A DNA stretch of 64,000 nt from a virus (IMGVR_UViG_3300020183_000020:46138-110137), one strand, 5' to 3'; numbered from the stretch's first letter, positions 1-64,000 are shown. Numbers and translations are program-made. Notes: generated from the letters alone by a model not told the origin.

Positions 1-1
1 A

Positions 2-1216
2 AACCAAGAGCAAGAAACTAAGGGTTGGAGTATCTGCCTTTGGTCCAAAGCAAGGCACATAGGCATAATAGATATCCGTTTCACCACCTATGGGAGAAGC
101 CTCGAAATGAGTAGGTGTGTATGTATTTAATTGGGCATCAGCGATGTTTGTAGTTAACGCCACATTTCCAACGAAACCTTGATTGCCCCTGCGGTCAGCT
201 AAAAGAGTTAAGATATTTGTGCCAGCGTTATACTTGTAGAACAAGTATTGTCCCAAGTTGGTCTTGGTGTAGTTGGATGCGTTATATACGGTGGTGTGAC
301 CAAATCCATTTCCATCTAAGTTGATTTGTCCATTATTCTCGATGGACATTAAGAAACAATATTCCCCTGCATTGTTTGTCCCTGCATAGAAAATCGGATT
401 GGAGTCCATGTACCAAGCCGATCCTCCGTAAGAAAGAGAGAGTTTTGTAGGTGTACCTATGGTGATAGACCCATTGTCTCCGCTAGTGGTGTAGGTAGCC
501 TTCCACAGACTAGTCTTTCTGAAGTTTTGGAGCGTTCTTTGAGAAGAGCCGTATGTGGCGTAATCCCTGTTGGCAAAATAGGTCTGTCTACCCGCACCTC
601 TTAATAAAAGAGTCTTGTTTGTCGTATCCACGGCAAGGACTGCAAACTGAGAAATCCAACTTGGACTTGAGGCGTTGTATGCAGCTAGCGTAGCTCCTGA
701 TTCGGATTGAAAGTTGTACGCTCCCACATCTTCAAAGTCTGTATCGGATACTTCATGTATTGTTCCGTCATACATGAACAGCCCATTGACGGTTTCTCCT
801 GCATTGAAGTTCATTACATTGATGTTGGCTCCCGTATTATCCGTAAATGAAATGAGTGACCCAATATCTATCCTATCCGACTTATCCATTACATGAAGTT
901 GGCTAGCATTTATCCATTCCGACAAATTCTCGCCGTATGTAACTTCAGAGTCGGTGCCATTGGTGAAGGGGGAAAACACACTAGACTTGTTAGAGACTAG
1001 TGTTGCCCTTACAGGGTAAACCGTGCGTGTCCCCCCTATTGGATAAAAGGCTTCATTAGGTTTATCAAAGACGGGAGATAGCGTGGTGTAGTCATATGCC
1101 TGATCTCCTATCCAAATGTAGTCTTGATCAGGGGAGATAACCAAACCACAAGTGGTTTTGGAGATGTGGAAGTTAGTTCCATCATATAGACCGAATAGAC
1201 TTTTGATCTTGGGCAT
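2..1216 (-). CDS. Putative virion/tail-fibre-associated protein, running off the window edge (absent from the ORF track)
   Basis: ATG at 1216 just downstream of the stop of 1221..1430. The 5' part reads open as MPKIKSLFGLYDGTNFHISKTTCGLVISPDQDYIWIGDQ... It is the last gene of a co-oriented run behind a TA-N5-TYTAT motif. Openness all the way to the edge is inferred from its absence from the ORF track. Confidence 0.65.
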   Translation of the reverse strand, partial: MPKIKSLFGLYDGTNFHISKTTCGLVISPDQDYIWIGDQAYDYTTLSPVFDKPNEAFYPIGGTRTVYPVRATLVSNKSSVFSPFTNGTDSEVTYGENLSEWINASQLHVMDKSDRIDIGSLISFTDNTGANINVMNFNAGETVNGLFMYDGTIHEVSDTDFEDVGAYNFQSESGATLAAYNASSPSWISQFAVLAVDTTNKTLLLRGAGRQTYFANRDYATYGSSQRTLQNFRKTSLWKATYTTSGDNGSITIGTPTKLSLSYGGSAWYMDSNPIFYAGTNNAGEYCFLMSIENNGQINLDGNGFGHTTVYNASNYTKTNLGQYLFYKYNAGTNILTLLADRRGNQGFVGNVALTTNIADAQLNTYTPTHFEASPIGGETDIYYAYVPCFGPKADTPTLSFLLLV

Positions 1217-1220
1217 TTCT

Positions 1221-1430
1221 TTACTCCTCCCCACCTATGGGTTGGGCTTCTGTGGTTGTTTGGAAATAGGATAACGCCTCTTCTTCGGAAAGAAAGGGAG
1301 CGTTATTGGGACTCGTAGGATTCCCTTTGGTCTGATACAACACCTGTCCGTCTTTGGATACCTTCAAGTCCCCCTCTTCCAAAGCCAAGGTGAAGTTGCC
1401 CTTGCCAATTACACTTACGATCATGCTCAT
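1221..1430 (-). CDS. Small hypothetical protein (tail-fibre operon)
   Basis: 69-aa ORF with AGGAG RBS, tightly packed in the operon. Confidence 0.7.
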   Translation of the reverse strand: MSMIVSVIGKGNFTLALEEGDLKVSKDGQVLYQTKGNPTSPNNAPFLSEEEALSYFQTTTEAQPIGGEE

Positions 1431-1444
1431 CTCTAACTCCTAGT

Positions 1445-1795
1445 TCAGTTGTGGTAGTTCATAGAGAAGATCAAATCTGCACCCCCATAGTTGGCACAGA
1501 CTGCACTCACTATCAGACTCATTGTATCTCCAGCTTCCAACAAGGCTTCCGTACTCGCCGTGACCACATACTCTCCCGCCTCAAAAGACACCTGATAAAT
1601 CACATCAGTAGGGTCAAAATTACGGATAAGTTTTATGGTCGTAAACCCTGCCCCCTCAGGGGCTTGATCCAACGATACTCTGTATCCCTTGAGGTACATA
1701 TCTCTCAAGGGCTTGTATGGCGTAGATGAAGCTAAGGGGATTATTTCCCCCACTATGTAGGCATGGACTTCTAGCTTAGTTGTCAGCCGACTCAT
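1445..1795 (-). CDS. Hypothetical virion protein
   Basis: Probable start MSRLTT at 1795, with a TAATG overlap with the upstream stop and a GGGAGG RBS. Confidence 0.7.
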   Translation of the reverse strand: MSRLTTKLEVHAYIVGEIIPLASSTPYKPLRDMYLKGYRVSLDQAPEGAGFTTIKLIRNFDPTDVIYQVSFEAGEYVVTASTEALLEAGDTMSLIVSAVCANYGGADLIFSMNYHN

Positions 1796-2496
1796 TACAC
1801 AACCTCCCATGTGTTATCCGTAGTGTTCGCCACTAGTGTGATGGAGTCATATTGCACATCTAAGGTGAAACTCGTGGCTCCATTGATCAAATCCCCACCC
1901 GATCTTTGAACCACTAAGTTATTCCCTGCCGCTCGACCCCTTAGATAAAATCGGATAGTATCGCCATCATCGACACCTGACAATAAAGGCAAGGTAGCCG
2001 TGATTGTCCCTGCCGCACTATTGACAGAGTAGTGATATCCCACAGCCGCATTAAAACTCACAGCTTGTCTTGAGAACTCTAACCCACCTGCTGTCGATAA
2101 TACGCTGTCGATTGCGGATAAATGTGTACTGATACTATCCGTATTTAGTGCCACATAGTTGGTCGGACTCACATTAGCCGTTATGTCGTCCGATGTGATG
2201 ACCGAGTTTATCCAATTTGTCCCATCGAATGAGAGCAAGTCCCCTTCATTTATTCCGCCCCCAATCACCACATCGGAAAGTGTGTTTATGCTCCCCAAGC
2301 TCGTGAGATTGACTCCACTTAGTGCGGGTAAAGTCTCCGCTACGGATAGTTGCAGTACTTCTCCCGCTCCCACCCCCGCATCAAGGGAGGCACTTGTTCC
2401 TGCATCCGTAATGTCGGCAAGACTAAGGGAAACACCCTCTAAGTATCCATTTGAAAACTTGAGGTGGTTCCCCCCATTTAGTTTTAGAACCCACAT
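1795..2496 (-). CDS. Tail-fibre-like protein with C-terminal beta-rich repeat domain
   Basis: C-terminal 'ITATLP..GD.IRF...NLVV..SGGDLINGATSFTLDVQYDSITLV...W' resembles repeat units of phage long tail fibres. 'LLSFDGTNWINS' is also fibre-like. Confidence 0.6.
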   Translation of the reverse strand: MWVLKLNGGNHLKFSNGYLEGVSLSLADITDAGTSASLDAGVGAGEVLQLSVAETLPALSGVNLTSLGSINTLSDVVIGGGINEGDLLSFDGTNWINSVITSDDITANVSPTNYVALNTDSISTHLSAIDSVLSTAGGLEFSRQAVSFNAAVGYHYSVNSAAGTITATLPLLSGVDDGDTIRFYLRGRAAGNNLVVQRSGGDLINGATSFTLDVQYDSITLVANTTDNTWEVV

Positions 2497-2539
2497 TGTG
2501 CTTCCCCCTTAGTGTTTGTAAGCAAACACTAAGGGAAAC

Positions 2540-2551
2540 ATAAAAGGTTTA
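2540..2551 (-). promoter_or_regulatory. Putative late promoter TA-N5-TYTAT, followed by a 13-bp hairpin (2506-2535) covering the RBS
   Basis: TAAACCTTTTAT on the minus strand; inverted repeat CCCTTAGTGTTTG/CAAACACTAAGGG. Confidence 0.6.
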
Positions 2552-2554
2552 GGG

Positions 2555-2761
2555 CTAGTCTTCCGTGGGCAAGTCGCCCACAAAGAAGTACCCCGTCCCA
2601 CCACCCTTATTCAGCCACTCGTCAAGGAGGGCGTGGAGCATACCCCGCGTCTTGTCATCAGGGTTGACCGCCACGAACCCAAAATCCGAATGGACACCCT
2701 CGCCGTCCTCGCGGGTGTACTGAATCTCGCCGTGAACAATGGGGACTTCGATGTTCTTCAT
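2555..2761 (-). CDS. Small hypothetical (putative early) protein
   Basis: 68 aa, GC3-rich codons, directly downstream of a GTATCCCA-class motif. Confidence 0.7.
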   Translation of the reverse strand: MKNIEVPIVHGEIQYTREDGEGVHSDFGFVAVNPDDKTRGMLHALLDEWLNKGGGTGYFFVGDLPTED

Positions 2762-2799
2762 AATGTAATCTCTCTTTCTGTTTCAGGGGTCTCGCCTAA

Positions 2800-2828
2800 C
2801 TAATAATGGAGAACCCCCTTTGGGATAC
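2800..2828 (-). promoter_or_regulatory. Putative early/middle promoter GTATCCCA-N15-TATTAG
   Basis: Exact bipartite motif; near-identical copy at 56757. Confidence 0.65.
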
Positions 2829-2829
2829 T

Positions 2830-3414
2830 CTAAAGATTCTTTACGATTCTAAATCCAACCATCGTAGATGGAACATGAGCATAGTGTGTCCGTCTATTGC
2901 AGGGTAAACGACACATCATGCTCGGATCGCTCCAACCCCCTCCCAAGATATACTTCTTTCCATATTCATCTCCATCCCACATCCACTCAGATACATTTCC
3001 GCACATATCATATAAACCCAAGGCGTTCGGCTTTTTGAAGCCGACTTCATGTGTTGTACCCCCCGAGTTATCCCAATACCATGCCAAGTTGCCCAAATCA
3101 TTCCCGCCTGAAAAAGCGTACCTCTTGTTATTAAACCTAGCGGCATGAAGCCACTCCGCCCTTGTGGGGAGGCGATACCCTTTAGATTTGGAACAGCGTG
3201 TAATCCGACCCGTCTTATGAAAATTGTAATAAGGCGTTAGCCCTTCTTTAACGCTTTTGGCATTACAGAACTCAAGAGCCTCTTTCCAAGTGACACTCTC
3301 TACAGGGAGATCATCTCCCCTGAACACGCTGTTATTGGACATGAACTCGCTGTACTCCTTCTGTGTCACCAAACAAGGCGACATGGAGATACGCTTCTTT
3401 GGCAGGTCAATCAT
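2830..3414 (-). CDS. FGE-sulfatase/SUMF1 (C-type lectin fold) domain protein
   Basis: Motifs 'VTQKEY', 'PVESVTW.EA..FC', 'YRLPTRAEW..AAR', 'PNALGLYDMCGNVSEW', 'GG.W', 'GFRIV'. Confidence 0.88.
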   Translation of the reverse strand: MIDLPKKRISMSPCLVTQKEYSEFMSNNSVFRGDDLPVESVTWKEALEFCNAKSVKEGLTPYYNFHKTGRITRCSKSKGYRLPTRAEWLHAARFNNKRYAFSGGNDLGNLAWYWDNSGGTTHEVGFKKPNALGLYDMCGNVSEWMWDGDEYGKKYILGGGWSDPSMMCRLPCNRRTHYAHVPSTMVGFRIVKNL

Positions 3415-3459
3415 TGAAAAACCTCGTTTCTCTAGATGGTGGGGGGGGGTTGCCCACTT

Positions 3460-3978
3460 CTATCCTTTATAGAAGTGATGGGCTACATACTGCATGAGAA
3501 TCCCGCTAGCGGTACCCACATTGACCGACCTAACGCTTCCATATTGTTGAATGTACACACAAGCGTCACAAATGGATAAAACATCTTGAGAGATGCCCAT
3601 CATTTCCTCTCCAAAGATAAATATATCATTTGGCTCAGGCTTGAAGTCCATGAGATTTATGGCTGTAGAAATCCCGTTCTCTACTGCCACTAGCCTGTGT
3701 TTATCCTTAAGGGCTTTGATCTCTTCGATCCCATCCAAATGGATAAGCTGTGTGTAGTTGTGAGTACCCACAGCTCCTCTTCTGTCCCATTTACGCTTTC
3801 CGTAGTAGTAAACGCACTCCACTCCAAACGCATTACCATTACGGATAAAGGTGGAGATATTAAAATCTCCCTGTATGTGTTGCATCATCACCCGATAAGG
3901 GAACGCCTTTCGCTCCAAGTCCTCCCTGATTTTAATCAGTTCCCAATCTTTGTATGCGTCTATAACATTTTTATCCAT
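3460..3978 (-). CDS. SpoU/TrmH-family (SPOUT) RNA 2'-O-methyltransferase
   Basis: 'NISTFIRNGNAFGV', 'FIFGEE..GIS', 'YGSVRSVNVGTASGI' match SpoU motifs 1-3. Confidence 0.88.
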   Translation of the reverse strand: MDKNVIDAYKDWELIKIREDLERKAFPYRVMMQHIQGDFNISTFIRNGNAFGVECVYYYGKRKWDRRGAVGTHNYTQLIHLDGIEEIKALKDKHRLVAVENGISTAINLMDFKPEPNDIFIFGEEMMGISQDVLSICDACVYIQQYGSVRSVNVGTASGILMQYVAHHFYKG

Positions 3979-3994
3979 TTGCGGTGCCTTTTTT

Positions 3995-4006
3995 TACTCT
4001 ATTTAT
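3995..4006 (+). promoter_or_regulatory. Putative late promoter TA-N5-TYTAT
   Basis: TACTCTATTTAT, 42 nt upstream of the 4049 ATG. Confidence 0.5.
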
Positions 4007-4048
4007 GGGGCGTACCTACTTGAACCTACTATAGAAAGGTAGAGAACG

Positions 4049-5149
4049 ATGTTTAAGACTTCTATGATCCGCAGAGCCTTTTTGATGCGTCAGGCTGCCC
4101 ACAAGCATCTCATGAAGAATGCAGGGCCTTTGACGGATGTGAGTCATCTCCGCCATCAGGCTGTGTTTTTGATGGGTGCTCCCGGTTCAGGTAAGGGATT
4201 CGTCAGCAAGAGGCTGTATCTCAAGTATATGCCCGGTGGCGGTGCTGGTGGCTCTTTAGACCCCCAAATGTTTCAGCGTGAGCTTTCGGAGCAAGAGAGA
4301 GGACTCACCAACCTAAACTTTGAGAGCGTCAGAGACCGTATTGAGACTTATGGTTTTAGGTTAGAGGTGAATGAGGGGGGGAATTCCGCGACTATCCCTT
4401 TCCGCATTTATGACAACAACGAAGTCCTTATTCCGAGAGACCAATGGGAGGAGAAGGCTCCTGATATTGTCGATATGATTGAGGGACTAGAAGAAGTGGT
4501 TTTCGCAGCCCCCAAGCATGAGCTTCCCTCATATTGGAGAGTTGTAGACCCTGATATGTACAAGGAAGAGCTTGAAGGCTACTTAGAGACCAAGCCTGGT
4601 TATGTTCACGAAATGTCTTCTGAGATGTCCAAGGCGTACTTCGAGGCGGCTATTGCCACAGGTGACCCCGTTATCGTTGACGGCACGGGTGCAAAAGCTG
4701 CCAAGTATGTCGAACAAATTAAAGTCGCAAGAGATGCTGGCTACAGCATCACACTTGTTTGGATTTATGTGCCTCTTGTCGCCAACATCATCCGTAACTG
4801 CACAAGAGCTAGAGTTGTGCATATCAGCCATGTGACTCGCCTCTTTAAGCAGATGGCGATTACTTGGAAAGCCTTAAGCCCCTATCTCGATAAATCAAAG
4901 GTGATTAATACCTTTGACCCTAGCTCTTCGGGTGGTGATGCTAAGTCCTACCTCTCAAAGAAGAGCCTTGTGGACGGATATGTCCAAGAGCATATGGGAT
5001 ATCCTGATCTCTACACCTATATGACCCAATCGCCCGATGTCCCTCAGGATCAGAAAGACCTAGCGATGGGACTGAGATGGCTAAGTGGTGGAGCGATGAG
5101 CGATAAAGAAAGACGGATGCAGGAACTCCGCAATAAGTTTAACCGTTAA
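4049..5149 (+). CDS. Zeta-toxin-like P-loop kinase with basic N-terminal extension
   Basis: Walker A 'AVFLMGAPGSGKG', 'VVDPD', 'VIVDGTG', 'GYSITLVWIYVPL...RNCTRAR' are typical of Zeta_toxin/AAA_33 kinases. Confidence 0.75.
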   Translation: MFKTSMIRRAFLMRQAAHKHLMKNAGPLTDVSHLRHQAVFLMGAPGSGKGFVSKRLYLKYMPGGGAGGSLDPQMFQRELSEQERGLTNLNFESVRDRIETYGFRLEVNEGGNSATIPFRIYDNNEVLIPRDQWEEKAPDIVDMIEGLEEVVFAAPKHELPSYWRVVDPDMYKEELEGYLETKPGYVHEMSSEMSKAYFEAAIATGDPVIVDGTGAKAAKYVEQIKVARDAGYSITLVWIYVPLVANIIRNCTRARVVHISHVTRLFKQMAITWKALSPYLDKSKVINTFDPSSSGGDAKSYLSKKSLVDGYVQEHMGYPDLYTYMTQSPDVPQDQKDLAMGLRWLSGGAMSDKERRMQELRNKFNR

Positions 5150-5171
5150 TAAATCAGCCCCCTCCTCCCCG

Positions 5172-5549
5172 CTAATAAATCAGTCCCCCTCCGTCCGTTG
5201 GACTGCCCTCATTAAAAAAGAACACAAGTTCCTTCGCAAGATAGCCGAGTAAGAACAAATCAAACGAATCGGCAAAATGACGGTGTTCTATCTTTGAGTA
5301 TGTCCTCTCATATATCCGATATATCCTAGGCATATCACCTCGATAGATACGCCTAAATTCCTCGTTGAATACTTTATAAAAGTAGTTCCCCCAAGTAGGA
5401 CGGACAAGCATCTTAGATGCAAACTCCTCCTCCAACATCTCAAGAACTAGGTTCTCTGTCTCCCTATAGTACTGAAAACTCTCCATCTTCGCATAAACAT
5501 CCTCCCTAGTAAGAAGCGGGGTCTGCTTTTTATTCGATCTCCTGTACAT
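5172..5549 (-). CDS. Hypothetical protein
   Basis: 125-aa ORF with GAGGAG RBS. Confidence 0.65.
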   Translation of the reverse strand: MYRRSNKKQTPLLTREDVYAKMESFQYYRETENLVLEMLEEEFASKMLVRPTWGNYFYKVFNEEFRRIYRGDMPRIYRIYERTYSKIEHRHFADSFDLFLLGYLAKELVFFFNEGSPTDGGGLIY

Positions 5550-5587
5550 TCTAGGCTCCTCTTAGTCTCACTTATAGTGAATGATCA

Positions 5588-6004
5588 TTAAGAACCTAGC
5601 GACTTTTTATCCATTAAGAACTGCCCTAAAGATGCACGAACGGATAACCACACACTCACATCACAAGGGTCACCTAGGTTTTCTTTACCCATCTGATCTA
5701 TTTCGGAACAAATACGCTGAACAGTACTCACGGCAAATTGCTCTTTGTTTTTCATGATGTATCTAGCTACATCAGAAACTACATAAGTTCGCCTTCCTAA
5801 TGCGTACCTAAAAGATAGGAACAACAACTGATCTAGTTCTTGTACAGATATCAGAGCCATTTGCTCTACACTTCTATTGTCCAAGACCGCAGCCTCCCCA
5901 TCGGAGTTGACGGCATTAATCTTATTACTTAAAGGCACCTGATCTTCAGTAATAAGATATGTGTGTGAACCCGACATAACCACGGTTGCTTTTCTAAGCG
6001 TCAT
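5588..6004 (-). CDS. Hypothetical phage protein
   Basis: 138 aa; contains 'FRYALGRRTYVV'; N-terminal segment resembles the C-terminus of 6411..6869. Confidence 0.7.
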   Translation of the reverse strand: MTLRKATVVMSGSHTYLITEDQVPLSNKINAVNSDGEAAVLDNRSVEQMALISVQELDQLLFLSFRYALGRRTYVVSDVARYIMKNKEQFAVSTVQRICSEIDQMGKENLGDPCDVSVWLSVRASLGQFLMDKKSLGS

Positions 6005-6130
6005 TACTCACTCTTTCTCTTTCAGGGTATTGGATAGTGCTTTACCGATCCTAGTGCAGAGACACAATCAAATCGTAGTCGCTGATTTCCTTTATAAGGA
6101 TGATTCCCTCAAAAGGGGGTCAATGCCCGA

Positions 6131-6469
6131 TTATATAGAATCTGTTTTCGCCCATCCAACACTTAGTGCGAAAGCCTGTTCTTTCAGCTTGAAGGCTTCC
6201 CGCTCCATCTCCATTATTTCTCGCGTGTGGAAGCCATGCGGACCCGACTCAAACACGAGCAGAAATAGAGCTATGCTGTAGTTAGTTACTCTGTTTACCG
6301 CCCGAGTAGCCTTCTTGTTATCCCCACAAGCCACAGCTAGCTCGACATCTTTGAAAGCCCTTTTGGTCAGGGCGAGATAATGCTTTGCTTTTAGGTGTTC
6401 CTCGTTTGGGCTACTTAGGGAGGGCGTGGAGTTTGAGGTATCGAATGTCGAGGACACAGGATTCTCCAT
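6131..6469 (-). CDS. Hypothetical protein (start uncertain)
   Basis: ORF whose 3' end is duplicated at 7584-7684. Confidence 0.55.
   Translation of the reverse strand: MENPVSSTFDTSNSTPSLSSPNEEHLKAKHYLALTKRAFKDVELAVACGDNKKATRAVNRVTNYSIALFLLVFESGPHGFHTREIMEMEREAFKLKEQAFALSVGWAKTDSI
6138..6238 (+). repeat. 101-bp direct repeat, copy A (copy B at 7584-7684)
   Basis: Aligned by hand: 6 mismatches, no gaps. Confidence 0.9.
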
Positions 6470-6869
6470 TTGCGTTCCTAGCGTGGATTTTATGCGACTG
6501 AGGTACTTGGTCTTCGCTTAGTGTGTAGAGATGTACATCCTCGGAGACAACCATGTCTTTCTTAAAGACAAAGTTTTTGCTGACGATGGGTAAGAGGCTC
6601 AGGAAATGATTTATGGGGAGATAAGGATATATCTCCCCATCCCATATGGGGAACCCAAAAGGCAGGTACGGAGGGCAGGTGTACTGCATATCCTTCAAAC
6701 AAAAAAATAACTCAACTGAGAGATATCTCCCATCTTGGTCTTCTTCTGAGTATGATCCTTCTCCCGCATAAATAAAAAGATCATGGTCTTGATCTACTTC
6801 AATCTTATAGAGCTTGCTTATGGGTCTGATACATTCAAATCCATAATCGAGTAAAACTCGTAATTCCAT
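6411..6869 (-). CDS. Hypothetical protein
   Basis: 152-aa ORF in a co-oriented cluster. Confidence 0.6.
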   Translation of the reverse strand: MELRVLLDYGFECIRPISKLYKIEVDQDHDLFIYAGEGSYSEEDQDGRYLSVELFFCLKDMQYTCPPYLPFGFPIWDGEIYPYLPINHFLSLLPIVSKNFVFKKDMVVSEDVHLYTLSEDQVPQSHKIHARNANGESCVLDIRYLKLHALPK

Positions 6870-6908
6870 TTGGAGTGCCTTTCAAGTTTATTCCCTGTTC
6901 TCAGGGAT

Positions 6909-7352
6909 TTAACAGGTTGCGTTATCTTCCAACAGCACCACATCCCCCCCCTTCACCACATGGAGCAACATCGCCATCACACCGATGTCGGGGATGTCGC
7001 AATCCTTAACGAACACGCGATACATCCCTATACGAGAGTATAGAGAAAAGACCTTCCCTTCAGTTGTCACAAAAGTCCACCCATGTGAGTCTCCCTCAAC
7101 ACGATGAGGGGTGCCAAACGCCTTGAGAAAGTTCCCCTCCTCGTCTGTGAGCAAGCCACCATAACCCTGAGTCGTGGTCATAGTAGCCTTCCTCAGAAAA
7201 GGGGTCGAGGAAAAGTTTCCCATAGAGACTTCAGATAAAGCGAGCTTGAAGGCGGCGGAAGTCGCCTCGTTACGAACTGCAAGGTCAGCGTCGGAGACGA
7301 CATGACCGGGCGGGATGGGGGAAACGCTTAATACAACAAACGGCTTACTCAT
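6909..7352 (-). CDS. Hypothetical protein
   Basis: 147-aa ORF with AAGG RBS. Confidence 0.7.
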   Translation of the reverse strand: MSKPFVVLSVSPIPPGHVVSDADLAVRNEATSAAFKLALSEVSMGNFSSTPFLRKATMTTTQGYGGLLTDEEGNFLKAFGTPHRVEGDSHGWTFVTTEGKVFSLYSRIGMYRVFVKDCDIPDIGVMAMLLHVVKGGDVVLLEDNATC

Positions 7353-7382
7353 ATCTGAACTACCTTTTGACCCTTGAGGGGT

Positions 7383-7562
7383 CTAATGTGGTCTATTAGA
7401 CGGAAGCCTTTTGAGTACAAAGGCTCGCATCATCGGGACACACGGACTAATGGAATATCTTCGCTCGTCATACACTTCATCAAAAGGGGAAAGTTCTGCA
7501 ATCAGCACTTTCAGCACATTTTGGATAAGTTCACACGAACTCACAGATTGGACAATCTTCAC
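7383..7562 (-). CDS. Small hypothetical protein
   Basis: Probable GTG start at 7562 (GTGA overlap with the stop of the gene remnant, AAGGA RBS) rather than the track start at 7601. Confidence 0.4.
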   Translation of the reverse strand: MKIVQSVSSCELIQNVLKVLIAELSPFDEVYDERRYSISPCVPMMRAFVLKRLPSNRPH

Positions 7563-7583
7563 GGATTGATCCTTATGCTGTGG

Positions 7584-7684
7584 GAATCTGTTTTTGCCCA
7601 TCCAACACTTAGTTCGAAAGCCTGTTCTTTCAGCTTGAAGGCTCCCCGCTCCATCTCCATTATTTCTCGGATATGGAAGCCATG
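7584..7684 (-). pseudogene. Orphan 3' remnant of a paralogue of 6131..6469 (repeat copy B)
   Basis: Translates as HGFHIREIMEMERGAFKLKEQAFELSVGWAKTD versus HGFHTREIMEMEREAFKLKEQAFALSVGWAKTD; the 5' part is replaced by the methyltransferase. Confidence 0.7.
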
Positions 7685-8861
7685 TGTTCTTTCAAGGAGT
7701 GTTTGATATTCTTGGCAATTTCTTGAAAGATAACAGTAGGAACCGATTCACCAAGCGATTGCCTAATCTTAAGCTCTTCTTTTTTTAAGAATTTTGTTTT
7801 ATCAGCCAATGAGAGATTGTTTAGATATTCTAAATCATGAACTGCCCATTTGAAAGATGATGGAACCGTCATCATGCACATCAACTCTCGGATACTAAAT
7901 ACGCGGTCATCCGCAGGATGTATCGTATTTTGACTAGCGAGTTGGTCATTTCGAGTGTGAATGCAAGGGCCAATTTTATCCCAATATTGACGCTTATATT
8001 TGTCACCATTTTTTTGTTGATTAATAACAATGCTTCCGTCTTTCACTTGGTGTGGTTTTTTATGATTGTCCTTGTTTTCAAATGCAGATTGCCCCTCTTT
8101 TAAATCACAAATCCACTCCCTCATGTGTTTTGGATAGACTCTAAAAGCATGATAAATATCATTTGAGTCAATTTCTCCGAGGATTTTAAGTGGTCTTAGG
8201 TGACCGATTACCTCTCTTAAAGTATTCTCTTTTTTTAACGATGGATATAAGTCATATGGTGATATATCATCTGCTAACTCATTCAAAACGCCAATAACTA
8301 ATGTTCTTTGCCTACTTGAGCACGCTCCATGATTTTTGAAATTTATTGTTTTGGATATGTAAGAGTATTGTCCACCCAAGGCGTTTTTAATTGCACTCTC
8401 AATCGTTTTGTCCACATAATCAATATCCGTACAAATGGTTTTCATAAAAGCTGGGACATTTTCAAATATAAAAATTCTCGGCTTAATTTTACTGATTAGT
8501 TTAATAGACTCTACCACCAAAGAATTTCTAATAATTTCATCACCTTTCTTATTATGATTGGCGACCGACATCCCTTGGCAAGGTGGAGTTGCGATAACAA
8601 CATCAATCTGATTAACTTTCTCTTTTTTTTCCCACAGATCAATTTCTGCGATCACTTGAGATTTGATTTCATCAGTAGATATGTCCCCATAGATATATCC
8701 ACTTCCATACTTACACTTAGTATTAAATCTTTGAATATCCAATCGTCTTTGAATTAATTCATTAGTAGCTACGCATTCAAAACCCTCTGATTTAAAACCA
8801 TAACATCCGATGCCCGCACCGCTGAAAAGACTAATATATGTTAGTTTGTTTTTTTTTTCAT
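7660..8861 (-). CDS. DNA cytosine-5 methyltransferase; true ATG at 8861 is out of frame at an A10 tract
   Basis: Motif I (ISLFSGAGIG) lies upstream of the track start and in frame; motifs IV 'PPCQGMS', VI 'ENV', VIII 'R.R', X 'GESVP' present. GGAG RBS 10 nt before ATG-A10. Visibly AT-richer than the flanks. Confidence 0.85.
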
Positions 8862-8961
8862 TTGTCTGTTTCTCCGTCGTTCGGTTGTGGGGGCTTTAAC
8901 AACTAGTCAGTATAGTCTGAACACTCATAGGTCTTTCGTTCGGGTTCTCATTTCTTATGAA

Positions 8962-9035
8962 TGGGCAATCTGGGGCTTGAACCCAGGACCGACCGTTTAT
9001 GAGACGGGTGCTCTAACCAACTGAGCTAAATGCCC
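8962..9035 (-). tRNA. tRNA with CAT anticodon, most likely Ile2 (lysidine-modified, reads AUA); elongator Met not excluded
   Basis: GGGCATTTAGCTCAGTTGGTTAGAGCACCCGTCT-CAT-AAACGGTCGGTCCTGGGTTCAAGCCCCAGATTGCCCA; C4-G69 pair, A73; no encoded CCA. Confidence 0.85.
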
Positions 9036-9041
9036 TTAGAT

Positions 9042-9130
9042 TCAATGTCCCATCTGACTGTGCCGCTTCTATACGGCTGCCACCAGATTGTACGATTTAA
9101 GCTGAGGTTCACGACCGTAGAGAACATTGA
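9042..9130 (-). ncRNA. Candidate ~89-nt three-way-junction RNA between tRNAs
   Basis: 10-bp closing stem plus two internal hairpins; G-U pairs work only on the minus strand. Confidence 0.4.
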
Positions 9131-9131
9131 G

Positions 9132-9205
<74 letters not shown>

Positions 9206-9253
9206 TTATATGAACACTATACCACGCCGACGGGGGCGTTATAACATTTCAAA

Positions 9254-9335
9254 TGCCCAAGGTCGGACTTGAACCGACACTCCCGAAGGAAACGGATTTT
9301 GAATCCGCCGCGTCTACCAATTCCACCACTCGGGC
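9254..9335 (-). tRNA. tRNA-Leu(CAA)
   Basis: GCCCGAGTGGTGGAATTGGTAGACGCGGCGGATT-CAA-AATCCGT, long variable arm, GGTTCAAGTCC T-arm. Confidence 0.95.
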
Positions 9336-9432
9336 TAATGTCCCCATCCGTTGATGGGGAGGGGAGGTTTGAACCGCTGTTCTCCTACACTAGTATAGAA
9401 ACCTGACTAGGACTTCAAGGAAAAAAGAAGCA

Positions 9433-9822
9433 TCAGCCCCATTTTAACAGAAAAGGTTTTTTATCCTTGGGGTGTAGAGGATATCTCAGAACATCTGAGA
9501 TAGGAACCCACTTCCAATCCATGTGTTCGTCATTGATGGTGGGCGTAAACTTTACATCTACTTCGGCTAGATAGAGCGTGTACCCACTACAGTAGATTTC
9601 GTCATAGATTTGATACGGCACCCCGCTGCCAATAAGTTGCCGTTCTTCATCTCCTCCTAGCTCTTCATATGTTTCTCTGAGAGCTGTGGTGTAGTGATCT
9701 TCGCCTTCTTCAGTCTTCCCCCCTGGGAAGTTCCATGTACCGCCCCACTTGTCGTGTGGAGATAAGACCCTCTTTAGGATAAGCGTATCACTTCCACATA
9801 TGAACATAACTCCTGCACCCAT
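9433..9822 (-). CDS. NUDIX hydrolase
   Basis: Nudix box 'FPGGKTEEGEDHYTTALRETYEELG'. Confidence 0.92.
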   Translation of the reverse strand: MGAGVMFICGSDTLILKRVLSPHDKWGGTWNFPGGKTEEGEDHYTTALRETYEELGGDEERQLIGSGVPYQIYDEIYCSGYTLYLAEVDVKFTPTINDEHMDWKWVPISDVLRYPLHPKDKKPFLLKWG

Positions 9823-9884
9823 ACTAGTTCTCCTTCTTATGGTGTCGATTAGGTCTAGGTTTTACCAAGTGGGCTGAGTTTTCT

Positions 9885-9896
9885 TATTTCTTTTAT
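9885..9896 (+). promoter_or_regulatory. Putative late promoter TA-N5-TYTAT
   Basis: TATTTCTTTTAT upstream of 9945. Confidence 0.55.
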
Positions 9897-9944
9897 ACTA
9901 GTTGCATATGTCGGTCAAAAAACCGACCCTATGGAGTCACAATC

Positions 9945-10337
9945 ATGATAAGAAGAACCGCTAGTGAAGTTTTAAGAAGCCTTGAGATGAGAGTCTCCCG
10001 CCTTGAGGGTAAGACAGCGACTCGCAGAACCGCTGCCAAGAAAATCCGTTTGGATAGAAATGTGGAGCAGAGGGTGATGAGAGAGATCGCTGATCGGTTT
10101 GACATAGAAATGGATGAAGACTCATATTATTGGCACAACCCTGTTTTTGAGGTTTTAGCTGAAGAAAAGGGTAGCCGCAATGTGTCCGAAGGTTCAATAT
10201 TTCAGCTTCTAAAGCTAGCGAATGACGACTACTATGTGGTGCTACAGGTCATCCCTTTCGCAAATGACTCGGACATCATAGGTGTTTACGACAGCATCTC
10301 TGATGCCCTGCGTGATTTCAAGCTAGCCAACCGCTAA
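9945..10337 (+). CDS. RRTASE-leader family protein 1 (putative packaged internal protein)
   Basis: N-terminus MIRRTASEVLRSLEMRVSRLEGKTATRRTAA is shared with the genes at 56330, 59279 and 59798. Confidence 0.75.
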   Translation: MIRRTASEVLRSLEMRVSRLEGKTATRRTAAKKIRLDRNVEQRVMREIADRFDIEMDEDSYYWHNPVFEVLAEEKGSRNVSEGSIFQLLKLANDDYYVVLQVIPFANDSDIIGVYDSISDALRDFKLANR

Positions 10338-10386
10338 TAAGCCTTCTATTATCTAATGTAGCTCCATACCGACAATGGAGCTACAT
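10338..10386 (+). promoter_or_regulatory. Late promoter motif plus 12-bp RBS-occluding hairpin
   Basis: TAAGCCTTCTAT (10338-10349), then ATGTAGCTCCAT/ATGGAGCTACAT containing GGAG. Confidence 0.65.
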
Positions 10387-10388
10387 AG

Positions 10389-10760
10389 ATGAAGTACCTG
10401 TATCACTACGAAGCTGAGGTTTTATCCGTATATGACGGAGATACCTGCACTCTTCAAATAGCCTGTGGGTTTGATATGTTCACGCGGGTGACATTTAGGC
10501 TGACGGGGATAGACACGCCTGAGATGAAGTCCAAAGACGCGACCAAGAAAGAGGCGGCAGTATCTGCGAGAGACCACTTAAGAAGTCGTATCATGGGGAA
10601 GAAAGTAATAGTGAACACGAAGGAGAGAGAGAAGTACGGAAGGTGGCTCGGTTATTTGTGGGTGGATGAAAATGGGGATGAACTTGGGGAGTCTCTTAAT
10701 GAGGAGATGATCCGTCTAGGTCACGCTTCTCCCTATGATGGTGGAAAGAAGACCCTATGA
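10389..10760 (+). CDS. Thermonuclease (SNase-family) nuclease
   Basis: 'VYDGDT', 'RLTGIDTPE', 'EKYGRWLG', 'LNEEMIRLGHA..YDGG'. Confidence 0.92.
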   Translation: MKYLYHYEAEVLSVYDGDTCTLQIACGFDMFTRVTFRLTGIDTPEMKSKDATKKEAAVSARDHLRSRIMGKKVIVNTKEREKYGRWLGYLWVDENGDELGESLNEEMIRLGHASPYDGGKKTL

Positions 10761-10777
10761 TGGGGGAAAGAAGAGCG

Positions 10778-11158
10778 TTATTCCTTTTCAGGTGCGGTTT
10801 GGATAACCAAACCATCTAAGTCCATGAGGTCAACAGGTTCATCAAAAGACGGCTCATCGGGTACCTCAGGGATAAAGTCGAAAAGCCCCTGAGTTTCGTT
10901 CATCCAATCCTCGTACTTCTCTGCCTTGTCGGACTCGTGCCAAGAGTCGGACAACCCATCAAAGTAGTCTTGCTGTGCGTCTACCACATCTTGGATGGCG
11001 TTGATGAGGTCGTCACTCTTGGACGAGACCTGCAAGAGAAGGTTCTCCAACTTGTCCCGAGCCTCAGCGAGGGCTGTGTTGTATGCCTCGATAGAGGCGT
11101 TGAGGTCAGCGAATCCATTTTGGATATCCTTTTGCTGTGCCATATTGAACTTGATCAT
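10778..11158 (-). CDS. Acidic coiled-coil hypothetical protein
   Basis: 126 aa, GGGGAG RBS, GC3-rich, behind a GTATCCCA motif. Confidence 0.75.
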   Translation of the reverse strand: MIKFNMAQQKDIQNGFADLNASIEAYNTALAEARDKLENLLLQVSSKSDDLINAIQDVVDAQQDYFDGLSDSWHESDKAEKYEDWMNETQGLFDFIPEVPDEPSFDEPVDLMDLDGLVIQTAPEKE

Positions 11159-11197
11159 GCTGATCTCCCCGTTTGGTTGGGTGGTGGTTGCCCCTCT

Positions 11198-11226
11198 CTA
11201 ATGCACCACTAGAGGGTTTGGGATAC
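11198..11226 (-). promoter_or_regulatory. Putative early/middle promoter GTATCCCA-N15-CATTAG
   Basis: Same spacing as the other copies. Confidence 0.6.
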
Positions 11227-11254
11227 AAAATTTGTAGTCTTTAATTAGGAAGAG

Positions 11255-12139
11255 CTAGTTCTTTACTATAAGGATTTCGTGAGAAGCCTTCGGCGTATTT
11301 CCTATTTCCTGCTTATTTTTGCCGACGCGGGTTTCACCTTGTCCATATGAATATGCCCATTCAGGAAAGTAAAACTCGAACCCCTCATAGTAATTACGGA
11401 TTTCTTCGCAGTCGTTGTATGAGAGAACGAACCGACCTTTATGGGAGTGGAGCAAGTCTCTCAGCTTCTCATGGTCGAAGGAGTTATGGTGAACCGCGAA
11501 GTTTCCATTGGGGTATAGCCCCTTGAACATCTTGTTGTCCTCAGACTCCTCTAAGAAATAAGGAGGGTCTAGGTAGAGGACATCATTTGGGTGAGCCTCG
11601 ATGACTTTCTCGAAGCTGCTTTCTTCTACTATGAGGGAAGGGTTGCGGTAGTTTCTGAGCTTATAACACATATCCTCCCATTTCTTGGGGGTATATATCG
11701 AGGAGAGCCAACCGAGATATTGAGGTCCGTAGGACAGGTTATGGTTGAAGAAATAATAGGCTGCTCCGATGATAGGGTCGAGTTCGATAGGGTTTCGAGC
11801 ATAGTGGTTGGTATGCCAACCCACGAAGAGAGCTTGGCTTTTGTTCCAAGAGAGGAGCTGTTCTTTGATGGTGTCGTAGTCTGACAGGCTGAGTTTAGAG
11901 GCTTCCTCGTAGAGTTTCTGAGGTTCTGTGAGAAGAACTCGCCAAAAGTTTACGAGGATTGAGAATATGTCGAAGCCTAAAACTTGAACCATTTTCTCAC
12001 TTGCCCACCGAGACTCAAGGCTCCCTCCACCGAGAAAGGGAGAAACGATAGTTTTGGGATAGCTCTTGGAGAATAAGTGTGGGGTGATTAGCTCATACGC
12101 TTTTGACTTACCACCAGGGTATCTTAAGGGAGTCTTCAC
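11255..12139 (-). CDS. Dam-like (D12 class) N6-adenine DNA methyltransferase
   Basis: 'KTPLRYPGGKS', 'PFLGGGS', 'YLDPPY', 'FVLSYND'. Confidence 0.92.
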   Translation of the reverse strand: MKTPLRYPGGKSKAYELITPHLFSKSYPKTIVSPFLGGGSLESRWASEKMVQVLGFDIFSILVNFWRVLLTEPQKLYEEASKLSLSDYDTIKEQLLSWNKSQALFVGWHTNHYARNPIELDPIIGAAYYFFNHNLSYGPQYLGWLSSIYTPKKWEDMCYKLRNYRNPSLIVEESSFEKVIEAHPNDVLYLDPPYFLEESEDNKMFKGLYPNGNFAVHHNSFDHEKLRDLLHSHKGRFVLSYNDCEEIRNYYEGFEFYFPEWAYSYGQGETRVGKNKQEIGNTPKASHEILIVKN

Positions 12140-12232
12140 GGAGGTTCCTTAACGCTTTAGACTTTTTATAGTGGTTTATACCACACCCATCCATTAGGGG
12201 TATGTCCCTAGTCCATCAGTTCTGAGTGTTTT

Positions 12233-12886
12233 TCAGAAGACTATCCGATACGGATAAATGGATTGGATAGTTAGGGGCTGAAGTTTATCTATTGCGATAA
12301 ATGCGGATTTTCCTTTGTCCCTTGCCGCGTGAGCTCGGACAAACTCACGCCTAAAGTTGTTGGGGTCTGTTAAGTCGTTTGGGCTAGAGAGACCTGCTAT
12401 GTAGAACATCTCCCGATCATTAGAGGTTTCCCTGAAGACAATCACCTCAGGTGAAGAGCCTTGTCGGTTGGGGTACATTATGGGATAGTTCCCCCAGCAG
12501 ACGCTCTTTACTCCGACCGCATATCCCGCTTGGCTAAGATCGGAAGAGAATTCTTGCGAGCACCTAACGGATAAGTCCAACACTTCGGTGAAGTCCAAAC
12601 CCAAGAACTTGCAGACCGCAGCTTCGCCGTACAGCCCCGTCCTCCATCTTTTTTCTTCCTCGTTGGGGTCTTTCTGATGGTCTGCTTCGGTCTTCTTCTT
12701 TTTTATGATTTTAAAAATACGCTCATCGAGGTAGTCCACCTCCCCTTTATCCAATTCGACTTTTGGATATGTGTTCTTGAGTGGTGCGACACAGATTTGA
12801 AAGTGCTGTTCGGCATCACCCCACTTCACAAGTTTTTCGGGTGTAACTGCGACATCTGCATCGTCAAAGTCTTTTATCCAATTCAT
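12233..12886 (-). CDS. Hypothetical protein, possible PD-(D/E)XK endonuclease
   Basis: 'GLYGEAAVCKFL...SDL...VGVKS' resembles the E-helix/D/xVK core; lies directly upstream of the MTase. Confidence 0.4.
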   Translation of the reverse strand: MNWIKDFDDADVAVTPEKLVKWGDAEQHFQICVAPLKNTYPKVELDKGEVDYLDERIFKIIKKKKTEADHQKDPNEEEKRWRTGLYGEAAVCKFLGLDFTEVLDLSVRCSQEFSSDLSQAGYAVGVKSVCWGNYPIMYPNRQGSSPEVIVFRETSNDREMFYIAGLSSPNDLTDPNNFRREFVRAHAARDKGKSAFIAIDKLQPLTIQSIYPYRIVF

Positions 12887-12965
12887 GTTATTCCTCCGTT
12901 GTGTGTTCTCTTACATATAGGAATTGTAATGGTTCTATGAATCCTAAAAGGTATCTCGATATTAG

Positions 12966-14891
12966 GTGAGAAATATGAAATACGCATACAGAACACCCAA
13001 GTTATTTAGCCTACAGCCTCTTCTTAGGCTGTTTAGATCGAAAGGTATTGGATACTCCGTCGACAGGTTCAAGGGTGAAAGGGAAGACCGTTTCTTTTCG
13101 GTTATTTCAGTTGCCTTAAACGCTGAGGATTGGATAGTTCGCCCGCAGGCTATAGGATTAAAGAGCGAAGAAGGCTTAGAGTTTATGGATATTAGATTTA
13201 CTAAGGTGAACTACAAGAAGTTCCACGAGTACATGATGGAGACCAAGGCTGAGTTAGCTCTCCCCCGTTTGGAAGATAGCTACATGGAACAGCGAGTAGA
13301 ACTATCCAAAGAAGTCTTGATTGTTGTAGTGCGTGAGGACAGATCAGGATATAGGGGTATTTCAAATCTAATGGAGGATTGGGGCATCCGCACGGATCGA
13401 CTTCTAAAAACCAAAGCTCTTTTACTTAAAAAGGCTGAGGGTGAGTCTATTGAACAAGACTTAAGGGGAGTACCTGCCACGGATATTTCGGGTAATACTT
13501 CAGCTAAGGAAGATAAAGCCATCGACCAAAGGTTCATTCAACCGATGCTTGAAAAGCATCGGCTCTCTGCTGAGATAATGGAAAAGAAGGCAGGTATTTT
13601 CAAAACGCACAAATCGAGTTTTGGTCGTCGGATTATTGCCGCCACCCACTCTTATTCCAAAACAACGGGGCGACCCCTGTATGTAGAGTTGGACAACATA
13701 CTTGGAGATACCTCCATAAACTACGCGGGCTCTTTACTAGAGAGATATGCCTGTCAGCACCTATCGGAAACTACGCTGCCCGATTTCCTTTTAAAGGCAG
13801 AGCTAGAACTGAAAGACGCTATCTATTTACCATCAGGGCGGAAAAGAAATGAGAGTGTCTATGACGAGATGGCTAAGAAGATAAAGAAAGATACCGAGGA
13901 AAGTCTAAAGGCTTGGCTCGATCTCAATGGTGTACAACTTGGTCTCTCAATGGATACTTTTATCGACAGGGGCTTCCGTTCAACTGCAACGGAATATCTC
14001 TCAAGATTGAGAGATAAGATATCCGTAGCAATCAAGCCCAAAAGGAAACTCGTAGATGGCATCCCTGATATGTACGAAACTAAGACTAAATCTGAGTACA
14101 TATCAGGACTAATGGAGCTAAATGGATTACTTGGTGGACACACAGACATAGAAACAGAAATAGCAAGGGCGGAGGGACACCCACATTTAGTTTACGCCAG
14201 CCATGTACCCAAATCCATATTGGAACTGAACAAGACGGAAATGGTTAAGAGACAGGAAAAAGATGAAACCATACTTCTCGACACACTTACTTCCCTTACA
14301 CCTCAAACAATAGCCCCTCAAACAATAACAAGGGATGGACATAACCTTATCGTGTGTTCGGAGTATCCGGGTTTTGGAGTTATTTATGATGAGTTAGGTG
14401 TTACGCCTGAGAAGGTTCATTTGGAGGGGATTTTTTATGCTCTGAAAATCATGAGCCACTATACGGATAAAAGGGTGATACAGCTCAAATATGAGAAGGG
14501 AGTTAGGGCAAACTATCTTGTGGCGGGATTGGGGGGGTTAGGTAGAATTGAAATGGATAGAAAAGATGACCTAAGAGTTGCTATCCATGAGGCGATGCAC
14601 GCACTTGAATGGCACTCTCCGTCTATATGTTCCCTTGTGACAGCGTTTTGTGCTAGTCGCTTCAATCCTTTCGAGGAAAAGAACATAGGGAGAGGCGAAA
14701 AAGCCTTCTCAGGTCTTTGGGATATTTACGCAGGTAAAATGTATGATGGCGATACAATGAGTGAGTTTATTACAATGGGGGTTCAGGAGTTCAGAAGTGC
14801 AAAAACAATCGTAGGACTCGCTAAGAAAGACTACCCACACTTCCTCTTTACCCACGCTCTAGTCACAGGGAAGCTGAAGGAATATCTATGA
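12966..14891 (+). CDS. Large late protein with C-terminal zincin-like metallopeptidase domain
   Basis: 'AIHEAMHALE' HExxH followed by 'YAGKMY...SEFITMG'; TAATGGTTCTAT motif at 12927-12938. Confidence 0.6.
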   Translation: MRNMKYAYRTPKLFSLQPLLRLFRSKGIGYSVDRFKGEREDRFFSVISVALNAEDWIVRPQAIGLKSEEGLEFMDIRFTKVNYKKFHEYMMETKAELALPRLEDSYMEQRVELSKEVLIVVVREDRSGYRGISNLMEDWGIRTDRLLKTKALLLKKAEGESIEQDLRGVPATDISGNTSAKEDKAIDQRFIQPMLEKHRLSAEIMEKKAGIFKTHKSSFGRRIIAATHSYSKTTGRPLYVELDNILGDTSINYAGSLLERYACQHLSETTLPDFLLKAELELKDAIYLPSGRKRNESVYDEMAKKIKKDTEESLKAWLDLNGVQLGLSMDTFIDRGFRSTATEYLSRLRDKISVAIKPKRKLVDGIPDMYETKTKSEYISGLMELNGLLGGHTDIETEIARAEGHPHLVYASHVPKSILELNKTEMVKRQEKDETILLDTLTSLTPQTIAPQTITRDGHNLIVCSEYPGFGVIYDELGVTPEKVHLEGIFYALKIMSHYTDKRVIQLKYEKGVRANYLVAGLGGLGRIEMDRKDDLRVAIHEAMHALEWHSPSICSLVTAFCASRFNPFEEKNIGRGEKAFSGLWDIYAGKMYDGDTMSEFITMGVQEFRSAKTIVGLAKKDYPHFLFTHALVTGKLKEYL

Positions 14892-15196
14892 CCACCACCA
14901 CTATCCATTTTCGGTACGGAAGTGTGAAAGCCCAAGTCTTAATCTTTTACAGCGATCCGTTTATGATTGAGGGTTATGAGTTCTCAGGGGATGGGACAAT
15001 CATAAACATCTACAAAAGCAAACTAGGGGGAGAACCTTCAGGTTACTTCATCGGTTCTGCCTCTGTAGATAACATAGAATACTTCATCAATGCGGCATAT
15101 GATGCCAAAAGAGATTTCGAGCGGCTAGAGTATGCCATAGTCAACCCTCCCAACCTTAGCAGGAACAACTCAGACAACCCTGATGCCGTCTACTAA
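14888..15196 (+). CDS. Small hypothetical protein translationally coupled to the metallopeptidase (possible inhibitor/immunity)
   Basis: ATGA overlap; AAGGA RBS. Confidence 0.6.
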   Translation: MTTTTIHFRYGSVKAQVLIFYSDPFMIEGYEFSGDGTIINIYKSKLGGEPSGYFIGSASVDNIEYFINAAYDAKRDFERLEYAIVNPPNLSRNNSDNPDAVY

Positions 15197-15275
15197 GGAT
15201 AGCTGATTAATAGTTTGTTTATGGGGGTACTCAAACGGATACTAACCCTCCCGACCCTTTTGAGGTACACAGAGT

Positions 15276-15662
15276 ATGCCCCTAGTTCATCAGCACATTG
15301 TGATTCGTTCCCATGTCATGAAGCCTCCCATGAGCGAGGAACAGACGAAGAATTGGCTCAAAGAGCTTATTTCCAAGATTGACATGAAGATTCTTAATGG
15401 ACCTCATGCGACATATTTGGATAAAGAGGGAAATAGGGGCGTAACAGGGGTCTGCATTATTGAGACTTCTCATATCGCCATCCATGTGTGGGACGAGGAG
15501 TCACCGGGGCTGATTCAGCTTGATGTGTACTCATGTAAGGACTTCGATAAGGAAGTGGTATTTGACCACTTCAAGTGTTTCGAGCCTGTGTCCACCGAGT
15601 GGTTCATGCTCGACCGCACGGACAAGCTGTCCATCACGGATGATATTCAGGCAAAGAAATAA
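15276..15662 (+). CDS. speD: S-adenosylmethionine decarboxylase proenzyme
   Basis: 'GVTGVCIIETSHIAIHVWDE', 'QLDVYSCKDF'; TAGTTTGTTTAT motif at 15211-15222. Confidence 0.85.
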   Translation: MPLVHQHIVIRSHVMKPPMSEEQTKNWLKELISKIDMKILNGPHATYLDKEGNRGVTGVCIIETSHIAIHVWDEESPGLIQLDVYSCKDFDKEVVFDHFKCFEPVSTEWFMLDRTDKLSITDDIQAKK

Positions 15663-15665
15663 GAA

Positions 15666-16265
15666 ATGGCAGACGGAGAGTGCATAATAGGGGGTGATGT
15701 ATCTCTCGTCTTTTGGAAAGATGGCGGATGGTATGCTGATGGGGAGTATCTAACGGACGATATAGGGAAGTGCAAAATCCTCCCATCGAGTGAAGACAGG
15801 AAGATTGTCTTATCGGTGGGAGAACCTCCCCGCATATTTGTCCCCAAGAAGTTACCTGAGCCTGAGCCTGTGAGGGCAATTGAGAAATCGTCCGTTCAAG
15901 AGGTTCAGCCCATAGCGGAAGTACTTCAGGTGGTAGAGGACACTATTTTAGAGAAAGTTTTGGATAAACTAGGCGACAATCCATTAGCTGTTGTTGTCGC
16001 GATTGGATTTGTGGTCTTTAAGAAGATGATCGAGGGTAAACAGACCAAATCTGAAAGTGAAATGGATAAAAGGTGTAGCGGTCGTCATCAGGGTTCAGAT
16101 GTTCAGACCAAAGAGCTAGAGAAGCAGGTTGAAGATTTGAAACAGAGATTGGAAGAAGTGAGTTCTAACTACGAGCTAAGTAAATCTAGCTCTGTGTCCC
16201 GCAGGGATTACAACAAGCTACTTGATCGGATGGAAGCACTTGAAAATTTATTGGATAATAAATAG
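15666..16265 (+). CDS. Hypothetical membrane-anchored coiled-coil protein
   Basis: Hydrophobic 'PLAVVVAIGFVVF' followed by KK and a C-terminal coiled coil. Confidence 0.65.
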   Translation: MADGECIIGGDVSLVFWKDGGWYADGEYLTDDIGKCKILPSSEDRKIVLSVGEPPRIFVPKKLPEPEPVRAIEKSSVQEVQPIAEVLQVVEDTILEKVLDKLGDNPLAVVVAIGFVVFKKMIEGKQTKSESEMDKRCSGRHQGSDVQTKELEKQVEDLKQRLEEVSSNYELSKSSSVSRRDYNKLLDRMEALENLLDNK

Positions 16266-16270
16266 TCAGC

Positions 16271-17050
16271 TTATAGCGTATCTGTACTAAGGCTTAGGAC
16301 TACAAAATCTTCGCTTTTGACCCCTATTTGACACTCGATGAGCCAATCAATAAACATCTTTCCATCAACTAGGGCGATGGGTTTATTATCTTTACGGCTG
16401 GCTTCTTCAATTGCCTCTTTGGTGAAGCCCGAGGTGCAGATGATCATCCCGCTTTCATGCTTGAGGCTTCCTCTTAGCTCCCTAACTTCCTTTGATCCGA
16501 CTTTGTTTTTCCCTGCGTATCTCTTAACCTGTATAGCAACCTCAGTATTGATTAAGCCTATATAAATGGCTCTTATGTCTATACCCTTATCTTTAGTGGG
16601 TGGTGTGACTCGAACATCACGACAGCCCTTTCGAGACAAGACACCTGCCACAAAATGTTCAAACTGAGTCCCATTATACTTACCCAATACATTATCCAAA
16701 AGTTGCTTTCTTACCTTGTCGTTGTGGGCTTTGATCTCAGATAAGAAGTTGTCTTGGTGAGGGTGAGCGGGGGACGGCTTTGGATTGGTCTTGGGAGTCT
16801 TGGTGGTGGGGGGGTGGGTAGCCTGAGCGGTTTTTATCCAATAAAGACCTGCCTTATCTAAGGTGAAGTCGCCATGCCTCTTCATGTGCTTATACAAAGC
16901 GGCTTGGATTGTAGCTTTGGGTCTCTTTCCGCCCAAGGGGGGAGACCCCTTCTTTTCTAGAATCTTATCCGTGAGGTCATCGAGAGTCAGACCTTGAGAT
17001 TGTTCTTGGAGAACCTTGATGGCGAGGGAAACATAGGAGTCTTGTTGCAT
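16271..17050 (-). CDS. Mrr-family restriction endonuclease with N-terminal winged-HTH (HARE-like)
   Basis: 'QFEHFVAGVL...G','TKDKGIDI','IQVKRY','VGSKEVREL.G','ICTSGFT.EA...A','IALVDG' = Mrr_cat. Confidence 0.9.
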   Translation of the reverse strand: MQQDSYVSLAIKVLQEQSQGLTLDDLTDKILEKKGSPPLGGKRPKATIQAALYKHMKRHGDFTLDKAGLYWIKTAQATHPPTTKTPKTNPKPSPAHPHQDNFLSEIKAHNDKVRKQLLDNVLGKYNGTQFEHFVAGVLSRKGCRDVRVTPPTKDKGIDIRAIYIGLINTEVAIQVKRYAGKNKVGSKEVRELRGSLKHESGMIICTSGFTKEAIEEASRKDNKPIALVDGKMFIDWLIECQIGVKSEDFVVLSLSTDTL

Positions 17051-17101
17051 AATGGAGGTAACTTCTCTTTTGGATTTTGGGTTCTATCTCTCACTCGCCA
17101 T

Positions 17102-17130
17102 ACAATAATTGTATAACCCGAATGGGATAC
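17102..17130 (-). promoter_or_regulatory. Putative early/middle promoter GTATCCCA-N15-TATTGT
   Basis: Upstream of the Mrr gene; followed by GTGAGAGATA as in the 56757 and 57925 copies. Confidence 0.6.
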
Positions 17131-17181
17131 TAAATATAAGTGTTTTACTAGGGAAGTGTTCCCCCGTTGGGGATCGCTCTT

Positions 17182-18048
17182 TCAGTATCCGAAATCGGTG
17201 GGGTTTTGGGCGATGACCTTTTCGATCACTTCGATGTGTTTCTTTAGGTGTATGGTGGTGATGCCTTTAGCCTCAGCCCACTCTTGGTGGGTTTGATAGG
17301 TGCCTTCGACCTTATCACGATATATTCCATATCGGATAAGACCTGTCTCCTGACCGAACTTGGAGGTGAGGAGGTGTTTGACATGATTTGAGATGGAATC
17401 AGCTTCAGCTAGCTTTTCAGCTTCGGAGGTGTAGTCGTAAAAGTAGTCTACTTCGGTGTTTTCGGGGTTATCCTCGTCCACCTTTGTCACCACTTTAGCG
17501 GAGTCTTCGGACTGATAGTGATACCGAGAACCACGCTTACACTCTTGTTGAGTCTTACGCCCGCGTTGGCGTTGCAGGGCATCTTGTCCCTCGACCATAC
17601 TTGCCCGCCACACGAACTGCTTAAAATGGTAGAAGATTGAGTTTTGTGTGGGTTCTTTGCCTTTATCCACCATAGCGGAAAGATTGTTCTTGTCGCAGAT
17701 GAAGACGATAAAATCTTGAAAATAATCTTCCAAGTCGCCTAGAGCAAAGTTTATAGCTGTGTCCCTGCCCCCATGACGGAGGCAAAACTCTCTCAGCTTT
17801 TCGTAGTTGGCGGACTTTCCGTCATACAGCCACTTCTCTGTGGAGTTGTAAGTCCTCCTTGAGGGGCGGTTTTTAGGCGGTTGGATCGTGACAACCTGAT
17901 ACGACTCAATCTCGTTGAACATGGTGTCGAAAATCGAGTCTTTATTTTCAAGGGCTTTGATCTGAGCCTCTAGAGCTTTGATCTGAGCCTCCACCTTCGC
18001 CGCTTCCTCCCGCTTCCCAAAAAGGTCTTGCCGCAGTTTCTCTAACAC
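17182..18048 (-). CDS. Divergent sigma-factor-like transcription regulator
   Basis: Region-2-like 'DLEDYFQDFIVFI', C-terminal HTH-like 'THQEWAEAKGITTIHLKKHIEVIEKVI'; N-terminal 7-aa tandem repeat EAQIKAL. Confidence 0.4.
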   Translation of the reverse strand: MLEKLRQDLFGKREEAAKVEAQIKALEAQIKALENKDSIFDTMFNEIESYQVVTIQPPKNRPSRRTYNSTEKWLYDGKSANYEKLREFCLRHGGRDTAINFALGDLEDYFQDFIVFICDKNNLSAMVDKGKEPTQNSIFYHFKQFVWRASMVEGQDALQRQRGRKTQQECKRGSRYHYQSEDSAKVVTKVDEDNPENTEVDYFYDYTSEAEKLAEADSISNHVKHLLTSKFGQETGLIRYGIYRDKVEGTYQTHQEWAEAKGITTIHLKKHIEVIEKVIAQNPTDFGY

Positions 18049-18119
18049 GATGGTCTCCTCATAGAGAGGGTTAGTTGTGCCTCATATGGTTGGTCACCGA
18101 GACACGGGGGGTAGCACCT

Positions 18120-18181
18120 AGTCTACACAGGGTAGGTGGTGTCAGTCAACACTAATCATGTTAGTTGGGGGTGTGGGATAC
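18120..18181 (-). promoter_or_regulatory. Tandem promoters: sigma70-like TTGACT-N18-TAGACT (18120-18149) and GTATCCCA-N16-GATTAG (18152-18181)
   Basis: Read directly upstream of the 18048 start. Confidence 0.45.
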
Positions 18182-18233
18182 TTTTTTTCTGTTTATTGAC
18201 AACCGGCTAAGAATCTTCTGAAAGGATAAGATA

Positions 18234-19826
18234 ATGGACAAGAAACTACTGACCTTAGGTGTTCTGATCGAGCGGAGTGGGTTTGCCTCCCACAACAAGG
18301 AAGCGGCTGAATTTTTGTCCGCTTTAAAGAAACAGGCAGGAATGGATAAACTCGCCATGTTGCCGACCAAATGGGATAGTCCAGCTAAGAAACAAGAATA
18401 TGGGGAAATGCCCCTAGATACCCTTCAGCACTTTTTTGTTCAGATGTGGTGGGGTGCGATGGTGAAGCTAGGTACGACCACCGTACAGCCTCCCGCTGAA
18501 CTCAAGATGACCAACATGAAGTTTATAGATCGTTTCTTGGGTGCTCCACTTAAGGCATCTTCCAATCCTAAGCCGAATACGGAGATTAATCAGCTTTGGG
18601 CTTCTCTTAAGGAGGCATGGAACAGACACCGCACCGACTACGAGTCGGCTTGGAACCGCATTTGGTTTAGGGCATATAACGCTACAAGCTATGTCCGTGG
18701 TACTAGGAGTTACCCAACCACAGAGGCACGCAATCAAGCTGAATCTGAGCAGTCCGTTGCGGTCTTTGATAAGTATTTTAAGGGTAACTCGTTATTTAAC
18801 TTTGTTTTGAAATTAAATCTCGGCTCACTAGAGTCGGTCTTTGAGCAGACCTCGGCTCTGATTGTATCTAACATCGCCAATGGGAATGTATCCTCAAAGT
18901 CGGTCAAAAGCATCTCCACAGACTTTTCCGCTCCCGAAGATGAAGATGGTGGTGGTGCGGGTGATGCTTACAACTTCACCTATGAAGATGCCGTCATTAA
19001 CTATCCGAGTAAACCGAGAGCAGTCACAGAAAAGCTGTTAGGAGATGATGGTACATGGCAAGCCTTCATCAATGAAGCCGTGAAGAATGATGCTTCTTTT
19101 ATGGCGGATTTAAATGGGGTAATTAAGGATGCGTTAGAGATACCTGCTATGTCTGAGGATGTGTTGTTATCCACAAGGATAACAAGTTTGCCTCAGATGG
19201 AAATACTCGCAACCCTTATTGATGATTGCATCTCTCCTTTAGCGACAAGGCGTATTCAAAATACGGATAGGAACGCGATATCCAGCGGAGGTTATGCTGT
19301 CCTTTACGCATATCTAGCCTTGTCGGGGGTGACTTTTGAAGTGGCCGGAGGGGGTACAACGACTGTGAAGCTGTCGGTTAACCCTTTCTTACTTAACTTC
19401 AGAGAGTTGCAGAGAGTCGCTCCTGAATTTAGAAAGGCGGCAGACTTTGGGGGATTGGTGGCTAGTCTTTGGGCTTCCGTAGAGAGGTATATGCCCACAA
19501 AGTTACTCGTCATGAATCAAGCTGTGTTCACGACTCAGATGATCAAGTTTGTTTGGGGTGGGAGTGGTATAGCTCCTTATCAGTCCGAGAAGTTCCCTGA
19601 GGGTCCCATGAAGGCAGGTAGAAGATATTTTGCAGCCTGCCTCAAAGAGTTTATCCGTCTTCGCCTTATCCTTGAAGTTTCAAACCGCCAAGTTTTGGCA
19701 GATGCCGAACCGGGTTTAAAGGGTTCTACCTGTGTGGATGCTCTTAGAGCAATCACTATGGCACCTAAGTCGGTTATTGATGTTGCTCGTACACTTCTGA
19801 TTCAGGACTTAGTGGGAATGAAGTAA
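18234..19826 (+). CDS. Hypothetical protein, probable virion component with propeptide-like N-terminus
   Basis: 530 aa; clustered KEA/KQA/KLA in the first 41 aa; directly upstream of the baseplate genes. Confidence 0.7.
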   Translation: MDKKLLTLGVLIERSGFASHNKEAAEFLSALKKQAGMDKLAMLPTKWDSPAKKQEYGEMPLDTLQHFFVQMWWGAMVKLGTTTVQPPAELKMTNMKFIDRFLGAPLKASSNPKPNTEINQLWASLKEAWNRHRTDYESAWNRIWFRAYNATSYVRGTRSYPTTEARNQAESEQSVAVFDKYFKGNSLFNFVLKLNLGSLESVFEQTSALIVSNIANGNVSSKSVKSISTDFSAPEDEDGGGAGDAYNFTYEDAVINYPSKPRAVTEKLLGDDGTWQAFINEAVKNDASFMADLNGVIKDALEIPAMSEDVLLSTRITSLPQMEILATLIDDCISPLATRRIQNTDRNAISSGGYAVLYAYLALSGVTFEVAGGGTTTVKLSVNPFLLNFRELQRVAPEFRKAADFGGLVASLWASVERYMPTKLLVMNQAVFTTQMIKFVWGGSGIAPYQSEKFPEGPMKAGRRYFAACLKEFIRLRLILEVSNRQVLADAEPGLKGSTCVDALRAITMAPKSVIDVARTLLIQDLVGMK

Positions 19827-19892
19827 ATCTTTTATTGATGCCCCCATGTAACTATCCGTTTTGTGTGGATAGTTAACCACTTCTTCATGGGG
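19824..19892 (+). promoter_or_regulatory. Late promoter motif plus nested hairpin occluding the RBS
   Basis: TAAATCTTTTAT (19824-19835); CCCCATG/CATGGGG outer stem and TAACTATCC/GGATAGTTA inner stem. Confidence 0.6.
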
Positions 19893-19899
19893 TGACAAT

Positions 19900-20940
19900 A
19901 TGAGTAAAGACTTGCAGATAGCTCACGCTTGCCCTCATCTTATCCGTTATGAGCGGGTGTTTTTAGATGGGGGCAAGTTTATTTCACCTGCGAGTCCAAT
20001 CGAAGGTGAAAATCTTTTGGTCTTGAGGAGAGACGGAATAGAACTGCCCTCGGTGGGCTTGTTCAGAGAGGCTTCAGTAATATCTCCTCTTAAAGGTCCA
20101 TATCGGATAAAGGCGGGGGCGAATGAGTTGGTGGTGGAGTTAGAGGGTGGAGTTTCTTATGATTTGATCATTCCACCTAAAATTTACAGCACAGCTACGC
20201 TTGTTTCTTTTTTAGAGAACAAGTTGGGCGAGATTTCTGTGATGGAACATCAGTTAGCATTAAAGTTTACGGATAACCGCAGGGGAGTAGGGTTTAGCGT
20301 AAGGGGTTCAGTAATGGATAGTTTGGGTTTTTCGGTTTCAAAGGTGAGAGCGAAGCCACAAAGGATAACGCCGAGTTGGAAGTTGAGGAAAAGCGGAGTG
20401 GGGGGGTATATGTTGGCGTTTGATAAACCTCTAGACCCTGAGGGGTTATTGGATATCACCTACACAACCATCAAGTCTCAATGTCGTAGGTGCAATGCAA
20501 CAGGGGTAGAGAATGACCTTAGATTTTCTACCACGGGTGATTTATCCATAGTGGAGGGATATGACCTATTGTATCAGAACATAGCGAAGACGCTATTGAC
20601 AATACAGGGTAGCAATCCATATCACGATTGGTATGGGTCTAATGCGGTTGGTCTAGTGGGTAAGAAGTCTAGTACTGCCCTTCCGTCTTTGATAAGGCAA
20701 AGTGTCAAAGAAGCATTGGATAGATTTCAAGGGTTACAGAGAGAGCAATCCAAGCTACAGGTGGTGACGAATGAAGAACGCTTGTTGAGTTTGGATAGCG
20801 TCTCTGTGGAACGGATAGGGAACGATGAGACGAGTGTATTGTGTACTGTGGTGGTGAGAGCGGCTAGTGGCTCTCCCGTGAACATAAACATTGTATTTGC
20901 CGTTCCTGGCAGTATCCCGCTAGATGGAGACCTATCATGA
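19900..20940 (+). CDS. Baseplate wedge protein with C-terminal gp25/GPW-like domain
   Basis: 'DLRFSTTGDLSIVEGYDLLYQNIAKTLLT.QGSNPYH.WYGS'; precedes the baseplate-J-like gene. Confidence 0.7.
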   Translation: MSKDLQIAHACPHLIRYERVFLDGGKFISPASPIEGENLLVLRRDGIELPSVGLFREASVISPLKGPYRIKAGANELVVELEGGVSYDLIIPPKIYSTATLVSFLENKLGEISVMEHQLALKFTDNRRGVGFSVRGSVMDSLGFSVSKVRAKPQRITPSWKLRKSGVGGYMLAFDKPLDPEGLLDITYTTIKSQCRRCNATGVENDLRFSTTGDLSIVEGYDLLYQNIAKTLLTIQGSNPYHDWYGSNAVGLVGKKSSTALPSLIRQSVKEALDRFQGLQREQSKLQVVTNEERLLSLDSVSVERIGNDETSVLCTVVVRAASGSPVNINIVFAVPGSIPLDGDLS

Positions 20941-23900
20941 GTTTATTTGAGATCATTCGCCCTGATGGGGTTAAGACTTCAGCGGCTAGTGTGGTGTATT
21001 CAACCTTAAGGGAAGAGGTTGTCCTAAGAGGGAACATTTCGGATTACACCGAGATAACAATTCTATTTAATGGGACAAGTTATACATCGGTGGGAGTAGA
21101 TGCGGACATAGAGATAATAGGAACCACATGGATATTTCCATCTATGGGTGGGATAGACATTTCGCAGGGATCGAACTCATTTGAAATAACGGCTAGTGGT
21201 GCGGGTTTGACGGATAAAACTATCCGTCTTGATGTGGTTTCCCCTGAGAATGAACAGGTGACACCACCATCGGCTCCCACAAATATCCGTATCGGTCGGT
21301 CACAAAATGCTGTGGATATTTCTTTTGATCACACGGACAATGATGTGACCTACTACAACATCTATGGTTCTACATCAAGTGGTGGTGGGCTAAATGGATA
21401 CTATCTAATAAATGCGATACCGCTAGACCCTGTGTCTTATGGTGTGCGGACGGAGCGGATAACTGAGTTGGGGGGTTTGACGGCGGATTTGAGTCCGAGT
21501 GTAGCTGATCCTTTGTTTGTGGAAGTTCAGGCGTTACAGAATTCTTCTTCAGCCGTACTATCTACGGCTTCTCTTGGGGATGTGGAGATACCTGAAACAA
21601 CAACAAGGATAAGAGTTTCGGCAGTAGTGTCGGCAATGAGTCTGAGTGTGGAGATGAAGTTTAGGCACTCAAGGACAGCCACGCCGAACTCACAGCCACC
21701 GACTTATCAAGTGGGAGAGTTTTCAACCCTTCCTGCGACTAGCCCTATTTATTATGTTGTGACTGCGGTTAAAGTGGTTGATGATCTTGAGATAGAATCC
21801 GTTTATAGCATTGAGGTTTCAGGACAACCGATAGACATTCAAACCACAACGCTTAGTCTTCCAAATGTTTCGGATAGCGACCTGACCACAAGTCTGATTC
21901 AGACGATTTACGCCGCTGATGAGGATGCGGCAGTACAAGCAGGATCAGCTATCCGAGATTTGATGATAGACCCGATGGTGTCTGAGTTATCCCGTAATAG
22001 ATTTGTGTTGGATTTCTCTTATCGAGCCACGAGTTTTCTGAGTCTATTAAACATAGATGACCCTTTGAACACGGGTGCATCTATATCGGTCTCCAACAGT
22101 TCATATAAGCTGGCTCTAAAAGATGCGTTATTTCTTCAGACGGATGTTCAGACACAAAACATCATAGATGGTGCCTTTGAGAGACTAGCGTCTAATTTTG
22201 GATTATCGCGTAGATTGGGGGTTCGGGCGAGGGGAGAAGTGATCTTTTATTTATCTAATAAGCCTACATTTACCTTATCCGTGCCTTTAGGAACGGTGTT
22301 AACGGGAGGGGGGGTTTCATTTAAGACGATTCAATCAGGGGGTTTTAGTGCTGAAAATGCGGCTTCGCTTTATAACCCTGTGCGTAAACGCTATGAATTG
22401 ACCTTACAGATAGAAGCAATAGAGGAAGGGTTAAGGGGGAATTTAACAAGTGGTCAAATCACTCAGGGAGCCCCTGCGGGATTAAGGGTGATCAACACAG
22501 CTGCTACTTTTGGTGGTCAGGATATTGAGAGCAACAGCGATTTGACGGCAAGGTCTTTAGGGTATTTGTCCTCTGTGGATGTGGGGACAAGAAATGGATA
22601 CCTTAGGGTGGCGAGAGAGACCTCAGGGGTAGTTTCCGTCTTGGTCATAGATGCGGACAGCCCATATATGGTGAGAGACGATGGACTAGGCGGAAAGGTA
22701 GATGTTTGGATAAGGGGCGAGAGCGTAGCTAGTGTAACGGATACTTATGCACCTACATACAAGACCAAACGCGGGGCAAGGTTTCTTCCTCTTGTGAGCG
22801 AAGGTTCTTATTTATTTAAACTCGCTGATGCCTCCTCCCCATCTTTATTCGCCATGATAGATCGAGAAGACTTAGGTTTAGGTCTAAAGAATGCCACGAG
22901 TGGAGAGTTCTTTGACTTGACCGATGCTGTAATTACAAATGGGACTACCATTCAGCTTGAGGTCTCAATCACACAACCGACATATGCTTTTGGCGATATC
23001 ATATTGGGTGATTATCGCTCAGAGATCAGTTCAGATATCCATTTGGACAGGCAACCCGTTAGAGAAGTGGTTTCCGTAACCAAGCCTGATGGGTCGAACT
23101 TGGAGTTCGACTTCTTTAAGTCTGAAGACCCGCTGATGTTGGGTCAATCCACGAGAGCTTCGGATTATATCCGTGTTCAAAATGATGGACTTGAGAAAAT
23201 CATAGATGTCACTCAAGAAGCCCACACGCTGATTGGATTTTATCCTGATAGGTTGGCAAACTTAGGTGTCGATGTAAACAGTATTGTGGTGACAAACACT
23301 TCAGGTGTGGTGTTTGATAGCCCTCTTGATCCAAGTGTAACTTCGCCTGATTATGAAATCATCTCAGAAGGTGATGTGGTTTCTATTCGTAGGACTAGTG
23401 CCGCAGGGGGGATAACAGATGGAGAGGTGGTGTTGGTCACATACCAACACCTTGAAAACATCACAGTCACCTACAAAACAAATATCGTATTATCCAATTT
23501 GCAGGTTGAGTTAGAGGCTAATAAACACCTAGGGGCTGATGTATTGGCGAAGGAGGTGTCCCCCGTGTATGTGGACATAAAGGCTGTAGTTGTTTTGGAG
23601 CGGGGTTCCAACATCAATACGGTTGACTCCCTTATCCGTAATAACCTTTCCAATCTCATCTTGGGTCAAGTGTTAGGTGGATCACTTCGGGTTTCGGATA
23701 TTATCCGTGAGATAGATGGAACAACAGGTGTGGCATATGTGATCATGCCATTGACGCAGCTAGCACTTCAGGCAGGGGGGTCTATTCTAAGAGAACCCGT
23801 GGTGGTAGGTTCGTTAAGAAACATAACCCAACTCAACAACTCCACACATCAGGTTTGGATACTTGACACGGGACTATCCAATAACGCGAGTGTAGAGGGC

Positions 23901-24239
23901 GGGGTAAATGCACGGGTTTTCCTTGATGGGCAGGAGATACCTTTGTTGGGCATCTCACAAAGATCATTTAAGGCAAATTGGATAAAAACCTCAGCCACAA
24001 TCATGGGGGTAGAGGGACTGAGCGTTTATGACACAGGTCTAGGTGTTTATGTAGATGTCCCAAATACACAACACAAGGTGGGATTATGTTTACCCATAGG
24101 GGATCATCCGAGTAACCACACGATAAGTGTCAACTACACAACAGGCGATTCCACAGGTGTAGTCAGAGATGTGGTGATAAATGAGTTCTCATATCTACAG
24201 GTGGGGGATGTGAGCTTTACTTACGAGGAGGCGAGATGA
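20937..24239 (+). CDS. Baseplate J-like (gp6/gp47-type) wedge protein with N-terminal FN3-like domains
   Basis: 'GSAIRDLMIDP', 'LASNFGLSRRLG.RARGEV.F', 'VPLGTVL', 'GLRGNL..GQI', 'GGQDIESNSDL..R', 'GGKVDVWI'; FN3-like 'PPSAPTNI...YYNIY'. Confidence 0.82.
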   Translation: MSLFEIIRPDGVKTSAASVVYSTLREEVVLRGNISDYTEITILFNGTSYTSVGVDADIEIIGTTWIFPSMGGIDISQGSNSFEITASGAGLTDKTIRLDVVSPENEQVTPPSAPTNIRIGRSQNAVDISFDHTDNDVTYYNIYGSTSSGGGLNGYYLINAIPLDPVSYGVRTERITELGGLTADLSPSVADPLFVEVQALQNSSSAVLSTASLGDVEIPETTTRIRVSAVVSAMSLSVEMKFRHSRTATPNSQPPTYQVGEFSTLPATSPIYYVVTAVKVVDDLEIESVYSIEVSGQPIDIQTTTLSLPNVSDSDLTTSLIQTIYAADEDAAVQAGSAIRDLMIDPMVSELSRNRFVLDFSYRATSFLSLLNIDDPLNTGASISVSNSSYKLALKDALFLQTDVQTQNIIDGAFERLASNFGLSRRLGVRARGEVIFYLSNKPTFTLSVPLGTVLTGGGVSFKTIQSGGFSAENAASLYNPVRKRYELTLQIEAIEEGLRGNLTSGQITQGAPAGLRVINTAATFGGQDIESNSDLTARSLGYLSSVDVGTRNGYLRVARETSGVVSVLVIDADSPYMVRDDGLGGKVDVWIRGESVASVTDTYAPTYKTKRGARFLPLVSEGSYLFKLADASSPSLFAMIDREDLGLGLKNATSGEFFDLTDAVITNGTTIQLEVSITQPTYAFGDIILGDYRSEISSDIHLDRQPVREVVSVTKPDGSNLEFDFFKSEDPLMLGQSTRASDYIRVQNDGLEKIIDVTQEAHTLIGFYPDRLANLGVDVNSIVVTNTSGVVFDSPLDPSVTSPDYEIISEGDVVSIRRTSAAGGITDGEVVLVTYQHLENITVTYKTNIVLSNLQVELEANKHLGADVLAKEVSPVYVDIKAVVVLERGSNINTVDSLIRNNLSNLILGQVLGGSLRVSDIIREIDGTTGVAYVIMPLTQLALQAGGSILREPVVVGSLRNITQLNNSTHQVWILDTGLSNNASVEGGVNARVFLDGQEIPLLGISQRSFKANWIKTSATIMGVEGLSVYDTGLGVYVDVPNTQHKVGLCLPIGDHPSNHTISVNYTTGDSTGVVRDVVINEFSYLQVGDVSFTYEEAR

Positions 24240-27200
24240 GTATTTATCCATATGATCCTAGAGTTCAAAAAGACCCTTTGGGTAGAAAGTCTAGTTCACG
24301 CCGACTCCTTGAGGATATCTTGGCGGAACGCATCGTTTCTTCTCTAGCTAGGAGCACCGCTTCTAACTATATCACGGAAGCATATGGAGCAAATCACAGG
24401 ATATTTTATGAGGGCATAGCGGCTATCTTAGCAGAGTTCTTGGTGGACTCGGTGGATAACATAGACGATGCCGATCTCACACAAATGAGAGCTGAGTTTA
24501 TCTCGACAAGGCTTTTGTACTCTGTCTTTCCACCCAACGAATCTGCCATACCCTCCACGGATACCATTGAAGAACTGCACTCCATTCTTCAGGACACGCT
24601 GAAGTCGCTCTTCAAGGGAAGCGGTAACTCCTCAATTCTAGAGGCTTTAAACTCTCTTGGTTCAGAAGTCTCCTTAGAGATTGAAAACTTTGTTGTTAAT
24701 CTCACATCTAGCATCCTCAGCATCACTTCTATAGCTGAGGATCACCGACACTTTGTGTTCTCTCGACCCACGGGATTGGGAAGCACAAGTTATCCTATTG
24801 GTATGAAGTGGGGAGATGCACTTCATACCCATCTAGTTATTGATGGTGTGGTTCAGCCTTATACGGATACGCAGGGGACTACACACACTCACGAGGCATC
24901 TCTTGGTCTAAGTCTCAATGTTCTTAAGATTCAGGAAAATCTAAGAAAGGTATTTTCGGTTCTTAAGCCAGCCCACATAAAGACGGGTGTGGTCGCTTCT
25001 CTCTTAGAAGAAGATGAGACTCTTGGCGTGACTGAGGATGGAATGTCTTTATCCTTGGGTGAGTTCCACCAAGAGGATATGAGAAAAGTCCGTCTAGGGA
25101 CATGGGGAGATGTCTTGTTTGGATATGCCTCTAATAAGACCCTGAGGCTCTATCGAACAAACATCACCAAACCCAACTCTCTTCTGATTAAAGCCTCTGA
25201 AAATGCTCCCTCTGGTCAACGCCGAAGAGTCATCTCCGTCTCTAACAGCACACCACCCTCAGGTGACTATCCAATTTGGAGTTTTCCATTAGACGCAGTA
25301 GCCGAGGAAGTGTTACGCGACATAGGAGTGGATGTCTTATCCGTAGATGCTGATGGTTTTGTTGTTGGCAAGAACACATCTACTTCTACAACCCAAATGT
25401 TATCCTATTTGGGTGATGGTAGTTTGGTGTTGTTAAACGGTGTGGCGTATTACTTGGATATGTTTCTAAAAACACCCGTCAAACACAAGTTATCTGCCAA
25501 GGTCATTCAACTAGATTCTGTGAGTGCATCTCAGGGCGTTGTGGAAATCACAAACCTCTCTAGTCCTTGGAAGGTTCGGCAAGACATACGCTATGAGAGC
25601 TACACCTTTACTTATTATCCGCCTGATATTTCAAATCTGTGGTTTAGTTTCCCTGATCTCAATATCCGTTTCTTTTACAAGGGAATCGCCTTAGGTCTCA
25701 CACAATCATGTTCTATATTCGTGAATGGCATCGAATTACCAGCCGATAAAATCAAGTTTTACAGCTATTTTGACAATCGGTTTTATGTTTTAAATCCCGA
25801 TGGATCATCATATCTAAATGACCTTGATAGGATAACCATCGTTTATCCATATGACGAAGATGAAGTCTATCGGTTTACAGCACTAAACGATACTCGTTTG
25901 GTCTTAAATGCTACCCGCAAGCTCGGACAAGTCACCACCACACAAGGTCGTAAGTCTGCCTACTCCGCCCCCTCCGCTCCACCTTATTATATAAGACGGA
26001 AAAACTTTGTACTGAACAAAGTAGAACCCATAAGCCCTTTGTTTTTTGAACAAAGAGAGGCTAGCTATGGTCTTAATTCTACATCCACGACAAACACCAC
26101 CACACAATATCTAAATAGCTCTTTTATACTGAATAGAGTATCCTCGTCATCTAAGGTATCAAACATATCAGCCCCCGCTACGGCAAACCTAAGCACGAGC
26201 GATGGGAAAATATCTTTTGTTCAACTCGGCTTCAAACCTGATTACATACTATCAATAACGGATACTGATGGGAATGAATATCTAGGCACATTGGATAGTG
26301 GGTATTTATTGGTGCAGGGTGTGGATGTCTTAACGACCCTTGAGATATCGGCTGTAAGTTCAAACCCGCTCACAAGTGAAGGCACTTGGTTCTCGGGAGA
26401 GAAACTCCTTGAAGGTCAAGCCCCACTTAAGAAACCAACACATTCATTCAGCGGTTTATCCGAAAGCACCTCAGATGAGATTATGTCTAATCCTTTGGGA
26501 TTAGCTGAACCTCAAATAGGTGGCGGATATAAAGATGCAACACGAAGCGTTATTGCTCGATCTTCCACGACTCAAGTCGGAGTGGCAGGGGAACCCGTCT
26601 TTTATGAAGATCGCCCCACCGCGTTTTATGTGGGTGGTTATTTATCCGAATTACACACCGAGACTTCTTATGTAGACGATGTGTTGTATGGGGATTACTC
26701 TCTGTACACGCTTGGACCTATCTCGACAACAGAGCTAACCACATTCACAACAATCCCCACCTACTTGTTCTTTCAGTACAACTCCCTCAGTTTATTCGGA
26801 GGGGACGGATACTACTTCTCGATTTATCGGATAAGTAGTGATGGGATCAAATACTATCAAACCCTTTATCCGATTGCAGACGGAGGCGGCTTTGAGTGTT
26901 TTGAACAACACCCGTCTCCTCCGAATGGGGCTCCTCTTGCATATAGATGGATAGACCAAGGAACAGGAAGCGGCTTTAGCCTCAACTACGATAATGGAAA
27001 CTTCGACTTTCCGTTATATGAAGCTGACCCAAATGGATACTTTAATCATATTCCAAATCAGACCTATTACATAGAAGTATATATGGAGCAAAACGCAGGT
27101 GCTGATGGACTTAGGTTTTTCTCTAGTGGCACGAATGCCCCCTACGCATTAAATACCCCTTGGGCTTCTTCTTCCGAAGTTTATGACTTAGATGACCCTA

Positions 27201-30200
27201 TGGACATGGGGTTCAACAAGACCTACACTTTTCAGGTCACTTTTGCGACAAATCCAGGAGAGGTCACTTCTTGGCTGATGGTCTCAGACCCTGATGTTCT
27301 TGCCCCCAAATCCTCCGAAGATGTCGGGGCAAGTATTGAGATTGTGGCAGATGTGTTTTATCCAAGCGAGCCACTACATGGAGATCGCTTATCTTTTATC
27401 CCTAGCAGCATTTACAACACAATCACACCTGAGATACCACTCATCTCCATATCAGATGTTGTAGACGCTCCCACAGATGCTTTAACTTTCGCTCAGTCCA
27501 AGTTTATCCAAGAAAACATACCTGCACCTACGGATGTACTCAGCACAAGTTATCTCATCCTCCCTAGCTCCGTCACCGAAACCACTCAATCTATTACGGA
27601 TAGTTTCAGTTACCTTTATCGCTTGTCCATAATGGATAGCTTGTCATCCATCAATGACTCCACATCTACCCAAATCATTACTCTGATATTGGATAGTTTA
27701 TCCGTAATAGATAATGCGGATGCGGTTTTGGGTCTTTACTTTTCAGATGGAGTCTCTCTTATTTCGGACTCCGTGTCTGTTTTGGAGAGTTTGTCTTTAA
27801 ATTTGGGAGATTCTTTAGGTCTTAGTGATGCGGCATCAGTCACTTATGGTTTTGTACCTGCATTATCGGCGGATAATATCCCTAATCTCTTGGACAATGT
27901 TTCTACTTCTGAAACCAAGTTCATACAAGACACACTCGCTTCAATCACGGATAGCGTAATAACAGGTCTATCGGGATTTAACTTTTCTGATGTGTTGGGT
28001 GCCTCATCTGATGAAGTAGAGACCCTTTACGCCTACCTGCCGAGGACTGCATCAGATGTCATCAACAACATTCTTGATGCTGTTCTCTTAAGATACTCCA
28101 CTTCAGTATCCGATAACCTAAGCCCTATCTTGGATAGCGTTCTCTCACAATTGTCTGCATATCTGTTATTGGATAGTGTGACCTTTAGTGATGTAGTGAC
28201 CACATCATATGCGTACACGCCCATGCAGGTCCAAGATGCAGTATCGGGTATCTCAGATCAGATTTCTTTTGGCATCTCCACAAATGTCTCTGAAGTGTTA
28301 TCCGTGACTGATGATTTATCCTATCTCTTTGGGGATTCCCTGAGTGTGCAGGATAGTCTGAGCGTTACGGATAGTGTGATCACATCTTACCTGTATGGCA
28401 ACATTGGGATAACAGAGAGTGTTGCGGGGATTTTGGATAGTGTGATCACATCTTATTTGTATGCGGCTGTGGGTGTGTCTGATGAAGTAGTTGAGTTGGT
28501 AGATAGCGTCTTTGCCCGAATTAAGAGCTTGAGTGTTCAGGACAGCCTGAGCGTTACGGATAGCGGATTGGTATTTATCGCATCCACCAACCTCACCGAT
28601 AACATCTCCATTACGGATAGTGCGGGGTTCCGTGTACCTGTCGTATCGTTATTGGATAGTGTGGATATAACGGATGAAGGAGGTGCGTTTATAGCGTCTC
28701 AGTCGGTGTCTGATCTTGTGCCTGTGTTGGGGGATGAAATATCATCATTACTAGAGTTGGGGGCTGTTTCGGTATCGGATTTAATAATTGTGTCTGATAG
28801 CGTAGTGGCGAGCTATGAGTACACGGCGGCGGTGGTTTTGGAAGAGGGTGTACAGATAGACGATTCAACGGAAACGAGTTTAAGGCTTGTGCTGTCGGAT
28901 AGCGTATCAGCATCCACGGATACCATCTCTACTTCAGCCGTTTTTGTTCCGATGAATCAAACGGATAGTGTAGGTGTTGTTTCGGATGCACTAACGACTA
29001 GTTATTTACTCTTGCCTAGTTCTGTGGTGGAGAGTGTGCCTAGTGTTGCGGATACGACATCGTTGTCTTTGAGTTTGACTTCTGTTGTAACGGAGGCTCT
29101 CGTATCCGTTTCGGACGATTGGACTGCCTATATATCGTCCAAATCTGTATTGGATAGTGTGGGTGTAATCACGGATGAAGTTTTGACGACTTATGACGAG
29201 TTTTTGAGTTTGGTTGATGGGAGCATTTTATTTTCAGGGGAGGACACATCTTACTTGGTGGGAGCGGATATATCTGCTTTTGACACTTCGACAACCGCCT
29301 TCAGGGTGGAGTGGTGGATGTATTTGGATAGTTCAGGGGGAGGGACGAATCCTGTAGTGTTTTCTAGGAACTTGCGTGGGACTTCGGATAGGTTCAGAGT
29401 TAGGTTATTGAGCCGAACGGGATTAGAGTTTTCGGTTTCAACAGGTTCGGCATCTGTATCCAACAACTTCGGTTCAGTTCCGAATGACGAGTGGGTTCAC
29501 ATCGCCCTTGTTGGTCGTAGTTCTCAAATACGAGCTTATGCCAATGGAGTTCAGCTTGGTAGCACTTGGTCAACCACCTACAACATAAACAACTCAAGTG
29601 CGGCTAATCTTTACATAGGTAACGAAACAACTCCCGTAGCCGATAATGCCTTTAAGGGATACCTTACAAACTTAAGGTATCTCTATCAGATTTCAGGTAC
29701 GGCGGATTTGACCACAAGGACGGGAACTTTCAGTATTCCACTTGCCCCACTTCCAAGTGTGAGCATAAATGTCTTTAGACTTGTGGCTACTGATGCTGCG
29801 ACCGCGTTCACAGGTACGGGTACTACACTATCCAACACATCTTCGGTGTCATGGTCGAGTGAAGTACCCACCTTGGCGAATCCTATGTCCTCTTTGTCGT
29901 TGAGTGGGGTTCTTTCTTATCCGTATTACAACGGATATCTCAGCCGAACGGGAGAGTCGGACTTCAACTTAGGTGCGGGAGATTTTACGATAGAGTGGTT
30001 TCAGTACCTGACTAACGAACAACTCAGTACTAGTTACAGCCATCGGGCATACATCTTTGATCTAGATTATCCGGGTGCGTCTAAACAACTATCCATTTAC
30101 TATGATGCGGCATTAGAGACGATATATTTGGCATATCGGATAAATGCTTCGACAAACTACACCATAGGGTTTGCGGTAAATAATATACGCGACCGCTGGA

Positions 30201-31597
30201 GTCACTTTGCACTAACACGCTACAGCGGAACTCTTTATCTTGCCCAAAATGGATATTCATTGGCGGCGACCAAGATAGATGACAGCTTGAGTTTGGTGAC
30301 TTCTTTGGACTTCACGGGGGCAAGCAATGGAAGCCTCTACATAGGCGGAGATAAAGCCCAAACCGCCAATTATTACTTTAATGGATACTTATCGAACTTC
30401 CGTATGAGCGTTGGAGTAGCAAGATACACCTCTCAAGATGCACCCTTTACGCCTCCATCGACACAACTCTCTACAGATGCCAACACCAAACTTCTACTCT
30501 TAGCTGTTTCTGATGCCACTACAGACAGTAGTGGTTTATCCAATACCATGACGGCAACAAATGTGGAGCGAGAAGATTTTAGTGGGGCTTATGGGAACGA
30601 CAAGCTGAGTGTGGCAGTACAGACTTCTAGTACGCTTTACAGTAGTGCTGCTCAGTTCTTTGTGTACTCGGAAAACGATTATTATGCCCGACAAGCCCAA
30701 GGGGACAACACATATCCTACCCTTGTGTCGAGCCTTCCGAGATTTATGGAATTCCCTACCAATGCCTTGGCTTATGAGGGTTTATATAAGGGCTCATTCT
30801 CTGCCGCTGTAAGTGCGGGTTATTCCAATACATCCCCGACACAAGCGGATTTGATCTATAGAGCCTTATCTACGAGTACGATTAATCATCGTATCGAGGA
30901 ATATAACTCTCCGACACAACCTACCGAGTATAAAATCTTCGCTAGGTTAAATAACGATGCGAGCCCTACGCCTGAGTTCAACATCGCTTTTAAATATACG
31001 GATAATACATGGGGTAGTTATTACAACTTATTCCCTTCTACAGGGGCATTGAATGTAAAACGCAACTATCTTCACACACTTAGAGTTAATACAGACGGAA
31101 CAACAACATTCACACAAGATACAACGGGTCAGACGGCTATTTATCCATACGCCACACAAGTGCGATTGTATGCCTATTTCAAGAACCTTGATAATGGATT
31201 AGGGGCTGCCGCAGACCCACAATCCAAGATATTGCTCCGCACCGATCCTTCATTAGGTGTTGTGACGGGGAGAGTAGTGAGTGTGCCTAGTGAGTACTCA
31301 GGCACGGGTGGATTAATCCCCAAGTCCGAAATAACGAACACAAATAATGTGTCTCAGGTTTCTTGGTCTGTGACTACAGGGACAAAATACAGACTTTATT
31401 TGGATAAGGACGCGGGCGTTGATTTAATCCTAGCCTTTAGAGCTTACACCTACTCGGCAGGTGCAACGGACTACAACACTCTGTATGACTCAAACAATCC
31501 GCCTGATTACAGATCATTTTCTAACCTGATCTGTCAGCAAAACTTGTTTCTTCAGGTTCTTGAAGACGGAAGCATCCTCATAACCCAAGCCTCATAA
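24236..31597 (+). CDS. Giant baseplate/tail fibre protein: wedge-like N-terminus, Ser/Asp-rich repeat stalk, two LamG (ConA-like) domains
   Basis: 'LKPAH' wedge-like motif; many '(V/I)(S/T)DS' repeats; 'VEWWMY..EWVHIALV..YANG..LYIG..FKGYLTNLR' and 'FTIEWFQY..WSHFALTR..LYIGG..FNGYLSNFR..GVARY..DANTKLLL'. Confidence 0.75.
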   Translation: MSIYPYDPRVQKDPLGRKSSSRRLLEDILAERIVSSLARSTASNYITEAYGANHRIFYEGIAAILAEFLVDSVDNIDDADLTQMRAEFISTRLLYSVFPPNESAIPSTDTIEELHSILQDTLKSLFKGSGNSSILEALNSLGSEVSLEIENFVVNLTSSILSITSIAEDHRHFVFSRPTGLGSTSYPIGMKWGDALHTHLVIDGVVQPYTDTQGTTHTHEASLGLSLNVLKIQENLRKVFSVLKPAHIKTGVVASLLEEDETLGVTEDGMSLSLGEFHQEDMRKVRLGTWGDVLFGYASNKTLRLYRTNITKPNSLLIKASENAPSGQRRRVISVSNSTPPSGDYPIWSFPLDAVAEEVLRDIGVDVLSVDADGFVVGKNTSTSTTQMLSYLGDGSLVLLNGVAYYLDMFLKTPVKHKLSAKVIQLDSVSASQGVVEITNLSSPWKVRQDIRYESYTFTYYPPDISNLWFSFPDLNIRFFYKGIALGLTQSCSIFVNGIELPADKIKFYSYFDNRFYVLNPDGSSYLNDLDRITIVYPYDEDEVYRFTALNDTRLVLNATRKLGQVTTTQGRKSAYSAPSAPPYYIRRKNFVLNKVEPISPLFFEQREASYGLNSTSTTNTTTQYLNSSFILNRVSSSSKVSNISAPATANLSTSDGKISFVQLGFKPDYILSITDTDGNEYLGTLDSGYLLVQGVDVLTTLEISAVSSNPLTSEGTWFSGEKLLEGQAPLKKPTHSFSGLSESTSDEIMSNPLGLAEPQIGGGYKDATRSVIARSSTTQVGVAGEPVFYEDRPTAFYVGGYLSELHTETSYVDDVLYGDYSLYTLGPISTTELTTFTTIPTYLFFQYNSLSLFGGDGYYFSIYRISSDGIKYYQTLYPIADGGGFECFEQHPSPPNGAPLAYRWIDQGTGSGFSLNYDNGNFDFPLYEADPNGYFNHIPNQTYYIEVYMEQNAGADGLRFFSSGTNAPYALNTPWASSSEVYDLDDPMDMGFNKTYTFQVTFATNPGEVTSWLMVSDPDVLAPKSSEDVGASIEIVADVFYPSEPLHGDRLSFIPSSIYNTITPEIPLISISDVVDAPTDALTFAQSKFIQENIPAPTDVLSTSYLILPSSVTETTQSITDSFSYLYRLSIMDSLSSINDSTSTQIITLILDSLSVIDNADAVLGLYFSDGVSLISDSVSVLESLSLNLGDSLGLSDAASVTYGFVPALSADNIPNLLDNVSTSETKFIQDTLASITDSVITGLSGFNFSDVLGASSDEVETLYAYLPRTASDVINNILDAVLLRYSTSVSDNLSPILDSVLSQLSAYLLLDSVTFSDVVTTSYAYTPMQVQDAVSGISDQISFGISTNVSEVLSVTDDLSYLFGDSLSVQDSLSVTDSVITSYLYGNIGITESVAGILDSVITSYLYAAVGVSDEVVELVDSVFARIKSLSVQDSLSVTDSGLVFIASTNLTDNISITDSAGFRVPVVSLLDSVDITDEGGAFIASQSVSDLVPVLGDEISSLLELGAVSVSDLIIVSDSVVASYEYTAAVVLEEGVQIDDSTETSLRLVLSDSVSASTDTISTSAVFVPMNQTDSVGVVSDALTTSYLLLPSSVVESVPSVADTTSLSLSLTSVVTEALVSVSDDWTAYISSKSVLDSVGVITDEVLTTYDEFLSLVDGSILFSGEDTSYLVGADISAFDTSTTAFRVEWWMYLDSSGGGTNPVVFSRNLRGTSDRFRVRLLSRTGLEFSVSTGSASVSNNFGSVPNDEWVHIALVGRSSQIRAYANGVQLGSTWSTTYNINNSSAANLYIGNETTPVADNAFKGYLTNLRYLYQISGTADLTTRTGTFSIPLAPLPSVSINVFRLVATDAATAFTGTGTTLSNTSSVSWSSEVPTLANPMSSLSLSGVLSYPYYNGYLSRTGESDFNLGAGDFTIEWFQYLTNEQLSTSYSHRAYIFDLDYPGASKQLSIYYDAALETIYLAYRINASTNYTIGFAVNNIRDRWSHFALTRYSGTLYLAQNGYSLAATKIDDSLSLVTSLDFTGASNGSLYIGGDKAQTANYYFNGYLSNFRMSVGVARYTSQDAPFTPPSTQLSTDANTKLLLLAVSDATTDSSGLSNTMTATNVEREDFSGAYGNDKLSVAVQTSSTLYSSAAQFFVYSENDYYARQAQGDNTYPTLVSSLPRFMEFPTNALAYEGLYKGSFSAAVSAGYSNTSPTQADLIYRALSTSTINHRIEEYNSPTQPTEYKIFARLNNDASPTPEFNIAFKYTDNTWGSYYNLFPSTGALNVKRNYLHTLRVNTDGTTTFTQDTTGQTAIYPYATQVRLYAYFKNLDNGLGAAADPQSKILLRTDPSLGVVTGRVVSVPSEYSGTGGLIPKSEITNTNNVSQVSWSVTTGTKYRLYLDKDAGVDLILAFRAYTYSAGATDYNTLYDSNNPPDYRSFSNLICQQNLFLQVLEDGSILITQAS
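27430..29190 (+). repeat. Degenerate coding repeat array (approx. 22-aa S/D-rich units)
   Basis: Recurring units such as SVQDSLSVTDS (twice) and DSVITSYLY (twice); boundaries approximate. Confidence 0.7.
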
Positions 31598-31658
31598 ACC
31601 ACCCATCATAAATCATTTATAGACGCAGGTCTATGAACTAACAACAGGAGTATCCGAA

Positions 31659-32330
31659 ATGATGATCATCACAGGAAAAGTACACGCACTTGTTCGTAAC
31701 TGCAAGGGCGAGATTGTTCAGGAAGTCTTTGGGCCGAACGCCGTGGTGGAGATGTCCAACAATATCCTGATGGATGCGGTCTTCCCTAAACTTGGAACAA
31801 ATGCAGCCCCCACAGCGATTCCCAATCGCCCTGAGGGAACAAACATGACTGATAATACAACCTTCCCCTCAGGAGGAAACTTCATAGGGGCAGGGGGAGC
31901 GGATCAAACTATCCAAGAAGCGGCGAGGAACCACATAGCTTATATAGCAATTGGCGACAATGAAGGTTCTAACGACACAGGTGTGGCGAACCAAAACCAA
32001 AAGGTCACTATGGTGGATACAGATTTCGATCCCACCAATGCTGTGACCGTCTATGCTCGGAGAGTCGATTCCGTGACCTTCCCTGCATACAACCAAGTAC
32101 GCTTCACCACAACTTATTCCACAGCACAAGGAAACCTAGCGGGCGGGATTGCCGAAATTGGATTGTGGACGGCAGGGAACAATGCCGATGCGGATGGATT
32201 CCTGACCAATGAAGTGCCTACGGCATCGACCAATATGAGACTTTTTGCCCGTAAGATTTTAGCGAATACCATCACCAAGACAGATGACGGTACATTAGAG
32301 ATCAACTACACGCTTACTTTTGGTGCTTAA
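31659..32330 (+). CDS. Tail/baseplate structural protein (tail-collar/fibre-attachment-like)
   Basis: 'N.VV','IAIGD','FTTTYS','IAEIGLW','LFARK...ITKT....LEINYTLTF'; TAAATCATTTAT motif at 31609-31620. Confidence 0.6.
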   Translation: MMIITGKVHALVRNCKGEIVQEVFGPNAVVEMSNNILMDAVFPKLGTNAAPTAIPNRPEGTNMTDNTTFPSGGNFIGAGGADQTIQEAARNHIAYIAIGDNEGSNDTGVANQNQKVTMVDTDFDPTNAVTVYARRVDSVTFPAYNQVRFTTTYSTAQGNLAGGIAEIGLWTAGNNADADGFLTNEVPTASTNMRLFARKILANTITKTDDGTLEINYTLTFGA

Positions 32331-32422
32331 GTTTAGGGTATTGTAATGCGACGCTAGGTCTTGGGAGGCTTGCTAGTTATTAAATACTCCATCACCTAGC
32401 CCCATAGGTAATGGAGGACAAT

Positions 32423-33079
32423 ATGATCAAGTCTCAAATCCCTGCCCCTAAGACATCAGCTATCCAATTTGGACTTGGGTTTTCTGAGCTAGGTGTTAAA
32501 GTCAAAGGCGATGTGTTTGGAGTTCTAATCCACGCAGATGGATCAGAAGAAGTGGTATTGGATAAGTCTAATATCTACACATTAGATGGGGGCGTATTAG
32601 CTGCGTTGTTGTTCTCGGGTGACGCAAGAGCGAGGGCAATAGATATGCTCGGTGTGGGTACGGGAGCGAGCGGAAATGCACAATCCCCTGATGTTGCGGA
32701 TAATCGCCAAAGAAGACTCCAAACACCACTCTATCGTAAGGAGTTTTCTACTCCCATTTTCCGTACCTCTTCGGGAGCCATTTCGGAAGATGGTGATGGT
32801 AACTCAATTCCCACCAATATTGTAGACTTCACAACCACCTTTGAGGCGAGTGAAGCTGTTGGTGCCTTGACTGAAATGGGTCTTTTATCCACATCGAGCG
32901 GGGTAGAGGGTTCCGTCTTTGACCCTGTACAAGAGTCGGGATCAGATGTGGTTTTCCCAAGTAGAGACACCACAATTGATATCACCGAGTACGATGTGTT
33001 GGTCAATTATCTCACTTTTCCCGTGATAAACAAACCCAATGGATCAGTCTTAGCCATAACATGGCGACTCACCTTTTAA
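32423..33079 (+). CDS. Paralogue of 31659..32330 (tail/baseplate structural protein)
   Basis: 'LGVGTG','FTTTFEASEA.GALTEMGL','F.VINKP...LAITWRLTF'; start moved to 32423 behind GGAGG. Confidence 0.6.
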   Translation: MIKSQIPAPKTSAIQFGLGFSELGVKVKGDVFGVLIHADGSEEVVLDKSNIYTLDGGVLAALLFSGDARARAIDMLGVGTGASGNAQSPDVADNRQRRLQTPLYRKEFSTPIFRTSSGAISEDGDGNSIPTNIVDFTTTFEASEAVGALTEMGLLSTSSGVEGSVFDPVQESGSDVVFPSRDTTIDITEYDVLVNYLTFPVINKPNGSVLAITWRLTF

Positions 33080-33094
33080 GAGCGAGTATCCATA

Positions 33095-36000
33095 ATGACT
33101 AAGTTTCTATCTACCGTAAGCAGAAATCTATCCCCCTCCAACTACTCTTGGGACTCCGTTGTTCATCAACAATCCCGCCCTCTATTGGATAGTGAACTCA
33201 ATCTATCCCAAGACATCCTCTCCGAAAAGTCTCGGATTGACCTGCCTTCAGGCATCCTTTCCCGTTATCCAATAAACGAGTCGGTTGGCAGTCTTATTTT
33301 CTCTCCCACTACTCCAAATGAGTTTGGGGTAAATCCCTTTAAGGCGTTGGTGGCGGGGAAAATCCTTGAAGTAAAAGGAACCAACTCCACAACAGATGTG
33401 AATAAAATCTACTTGCCAGCCCCTGAGACGACCTCAGGTCCGGGTACGGACTTAAAGAGAACGGATTTCGTATTCCTTGAAATGTGGCTTCAAGAAGTAA
33501 CCCCTTCTATGAACGCTCGCTCTCGACTAAGGGTTGTAGGGGTTCTTACAGGCGATACTCTCACTATTGGTGATGGGATTAATCCTGATATCATCCTAAC
33601 TGAGGGTACCGACTTCTTTGTTGGTGTTTCAAACCCCCACACGGCAAGAAACATAGCGGAAGCCATCAATGATTATGATGGACTCAACCTAGGTTTGACA
33701 ATTGGCGGGGTCACCATCACGGCTGAAACAAGAGGCACGGACTTTTTATTTCTTCTGATGACGGGAGGTGCGAACGGAAACAATATCACCTTTACCCCTA
33801 GTTCTCTCACATCTATTGAGGTCATCAACTCACCCTCAGGGGGGACAACGGGTACGGGTAAACCTGATGCGGATCATATTTATTATGCGGGGAATGTTCT
33901 TTCGGATAGTTCATTGTGGTTAGACGATAATATCCAAGACCCAAATATTTCCACATCGTCTAGTAGAAGAGTGCAAATCCAATATCGGATTAGAGTTCAC
34001 TCTAGCACCTTCTTTAGTCCTGTGAGCACACCCTTTGGGTTAGACGATGGGAGCATTTATGCTCAAGGGGGTGCAGGTACAGAAGTGGTGGGTCGCATCT
34101 TCTCCCGTCATGATACGGATCATGGATTATGGATAGCAGGAGATGGAGACTTAACATCTTCTACCGAGTTTTCTAGCGTAGACGGATTTGTCTATGCCAT
34201 CCCATTGTTCTTTGTCTTTAGACGAAACCAAGCCGATACTGCAAGCGGGTATGGGTTTAATCCAAATGACGATGCCAACACAGGTTTGTTATCCACCCAT
34301 GATGGGACATTCACAAATGCTGTCATTTGTGTTGATCCGATTCCACTTGGGGAATCGGATAGACCTGATGGTCTATTTGCGGATGAAATATCCACATCTG
34401 ATGTTTTAGACTTACGAAGAAGAGTTTTCCCACAAGGTGTAGACTTCTCAGCCGCTCTTGAATATCAGTTCCACGCCTTATTGGATAACACAAACAGAAC
34501 ATGGTTCTTAGACGAGTCGGTGTTTAACACTTATGCGGACGGCACAGGTGGCATATCCACAACACCCATGGTGTGTGATGTGTTTGGCTTATCCGATTTA
34601 AGTGCGGGTAATTATAAGAGAGACTTTGATCGTGTTTCGAGGAGATTCAGTACTGCCCCTTTGATTGAGCGGACGACTATAGTTGCCTATCCACAAGGTA
34701 CAACATCCCCAACGGGTGTGAGCGTTGCCTCAGCAGGTGGTGATCCTCTGAAGTGGTATGAAGGCGATGTTATCGAGATTGACTTCTCAGGTTTAAACTC
34801 AAGATCAGACGCTTTGTGGACGACCTTTGAGCCTTTAGACCCTGAAACCGATAACCCTGTTGACTTTTGGGTGAATGGAACCCGTATCCTTGATATTGGA
34901 TACTGCTGGCATGACGATACCGATGGTACGGGCAACACGGATAACACAGCCAAGTTTTCTAAGATAGAAGTGTTATCCGAAACCTTGGTGCGATTAACCC
35001 TAGATAGGAATGATCAACTCGCCAATAGAGGCGATGGGGTTACTGCCCCTGCCCCTACGGATTGTCTTGTTGGTGATGCAACAGGGAATACGGGTAGTGA
35101 ATATGGGATATACATAGAAGTGATCCTTGAATACCCTGCCTCGGATAAGGGCTTAACAGAAACACCAATCAGTACACTTCAACCTGATGTAACGGCTTAT
35201 CCAAGAGGTGCAGTTTTAAACTTTCCTGTGGGTACGGAGCCACACTCAGATGCGGACAATGAGAAGCCATTAGTTCACTTAGAAGATCAAAGGCGAGAGT
35301 TATCCATTGAGTACATAGGTGAACAACGCACAGACGAGTTTGTTGCATATAGTGGCACGGCGGTAAGACTCCCCTATCGGATTTTTTATGATCCCACGGA
35401 TGTCCTTACATTACCTGAGGTTTATGACCGTTCAGGTGGTGCAAATGATGGGGACTTATTGGCTTTAAACTTGAGCGAGTGTCAATTTGGACAAGCAGAG
35501 ACAATACTTGTTTGGACAGCCGACAGCACCACTTTCCCTAGACTTGTGGAAGTGACTTGTTATCCATTATTGGCGTGTGTTCCAAATAATGTGAAGTTCT
35601 TCGTCTATTATCGAGGCGTGTGTCCCCAAACTTGCGGGACAAAAGCGGGGAGTGTCAACTCAGGTGTCGGAGGTCTTTGTCCTGATGAGTTGGAGCTAAA
35701 ACCTTTAGCTGTATCTAGGAACATCACCACCTTGCTACAGGGTGCAGGTGCAGGTAGCTCAGGTTATCCATTTTATGCCCCTTATGAACAACTTGGCACA
35801 AGTTCTAGGGCAGAGGATACTTATGGATACACGGAATGGGGTGTATTGAATGGAACAGAGGTTTATTTGGATGACTTAAGGATAAATACAGGGATGGTGG
35901 ACTTGCCGAGTTTCGTTCCGTTCGTCAGTTCTGTAGGAGTGACCTTGGGGGAGATTTCGGGTGGTGGTGTGCCTGTCAAAGATGATGAAGGTCGGGTGAT

Positions 36001-36274
36001 TTATCCGACTTTAGAAAACGCGAGCTACTTCCCCTCGGCATTTGCTAAGAACTTAAGTGCTTACTACAGAGACTACAAGACTTGCCTGCCAATACTGATG
36101 CGTGTGGACTCAGATGCACACACACTTTATCGCAAAAATGAAGTGGTGTTGGTGGTGTTCATTAAGACAACACCTTGGGGCGAAGGTGTTGCGGTGGATA
36201 TGAGAGAAGACAATACGAACCTCGTGGTGGCTTGTGTGTATCGCACAACACATCTCATGTTGTTGGGAGAATAA
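33095..36274 (+). CDS. Large tail/baseplate structural protein (paralogue of 42684..47867)
   Basis: 'QQSRPLLDSELN','RTDFVFLEMW','RVQIQYRIRV','DGFVYAIP...RRN','RPDGLFADEI'. Confidence 0.7.
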   Translation: MTKFLSTVSRNLSPSNYSWDSVVHQQSRPLLDSELNLSQDILSEKSRIDLPSGILSRYPINESVGSLIFSPTTPNEFGVNPFKALVAGKILEVKGTNSTTDVNKIYLPAPETTSGPGTDLKRTDFVFLEMWLQEVTPSMNARSRLRVVGVLTGDTLTIGDGINPDIILTEGTDFFVGVSNPHTARNIAEAINDYDGLNLGLTIGGVTITAETRGTDFLFLLMTGGANGNNITFTPSSLTSIEVINSPSGGTTGTGKPDADHIYYAGNVLSDSSLWLDDNIQDPNISTSSSRRVQIQYRIRVHSSTFFSPVSTPFGLDDGSIYAQGGAGTEVVGRIFSRHDTDHGLWIAGDGDLTSSTEFSSVDGFVYAIPLFFVFRRNQADTASGYGFNPNDDANTGLLSTHDGTFTNAVICVDPIPLGESDRPDGLFADEISTSDVLDLRRRVFPQGVDFSAALEYQFHALLDNTNRTWFLDESVFNTYADGTGGISTTPMVCDVFGLSDLSAGNYKRDFDRVSRRFSTAPLIERTTIVAYPQGTTSPTGVSVASAGGDPLKWYEGDVIEIDFSGLNSRSDALWTTFEPLDPETDNPVDFWVNGTRILDIGYCWHDDTDGTGNTDNTAKFSKIEVLSETLVRLTLDRNDQLANRGDGVTAPAPTDCLVGDATGNTGSEYGIYIEVILEYPASDKGLTETPISTLQPDVTAYPRGAVLNFPVGTEPHSDADNEKPLVHLEDQRRELSIEYIGEQRTDEFVAYSGTAVRLPYRIFYDPTDVLTLPEVYDRSGGANDGDLLALNLSECQFGQAETILVWTADSTTFPRLVEVTCYPLLACVPNNVKFFVYYRGVCPQTCGTKAGSVNSGVGGLCPDELELKPLAVSRNITTLLQGAGAGSSGYPFYAPYEQLGTSSRAEDTYGYTEWGVLNGTEVYLDDLRINTGMVDLPSFVPFVSSVGVTLGEISGGGVPVKDDEGRVIYPTLENASYFPSAFAKNLSAYYRDYKTCLPILMRVDSDAHTLYRKNEVVLVVFIKTTPWGEGVAVDMREDNTNLVVACVYRTTHLMLLGE

Positions 36275-36278
36275 GATC

Positions 36279-39200
36279 ATGCCTAAGAAGTCTATCAATC
36301 AAAACGATGTGGTCATCACCTCAAACAGAGGAACTGATGAAGCCTCTTGGTTAATTGGTCTTTCCACTAACAATACACTATCCGTTAGTGCTAGTGATGT
36401 GTCTAGTTCGGGGGCTTTGGGGGGCTATCTCGGTGGGAATGTCCAAGTTAACTTGGACGATCTTACATCTGCCGCTCTACAGGATCAACCCCCTCGAATA
36501 GGATATCCCCCCATCACATACTCCAACAGGAATGGAGTCATCGCTTCACATGACGGAAGACCCGATTGGGGCGGAGCTAAGATTAACGATAACCCACCTT
36601 GGAAAACTATCCATAAAAAGTGGGCTGAAGAAAGAGAGTTACCCCACAAGGGTGTGGGAGTTAAGCAAAATGATTCAGTTTATGGGGATTTAGCACGAGA
36701 GCAATACAAGTACATAAACGAAGATGGCGTTTATGATGTGGTGGCTTTATCCTATAGAGATGATGGAACGAATAGCTACTATGGAATAACGACACCCACT
36801 ACTCCCGCACTCCCGCAGTTTTCCTCTGGCTTGAACATCGACATTCGACAAGCTGTACCCCGCCGCGTCTATAATCTCGGACTCAATGATAACACCATTT
36901 ATCCATTTTTGCATGGTGGAACAGGTATAGCGGAAACTCAATCAGATATTTTCAACTCGGCTACAGGGTTAAGTATTGGTTTTACAGGAGACTTGGCAAC
37001 AGCGAGCTTGGGCGTAAAGAACTCTTTGGAGCCATCACTTGTTGTAGTCCCCTCCGCTCAAGTTTATGACCCCTTAAAATCTTACGACCTTCTCGATGCT
37101 ACTTCTACGGATAATGGATTGGATAATGTGGGGTTGGTTGTTTCGGGCATCTTATTCCCTGCGGATAGGGGGACATTAGCTTTAATCCGTTTCCCCTCAG
37201 ACGAGGACGGAGTAAGTGGTTCTATCCTCACACCCGCTGCCTCCACTCAAGATGTACTAGACCGCGTGGTGGCAGCAATCAACCTTGGTCAAGGTGTTGG
37301 TTTAAACGATGGACAACCCGGTGGAGCGTTGTTCAATAATCTAAACAATACGGACTTCCCTAGTCGTTTAACAGGGCAGTACGACCTATATGAACTTCAT
37401 ACAGGTAACTACATTCCCCACTCAACCCGATCAGGGGCTATAGGTGGATTGACAGGGGATAAGACCAAAGGTCAGGTCAGACTTCTTTCTGACCCTATGG
37501 CGTTCAACATCAGTTCTTCGACTATCACAGGGGGCTTACCTGTTTTGTTCTCGCCTTATGTGTGGGACACCACATCAGGCACACAGACCTTAAAACAAGA
37601 CAGAAACTTCCTCAGCTATAGACTACCTTTGTTATCCGATTACTCCCCCACAGGGTTAAAAACTCCCCCTGAGGAAAGAGATAGGTTCTATGTTAAGAAC
37701 AGACCCAACAAGGAAGAATATGATGTGGATTATTATCCGACCTTCGACACGGCTGGCGGATATTTGACTTTTGGTGAGGTTGATAACTATAGTTATCAGG
37801 TTGCTCGTTATCGTCATGTGGTGACTTTGATAGAAGATTACATCGACCACCTGACAAACACCACAGGCGTGGAGGGAGAAAGCAACTTTGGTAGCTTTGC
37901 TCTTATCCATTTCAAGACGGAGGCTGCGTTTGAGAGGCTTGTGAGAGATGGTATCGCCCCTTCTGATGAAGAAGTATATAGCAAGAACCTCATCTCTTAC
38001 TCCGACATTAAAAGCAATATCGGTTACTCTCTCGGCACTTCAGGTAATGATGGCTTATTGGATAGTTCAGAGTCGTATGAGAGAAATGCAGGGTTGTCTA
38101 TATTTAGACCAAATGTGAGCTTTGAAAGAAGAGCCTTACCCCCTGTAAAAGTATCCATCTCCCATGAGACAAAGACAAGATCATATCATCCAAGTGTAGC
38201 TGCCGAGACTACGATAGATAAGCTGAATAGCTACTTCATGTTCGTCTCAGGGGTTATTTATACACACCCGACTACCCATAAAGGCTATACAGGACACGCA
38301 GAAACACGAGGCGTGGATGCGGAATTTGTCCTGCCTGAAAGTATCCGTTATAGCAGGATGTCCACAAAGATTGGGGTTTGGCAACAAACCGCAGCTTTCT
38401 TTGGTGGGACTTCTTACTCTTACACCTATTGGGATGGGGCTGAAGAAAACTCAAGTAGTCCTTTTGCTACTATCCGTCCTCTTTCACAAGTGCTGTTATC
38501 CGAGTACACAGCACAAGATAACTTGTACGCTAATAGCTACGAGTATCTAAACTCAGACCCTTTGGCATCTCAGTTTGAGTTCTATCCAAAACATCAGCAA
38601 ATGTGGATAACCTTACAGGGGTTTAATGGTGAACTAGACCCAGCGGGTTATGTGTTCACGGAAGTTTTGCCCACGGGAGATGCCCCACATCCCATAACAG
38701 ATTTGTCTCTTTGGGATAAGAAAGACGGCTTGTGTGTCTTTAGTTCTGTGGGAGGCAGAGCAAGTGTACTTGTCAACAATCCATATCTTCAGCACTCCAA
38801 CTTGGGGGTAGATCGCGTTGCTGACAGCGTTGAGTACTCAAATATAGCCAAAGTGCTTTACCATAGTTCCCGCAAGGTATCGCTTCTTGAGCTGTATGGA
38901 CATCGACTATCCCCACAAGGCACCACAAGTTATTATGAGCCCCCCTCGACAACAGGGATCGACACCATCACAAGTGTCACCTACAGGGAAAACCCCGACT
39001 TTCCTTCTGGGGCATATATTTGGGGAAGCGATGGTGTGGGCATCGTTTATAACGAGTACAATCAAAACTTCAAATATGTCTATTTGTGGATAGATTGGGC
39101 AACTAATCCCACCTACCCATCACCCAAAGCTATGGGTCAATCGTTTGCCATATACCGCTATGACGAAGAAGGATACAAGGTCTACCAAGACTTGGAGTTA

Positions 39201-41870
39201 TTGCCTGTAGGTGGTGATGTAGATAATGGATATGCACTAGAGGCGTGTGCAGGATGGGATTGGGTAGATTCAATGGATGCCGACTTGTCTGTCCCGACAA
39301 GTTCAGCTTTCCGTTACCCTGTTGATCGACCCATTTATAGACCACTAGAGAACTCTAGCTCGGGAAGAACAACGGATAAAACTCACGCAGATGGGCGTTT
39401 CTTAGCTATTAAAGGTGTGACCTATTACATAGAGGTTTTGCCCTCTATCGACACTAGTGCACATACAAACCCTCTCCTTTGGAATGAAGTAACACAAGTG
39501 CTACAGGCGAGAGATGAAACAACCGTCTCAGCAGCGGATGATTTGTGTTTAGGGTTCAGCAATGCTGTATCTACCCCCGCATCTACTTACTACAATCTTT
39601 ACTACAACTACTCGACTGTGCCGTTGACACAAGTGGAGACACTAATATCTGACCCCGCTCCATCAGATCATCCGAGTGCGATACAGGGGGCGATATTGGC
39701 ACTTAGGAAGCTGTTTCTAAATGCAGCTACGGGGTCATTTACATATACTGCCACACCTGTAGCCAACCCGCATCCCTACACCACATCCGTAAATGCAGAT
39801 GGGACGATGAACTACGGATATAGGATAGTGGAGATTGTCCCTTCGGGGAGCAGGCAACTGCCTGAGTATGGAAATCTTACTATGGATACAAGGGGATTCA
39901 TTTCGGTGTGTGGAGTGGGCAATCCACCTACGAATGCAGGAGATGATATCCTCGCGGTGTCTGATCCTTCATACGCGAGAAGGGTGCCTTTGAGGTCTTT
40001 ATTCACCTTGCGTAAAGACACACAAGAGAGGTTCTTAGACGAGTCTTATCGAGTGGAGTCGTTGTTCACCGATATGGAGACTGACTCTTTCAGATATAAC
40101 TCAAACATGGTTGAGAACCTTAGAGGTCCAGGGCTTGCGTTTCCTACAGAGGGAGAGAATATAGCGGGTTATATCGCTTTCCCCGTGAGAGATGATTACT
40201 TTATTACTCCAAGTAATCCGCAGAGTGGAATACAGGTTTCCGAATATCAGGTAGCACCCCACGGAAAAGCGGGTTACCTGCGTAACAGTCTTCACCTTAG
40301 AAGAATAGACTCCAACTTTAGGGAGGCTCAGGTAATGGGCTTCCCTAACAGCACAAGAAATCTCCTGAGCGGGTCAAAATATGGATGCCCCCCTCGTGGG
40401 GTCTTGGTCTATCCATTTAATGACTTTGAAATGGATACTTCTATATTTTTGGGGGAGGATTTGGCGAGCAACACGATGCTCTCTGCAAATAGGGGTTTTC
40501 ATACGCCCAACTCAGAAGGAGCCAATCCGAACGCGGGGGATGGTTGGATAGACGACTTGGTAGCTGAATACCCTATCTTAAGACACGCACAACCGCAGTA
40601 CAACAATGTATCTGCGGGAGACATAACAAGTGTAGATGTGAATTATGTTAGGGCATTTGACGCGAACTTTGGAAAAGACCCTCGTTTAACGCCTCAGCAT
40701 CCCTATTGGAACAAGGATTGGACAGAAGCGACCACAGGTGGTGCCAATATCTATCGTTCATCGACATCTGCACAGAACTATGGGTTGATTGAGCAAAACA
40801 AATGGAACCGCGTGAGCCTTGATGATCAGGGAGTTATCCAATTTGCTCCCTTGAAGTTAAGGTTGGTGGGTGTGGATTGGGATATGATCTCTTATGTTGA
40901 TCCGAACTTCCCTTTACAGCGTAGAGACGGATATGTGCATGAGATAGGTGGAGAGCTATATCTTATGCGTAAGAGAGTAATGAGAGTATTCGTTAAGGTG
41001 CCGGGTCTAACCACTTGGCTAGATGCGGGCGTAGTGGATGGGACAGAAGGGGAGAGTTATCTTCATTATGATGCGAATGCGTCTTTGATAGGAGGTCGCG
41101 ACCCTAATGGATCAACAAATGAGAAGTCTCACCCAACCACAGACGGAGCAGGTTGTTGTGTTAGATATGAGGAAAAATATCTTCCTGAAGAAGGTGTGGT
41201 GTGTCTAGATTTAGATTTGAATGTTGGGTTCATACCTGCCTTTAACAATAGGTCTATCACCACACAAGACACCTATTTAGGCATCAGCACATCTATTGAT
41301 CTAAGATACGACAACACTCTTTCGGATAGTTTGTTTGAGTTAGAACCTGCACAAGATGGATACCTAGTGGAATCTAAGAGAGGGAGCAACAATGAAGCTC
41401 CAATCCTAGTAAAGGTTATCCTTTCTGACCCTGAGTATCCAAAATACGAGGTGAATGGAGGTGGAGACTTATTAGGTTTAGGTGGGTTTACGACTTATCC
41501 CGTGGGGGATTTGGGTGTTACAATCAAGGATATCAAGCCAGCCCCGAATAAGAGTTATATTGGTCATTCGTACCCTGCGGACGACAGAAGTCCGACATGG
41601 ACGAGAAGGGGTCTTATGGGGATAGAAGTTTTACGACCTGATGGTTCTAACTATGATTACGATCAAGCCATAGCTAGACCTGACTTTTGTGGTTTGAACC
41701 TTCATGAAGATGTGGGTTTGCACTATTGGAAACAATCGGGTGCAGATGTTTATGAATGGTATCAGCCCACACTATCCAATATGACGAATAAGATAATCTA
41801 TTCTCATGAGGTGGATGCGGCAACGCGGGTGGGGAACTTGAGTTCATTGACCAATAAGGGAGAGGGTTAA
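36279..41870 (+). CDS. Very large virion structural protein
   Basis: Start probably MPKKS at 36279 (GGGAG RBS); inside the tail operon; shares an internal segment with 24236..31597. Confidence 0.7.
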   Translation: MPKKSINQNDVVITSNRGTDEASWLIGLSTNNTLSVSASDVSSSGALGGYLGGNVQVNLDDLTSAALQDQPPRIGYPPITYSNRNGVIASHDGRPDWGGAKINDNPPWKTIHKKWAEERELPHKGVGVKQNDSVYGDLAREQYKYINEDGVYDVVALSYRDDGTNSYYGITTPTTPALPQFSSGLNIDIRQAVPRRVYNLGLNDNTIYPFLHGGTGIAETQSDIFNSATGLSIGFTGDLATASLGVKNSLEPSLVVVPSAQVYDPLKSYDLLDATSTDNGLDNVGLVVSGILFPADRGTLALIRFPSDEDGVSGSILTPAASTQDVLDRVVAAINLGQGVGLNDGQPGGALFNNLNNTDFPSRLTGQYDLYELHTGNYIPHSTRSGAIGGLTGDKTKGQVRLLSDPMAFNISSSTITGGLPVLFSPYVWDTTSGTQTLKQDRNFLSYRLPLLSDYSPTGLKTPPEERDRFYVKNRPNKEEYDVDYYPTFDTAGGYLTFGEVDNYSYQVARYRHVVTLIEDYIDHLTNTTGVEGESNFGSFALIHFKTEAAFERLVRDGIAPSDEEVYSKNLISYSDIKSNIGYSLGTSGNDGLLDSSESYERNAGLSIFRPNVSFERRALPPVKVSISHETKTRSYHPSVAAETTIDKLNSYFMFVSGVIYTHPTTHKGYTGHAETRGVDAEFVLPESIRYSRMSTKIGVWQQTAAFFGGTSYSYTYWDGAEENSSSPFATIRPLSQVLLSEYTAQDNLYANSYEYLNSDPLASQFEFYPKHQQMWITLQGFNGELDPAGYVFTEVLPTGDAPHPITDLSLWDKKDGLCVFSSVGGRASVLVNNPYLQHSNLGVDRVADSVEYSNIAKVLYHSSRKVSLLELYGHRLSPQGTTSYYEPPSTTGIDTITSVTYRENPDFPSGAYIWGSDGVGIVYNEYNQNFKYVYLWIDWATNPTYPSPKAMGQSFAIYRYDEEGYKVYQDLELLPVGGDVDNGYALEACAGWDWVDSMDADLSVPTSSAFRYPVDRPIYRPLENSSSGRTTDKTHADGRFLAIKGVTYYIEVLPSIDTSAHTNPLLWNEVTQVLQARDETTVSAADDLCLGFSNAVSTPASTYYNLYYNYSTVPLTQVETLISDPAPSDHPSAIQGAILALRKLFLNAATGSFTYTATPVANPHPYTTSVNADGTMNYGYRIVEIVPSGSRQLPEYGNLTMDTRGFISVCGVGNPPTNAGDDILAVSDPSYARRVPLRSLFTLRKDTQERFLDESYRVESLFTDMETDSFRYNSNMVENLRGPGLAFPTEGENIAGYIAFPVRDDYFITPSNPQSGIQVSEYQVAPHGKAGYLRNSLHLRRIDSNFREAQVMGFPNSTRNLLSGSKYGCPPRGVLVYPFNDFEMDTSIFLGEDLASNTMLSANRGFHTPNSEGANPNAGDGWIDDLVAEYPILRHAQPQYNNVSAGDITSVDVNYVRAFDANFGKDPRLTPQHPYWNKDWTEATTGGANIYRSSTSAQNYGLIEQNKWNRVSLDDQGVIQFAPLKLRLVGVDWDMISYVDPNFPLQRRDGYVHEIGGELYLMRKRVMRVFVKVPGLTTWLDAGVVDGTEGESYLHYDANASLIGGRDPNGSTNEKSHPTTDGAGCCVRYEEKYLPEEGVVCLDLDLNVGFIPAFNNRSITTQDTYLGISTSIDLRYDNTLSDSLFELEPAQDGYLVESKRGSNNEAPILVKVILSDPEYPKYEVNGGGDLLGLGGFTTYPVGDLGVTIKDIKPAPNKSYIGHSYPADDRSPTWTRRGLMGIEVLRPDGSNYDYDQAIARPDFCGLNLHEDVGLHYWKQSGADVYEWYQPTLSNMTNKIIYSHEVDAATRVGNLSSLTNKGEG

Positions 41871-41872
41871 CC

Positions 41873-42670
41873 ATGCCAGCCATTTTTGAACGCTCTACGG
41901 ATAAACTTATCCAAGTGATCCCTAATTACCCTGCCTCATTAGAGATGGCGGGTAAGTATGTGGTTGATTATCCCGATTATTTCAGTTTGGACATAGACGA
42001 ACTGAGCGTCACGCCAGGTGACGAAGCGACAATCAAGGCGGCAATACTATCTGCCAAGGATAGTCTTTATGAGACATCTTTTGCGACCTATGACAACATC
42101 CTTACGAACAATCTCATGGGTTTATCCGATATTGCTCCTTCTGCCCCCTTGAGTTTTGATTCAGCAGCGTTATTCCCTTGGGCGGCAACGGGAGAATTTT
42201 TAAGCCAAGGCATAAAGACATCCGACACAGCTAATGGATTTGCTGTAATGGGGAGATACCCAAGCGTAAACCACATAGGTGGTGGTGTGGTTACTAATGA
42301 CGATACGCTAACAGGGGCGAAGTGCGTAATCACTAAAGAAATAGACATCACGGCATACACATCTGATGGATTGGGACGATCAGAGTTTATGGTTTATTTC
42401 AGAAGTGCGTTGAAGTCTTATGTGAAAGATATTTCTTACTTAGAGGGGGTAAATAGTTCTCAGCGAGGGGGTTTGTTTTACACACAATCGGACAAGAGTT
42501 CACCAAATAGGCTTAGACTATTTATTTCAGCCGACAATGGACTCAGCTATCAGGAAATGGATAGTTTAAGTTCTTTTGTCTTTCCCGTGAGGAAGGACGC
42601 GATCAGATTAGCGTTTGTGAACTTCACGAACGCAGATATCCACCTACTCTCTTTCACCTTGATGTTCTGA
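41873..42670 (+). CDS. Virion structural protein, hypothetical
   Basis: Operon context; 'FISADNGLSYQE' Asp-box-like turn. Confidence 0.65.
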   Translation: MPAIFERSTDKLIQVIPNYPASLEMAGKYVVDYPDYFSLDIDELSVTPGDEATIKAAILSAKDSLYETSFATYDNILTNNLMGLSDIAPSAPLSFDSAALFPWAATGEFLSQGIKTSDTANGFAVMGRYPSVNHIGGGVVTNDDTLTGAKCVITKEIDITAYTSDGLGRSEFMVYFRSALKSYVKDISYLEGVNSSQRGGLFYTQSDKSSPNRLRLFISADNGLSYQEMDSLSSFVFPVRKDAIRLAFVNFTNADIHLLSFTLMF

Positions 42671-42683
42671 AAGGGCAGATAAC

Positions 42684-45600
42684 ATGGCGAATGACAATTA
42701 TGGGACAAGTGTAAGTAGAACTCTCAGCACGGACAATACTCGGTTTGCAAATGTTGTTTGGCAAGCGGGTAAGCCCCCTTTGGACAGCGAGTTGAATCTC
42801 GTGGGTCAGCTTGCATGGGAGAATCAATCGGATTTGGTTAGGTCTTTAACACACAGCGGGTTCTTACTTGATCCCCGAGATAATCTACAGGATTTCGTCT
42901 TTAATCCATTGTGGTCAAACTACTTTGAATTTGGATCAGAAGATCGCATTCCTCCATCAGCACTTGTGAATGGTTGGGTCTTACCCCTCGCAGGTAGTGA
43001 TACGGATACTGATGTCTTACCACTATCCATTAAGTTACCACCCCCACCTACAACGGGTACACGGACAGACTTTGTGTTCCTAGAGGTTTGGAAAGTGGTT
43101 CTCCCCACAGGAGCGGCTAGCATCATTAAGCCCGCTAATGGATACATTTATGATCGTGGAAATGTGGTGAATGGGAAGTCATTAGAAGATGAACTTGTTG
43201 ACCCTGAAGTTGGCTTTGAAACGACCAAAAGGGTTCAGGTGCAGTATCGACTTCGGGTGGAAGCTGGCGTTGATCTCACTTCTTATGTGGAGGGATTTTA
43301 TCCAAGCATCCTTGCACAGGGACCAACATCCGCAGCGGCAGGAGGAGCCTTCACTAATGACACTTCGGATAAGGGTTTGTGGAGAGCCACACATGGGGAT
43401 ACGGCAGATGGGTATGTTTATGCCCTGCCCATAGGAGCGGTCTTCAGAAGAAACTCATCCGCATACATCATGAAAGACCCTACAGGGGGAAATCAAAACG
43501 GAGCTATCAATAGAAAGCCCTCCGCTTCAAGCGTCAATGATGCAGGGATACTCACACAAGCTACGCTCACCAACAACATCACAGCTTCATTTACAGGAAG
43601 CATCAGCATATCCAATCTGACCAACTCAGGGATAGACGATGCCGATTTTATGGATATCTCTCCAAGATTGTTGATCCTTGGCGAGGGTTTAGAGACTGAG
43701 GTGGTCTCTATAACTTCGGTAGGTGCAGGTGTCGTAAACCTTTCCGAAAGAGGACGAGCGGGAACACAGCCTAAAAGACACATCGCAGGTACAAAAGTAT
43801 CCATTTACAATGGGCGACCTGATGGGAAATATGCGGACGAAGTTCATGCACAAGACTTCTTGGATATGAGACACGCTGTGCGTGTGGGGGAATGGGACTA
43901 TCAGTCTTTGTTGGTAGGTGCAGTATCCGATCTAATCGGGAATAAACTGCGGACAACTCAAAAGCAAAACTCCTTGGGTTCAGACAGCAGGGGTGTGGTT
44001 GTAGAAGAAGTAAGCCTTCTTCATCACACAGCCGTCAATAACACACACAAACTCGATGCCCCTAATGGTATCCGTAATGTATGGTCAGATACCGCTGTTC
44101 CCCAATATGGAATCACACTTTATTTAGACCCCTCTGTATCTACAGATGCTCGGGGCTTAACTACTGCAACTCTCGACTCAACAGAGGCGGGCTTTTGGGA
44201 AATAGGTGCGGATTTACAGCCTAACGCATTTTTGTACCCTGCGGGATTAAATAAGGGTTCCGCTATTTTCCTTTCTCTCGATGCTTCGGTAGGCAATCTT
44301 GGATATGGTGTAAAAGGCAGTACTCCTAATAAGAGAGGTGTAAGGCTTTTATCTCCTAAGGAAAATGCCTACGAAAACCGCTTTTACAATACTGCTCCCC
44401 CCGTGAAAATCGAACTTCAAGGGGATGAAACCGAATACTATCCTAAGTCAACAGGGCAGTATGAGACACCTTTCATGGTGTTAGGTGATTTACTAAGCTC
44501 TATAGACTTCTCTGCGGATACCACGAATAACATAAAAACCCTTTACCTATCCGAGGTGTCTTACTCCTCTGCGAGCGTGACAGCATTGGGAACCTTTGAG
44601 AATGAGGTAAAGGTTTACGCCTTTAAGACAGGAACCACATACAACTCGGCATGGGCTAACACATCCATTTACGCTGGGGAAACCACCTATGAGACACTTA
44701 TCCTTAATGGTGGGGAAGACCTATCAGGAAGGTCTTCTGAACTTTATGCCCTGATTTATGGAGACCCAGCTAATCCCGATAACAATGGATTGTTTAGGGT
44801 TATCTCAGCGGGTGTTGTAAATAAGAGCGTCTTTTACGAAAACACCACAGGTACAGAATGGACACCTGCGAACAGGGAACAATGGATTGTTTGTTTGCCT
44901 GTCGGGGATAACACTAACCCCACACCCGTAAATAACCCGAGCGTTTCCTTATCTTTTGAGTTAAGAACGGAATACCTTCGGGATACGGATAGTTCTGCTG
45001 TGGTGGCGATTACATCGAGTGATCTAGCCACGGCGGATTCGTTCTATTTAAGCCTCTCTGTGCAATACCCCGCAGGATTAGGCGGGACAGCAAATGTGGC
45101 TGATGATATTCACTATATTGGGGTACAGCCTTCAGATACGACCACATTCTTGAGAAATGCGGTTTCCGCCCTCGACCCCTCTCCCGGTCAAGTCCCCTCT
45201 CTGAACCTAGACGAGATAACCCTTCCGAGTAAAAACCACCTTAGCCTTTGGAATAGACTTGGGAGCAAGGGTTGGGGCAGTAGATCGGATAGTTCTAGTT
45301 TAGGATTAAGTTATGGTGGCGTGGTGGTGAACAATGAGACGGATAGAGAGGCGGAGGCGTTTTATGATAGCGGGAGCAAGACAATCTTGCTCCAAGCCTA
45401 TCAGAAGAAGAATGTCATCCTGCACACGAAACAAGCCGCATCAGCCGTTATCCCCCTTGTTTATTTAGACAGCACACCCACCGATGATGCGGGCATTTTT
45501 GAAACCACACATCGTGGTGTATTCGTTTTGCCCCAAACGATCATGCCTAGATTTGGCAGACAAGATATCCCACTACACACCTATTTGGGTTCAGGGGATT

Positions 45601-47867
45601 CGTTCTTAAATGGATTAAACCACTTATTCACAGATGTGAGCGGAAACTCTGATGCCGTCTTTAATCTAATTGGCGGCAGGGATAACCATGGGACAGCTAA
45701 TGTTTATCCTATGCTGTTTGATACCGCAGGGACATCTTATGGGACATATGACTCGTCTCTCTCATCGGGTGCGTTTACCTTAACAGCTCGCAAGGTGAGT
45801 TTATCCGTACCCACTAGCGATTTCGGTGCGGTCTTGAACGGGATTGAACTCCCTCCGTTTTTGGGCATAGCTCGCGTCTATGGTGTTTACGAAAGAAGTA
45901 ACTACGATGCCTATCTCGCACAAGCAGGTGGACACGACTCAACAAGGATAAACCCCGTTGTAGCCATTACTAATGGATCGGTCGTGAACCTTCTGAGAAC
46001 GGATACTTCAGACTTCACAATGTATATCAGACAAGGCGGGGCTGATGTTGATATAGGTCAAACAGGCTGCCATACTTATGTCTTAACTGAACACGCTCTC
46101 GACATCACACGCATCCCCACTTGGACAACAGGGAATGGGTTTGACAACTTTGAGTACATCGTAGAGGCAGTTGTTTTCGGATTCGCTCAGAACTTCATCA
46201 ATCAAAATCGCTTTGTGATGATGAGAAACCACAACGGACTAGGAACTACCTTAAGCGGAACGGATAACATAACAGCAAGGGTTGGGGCTTGCATCCCCTT
46301 TGCTTTACCCGTTGGTGCCGAGGTGGGGATAGCTTACAGCCGTACTCCGTATCAGGGAAATGTTTACCACACCCAAACAGGTATTGGATTAAACGATGAC
46401 GATCAGGTTGTTCCTTATGGGAGACTTGATCGAGATGATGCCTATACCTTCAGCGGGTCTAGACTTCAGGACACCAACACCGTTGAAAATATCAATCTAG
46501 CCAATCCAAAAAATCTTCAGGTATTGGCTTCTATGGACTTCTACACAACCCTAGGTACAGGCGGAATCGGAGGCAACTTCTATCCGTCAACCTTACAAGA
46601 CTCAGGATACTCCTCAGGAAGCAGGATGCCAACAGCGGCAGGTGAACTGCACCCTCAAACGACAAATGGTGTGTTTAACGAAGCCACACAAGGCACCAAA
46701 GGTTTCGTTTCCCTGTTCTTATTTACTAACGCCCACCCCCGCTATAATAATGCCACAGCTGGTCTTGTCATAACCCTAACGGATACAAAGCTAGGCGTTA
46801 CAAATACAGTCGAGTACAACACGCTAGGTGTTACTAATTTATCCGATGCCGTGGGACTTATTCAGAAGCAGTTGGTTTTATTTGAACCCTCTTACAAGAC
46901 TTATGTAATCACGGGTTTCCCTGAGGCGACTGATACTAAATCTTACATCTGTCTTTTAATCGAGGCTCCCACTACGGATAAAACGCATGAGATAAGCGTG
47001 AACTTAACGATTGATGGAAAGACATCTCCGTATGTTGGACAAGATTTCCAACTCTTTGAGGGTGCTAGAGAGAAGCCCTTAACGATGTTGTTTAACTCAT
47101 ATGTGGAAGGACGCTTACCAAGCGTATTGAGAACAAAGACGAAGGCGAGTTTTGTAGAATCCGTAGCAAGGGTGAATAATGCAGGTGAAGGGAACACACC
47201 GCTTTCACTTGTCGGCTTAACGAGTCGATTGCCCTTAGGTGTCTTGGTGAGAGACTTTGACTTTCTGTGTGAGGATATCCTAAATGATGGTTCTAGCTAT
47301 TTGGGATCAAACATAGGTCAAGTAAGTACAAGAGCCTTATCCATTCCTGTAGACGCTTTTGGTCAGCCTTATACGCAGGTGGCGGGGGTGGTAGGTGATA
47401 CCCTTCAGCTTTGTGATGGGGATAGACTGCAATACACGAAATGGAATGGACTGAGCGGCAGTAAAAACTATCTGATAGCGAGGGGTGGGGGAAGTGTATT
47501 TGGTGTGAGTGGGGAATCCGCAGGTGGTCCACTCACCTTCCTCGCATCATCTTTTGGAGAATCTGAAATGCCCGTCTTAAAGGGTTCTGTTTTGGCAGGA
47601 CGGGCTATGTTGGTTAAGAACTCTGAAGAGGTCAGTCCTGTCTCAGGTGGTCTCGTGTCTAGGGGTGACGAGATACAACTTTTGATAGTCACCTATTGTG
47701 TAGACCCCACAGGCGGAGCCCTTAGTCTTGGTGGTGAAGTGTCTCCCTCGGGCTATGGAGAAGGCTACGCGGCGGCTGATAGATTTAGAATAAGAGGATT
47801 GCCCTTAATCAAGTCTTATAATGACAGCATCCAAAGTGGAGTTAGACCTGCACCTTATAACCCCTAA
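42684..47867 (+). CDS. Very large tail/baseplate structural protein
   Basis: 'QAGKPPLDSELN','RTDFVFLEVW','RVQVQYRLRV','DGYVYALP...RRN','RPDGKYADEV'. Confidence 0.7.
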   Translation: MANDNYGTSVSRTLSTDNTRFANVVWQAGKPPLDSELNLVGQLAWENQSDLVRSLTHSGFLLDPRDNLQDFVFNPLWSNYFEFGSEDRIPPSALVNGWVLPLAGSDTDTDVLPLSIKLPPPPTTGTRTDFVFLEVWKVVLPTGAASIIKPANGYIYDRGNVVNGKSLEDELVDPEVGFETTKRVQVQYRLRVEAGVDLTSYVEGFYPSILAQGPTSAAAGGAFTNDTSDKGLWRATHGDTADGYVYALPIGAVFRRNSSAYIMKDPTGGNQNGAINRKPSASSVNDAGILTQATLTNNITASFTGSISISNLTNSGIDDADFMDISPRLLILGEGLETEVVSITSVGAGVVNLSERGRAGTQPKRHIAGTKVSIYNGRPDGKYADEVHAQDFLDMRHAVRVGEWDYQSLLVGAVSDLIGNKLRTTQKQNSLGSDSRGVVVEEVSLLHHTAVNNTHKLDAPNGIRNVWSDTAVPQYGITLYLDPSVSTDARGLTTATLDSTEAGFWEIGADLQPNAFLYPAGLNKGSAIFLSLDASVGNLGYGVKGSTPNKRGVRLLSPKENAYENRFYNTAPPVKIELQGDETEYYPKSTGQYETPFMVLGDLLSSIDFSADTTNNIKTLYLSEVSYSSASVTALGTFENEVKVYAFKTGTTYNSAWANTSIYAGETTYETLILNGGEDLSGRSSELYALIYGDPANPDNNGLFRVISAGVVNKSVFYENTTGTEWTPANREQWIVCLPVGDNTNPTPVNNPSVSLSFELRTEYLRDTDSSAVVAITSSDLATADSFYLSLSVQYPAGLGGTANVADDIHYIGVQPSDTTTFLRNAVSALDPSPGQVPSLNLDEITLPSKNHLSLWNRLGSKGWGSRSDSSSLGLSYGGVVVNNETDREAEAFYDSGSKTILLQAYQKKNVILHTKQAASAVIPLVYLDSTPTDDAGIFETTHRGVFVLPQTIMPRFGRQDIPLHTYLGSGDSFLNGLNHLFTDVSGNSDAVFNLIGGRDNHGTANVYPMLFDTAGTSYGTYDSSLSSGAFTLTARKVSLSVPTSDFGAVLNGIELPPFLGIARVYGVYERSNYDAYLAQAGGHDSTRINPVVAITNGSVVNLLRTDTSDFTMYIRQGGADVDIGQTGCHTYVLTEHALDITRIPTWTTGNGFDNFEYIVEAVVFGFAQNFINQNRFVMMRNHNGLGTTLSGTDNITARVGACIPFALPVGAEVGIAYSRTPYQGNVYHTQTGIGLNDDDQVVPYGRLDRDDAYTFSGSRLQDTNTVENINLANPKNLQVLASMDFYTTLGTGGIGGNFYPSTLQDSGYSSGSRMPTAAGELHPQTTNGVFNEATQGTKGFVSLFLFTNAHPRYNNATAGLVITLTDTKLGVTNTVEYNTLGVTNLSDAVGLIQKQLVLFEPSYKTYVITGFPEATDTKSYICLLIEAPTTDKTHEISVNLTIDGKTSPYVGQDFQLFEGAREKPLTMLFNSYVEGRLPSVLRTKTKASFVESVARVNNAGEGNTPLSLVGLTSRLPLGVLVRDFDFLCEDILNDGSSYLGSNIGQVSTRALSIPVDAFGQPYTQVAGVVGDTLQLCDGDRLQYTKWNGLSGSKNYLIARGGGSVFGVSGESAGGPLTFLASSFGESEMPVLKGSVLAGRAMLVKNSEEVSPVSGGLVSRGDEIQLLIVTYCVDPTGGALSLGGEVSPSGYGEGYAAADRFRIRGLPLIKSYNDSIQSGVRPAPYNP

Positions 47868-47888
47868 AGATTCTCCACCAAAGGCATT

Positions 47889-48185
47889 ATGGACATAACA
47901 CCTAAAAACAAGGGCTGTAGAATCCCCAATAAGTGTACAGGTTGTGGCAAGACCTTGCCCGATTCTAAGCTAGGATGGGGATTGGTTTGGGGTGACGGCT
48001 CAGGCTTTTGTGCTAAGTGTCTGTACCATATTCGTAAGGCTATTGGATACTTTGAGAGAACCAATAGAACTCTTGCACCGAAGAAACGCCTCTCGCTAAA
48101 AGAACAACGAGAACAGGCGACACAACGAGAACAGGCGGCACAAAAGGAAACTAACCATGTCGATACAAATGATCAAAATGAATAA
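47889..48185 (+). CDS. Small Cys4 zinc-finger protein
   Basis: CTGC...CAKC; short QREQA repeat. Confidence 0.55.
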   Translation: MDITPKNKGCRIPNKCTGCGKTLPDSKLGWGLVWGDGSGFCAKCLYHIRKAIGYFERTNRTLAPKKRLSLKEQREQATQREQAAQKETNHVDTNDQNE

Positions 48186-48453
48186 TCCCATATATGCCGT
48201 AGTATCCAATATGTTCAAATCCCCTTTGGGAACCTTCCCAAGTGACAGACTATCCGTTTTGGGGTTTACCCTTGGATATTTCCCAAGGGGAGTTTCATTG
48301 AGCAGGGAGGGATTGACCACTCGTCTTGAAGTATCCGAAAAGGATAACACCTTGTATGTGGGCTCTGATGGGAGGACATACAAGGTGTTAGAAGAAGCGA
48401 TTGTGGGGCTATTTGAACCCCATCTGAAACATGAGATTAATAAGAGGCTTTAA
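48157..48453 (+). CDS. Hypothetical protein
   Basis: 98-aa ORF, start uncertain. Confidence 0.5.
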   Translation: MSIQMIKMNNPIYAVVSNMFKSPLGTFPSDRLSVLGFTLGYFPRGVSLSREGLTTRLEVSEKDNTLYVGSDGRTYKVLEEAIVGLFEPHLKHEINKRL

Positions 48454-48812
48454 TCTTCCTCCGCCAAATCATCAACGCCGATATCCTTCTTCTTTTCCTC
48501 GATGGGGGTCTTAGAGGGTGCAGGTAAGAGCTTTATATCAAGCGTAGCACCAAACAACTGCCTCTTCGACAATGAACGAATCGTCTCGGAGTCCCACTCC
48601 TCCACATTGTAATACTCCGTATCCTCAAAGTCGAACATATCCGTTTTGGTGAGCGGGAGCTTCAGAGCCTCAACCTTTGAGGGGGCAAACTCCGTGCGGA
48701 GGATTTTGTACTCGCCTTCATCATCAGACTTGGCTGACAAGACAATCCCAAATGAAAACTGATCCTTGTTGGCAGTATTTAAGAAAAATGACAATCCGCG
48801 TCTCGGCTTCAT
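48450..48812 (-). CDS. Hypothetical protein
   Basis: 120 aa, GAGG RBS. Confidence 0.65.
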   Translation of the reverse strand: MKPRRGLSFFLNTANKDQFSFGIVLSAKSDDEGEYKILRTEFAPSKVEALKLPLTKTDMFDFEDTEYYNVEEWDSETIRSLSKRQLFGATLDIKLLPAPSKTPIEEKKKDIGVDDLAEED

Positions 48813-48902
48813 AAAACCTCTTTAAGGGGTGAGGGTCACACTTTTATTTATAGATTTCGCGGCGATGAACCGCCTCGTTCTACGAAAAAACCTGCCATAT
48901 CC

Positions 48903-49202
48903 TTAACGGATATCAGCACAAAGACGAGCTAACAAGATACCTAAAGACTCCCCAACAAGCGGCTCGCCTCCATCCACAGACACCGACCACTCACCTTCTA
49001 TCCGTTTTAGTTCCACTCGGGAGCCTCCCAACAGATAAAGTAGACAACCAATGGTGGCAGGGTCTTCTAAGCAATAACCTTCGGGTCTCCACTTTTGTGC
49101 GTCTATCTTTTCATTAGAAGCCCTCCAAGTTCCATCAAAGTTAAGCTGATGTAGCCTCCATCCATTTCTGTCTTTCATCCCTGCCAAGTGTTTCATCACC
49201 AC
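48903..49202 (-). CDS. Hypothetical phage protein
   Basis: Contains 'LEDPATIGCLL'; GAGG RBS. Confidence 0.65.
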   Translation of the reverse strand: MVMKHLAGMKDRNGWRLHQLNFDGTWRASNEKIDAQKWRPEGYCLEDPATIGCLLYLLGGSRVELKRIEGEWSVSVDGGEPLVGESLGILLARLCADIR

Positions 49203-49269
49203 CTCTTAATGTGTGGGGTTGGGTCGATGCCGATTATACGAAGTTTAATAGACTATATATCGAAGTACG

Positions 49270-49301
49270 CAAGAACCATAAGAATCAAGAACCATAAGAA
49301 T
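49270..49301 (+). repeat. Perfect 16-bp tandem repeat CAAGAACCATAAGAAT x2 in the 5' UTR
   Basis: Read directly. Confidence 0.85.
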
Positions 49302-49317
49302 TATGGAGTCATAGTCT

Positions 49318-50976
49318 ATGCTAGACGACAAGAAGATACTAGACATGAAGCGTGAGTGGCTCACTTACAGCAAGAATGTCCCTGATCGCTTAACGCCTCA
49401 AAATAGGTTAGAACTATCCAAATATCTGCACAGATACGCAAAAAACTTGGATATGGGATTACGAGCTTTCCGATACGATTTAGAGGTGGAATCGTATCGG
49501 ACAGAAAACAAACCCATCAAGCATGAGATAGAGTATGTGATAGAGAAGACTGCGACTGCGTGGTGGGGCTTCTTTTTAGCCATAAACGAGATGGCGGAAA
49601 CTCTCAGAAAGAGTTCGGATACAGCGGACTCTCCCGAAAAGATTGAGCAGGACAAGGCTGAACTTAAAAGCAAGTATCCAAATACGGATTGGGATGATTA
49701 CTTTGAAAGAAATCCTCGTAAAACCCAAGCCGAGCTAGACCGCATCAAGTTCGAGCAGATACTCCCCACACTCAAAACGGATAAAGCCCGTGCTGAGAGG
49801 AAGTGGCGTGACTTTTGGAATGTGCTTAAGGACTTATCCGATTTCTTGTCGAGGCACGATTTTACAGATGTGGGTGTTGAGACTTCGTTTTCAGAGGAGA
49901 GACAGACGGTGCAGGGTGTTCCTGTAGGTTTTGTGGGCGGTTTGTCTTTTGAGGATAAGAAGCTGATCGTGAATGAGCATATCCCGTTCTATGTGGGGAG
50001 GGTAAAGGAATACTTCCCTCGGTTGCTCAACTACCAACTCCCTTTTGTGTTTCACGGGTCGGAAACATCTGATTGCGGTACTGCTGCCGCGTGTTATAAG
50101 GGTAAACGGATAGAAATAACAGCTTCTGGGTTCAGATTCAACAGAACTAACAAGGAAGCGATGTGTCATATTTTAGCACATGAGATGGGACATCACTATT
50201 TTGATATCTTGTCGGGTTCTGCTAAAGACTTTTGGACGAGTGCGATTAAGGGTGACTTTGGAGATTTAGACCTAGAAGAAGTTGGCAAGATTACGGATAA
50301 GATCAATCGTGAGAGTGATCTTAAAGAAGCATATCCAATCCTGTATCTACAGGATTATGCTCTTTTTCATAAACGACATAAAGATTATTACTCGCTTGAA
50401 AGTGCCGTTAAAGCATATCGAGATGGCAAGATTGGGAGGTTCATTAAGGTTCCTATGAACCCCATCACGGGATACGCGGTTAAGAACCCCGAGGAAGCCT
50501 TTTGTGAGGCGTTTGGAATGCTTGTAGCTTATGGAGCAAACGCAGTATTGGGTAAGATAAAATATCTACTCTCGGTTGTCTTATCGGGACACCTTAAGAT
50601 TTCTTCAAGAACTAAACGGGCATCGGATAAGGCATACAGGAGTTTATGGTTATCCAAAATAGACTCCCTACCACATTCAGGCGATGATCCTTTGCTTATC
50701 CAATATCGAGATCAACTTGAAGCTGGATACAGGCTTAGGGGAGAAGCGGAGAGGGTCATAGAAGAACGCTTGGCAATTAGATCGAAACCAAGCGTATTAT
50801 CTCAGCCTTTGCCTGTTGATGAACTAAGGACATTATGGCTAATAGCCAAGAGGAAGAAAGATATCGAATCTATGGAACGGATAAAAGCGTTAGGTCTTGA
50901 CGCACGAGATGGAAAGCGACCTAGCCTTTTAGATGTGGTGGATTTTAAAAGGCTTCAGAAGCTACTCAACTCTTAA
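49318..50976 (+). CDS. Late protein with zincin metallopeptidase domain
   Basis: 'ILAHEMGHHY' HExxH and downstream 'TGYAVKNPEEAFCEAF'; TAGACTATATAT motif at 49249-49260. Confidence 0.7.
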   Translation: MLDDKKILDMKREWLTYSKNVPDRLTPQNRLELSKYLHRYAKNLDMGLRAFRYDLEVESYRTENKPIKHEIEYVIEKTATAWWGFFLAINEMAETLRKSSDTADSPEKIEQDKAELKSKYPNTDWDDYFERNPRKTQAELDRIKFEQILPTLKTDKARAERKWRDFWNVLKDLSDFLSRHDFTDVGVETSFSEERQTVQGVPVGFVGGLSFEDKKLIVNEHIPFYVGRVKEYFPRLLNYQLPFVFHGSETSDCGTAAACYKGKRIEITASGFRFNRTNKEAMCHILAHEMGHHYFDILSGSAKDFWTSAIKGDFGDLDLEEVGKITDKINRESDLKEAYPILYLQDYALFHKRHKDYYSLESAVKAYRDGKIGRFIKVPMNPITGYAVKNPEEAFCEAFGMLVAYGANAVLGKIKYLLSVVLSGHLKISSRTKRASDKAYRSLWLSKIDSLPHSGDDPLLIQYRDQLEAGYRLRGEAERVIEERLAIRSKPSVLSQPLPVDELRTLWLIAKRKKDIESMERIKALGLDARDGKRPSLLDVVDFKRLQKLLNS

Positions 50977-51517
50977 GTGTTTCTCTTATCCAATTCATAT
51001 AGGTATCAAGGCTTAGGGTAAAGTTTTTATACAGGGAGGGAGCCAAGTTATCGCTAAACCATGTGGTTTTGTAGTACGCAGATGTGGCGGGCTTAGAGAA
51101 CAGGATAAGCTGTATACAACCCGTGGTGTCTTTAGGTATCCTGAACCCCGTGAAAGATTTGCCATCCGTGTAGGTGGGGACGAAAACATTATTCATATCG
51201 CTACACCACTCCACCTTTATGGTAAAGTCAGAGGAGTGTTCAGCCGCCATAGTGTAGACTATGGTGGTGCTGCTTTTGTTCTTATGCAAGGATACATCAT
51301 AGAAGCCCATTTCAGTCAACCACACAAGTAGTATCTTGTGGAGCGTATTGGGCGTGATCTGATTATTTTCATCACAAAAGTAATAAAGGTGATCGTAATT
51401 TACATCCATCGCCTTTTTCTTCCCATCTACCTTGATCAGGACAGAGGGTAGAAACATCTCGATGTTAGTGGAGTGTCCCCCTGTACTCATATCGACAAGT
51501 GACATTGAATATATCAT
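50966..51517 (-). CDS. Hypothetical protein
   Basis: 183-aa ORF abutting the upstream gene. Confidence 0.6.
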   Translation of the reverse strand: MIYSMSLVDMSTGGHSTNIEMFLPSVLIKVDGKKKAMDVNYDHLYYFCDENNQITPNTLHKILLVWLTEMGFYDVSLHKNKSSTTIVYTMAAEHSSDFTIKVEWCSDMNNVFVPTYTDGKSFTGFRIPKDTTGCIQLILFSKPATSAYYKTTWFSDNLAPSLYKNFTLSLDTYMNWIRETLKS

Positions 51518-51808
51518 TTAGTTTTCCTTGACCTTGCCCTTGCTGTTAATCGAGAGCGTACACCCCTTATTATCGGTAAAGATGGTCATCCGCCCCTCTT
51601 TTTTCCACACAACTCTTAGAGTATCCGTTCCCACATTGAAGGTGACGGAACCCTCCGTATTCGGGTTGATTGACCATGACATAGGGGCAATCTTAGAGGC
51701 ATCACCAAGTACTAGGGCGGGCTTTGTGGTGATCACCACGACCTCCCCCGCTTTGACGAGGGCGAACCCACCACCCATGATCTTGCCGAATGTTTTGATC
51801 TCGTACAT
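51518..51808 (-). CDS. Hypothetical protein
   Basis: Start MYEIKT at 51808 with AGGAG RBS. Confidence 0.7.
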   Translation of the reverse strand: MYEIKTFGKIMGGGFALVKAGEVVVITTKPALVLGDASKIAPMSWSINPNTEGSVTFNVGTDTLRVVWKKEGRMTIFTDNKGCTLSINSKGKVKEN

Positions 51809-51835
51809 AGTATCTCCTATAGGGTCACACCACAT

Positions 51836-51904
51836 CTAATAAGACAGAATGGGGGTTGGGACACAGAAAAGGATAGTATCCCAACCCGAGCTATCTATTA
51901 TTAA
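51836..51904. promoter_or_regulatory. Back-to-back divergent pair of GT(A/G)TCCCA-N15-TATTAR promoters
   Basis: Minus strand 51836-51864 GTGTCCCA-N15-TATTAG; plus strand 51876-51904 GTATCCCA-N15-TATTAA. Confidence 0.65.
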
Positions 51905-51938
51905 TGGGGTGTACCCCCTCTACGAAGAGAGAAGCATA

Positions 51939-52514
51939 ATGAGCAAGTTGGATATACTCAACATCATCATCAAGCTGTTGGTTTTGGATAATGCTCAGGG
52001 TTTGGATAAACCCGCAGTTAAGGCACACCTCAATGAGGTAGCCTCGGCTATATACGCGGAGGGGGGAGTGAAGGCGGGTGTGCCTCATGAGAGGCTAATC
52101 AGCTTGGCGTATAATGAGAGTAGGTTTGGATACAAGTATGTGGGGACGGGAACCTACCCTAAGACCTCATGGGGGGCGTGTGGTGTGTATCAGCAAGTCC
52201 CCGCCTACTCCACCATCCCCACCACCTGCGACAAGTTGGGGAAAAATATCCGTCACGCCACAAAGGTGGCGGTTGGGTATCTGAAGTACATGAGGGCAAG
52301 GTGGAAGGTATCCAATACGGATAAGATGGATACCTTAATGTGTCACTACTACAGCGGCAACACTTGTGATGTGGAGGCGAAGGGTTATGCCTCACGGCAC
52401 AAGAAGATTAGACTCAAGGCGATCAGTCTTGTGGGCAAGAAGAAGGTTGTTGTGGGGAAGAAGAAGGTTCTTGTAGCCTCACGGAAAAAGGGGCTCCCTC
52501 CTGCAACTATTTAG
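51939..52514 (+). CDS. SLT-like lytic transglycosylase with hydrophobic N-terminus and basic repeat tail
   Basis: 'LISLAYNESRF', 'GACGVYQ', 'NIR.A...L', 'CHY.SG'; start MSKLD at 51939. Confidence 0.65.
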   Translation: MSKLDILNIIIKLLVLDNAQGLDKPAVKAHLNEVASAIYAEGGVKAGVPHERLISLAYNESRFGYKYVGTGTYPKTSWGACGVYQQVPAYSTIPTTCDKLGKNIRHATKVAVGYLKYMRARWKVSNTDKMDTLMCHYYSGNTCDVEAKGYASRHKKIRLKAISLVGKKKVVVGKKKVLVASRKKGLPPATI

Positions 52515-52559
52515 TATAATGCCTCGGGGTCGAAGGTGAAAGCTCTAAACAAAGGATAG

Positions 52560-53168
52560 GTGATGCTAAGTTTTTTGTACTCTACAGTAAACGCGGGAAA
52601 GACAGCTCATTTGATAATGAGAGCACACTCTTGTTCCGAAGCTGGCATTAACCACGAGGTTCTTGTCCCTGAAATAGCATCTAAGAGAGATGGCATATCT
52701 CGTGTTTCCTCTAGGATAGGGATACAGAGAGGAGCATCGTCTCTTAAAGGCGACACTTGTCCTTATGAGTATATTATCTCTTGTAACGAAAGAGCCTTGA
52801 GGGTTTGGGGCAAGCCTAATCCGATTAAGATAGTTTTTGTGGATGAGGCTCAATTCTTAACAAAGGCTCAGGTGGTGGGGCTAACGCGGATAGTGGATGA
52901 GCTAGCTGTTCCTGTTTTCGCCTATGGCTTAAGAACGGACTTCAAGGGAGAGTTATTTGAGGGCAGTTCTTATTTACTTGGTTGGGCGGATAAGGTGGAG
53001 GAGATATCCATATTTGGTAAGTCAGAATATGGGGGATTGGTGGAGCGAGCGACTTTCAACATGAAAGTCGATTTAGAGGGTAAGCAGGTAGTCAAGGGAG
53101 ACTCGATTGATCCAGGGTTTGGATACCTTCCTGTATCCCGCAAGAGGTTTGGTTTAACGAAGTTTTAA
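52560..53168 (+). CDS. tdk: Thymidine kinase
   Basis: 'YSTVNAGKTAHL','SSRIG','FVDEAQFL','YGLRTDFKGELFEGS'. Confidence 0.92.
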   Translation: MMLSFLYSTVNAGKTAHLIMRAHSCSEAGINHEVLVPEIASKRDGISRVSSRIGIQRGASSLKGDTCPYEYIISCNERALRVWGKPNPIKIVFVDEAQFLTKAQVVGLTRIVDELAVPVFAYGLRTDFKGELFEGSSYLLGWADKVEEISIFGKSEYGGLVERATFNMKVDLEGKQVVKGDSIDPGFGYLPVSRKRFGLTKF

Positions 53169-53803
53169 GCGTCTCTACGCTGTAAAAGAGAAGCGACCTG
53201 AGACCTTATCTCTTTGACGCAAAGATTGACCCTCTTCATTTCCCAGCCTAGTTCTTGGGCGATGTGTGCGTGTTTGGTGCCTTCCATCATGGCATCGAAC
53301 ACTTTGAGTAAGTCTCCTTGAAAAGATGACCTTACTTGTTCGATTAAGAAGTCATCTTCTTCGGTGGAGTAATGAGATGCGAGATTTGATGTAGCGGCAT
53401 CATCTTCAGAACCAACACATTCGCGGTCATTGTGTAGTTTCCGCTTCTTGACAATGTTCATGACAACGCAGTTCATGACCATGACGACATAGGTAGAGAA
53501 GGCAGACTTCTTTGGGTCATAGGGACAAGTGCCTTCGTTACGGATAATCAGTCCTTTATAAACCTCTTGGAGGACATCTTCGGGGTCTAATCCGAGACGA
53601 GCGACTTGTTTTGCTTGGCGTTTGTAGAACAAGAGTCGGATGTCGGACGACTTTTTATTGATGTCGATTCCGTGGGGTTTCTTTTTGATTGGGTTGAACT
53701 TCTTTTTGAAGTCAAAGCTGAGTATCGCATAGACCCCCTGATGCCATTTTTTGTTTGGCTGCACTTGGGTATAGTCAACAAGGCACTCCATATAACTCTC
53801 CAT
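53165..53803 (-). CDS. Sigma70/ECF-like RNA polymerase sigma factor
   Basis: 'DPEDVLQEVY','YDPKKSAFSTYV...N' (region 2); 'EGTKHAHIAQELG...V...IR' (region 4 HTH). Confidence 0.8.
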   Translation of the reverse strand: MESYMECLVDYTQVQPNKKWHQGVYAILSFDFKKKFNPIKKKPHGIDINKKSSDIRLLFYKRQAKQVARLGLDPEDVLQEVYKGLIIRNEGTCPYDPKKSAFSTYVVMVMNCVVMNIVKKRKLHNDRECVGSEDDAATSNLASHYSTEEDDFLIEQVRSSFQGDLLKVFDAMMEGTKHAHIAQELGWEMKRVNLCVKEIRSQVASLLQRRDA

Positions 53804-53856
53804 AAAGGTGGGTTCAAAGGAGTACCCGTTATTGCCTAATTAACCTAGGGTGTCAA

Positions 53857-54867
53857 ATGAAACTTGCAAAGCAAATACTACTGCTGGCGTGGGTCAAAGA
53901 GAAGACACAGATCAACCCTAAACGCCTATCGGATAACCTGACAAGAGATCAGCTTTCCGAGTTGTTGGGGTTATTGGATAAGCTAAAGAGCTTAGGGGGA
54001 GTGTTCACGCCGCAGGAAGTGATAGAGGAGTATCTCGAAGATAATGGTGTGGATTTATCAGCCCCGAAAAAGTGTTCATCAGGGCAAAAGATAGATATGG
54101 TTCTTTTAACTGCAACACATCCAAAATTGGATAATGGGTGTGTGAGCGTTTTTTTAAGCCATTTATTATTGGCACACGGCTTCAAGAACACCCGTTCAAA
54201 CAGGAGACTTCTGACTAAACACTTTAAGGAGTTGGGTTATCAGCTATCCAAAAAGGAGCTGATAACTAGTCCACATAGAGAGTTATCAGAGGTAGTGCAA
54301 CTAAAGGAGGCATATGAACCGAAGTTCCCCTCAGGTCTAGATGTGAGTGAAGCGGAGCCGAAGAAGCGTAATGCTCACATAGTGGATTGGCTTTATGAAG
54401 GTCATGAAGTGCAGGTAGGGGGAGAAGCATACACAAGAAAAAATGTGAACGCTCGTTGGGAAGCCTTTATGGTGAGACGGATGCACGAGTTGTATGAGTC
54501 AAGCGAGCTACCTTATCTATATAAGCACCGAGTACAACGCGGGGTCTTTGATGATGTCGCTGAAGTACGCATGATCTTCCAACTAGCTATCCGAGATGTG
54601 TTTAAGCCGATGAACATAATAGATTGGGTCACTCTCTCAGTCGGGTATGAACTGCCTTTGTTTGATTCGGCGGATAGCCAACATAAAGAAGTCTTGGTGT
54701 CCACCTGTACCGACAGCGTATTGGGGATTTTGAACAAGACACTTGTAGACGGAAAACCGCTAGCTATTGACCCCAAAATGGTAAGTGGTTGGTTAAGTCT
54801 GTTGGTTATTTCGTATGTCGAGGATGCTCTAAGCCAATTCAAAGGAATGAGATGTCATACCTCCTGA
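53857..54867 (+). CDS. Hypothetical protein
   Basis: 336-aa ORF. Confidence 0.7.
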   Translation: MKLAKQILLLAWVKEKTQINPKRLSDNLTRDQLSELLGLLDKLKSLGGVFTPQEVIEEYLEDNGVDLSAPKKCSSGQKIDMVLLTATHPKLDNGCVSVFLSHLLLAHGFKNTRSNRRLLTKHFKELGYQLSKKELITSPHRELSEVVQLKEAYEPKFPSGLDVSEAEPKKRNAHIVDWLYEGHEVQVGGEAYTRKNVNARWEAFMVRRMHELYESSELPYLYKHRVQRGVFDDVAEVRMIFQLAIRDVFKPMNIIDWVTLSVGYELPLFDSADSQHKEVLVSTCTDSVLGILNKTLVDGKPLAIDPKMVSGWLSLLVISYVEDALSQFKGMRCHTS

Positions 54868-55598
54868 TTTTAAGTCTTTCTTTCCAATGTTTATTGGACG
54901 GACTGCAACAAGCCTCCCGAGTTAATATCCTGCCGAAGTGGAAGTTTGTTTATTCTCGCCCCGCCGAGTATGGAGACCAACTCAGATTTCTTCAACACGC
55001 TTGGGAGGATGCAGAAACCGATCCAAGAATACTAGCACTCGCTTGGATGGAAAGTCGGATAAGACCAACTATCCATAAAGGAGATAATGGTAAAGCCTGT
55101 GGGGTGTTTCAAATTCATGCTAGGTATTCGTATCCCGCTTTCACAAGGGGACATTGGAATAATTGGAACCCTGAGGAACACAAAGAAGCTATCCAAAAAG
55201 AGTGCGTCAAACTAAAACACCCTAAATACGCAGTCCAAGTCATGAGGAAGTTCCTCCACCTTTTTGACGAAGAAGATTTACACTCCTGCCACCACCAAAG
55301 CGGTATCCGTGGCTCTTGTAATGATTGGTATAAACAACGCCTTGATTATTGGATAACATTTTTCCAATATAAACTCGTAACCTGTTCTAATGGAGATATG
55401 TCGATGGCTATGATGCGTACAGGAACCCCTACTTCCGCTACACCTATTGAGATGGTTCAGGGATATCTTGATGGGATGCAGGGCAAGTCACCTTCTTCTC
55501 AGTCCGATGTCTATAAGACAGGATACGAACTCGCCCTTAAAGTTAAACGCGGGGAAACCGAAGCTCCAGCTTGGGCTATCACCCACCAAAATGGATAA
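54852..55598 (+). CDS. SLT-like lytic transglycosylase with signal-like N-terminus
   Basis: 'ILALAWMESRI','GDNGKACGVFQI'; start MSYLLILS at 54852 with AAGGA RBS. Confidence 0.6.
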   Translation: MSYLLILSLSFQCLLDGLQQASRVNILPKWKFVYSRPAEYGDQLRFLQHAWEDAETDPRILALAWMESRIRPTIHKGDNGKACGVFQIHARYSYPAFTRGHWNNWNPEEHKEAIQKECVKLKHPKYAVQVMRKFLHLFDEEDLHSCHHQSGIRGSCNDWYKQRLDYWITFFQYKLVTCSNGDMSMAMMRTGTPTSATPIEMVQGYLDGMQGKSPSSQSDVYKTGYELALKVKRGETEAPAWAITHQNG

Positions 55599-55604
55599 CG
55601 CTAC

Positions 55605-56276
55605 ATGGACGATGGATGGCTTAAACAAGGTTTTGCAAGCCCCCTAGAGACATATCGACCATACCTCCTCTCTAGAGGTGTCAATAGCCAATCCACTATC
55701 CATTTCCACTCTTGGAACCCCCATTCAAATGTCCAAGACCCCCGTTTTAAATCTATGTTTGGACAACAAGGGGAACGCATAAAAGAACACCTGATTATTC
55801 CGATCTCCTCCCCTAGAGGTCAAATCATCGGACTTGAAGCCCGCTCTCTTTCTGAAGATGGACAAAAGAAAGTCCTTCAGTATCGTACACCACACTCTCA
55901 ATGGAACCCTTACCTACTCGGCTCTCAAAATGCTTTTAAAGCCCTTTGGGAAGGACACGACCTTTGGATAGTCGAAGGTGTGTTTGATCTGATCGCAGTT
56001 GAAAAATGCCTCTCTAATGGAGATGCCGTTTGTTCAACCCTCCGTGCAGGTATGGACGCAAATACTCTCGCATCCATCTCTCAGTTTTATACTCCCATGT
56101 CCACCATCTATATCTGTTACGACAATGACGAAACAGGAAGAAAGAAATCTCTTTGGCTTCATAAGGAGATGTCCCGCCTCGGAATCCGTTGTGTAGAATG
56201 GAAGTACAGAGGAAAAGACCCCGGAGAAGTTTGGAAAGCTGGCGGTCTTCAGGGTCTAAAGAAAATGTTTTATTAA
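55605..56276 (+). CDS. DnaG-type primase catalytic (TOPRIM) core lacking the Zn-binding domain
   Basis: 'YLLSRG','LIIPI....GQIIG..AR','IVEGVFD','ICYDNDETG','KDPGE'. Confidence 0.85.
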   Translation: MDDGWLKQGFASPLETYRPYLLSRGVNSQSTIHFHSWNPHSNVQDPRFKSMFGQQGERIKEHLIIPISSPRGQIIGLEARSLSEDGQKKVLQYRTPHSQWNPYLLGSQNAFKALWEGHDLWIVEGVFDLIAVEKCLSNGDAVCSTLRAGMDANTLASISQFYTPMSTIYICYDNDETGRKKSLWLHKEMSRLGIRCVEWKYRGKDPGEVWKAGGLQGLKKMFY

Positions 56277-56325
56277 TAGATCATCTATCATATGCACCTA
56301 ATCAAGACACCTAACTAGGAGCATA
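56277..56325 (+). promoter_or_regulatory. Late promoter motif plus RBS-occluding stem
   Basis: TAGATCATCTAT (56277-56288); TATGC-A-CCTA / TAGG-A-GCATA. Confidence 0.55.
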
Positions 56326-56329
56326 AACC

Positions 56330-56755
56330 ATGAGAAGAACCGCTAGTGAAATCTTAAGTGACCTTGAAACCCGCATCGCACGCTTAGAGCGTCACGCTTC
56401 CAAGTCCCGTTTCGCTGACGATATGTGGGCGGATGACCTTGAGGCGGATGATATGTTCGCTGATGAGATGTTCGCAGGGCGTACTTGGGACGGCAAGGGG
56501 AATCAGAAAGACTACAACAACCCACCCGCCCCAAAAAATCAAGCAGATTGTTACTCCGCAGACAATTGGGAAGGACTCGGTAAGCCCGGTCAGGGCGAAA
56601 CCTGTTATCGTCTCCACAACAACTACGGCGAAGCCAACTCAGGTAAGCCGGGTTCAGCCGCTAGAAAAGAGTACAACAGGAGATACCGTGAGGAGTGGAT
56701 GGACTCTGCCTCCATCAAGAGACCTGAGGGTAAGAGACCAGGCGGTCGTAGATAG
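56330..56755 (+). CDS. RRTASE-leader family protein 2 with acidic pentapeptide repeats
   Basis: MRRTASEILSDLETRIARLERHAS; DDMWA-DDLEA-DDMFA-DEMFA. Confidence 0.75.
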   Translation: MRRTASEILSDLETRIARLERHASKSRFADDMWADDLEADDMFADEMFAGRTWDGKGNQKDYNNPPAPKNQADCYSADNWEGLGKPGQGETCYRLHNNYGEANSGKPGSAARKEYNRRYREEWMDSASIKRPEGKRPGGRR

Positions 56756-56756
56756 A

Positions 56757-56785
56757 GTATCCCAAGGGGGTTTCTCCGTTATTAG
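56757..56785 (+). promoter_or_regulatory. Putative early/middle promoter GTATCCCA-N15-TATTAG
   Basis: Near-identical to 2800-2828, including spacer and downstream TTAGG. Confidence 0.65.
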
Positions 56786-56827
56786 TTAGGTGTGAGAGAT
56801 ACACACCAACCCCCTCAGGAGATGATC

Positions 56828-57055
56828 ATGCCCAAGCTCTTCATGACCCGCCACAAGCTCCACGGCACCCTCGACCTCACCGTCCACACCGCTCACCACA
56901 TCAAGCTCCTCAGCATCCTCCCCCACGCCAAAGTCCTCGTCAAGACCCCGACCACCACGATGCTTACCTTGAAGTACGACTCCTTCAAGGGGAAGGATGG
57001 GTCGGAGGAGGTGGTGGGGGTGTTGCGTGGATACTACGAGATTGTGGAGGGGTGA
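56828..57055 (+). CDS. Small hypothetical (putative early) protein, extremely GC3-rich
   Basis: AGGAG RBS; nearly all codons end in C or G. Confidence 0.7.
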   Translation: MPKLFMTRHKLHGTLDLTVHTAHHIKLLSILPHAKVLVKTPTTTMLTLKYDSFKGKDGSEEVVGVLRGYYEIVEG

Positions 57056-57075
57056 CCCCCCCTTGGGGATGTTGA

Positions 57076-57441
57076 GTGATAAGGCTCGGTGACTACATCC
57101 TTTATGGGAAACACTTAAAGCTACGCCAAGTCTTGTCTCTGAACACCTTACATGGATATGGGGTGAGTAATGGCGTATGTGTTCCCCTTAAAGATATCTA
57201 CGCAGTAGTCCCAACCCTTTATCAGCCACAGACCTTGACTAATGTCAACATACTCGTAAACGGATACCTTCCAATATATCGGCATATATTATTGTGCCTA
57301 CCACCCTCTACAACGGGTGACCTAGTAAAGGTTTATATACCCCATGCAGGGGTATTAGAGGGTGTTGTTTCCCATTGGGAGGGAAGCTCAGTTTTTATAT
57401 TTGAGCTAGTGTCACACGCCAAAATAGTTCTCGTAGCGTGA
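57076..57441 (+). CDS. Hypothetical protein
   Basis: 121 aa; N-terminus weakly resembles 57472 ('lGDy/f...G..L'). Confidence 0.5.
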   Translation: MIRLGDYILYGKHLKLRQVLSLNTLHGYGVSNGVCVPLKDIYAVVPTLYQPQTLTNVNILVNGYLPIYRHILLCLPPSTTGDLVKVYIPHAGVLEGVVSHWEGSSVFIFELVSHAKIVLVA

Positions 57442-57471
57442 ATCTAGTGCAGCACAGAAAGGATAAAAGAG

Positions 57472-57888
57472 ATGGGTAATATTGGAGACTTTATGGTTTG
57501 GGGGGGAAATCAACTGAGGTTTGCCCGCATCCTCGAAAAACACTCACAGGGCTTGTTTTACGGATACTTGAGTGATAATGGCAAAATAAAGTATATAGCC
57601 GATCCTTTCGCTATCCTTCCCACGCACTATGCGGAAATATCCCCAACATCTTCGGATCGTATCATCGTTTGTGGGGATAAAAGTTTCATATACTTGAATT
57701 GGGAAGAAGCGAGTGTGAGTTTTTTCGGTAGCGGGGTATTCGAGATTTACTTTGAGGGCAAATTATATTTGGGGGTTGGCACAGCTTGCCCTCATGCCTT
57801 TCGAGGCGTAGAGGGGAGGAGGAGTTACTTCTTCTTTACTGAGATCAAAACTAATACTCTTTACGCTTTGCCCTCAAGCAAGACCTGA
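57472..57888 (+). CDS. Hypothetical protein
   Basis: 138 aa, AAGGA RBS. Confidence 0.6.
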   Translation: MGNIGDFMVWGGNQLRFARILEKHSQGLFYGYLSDNGKIKYIADPFAILPTHYAEISPTSSDRIIVCGDKSFIYLNWEEASVSFFGSGVFEIYFEGKLYLGVGTACPHAFRGVEGRRSYFFFTEIKTNTLYALPSSKT

Positions 57889-57924
57889 TAATCCGTAAAT
57901 GATCCTCGCTTAGGTCTTATAAGG

Positions 57925-57953
57925 GTATCCCAACCCGAACTATCCTATATTAG
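57925..57953 (+). promoter_or_regulatory. Putative early/middle promoter GTATCCCA-N15-TATTAG
   Basis: Upstream of the ligase. Confidence 0.65.
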
Positions 57954-57994
57954 TGGGGTGTGAGAGATAGACCCCCTTAACTAAGGAAATTGAG

Positions 57995-58894
57995 ATGAAG
58001 TATCACAAGCCTCAGCTTGCCAAGACTGCTGACGAGAAGTTCTTATCCGCCTGTAAGGGTAGCCACCTTGTGGTGGCAGAGATGAAACTCGATGGACATC
58101 GCATCATGATTGCCCATGATCAGGCATGGTCTCGTATAGGTAAGGAGATCAAGTCGGTGGGGCATATTCAAGCTCACTTGCCCGCTGGCTTAATGCTTGA
58201 CGGGGAGTTGATCCCTCGGGCAGGGGTGGAGGGTTCCGATGTCGTTTCTCATCTCAGAGCGAATGACCCTGAGGCACTTGAGTTTGTTATCTTTGATGTC
58301 CTCTATGTAGAGGGACAAAGCGTGATGAACCTGCCTTGGTTGGAGAGGCGTAAGATCATTGAGAACCTACCCTCTTTCACCAACACTCGACTTTCTGTTT
58401 TGTATCCTCTGTCTCAGTACACGATTGAGGATTTGATGGCGTTAGCGGCAGATCGAGGGCATGAGGGCATCATGCTCAAAAAGGTTACGGAACCCTACAA
58501 GGAGAATAGCCGCTCGGCTTGGGTGAAGCACAAGTTTACGGATACTCATGATGTGGTCATTGTGGACGCTAATGCCAAGCCCTCAGAATGGCGTGTCCGT
58601 CCAGGAGAGATGGGTACAGATGGTATCTTGTACCCTCAAGGTCGTCACTCAGACCCTTGGCTTGCAGGTCATGTCGGACTGAGTTATGGATATTATGACC
58701 AACAGGGGGTTCTTCGTGTGGTTGGTTCCCTTGGGGAAACGGGAACGCCTGAAGATATGTCCGCCCATGTTGGAAAAGTTGCAGAGGTTAAGGGTTATGG
58801 ATTGTATCCCACAGGGGCTATTCGACACCCTGTGTTCCTCCGCTGGCGTGACGACAAGCTACCTACCGATTGTGTGTTTAACTTCGCCAACTAA
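57995..58894 (+). CDS. ATP-dependent DNA ligase (minimal)
   Basis: Motif I 'EMKLDGHR', III 'LDGEL', IIIa 'FDVL', IV 'EGIMLK', V 'WVKHK', VI 'RHPVFLRWRDDK'. Confidence 0.93.
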   Translation: MKYHKPQLAKTADEKFLSACKGSHLVVAEMKLDGHRIMIAHDQAWSRIGKEIKSVGHIQAHLPAGLMLDGELIPRAGVEGSDVVSHLRANDPEALEFVIFDVLYVEGQSVMNLPWLERRKIIENLPSFTNTRLSVLYPLSQYTIEDLMALAADRGHEGIMLKKVTEPYKENSRSAWVKHKFTDTHDVVIVDANAKPSEWRVRPGEMGTDGILYPQGRHSDPWLAGHVGLSYGYYDQQGVLRVVGSLGETGTPEDMSAHVGKVAEVKGYGLYPTGAIRHPVFLRWRDDKLPTDCVFNFAN

Positions 58895-58897
58895 CTC

Positions 58898-59279
58898 TTA
58901 GTCGCCGTAAACATCCAACTCACTTAAATTGCCCATGCGAGGTCTGCCCATATAGTTAGGGTTCGCATAATGTAAGGGGTCTCCTGTAATATCCTGAACC
59001 ACCGCAGTCATCTCCTCCGCTGTCCTAGCCCTTGTATTAAAGGCTTCTTGGAAATTAGCAATGAATTCCTTCTCAGAACAGCGGAATACCATATCTCCGT
59101 CTCTGTCGAAGTCGTACTGCAAGAAGGTGGCACCATCGAAGTAGTCGTGATATAATCCTACTATATCACCGTAGTACTTACCCGCCGCTGTCCTCGAAGT
59201 GGAACCCGCACGCCTTTCAAGGCGTGCGGGTTCTCATCTCAAGGCTTCTTAAAACTTCACTAGCGGTTCTTCTTATCAT
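58898..59279 (-). pseudogene. RRTASE-leader family protein 3, +1 frameshift at a perfect inverted repeat
   Basis: The ATG at 59279 gives MIRRTASEVLRSLEMRTRTP*. Removing 1 nt gives ...MRxARLERRAGSTSRTAAGKYY..., continuous with the 58898..59122 ORF (382 nt = 3n+1). Confidence 0.75.
59202..59233. repeat. Perfect 15-bp inverted repeat GAACCCGCACGCCTT-TC-AAGGCGTGCGGGTTC
   Basis: Read directly. Confidence 0.92.
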
Positions 59280-59351
59280 TATCAAATCTCCAAGGGGGTA
59301 ATGGATAGGGGTTAATAGATAACTTGTAGGGGTCTCTAGATGACGGATATG

Positions 59352-59798
59352 TTAATCCACTCTGCGACCTTTGATGTCTTTCACAGCAGAGGCAATACCG
59401 ATAGAAACTTCTGTTCTGAAATCAGTAGGCACCCCGCCCGATGGGGTGATAACGCAGTCAATCTCTAGCTTCAAGAGACCACCTGAACGAAATTCACCAC
59501 TTCCCGAAAACGAATTCCAAGTACCCACCTGAATACTCTTGAACTCAATATCCGCATCGTGATCAAGGTCTACTCTACTCTCCTTCTCAAACTGAGATTG
59601 AACTGCCCGCACTACTGCATTATTTACCCCATCCCCAAAGAATTTAAAAGCGTCGAATTTCATTAGGGATTTCTGTACGACAGGTTCTATACCCTCACCC
59701 ATCTGAACATAGAACATACCATTACTTGCGGTACGACCTTCGAGGCGAGCAACGCGAGCCTGTAGATGACGGATAACATCAGCAGCACTTCTTCTCAT
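59352..59798 (-). CDS. RRTASE-leader family protein 4
   Basis: MRRSAADVIRHLQARVARLEGRTAS. Confidence 0.75.
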   Translation of the reverse strand: MRRSAADVIRHLQARVARLEGRTASNGMFYVQMGEGIEPVVQKSLMKFDAFKFFGDGVNNAVVRAVQSQFEKESRVDLDHDADIEFKSIQVGTWNSFSGSGEFRSGGLLKLEIDCVITPSGGVPTDFRTEVSIGIASAVKDIKGRRVD

Positions 59799-59806
59799 GA
59801 TTGAAA

Positions 59807-59868
59807 CTCCAAGGGATTAATGGATAGGGATTTATCCACTCACGCTTGGAGAGAATATAGATAAACTA
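59807..59868 (-). promoter_or_regulatory. Late promoter motif plus nested RBS-occluding hairpin
   Basis: TAGTTTATCTAT (59857-59868); CTCCAAG/CTTGGAG outer stem and TGGATA/TATCCA inner stem. Confidence 0.6.
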
Positions 59869-59901
59869 TAAAAGCCTTAAATCTCTAAAGGAGTGTGACA
59901 T

Positions 59902-61083
59902 ATGTTCTTTGAGTACGACAAGAAGCCGCTGATGAGCTTAGACGAATGTGAAATAAAGGTGGGAGACAGGGTTCAAATTCCACCTAGCTTGTGGGTCGAG
60001 ATTAGGGAATCGTTTACGCAGGAGGCTATTACTGCACATTTGGGAAATGTGATCAAAAGATTGCCCTTTCCAATTAGGGAGTACACGCAACAAGAAATAC
60101 AAGATGACTTGAACGCATTGAGAGCGGAATCCTTGAAATATGAAGTATCTCCTTGGAGCACCCCACGGATAAACACACCAATGAACTTGGTTTATGGTTC
60201 TAAGCCTATCTGCCTGATAGGAAACAATAGTGGGCTAAAAGTATCCAATATCCAAACTCAGGCTATCCGTATGGAGTGTGGGTTAAAGAAGCAGGGTGCT
60301 CCGATGGAAGAATGGAGGAACGCCCATGCGAAAAAGAGCAACTTCTTTAGATGTCTGTTTGGGATACTTTCAGAGGAAGTGTCAACTAAGGGGATAGAGA
60401 ACTCGATTTTGTATCGAGCGTTAAAGATGCACACCTATATGGCGAGTCAGTTTAAGCCTAGCGTAGCGAAATCTATTTATGACCTGTTTGGTGCGAAGAG
60501 GGTCTTAGATTTCTCAGCAGGTTGGGGGGATAGATTGGTTGGGTTCTTGGCTAGTGGGGCGGAGAGTTATGTAGGGATTGATCCGAATACCAAACTGCAT
60601 GAGCCATATAGACGGATATCGGATAGTGTAGGTGGAACTAAGGCAACGGAGTTTATTTGTTCTCCAGCTGAAGAAGTGAACTATGGGGGCATTTCGTATG
60701 ATTTTGTGTTTACAAGCCCGCCATATTTCGACACCGAGAGATACTCGGAAGAACCTACACAAAGTTGGATAAGACACTCCACATTGGATAAATGGTTGAA
60801 TGGGTTTTTATTTGAGGTATTGGGCAGGGTCTATGGTGGTCTTGAGGATGGAGGCAGGTTAGCTGTGAATATATCGGATAAGAAAGGCGAGGGAAATATC
60901 TGCCAACCGATGTTGGAGTTTATGGATAAACTAGGTGCGACTTATGAGGGCGTGATTGGATATAAAATGCACAAGAGGAACGGGATAGGTCTTGAGGGGA
61001 ATTTCTGCGAGCCTGTTTTTGTTTGGAGCAAGGGGGGAGCCCCTGAGCCGAAATGGATAACCGATAACTTCTTTGGTGTATAG
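59902..61083 (+). CDS. Amino (N4-C or N6-A) DNA methyltransferase
   Basis: 'SQFKPSVAKSIY','VLDFSAGWGDRL','YVGIDPN','VFTSPPYFDTERY'. Confidence 0.85.
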   Translation: MFFEYDKKPLMSLDECEIKVGDRVQIPPSLWVEIRESFTQEAITAHLGNVIKRLPFPIREYTQQEIQDDLNALRAESLKYEVSPWSTPRINTPMNLVYGSKPICLIGNNSGLKVSNIQTQAIRMECGLKKQGAPMEEWRNAHAKKSNFFRCLFGILSEEVSTKGIENSILYRALKMHTYMASQFKPSVAKSIYDLFGAKRVLDFSAGWGDRLVGFLASGAESYVGIDPNTKLHEPYRRISDSVGGTKATEFICSPAEEVNYGGISYDFVFTSPPYFDTERYSEEPTQSWIRHSTLDKWLNGFLFEVLGRVYGGLEDGGRLAVNISDKKGEGNICQPMLEFMDKLGATYEGVIGYKMHKRNGIGLEGNFCEPVFVWSKGGAPEPKWITDNFFGV

Positions 61084-61127
61084 TCTAGGTGGGCAAACTG
61101 AAACCTCTTTGATGTGGGGTCAAGAAG

Positions 61128-61156
61128 GTATCCCAAGGGGGTGTTCTCCGTATATG
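61128..61156 (+). promoter_or_regulatory. Putative early/middle promoter GTATCCCA-N15-TATATG
   Basis: Spacer resembles the 2800 and 56757 copies. Confidence 0.55.
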
Positions 61157-61191
61157 TGTGGTGTGGCTACCACACATATGGAGAAGCAAAG

Positions 61192-61395
61192 ATGATCATA
61201 AAGGGACTTGAAGAAAAGTTTTATGGACTCAATGAGGTTGAGTATTCGCTGAGTAAGCTCGGCTTGACGGAGGCAGGGATTATAGACCTGTGGAATGGGG
61301 ACTATATTGCCAATCCGTTTGGGGAGGATTGGTCTTCTCTCAGCAGTTACAAGAAGTGTGCGTTTATGGATAAACTTCTTGACATGGGGGAGTGA
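61192..61395 (+). CDS. Small hypothetical protein
   Basis: Start MIIKG at 61192 with GGAG RBS. Confidence 0.6.
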   Translation: MIIKGLEEKFYGLNEVEYSLSKLGLTEAGIIDLWNGDYIANPFGEDWSSLSSYKKCAFMDKLLDMGE

Positions 61396-61561
61396 GATAT
61401 AGTAGGGGTGTGGCACATAAGTGAGGAAATACCTATGTGTCTACTATATACGCTAATAATTGCCTTTTCTTATGGGATATTCGTAAGGGAGGCGATTAAG
61501 CATTATCGTTCTAATGGGTAGATTGTTTATGATGCGTCACCGATGAAAGAAGGTGACGCGA

Positions 61562-61942
61562 ATGAGACGGACATCTGCTAAATTAAGTTTAGTCTTAGAG
61601 GGATTAGACACGGGTGTGGTGTCTAATTCAGAGGGTTTAGTCGCTTCGGTGGTGGGTTCTTTTGAAGAACAGCTAAAGAAGTCTCCCATAACCTTTAAGG
61701 TGGGGGATTACGAGGTGGTGGTGGAAGCGTTTGATGGGGAGGGCAGGGAATTGGATATCCATCTAAGGTGTAGTTGTAATTATTGGCAGTATCAGGGACC
61801 TGAGTATCACGCACAAAAAAATGGATACTTGTTTGGTAAACCTAGGGGAACGGCGAGCAAGCCTGATTCAAAAGACCCTAAGGGGAGCCACAAGGTGTGT
61901 AAACACGCCTATGCGGTTTTATCTACCTATTTTGGAGTGTGA
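61562..61942 (+). CDS. SWIM zinc-finger protein with MRRTSA N-terminus
   Basis: 'CSC..W...G......CKH..AVL'; TAGATTGTTTAT motif at 61519-61530 and GCGTCACC/GGTGACGC hairpin over the RBS. Confidence 0.7.
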   Translation: MRRTSAKLSLVLEGLDTGVVSNSEGLVASVVGSFEEQLKKSPITFKVGDYEVVVEAFDGEGRELDIHLRCSCNYWQYQGPEYHAQKNGYLFGKPRGTASKPDSKDPKGSHKVCKHAYAVLSTYFGV

Positions 61943-61944
61943 CG

Positions 61945-62325
61945 ATGCCGACCTATGATTTTCTCTGTAGTTCCTGTGAAAACCGCTTTACCAAATCGCT
62001 GAGGATGTCAGAGCGAGATCAGGAGACAAGATGTCCTGATTGTGAAGCTGTGGGTAAGAGAGTTCCTTCGCTACCTCAGTTTATCCTTGTTGGGGATGGT
62101 TGGACGGGTAAAAACTTGAAGATAAAGCAACAGATGGCGGAAAAGAACTCGAAGCTAGAGATGAGGCAAAACGAGATGAAGCGTGATGCACCATCAGTCA
62201 CACTAGCTCCAAATGTGGATGGGGAGAGGGTGGATAGTTGGGCTGATGCTCAAAAGCTGGCGGCATCAAAGGGAAAAAACGCAGACAGCTACAACACACT
62301 AGTGCAGAAAGAGAAGGTTAAGTAA
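61945..62325 (+). CDS. FmdB-family zinc-ribbon protein
   Basis: 'MPTYDFLCSSCENRF...CPDC...F.L.G.GW'. Confidence 0.85.
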   Translation: MPTYDFLCSSCENRFTKSLRMSERDQETRCPDCEAVGKRVPSLPQFILVGDGWTGKNLKIKQQMAEKNSKLEMRQNEMKRDAPSVTLAPNVDGERVDSWADAQKLAASKGKNADSYNTLVQKEKVK

Positions 62326-63035
62326 TGTCTAGAGGGCGTTTACTTCCAAGTTTGAACTATCGCTCTAAGGGGCTGATAGATGTCTCTATCCCCAATCAAT
62401 CCCTAAGGGGGATGGATGAGGTAAGGGTTTATGGAGCGTCCAATTTGATGGATGCTTTTAACAATCCAATAGAGATACTGCGAACTCGATATGATGTGAA
62501 CTTCAAAAGTTCATCCATTTTGAGCCAGCGGCTGAGTGTCGAGGAAAGTAGTCGAGATTTGACCCGCATGGTGTTCAATCTGAACGATTTTTCTACTGCC
62601 CCTCCGAACCCTAGAATCCCTACGGATGAAGAGGTGTGTTTTATCCGTTTGAGAGGAAAGATGAGGGCGACTCAAGAGCTAACGGATTTCGGCCCCGTTG
62701 TTGTGGTTGTGCCTTATGATTTCTTTAGTGTGACAGCACCGATCTTCACCGTTGTAGGTACTGCACCCGACATCAATACAGGTGCAGTACCTGACAATTT
62801 GGGTGTTGGAGCGATCAATATCCATTTGCCGTATTTTAGCCAAACCATCAGCGTTCAAAACTTGGATGACACGGATAACCTGTATGTTTCTTGTGCGGCG
62901 GGAATGAGTCCAACGATCATACGCCCATTGGATACTTTGAGTCTAACAGGTGGTGCAGTACCTGAGTTCTTTCTAGCGGGAGATGGTGCAACCCCCCAAT
63001 TTACGATACGGACGAGCCTTGTAAATAGGGGTTAA
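62325..63035 (+). CDS. Hypothetical, probable virion protein
   Basis: 236 aa, TAATG-coupled to the upstream gene; beta-rich C-terminus. Confidence 0.65.
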   Translation: MSRGRLLPSLNYRSKGLIDVSIPNQSLRGMDEVRVYGASNLMDAFNNPIEILRTRYDVNFKSSSILSQRLSVEESSRDLTRMVFNLNDFSTAPPNPRIPTDEEVCFIRLRGKMRATQELTDFGPVVVVVPYDFFSVTAPIFTVVGTAPDINTGAVPDNLGVGAINIHLPYFSQTISVQNLDDTDNLYVSCAAGMSPTIIRPLDTLSLTGGAVPEFFLAGDGATPQFTIRTSLVNRG

Positions 63036-63095
63036 TAATAGTTTCTTTATATTGAGGTGCAGTATTGTAGATACCCCCCCAATAGGAGAGAAACG

Positions 63096-63803
63096 ATGCC
63101 GTATATCATCGCGAGGCGTAGTGAAATTCAAAATGGTTCGATTCAGGTAACGGATTTATTTCCCGATCAGAGTCAAGCCAACCTTGTGAACGACCCTGCC
63201 CCTCAGGGTCCTTTTTATGTCAGAGTTCCCAATATGGGTAACTCGGGCTTTTTCCGTCCCGTTCTTGCCGAGATTGCAGACGAGTCGATTGTCTTTGCTC
63301 GTGAGGCAAGAGGACTAGTTTCCTACATCATTAAAAATGTAGATGCCGTGAATGGTGCAGGAACTCGTACCGTGACTGTCACACAGGCGGAGACGATTGC
63401 CAACGCCATCTTAGCTAGAGCCCAAGGTGGCTTGGCTTTGGCAGAGGCGAACATCAACGCTCTTTTAGTCGCCACCTTGGGTGAAGGTGCGGCTATAGAC
63501 GCGGGGGACAGCACAGCATCAGTCGATGCCATTCTTCAAATCCTAGCTGGAGAACAATATGTGATCGAAGCAGGATATGTGGTTCAGGACGCGGAAGGCG
63601 ACCATGTGGTGGTTATCGCGGATACTAGCCTTGGTGCCACGATGAGAAGACTTGTTGAGAGAGATACTTCTTGGCAGGTGTCTTTCAATGAAGGAACTCT
63701 TGCAGGGCTTGTCGCCGCTAGACCTAATGGCTTCGCAGGTAATACCGCTACCACCCCCCTCGTTGCCGTCTACAATACAGACGGCACCGTCTATAACGGA
63801 TAA
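63096..63803 (+). CDS. Ala-rich virion structural protein
   Basis: Start MPYII at 63096 (AGGAG RBS); TAGTTTCTTTAT motif at 63039-63050. Confidence 0.65.
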   Translation: MPYIIARRSEIQNGSIQVTDLFPDQSQANLVNDPAPQGPFYVRVPNMGNSGFFRPVLAEIADESIVFAREARGLVSYIIKNVDAVNGAGTRTVTVTQAETIANAILARAQGGLALAEANINALLVATLGEGAAIDAGDSTASVDAILQILAGEQYVIEAGYVVQDAEGDHVVVIADTSLGATMRRLVERDTSWQVSFNEGTLAGLVAARPNGFAGNTATTPLVAVYNTDGTVYNG

Positions 63804-63813
63804 GGAGTCCATC

Positions 63814-64000
63814 ATGCCTTTCGTATGCACACCTAGAGTTACCAACTCTACCGATGGTGGTGTCGCCCTACAGATTACTGATCTCTTCCCTCACAAGACA
63901 CAATCCAATGCTGTCATCACACCCCGTTTTCAGGGACCTCGTTATCTCTATGCCCACGGCAGAGCGTTAACTCAGACTGTATCTCTAAACGCTGCTTTTG
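63814..64000 (+). CDS. Paralogue of 63096..63803, truncated by the window end
   Basis: MPFVCTPR...LQITDLFPHKTQSNAVITPRFQGPRY versus IQVTDLFPDQSQANLVNDPAPQGPFY; AAGGAG RBS. Confidence 0.75.
   Translation, partial: MPFVCTPRVTNSTDGGVALQITDLFPHKTQSNAVITPRFQGPRYLYAHGRALTQTVSLNAAF

What the first reader, a model, noticed from the sequence alone, without database searches (positions are those of the whole stretch)
9945..59798. Portable N-terminal 'RRTASE...RLE' leader fused to unrelated cargo domains: candidate capsid-targeting system
Seen: four dispersed genes (9945+, 56330+, 59279-, 59798-) start with M(I)RR(T/S)A(S/A)(E/D)(V/I)(L/I)xxL(E/Q)xR(V/I)(A/S)RLE. The leader is followed by one or more K/R-x-A motifs (KTA/RTA, RHA, RRA/RTA, RTA), after which the proteins show no visible similarity. 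All four lie behind the TA-N5-TYTAT motif used by structural genes (one is a CA variant). 61562 starts MRRTSA. Known: T4 internal proteins carry a capsid-targeting sequence removed by the gp21 protease, and phiKZ-like head proteins have cleaved propeptides. Inference: this amphipathic ~20-aa helix is a modular tag that loads diverse effectors into the prohead for injection, and is removed at R/K-x-A.
Basis: partly seen in the sequence, partly recalled or inferred. Interest (0 to 1): 0.9.

Follow-up and report, generated by a model that had tools for sequence, protein, structure and literature searches.

The report
Portable head-loading tag of jumbo phages
An uncultured lake jumbo phage and its many relatives put the same 24-residue leucine-zipper-like helix on the front of hundreds of unrelated small proteins. 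The helix ends at the motif that also riddles the phage's scaffold and head protease, so it is most likely a removable address label that loads cargo into the capsid.

Summary
The leader is real. Three window genes (9945+, 56330+, 59798-) carry it intact. The fourth (59279-) is frameshifted by one extra C in the window, but two of four lake metagenome assemblies hold the intact form. 61562 is unrelated (SWIM zinc finger).

The tag is 24 residues of near-invariant c-Jun/GCN4-like heptads, and conservation collapses right after it. The 110-kb contig (about 35% of the genome) holds at least 12 copies, and complete relatives hold 12-31. A profile search found 934 protein clusters, and 147 of the best 149 carry the tag at residue 1. 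Cargos are small, unrelated and almost all without a known family. Synonymous codon variation shows selection on the peptide.

New evidence for the head reading:
- In complete relatives, tagged genes sit beside the portal and major capsid genes.
- The tag is flanked by [KR]-x-A-S. That motif is about 2-fold enriched proteome-wide and 8-15-fold in the scaffold, a core protein and the prohead protease. It is absent from capsid, portal and terminase.

First-stage notes on other windows of this same genome had already flagged the tag.

The parts
9945..10337 (+). Tagged gene 1 (130 aa). Tag = residues 1-24 (9945-10016); the cargo is an ORFan.
   Evidence: Pfam/PHROGs: nothing significant.
9885..9896 (+). 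Late-promoter-like motif TA-N5-TTTAT, 60 nt upstream of gene 1.
56330..56755 (+). Tagged gene 2 (141 aa). Order: tag (56330-56401), R-H-A-S site, acidic stretch, conserved Cys-containing basic C-terminal domain. The acidic stretch shares a 12-residue string (ADDMWADDLEAD) with the scaffold-like protein of relative G003.
   Evidence: AF2: only the tag helix is confident, pLDDT 77-81.
56277..56288 (+). Late-promoter-like motif TA-N5-TCTAT, 53 nt upstream of gene 2.
59352..59798 (-). Tagged gene 3 (148 aa). Tag = 59727-59798, ending G-R-T-A-S.
59857..59879 (-). Two overlapping late-promoter-like motifs, 70 and 81 nt upstream of gene 3.
58898..59279 (-). Tagged gene 4, frameshifted in the window. 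Its first 48 nt are identical to gene 1. An intact 126-aa form exists in the population.
59228..59230 (-). C-run holding the extra base that breaks gene 4. It sits in the 5' arm of a perfect 10-bp inverted repeat (about 59203-59230).
59315..59326 (-). CA-N5-TCTAT variant of the promoter-like motif upstream of gene 4.
61553..61942 (+). Not part of the system: a SWIM zinc-finger protein whose 'MRRTSA' start is coincidental.

Best explanation
The 24-residue leader is a portable prohead-targeting propeptide. Its pattern is M-R-R-[ST]-A-S-E-[VI]-[IL]-R-x-L-E-x-R-[IV]-A-R-L-E-x-[KRQ]-[TSA]-[AS].

Proposed sequence of events (all steps inferred unless marked otherwise):
1. The tagged genes are transcribed late, together with structural genes. 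The shared promoter-like motif is shown; its late timing is inferred.
2. The tag folds as a three-heptad leucine-zipper-type helix and docks the attached protein onto a conserved component inside the assembling procapsid. The scaffold's own conserved zipper or the nearly invariant major capsid protein are the candidates.
3. The phage prohead protease, a homologue of phage G gp19, cuts at [KR]-x-A|S sites. These sites flank the tag and also riddle the scaffold, an ~800-aa core protein and the protease's own tail.
4. The tag and scaffold fragments leave, and the small, fast-evolving cargo stays in the head to be ejected with the DNA.

Because the tag is self-contained and identical in DNA between some copies, it also lets new genes be recruited by recombination.
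For: Shown by tools:
1. Modularity and scale. The contig holds at least 12 copies, and complete relatives hold 12-31. There are 934 clusters at E<=1e-3 among 1.84 billion representatives. 147 of 149 tags are at the N-terminus, and median protein length is 134 aa. 87 cargos fall into 72 clusters and 142 into 118. Almost none has a Pfam or PHROG family.
2. Sharp boundary. Information content drops from over 3 bits to under 0.6 after residue 24.
3. Protein-level selection. Third codon positions vary freely. Ser6 is TCA in 30 copies and AGT in 30, and Arg15 uses AGA, AGG, CGT and CGC.
4. Zipper character. The best PDB sequence matches are GCN4 zipper peptides. The core string R-I-A-R-L-E turns up in papers on the Jun/AP-1 leucine zipper. 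AF2 predicts a helix as the only confident part of the 56330 protein.
5. Head context. In G003 the order is TerL, portal, two tagged genes, 206 aa, 1062 aa, prohead protease (phrog_18299), acidic scaffold-like protein, decoration-like protein, MCP (phrog_2522; PDB 6WKK phage G gp27, E 1e-63), two tagged genes. Tagged genes also lie 2-4 kb downstream of the MCP gene in G001 and G002.
6. Cleavage-site statistics.
- [KR]xAS in untagged proteins: 94 vs 45.5, 107 vs 53.5 and 110 vs 54 expected in three genomes. Five same-composition control motifs are flat.
- Core protein 9-10 sites vs 0.7 expected, scaffold 4-7 vs 0.6, protease 3-5 vs 0.4. MCP, portal and TerL have none.
- [KR]xAS lies within tag residues 18-34 in 42 of 147 proteins, against 2 of 141 in a control stretch. 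The looser motif gives 102 of 147 against 13 of 141.
7. Shared promoter-like motif with baseplate and tail genes, at fixed spacing.
8. The 56330 cargo shares a 12-residue acidic string with the scaffold-like protein.
Against: - There is no direct evidence that any tagged protein is in a virion, is cleaved, or is injected. The phages are uncultured, and no proteome was available.
- The docking partner is unknown.
- Neither MCP nor scaffold scores against the tag profile.
- The strict [KR]xAS motif follows only about 29% of tags. Many end in Q-S-A, K-S-S or similar, so the site definition is loose.
- A few tags are internal or C-terminal. The head reading explains these as gene fusions or double tags, but they do not fit a simple propeptide.
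- The window's own contig lacks the head module, so the context evidence comes from relatives.
- Gene neighbourhood and motif enrichment are circumstantial.
- The protease's catalytic fold could not be confirmed.
Confidence: 0.6

Rival explanations
1. The helix is a general coiled-coil oligomerisation or adaptor module. It lets many late proteins pair with each other or with a hub protein in the cytoplasm, without capsid loading or removal.
For: - Heptad pattern like GCN4 and c-Jun zippers, with e/g charges (Glu13, Arg15, Glu20, basic residue 22) compatible with parallel self-pairing.
- A conserved ~400-aa family carries the tag internally and could be a hub.
- Some proteins carry two tags.
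Against: - It does not explain the strict residue-1 position (147 of 149).
- It does not explain the protease-type motif at the boundary, which is shared with scaffold, core and protease.
- It does not explain the placement of tagged genes inside the head module.
- Conservation of the b and c positions as well (Arg10, Ala17, Arg18) suggests a more enclosing site than a plain dimer.
Confidence: 0.15
2. The tag addresses proteins to another late structure or place, such as the tail or baseplate, the cell envelope, or a phage-built compartment, rather than the head interior.
For: - The tagged genes share the promoter-like motif with tail and baseplate genes.
- The contig encodes an actin-like protein (Volactin family), so intracellular organisation is plausible.
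- Many tagged genes lie far from the head module.
Against: - The helix has no hydrophobic h-region or membrane-type face.
- Basic-x-Ala-Ser sites are concentrated in head-assembly proteins, not in the baseplate or tail proteins tested by count.
- The gene neighbours conserved in all three complete genomes are portal and MCP.
Confidence: 0.1
3. The tag is a leader peptide for the phage's own C39-type (double-glycine) peptidases, as in bacteriocin export.
For: - The contig encodes a HAD-C39 fusion with a truncated tag between the domains, and further papain-like peptidases.
- Bacteriocin leaders are also short N-terminal helices (established knowledge).
Against: - There is no Gly-Gly, Gly-Ala or Gly-Ser at the boundary.
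- No ABC exporter domain is fused to the C39 domain.
- The boundary motif is instead shared with scaffold and prohead protease.
Confidence: 0.05
4. The repeat is mainly a DNA cassette (promoter, ribosome-binding site, first codons) that spreads by recombination, or a translational leader, and the peptide has no function of its own.
For: - 48 nt are identical between the 9945 and 59279 copies, and codons 2-3 are almost always AGA-AGA.
- Upstream sequence is conserved within lineages.
- A short contig joint skips the 59798 gene between two cassette starts in three runs, with sides of only 29-32 nt.
Against: - Synonymous sites vary freely while residues stay fixed, including Ser coded by TCA or AGT.
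- The tag is conserved across genomes of 38-47% G+C.
- Internal and C-terminal copies have no promoter in front.
Confidence: 0.03

Closest known systems
T4 capsid-targeting sequence (CTS) of internal proteins IPI-III and Alt, removed by prohead protease gp21 (Mullaney and Black 1996, cited in PMC10052503)
   Same: Both are short N-terminal peptides on otherwise unrelated packaged proteins. Both are proposed to dock to the scaffold core and to be removed at the protease's consensus site, and both are portable to other cargo.
   Different: - No sequence relation. This tag is 24 residues, not ~10, and is a near-invariant leucine-zipper heptad helix.
- The site is [KR]-x-A|S rather than [LI]-x-E|.
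- Pfam Peptidase_S77 is absent.
- It is used by 12-31 genes per genome and over 900 cargo clusters, against a handful in T4.
N-terminal propeptides of phiKZ / 201phi2-1 / SPN3US head and ejection proteins, cut by gp175/gp245 after A-X-E (PMC10052503, PMC5694885)
   Same: Both occur in giant phages with many head-internal proteins. Both have N-terminal propeptides with several protease motifs, and in both the scaffold or core proteins and the protease itself are cut at the same motif.
   Different: - Those propeptides share only the cleavage motif, not a common conserved tag.
- The motif differs (acidic P1 there, Ala P1 and Ser P1' here).
- The MCP here is phage G-like (6WKK) and carries no such site.
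Herpesvirus assemblin maturation and release sites (Ala|Ser). From my own knowledge, not checked in a paper here.
   Same: The candidate site has Ala at P1 and Ser at P1'. The sites lie just upstream of the scaffold's conserved C-terminal capsid-binding tail, as at the herpesvirus M-site.
   Different: The basic P3 residue is specific to this clade. The protease fold could not be verified (low-confidence model).
Encapsulation peptides of bacterial microcompartments and cargo-loading peptides of encapsulins (my own knowledge)
   Same: Both are short, portable, usually terminal peptides joined to diverse cargo by a variable linker, and they occur at the N-terminus, the C-terminus or between domains. 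Encapsulin shells share the HK97 fold with the MCP.
   Different: Those peptides are not removed, their sequences are unrelated, and the shells are not virions.
Leucine zippers of bZIP proteins (GCN4, c-Jun)
   Same: The core L-E-x-R-[IV]-A-R-L-E matches zipper heptads almost letter for letter.
   Different: Convergent short coiled coil: only three heptads, no basic DNA-binding region, phage context.

Membership tests
T4-type capsid-targeting sequence / internal protein system | Short N-terminal peptide shared by otherwise unrelated proteins | tested here: met
   147 of 149 tags at residue 1; cargos unrelated.
T4-type capsid-targeting sequence / internal protein system | Peptide ends at the prohead protease's consensus site, which also marks scaffold and core proteins | tested here: inconclusive
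   [KR]xAS flanks the tag and is 8-15-fold enriched in scaffold, core protein and protease. Cleavage itself was not observed.
T4-type capsid-targeting sequence / internal protein system | Tagged proteins are present, processed, in the virion and are ejected | not testable with these tools
   Uncultured phages; no proteome; no RNA run listed.
T4-type capsid-targeting sequence / internal protein system | Homology to T4 gp21 (Peptidase_S77) and an [LI]-x-E site | tested here: not met
   PF03420 has no match in G000-G004, though its control search also rang nowhere. The protease is phrog_18299, homologous to phage G gp19. The site differs.
phiKZ/SPN3US propeptides | Cleavage after [SAG]-x-E / A-X-E | tested here: not met
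   The boundary motif is basic-x-Ala-Ser. A-X-E is documented for SPN3US in PMC10052503.
Parallel coiled coil / leucine zipper | Heptad a/d hydrophobic pattern with charged e/g positions | tested here: met
   Ile/Leu9, Leu12, Ile/Val16 and Leu19 at a/d; Glu13, Arg15 and Glu20 at e/g. GCN4 peptides are the best PDB matches. Helix in the AF2 model.
Parallel coiled coil / leucine zipper | Forms a defined oligomer or heteromer | not testable with these tools
Double-glycine (C39) leader peptides | Gly-Gly, Gly-Ala or Gly-Ser at positions -2/-1 of the cleavage site | tested here: not met
   Logo positions 21-24 are [KRGN][QKR][AST][ASG].
Sec/Tat signal peptides | Hydrophobic h-region after the basic n-region | tested here: not met
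   The helix is charged throughout, with five Arg and four Glu in the consensus.
One paralogous protein family | Similarity extends through the whole protein | tested here: not met
   BLASTP similarity stops after the tag.

The most novel reading that the evidence does not exclude
The tag is one half of a programmable zipper. It pairs with the scaffold protein's own conserved zipper (L-K-A-A-N-A-R-L-A-R-K-V-R-K-L, with Asn at an 'a' position). That zipper is present in every tag-bearing lineage examined and missing from the scaffold of the one tagless close relative. A single 24-residue sequence would then define the whole injected-protein repertoire of a cosmopolitan clade of uncultured jumbo phages: over 900 families of dark-matter effectors, read straight from metagenomes. 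It could also be reused to load foreign proteins into capsids.
Probability: 0.3. Interest if true: 0.85.

Novelty: new variant of a known kind. Interest (0 to 1): 0.77.

Why it matters
How giant phages choose which of their hundreds of proteins go into the head and are injected with the DNA is largely unknown. Outside T4, no shared address sequence has been described.

A conserved, sequence-searchable tag with a matching protease motif would:
- turn metagenomes into catalogues of candidate injected effectors, such as anti-defence and host-takeover proteins, for a widespread lake and marine jumbo-phage clade;
- predict the specificity of a new branch of prohead proteases that includes cultured phage G;
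- offer a compact handle for packaging foreign proteins.

The near-invariance of both the tag and the capsid protein (97% identity across genomes whose other proteins are 40-70% identical) is itself an evolutionary puzzle. It may reflect the constraint of serving dozens of partners.

Tried and rejected
- Protease fold: AF2 on a 46-sequence alignment gave mean pLDDT 55.9, with a poor catalytic domain. Foldseek against PDB gave nothing at E<=0.001, and phmmer against PDB gave nothing.
- AF2 of the 56330 protein: mean pLDDT 49, with only the tag helix confident.
- Searching for the head genes in the window's own contig: Pfam and PHROGs on 30 large ORFs found only baseplate/tail, methylase, an actin-like protein and similar. 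The 463-aa and 692-aa candidates were not MCP or portal. The head module is simply not on this 35%-complete contig.
- PF03420 and PF05065 in G000-G004: no match.
- GenBank phages: megablast and a tblastn search with the tag found nothing. Phage G, Tunturi_5 and LR745208 have no tag.
- A word-based homologue search with the tag found only 3 proteins, which is a limit of the method.
- A strict regular expression for the scaffold zipper wrongly suggested that some tag-bearing phages lack it. Reading the sequences showed divergent zippers in all of them. The negative class is still a single genome.
- Programmed +1 frameshifting at the 59279 site was considered and dropped. There is no slippery site, and the intact allele exists.
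- No RNA holder was listed among the sequencing runs.
- Literature searches found no description of this tag.


Full report
**Observation**

The window is bases 46138-110137 of a 110,137-bp viral contig that CheckV rates 35% complete.

- ORFs at 9945(+), 56330(+) and 59798(-) begin with the leader. A DNA pattern for its first six codons is far above chance: 5 hits against 0.43 expected.
- The copy at 59279(-) shares its first 48 nt exactly with the 9945 copy but then stops after 20 codons. The rest of the leader and the cargo lie in the +1 frame.
- I laid contigs of four lake-water runs on the region. Two of them lack one base in the C-run at 59228-59230. Removing that base gives an intact 126-aa tagged protein.
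- The fourth gene is therefore real in the population and broken in this sequence. A perfect 10-bp inverted repeat spans the site.
- The 'MRRTSA' start at 61562 belongs to a SWIM zinc-finger protein and does not match the tag profile.

**Extent**

- A profile of the leader finds more copies in the part of the contig outside the window. Five are N-terminal, and there are weaker variants, including one on a pentapeptide-repeat protein. One lies at the C-terminus of a zincin. One is inside a ~400-aa protein. A truncated one lies between a HAD and a C39 peptidase domain.
- A scan of IMG/VR found 154 relatives. From these loci I extracted 79 distinct tagged ORFs.
- Complete or near-complete relatives of 275-376 kb carry 12, 17, 22 and 31 copies.
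- A profile search of 1.84 billion cluster representatives returned 934 proteins at E<=1e-3. Of the best 149, 147 have the tag at residue 1, and their median length is 134 aa.
- GenBank phages, including phage G, Tunturi_5 and the closest record LR745208, have none.

**Anatomy**

- The logo is M-R-R-[ST]-A-S-E-[VI]-[IL]-R-x-L-E-x-R-[IV]-A-R-L-E-x-[KRQ]-[AST]-[ASG]. Leu12, Arg15, Leu19 and Glu20 are invariant in 78 sequences. Conservation collapses after residue 24.
- Hydrophobic residues fall at a/d heptad positions, and Glu and Arg at e/g positions.
- The best matches among all PDB sequences are GCN4 zipper peptides. The core string R-I-A-R-L-E turns up in papers on the Jun/AP-1 leucine zipper.
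- AF2 models residues 5-31 of the 56330 protein as a helix. Confidence is good only over about the first 20 residues (pLDDT 77-81), and the rest of the protein is low-confidence.
- Only the f position (residue 14), and partly the c position (residue 11), vary. This suggests a partner that wraps most of the helix.

**Peptide or DNA?**

- Third codon positions vary while residues stay fixed. Ser6 is coded by TCA in 30 copies and AGT in 30, and Arg15 by four codons.
- The tag is kept across genomes of 38-47% G+C.
- Selection therefore acts on the peptide.
- Some copies within one genome are nonetheless identical in DNA, and lineages share upstream sequence. Recombination between copies probably spreads the tag.

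**Cargo**

- Similarity between tagged proteins ends with the tag. 87 cargos fall into 72 BLASTP clusters, and 142 representatives into 118.
- Pfam finds only singletons (pentapeptide repeats, HAD+C39, WGR, KOW, HTH). PHROGs finds nothing informative.
- The 56330 cargo is an exception. Its basic, Cys-containing C-terminal domain is conserved in lake and marine relatives, behind linkers of very different length. Its acidic stretch shares a 12-residue string with the scaffold-like protein of relative G003.

**Head context**

The window's contig lacks the head module, so I fetched three complete relatives and defined 152 shared genes.

In G003 the gene order is:
1. an ~800-aa protein
2. TerL
3. 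portal (phrog_16240)
4. two tagged genes
5. a 206-aa protein
6. a 1062-aa protein
7. prohead protease (phrog_18299)
8. a 517-aa acidic, helical scaffold-like protein
9. a decoration-like protein
10. MCP
11. two tagged genes

- The MCP matches phrog_2522 and phage G gp27 (PDB 6WKK, E 1e-63). It is 97% identical among the three genomes.
- G001 and G002 keep the order and have tagged genes 2-4 kb beyond the MCP gene.
- The protease has homologues in phage G (gp19 region), Tunturi_5 and LR745208.

**The cleavage motif**

The tag begins R-[TS]-A-S and often ends [KR]-[QT]-A-S. I tested whether this is a wider signal.

- In untagged proteins of the three genomes, [KR]xAS occurs 94, 107 and 110 times against 45.5, 53.5 and 54 expected from within-protein shuffles. 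[KR]xSA, [KR]xAT, [KR]xGS, [DE]xAS and the reversed motif are not enriched.
- The excess concentrates in three head-module proteins in every genome: the ~800-aa protein (9-10 sites against 0.7 expected), the scaffold (4-7 against 0.6) and the protease (3-5 against 0.4). MCP, portal, TerL and the decoration protein have none.
- Several scaffold sites are conserved in position, including those just before its conserved C-terminal tail.
- The tagless relative LR745208 shows the same enrichment in its scaffold (6 against 0.66) and protease (3 against 0.5). Phage G gp19 has two sites in its tail. The specificity therefore appears older than the tag.
- Within tags, [KR]xAS lies at residues 18-34 in 42 of 147 proteins, against 2 of 141 in a control stretch. 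A looser form gives 102 of 147 against 13 of 141.
- This is the pattern expected of a prohead protease site, by analogy with T4 and SPN3US. It remains statistical.

**Regulation**

TA-N5-TYTAT occurs 86 times against 44 expected. It lies 47-67 nt upstream of 29 of 120 ORFs, including baseplate and tail genes, several zincins and the tagged genes.

**Docking partner**

- The scaffold carries a conserved zipper with Asn at an 'a' position in every tag-bearing lineage read, roughly a dozen distinct scaffolds. The LR745208 scaffold lacks it. With a single negative genome this is only a lead.
- The parallel near-invariance of the MCP and the tag is another lead.
- Tags within a genome resemble each other somewhat more than tags of distant genomes do: 0.66 within against 0.46-0.57 between for G001. 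This fits a shared partner or gene conversion.

**Verdict**

- The best reading is a portable prohead-targeting propeptide removed at [KR]-x-A|S (confidence 0.6).
- It works like the T4 capsid-targeting sequence but is not homologous to it. It differs in length, structure, cleavage motif, protease family and scale.
- Earlier first-stage notes on other windows of this same genome had already flagged the tag, its cassette-like copying and the K/R-x-A sites. I tested these points independently.

Noticed in passing
window 59203-59230 (- strand gene 59279): A perfect 10-bp inverted repeat with a 6-nt loop lies inside the coding region, exactly where the tag's A-R-L-E-R-R-A is encoded and where the frameshifting C-run sits. 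The frame-0 stop codon lies in the loop. Its function, if any, is unknown.
   Followed up: partly
window 59284-59807: Short contigs in three of four lake runs join 59284 to 59807 with 4 other letters between, skipping the whole 59798 gene between two tag-cassette starts. The sides are only 29-32 nt, so this may be a repeat artefact or a real deletion variant.
   Followed up: no
L088:18531-19409 (G003 MCP) and its G001/G002 orthologues: The phage G-like major capsid protein (292 aa) is 97% identical among genomes whose other shared proteins are 40-80% identical and whose G+C ranges from 38 to 47%. About 2,091 homologue clusters exist, and the best 120 are all at least 89% identical.
   Followed up: partly
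L001:5017-6015 (genome 5017-6015, outside the window): An actin-fold protein matches Pfam Volactin (E 4e-72), which is unusual for a phage.
   Followed up: no
window 62325-64000: A run of tandem paralogous ~236-248-aa ORFs reaches the contig end. It is conserved as a series of four to five paralogues in G001-G003. They have no family match and may be structural.
   Followed up: no
L001:8420-8746 (genome 8420): This tag copy has ATA where the others have the ATG start (the upstream text reads V-T-I-I-I-R-R). It may start at the GTG four codons upstream, or it may be silenced.
   Followed up: no
L088:2108-4498 (G003 142108-144498) and orthologues: A conserved ~800-aa protein upstream of TerL carries 9-10 [KR]xAS sites against 0.7 expected. 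It is a candidate head core or ejection protein that is cut into many pieces.
   Followed up: partly
P0017, P0005, P0013 (representatives): Some proteins carry two tags: N-terminal plus C-terminal or internal, and in one case in tandem.
   Followed up: no
window 59230-59297 and 59706-59841: Contig depth rises 5-10-fold exactly over the tag and its upstream region in all four runs. This reflects the many near-identical copies in the phage population.
   Followed up: no
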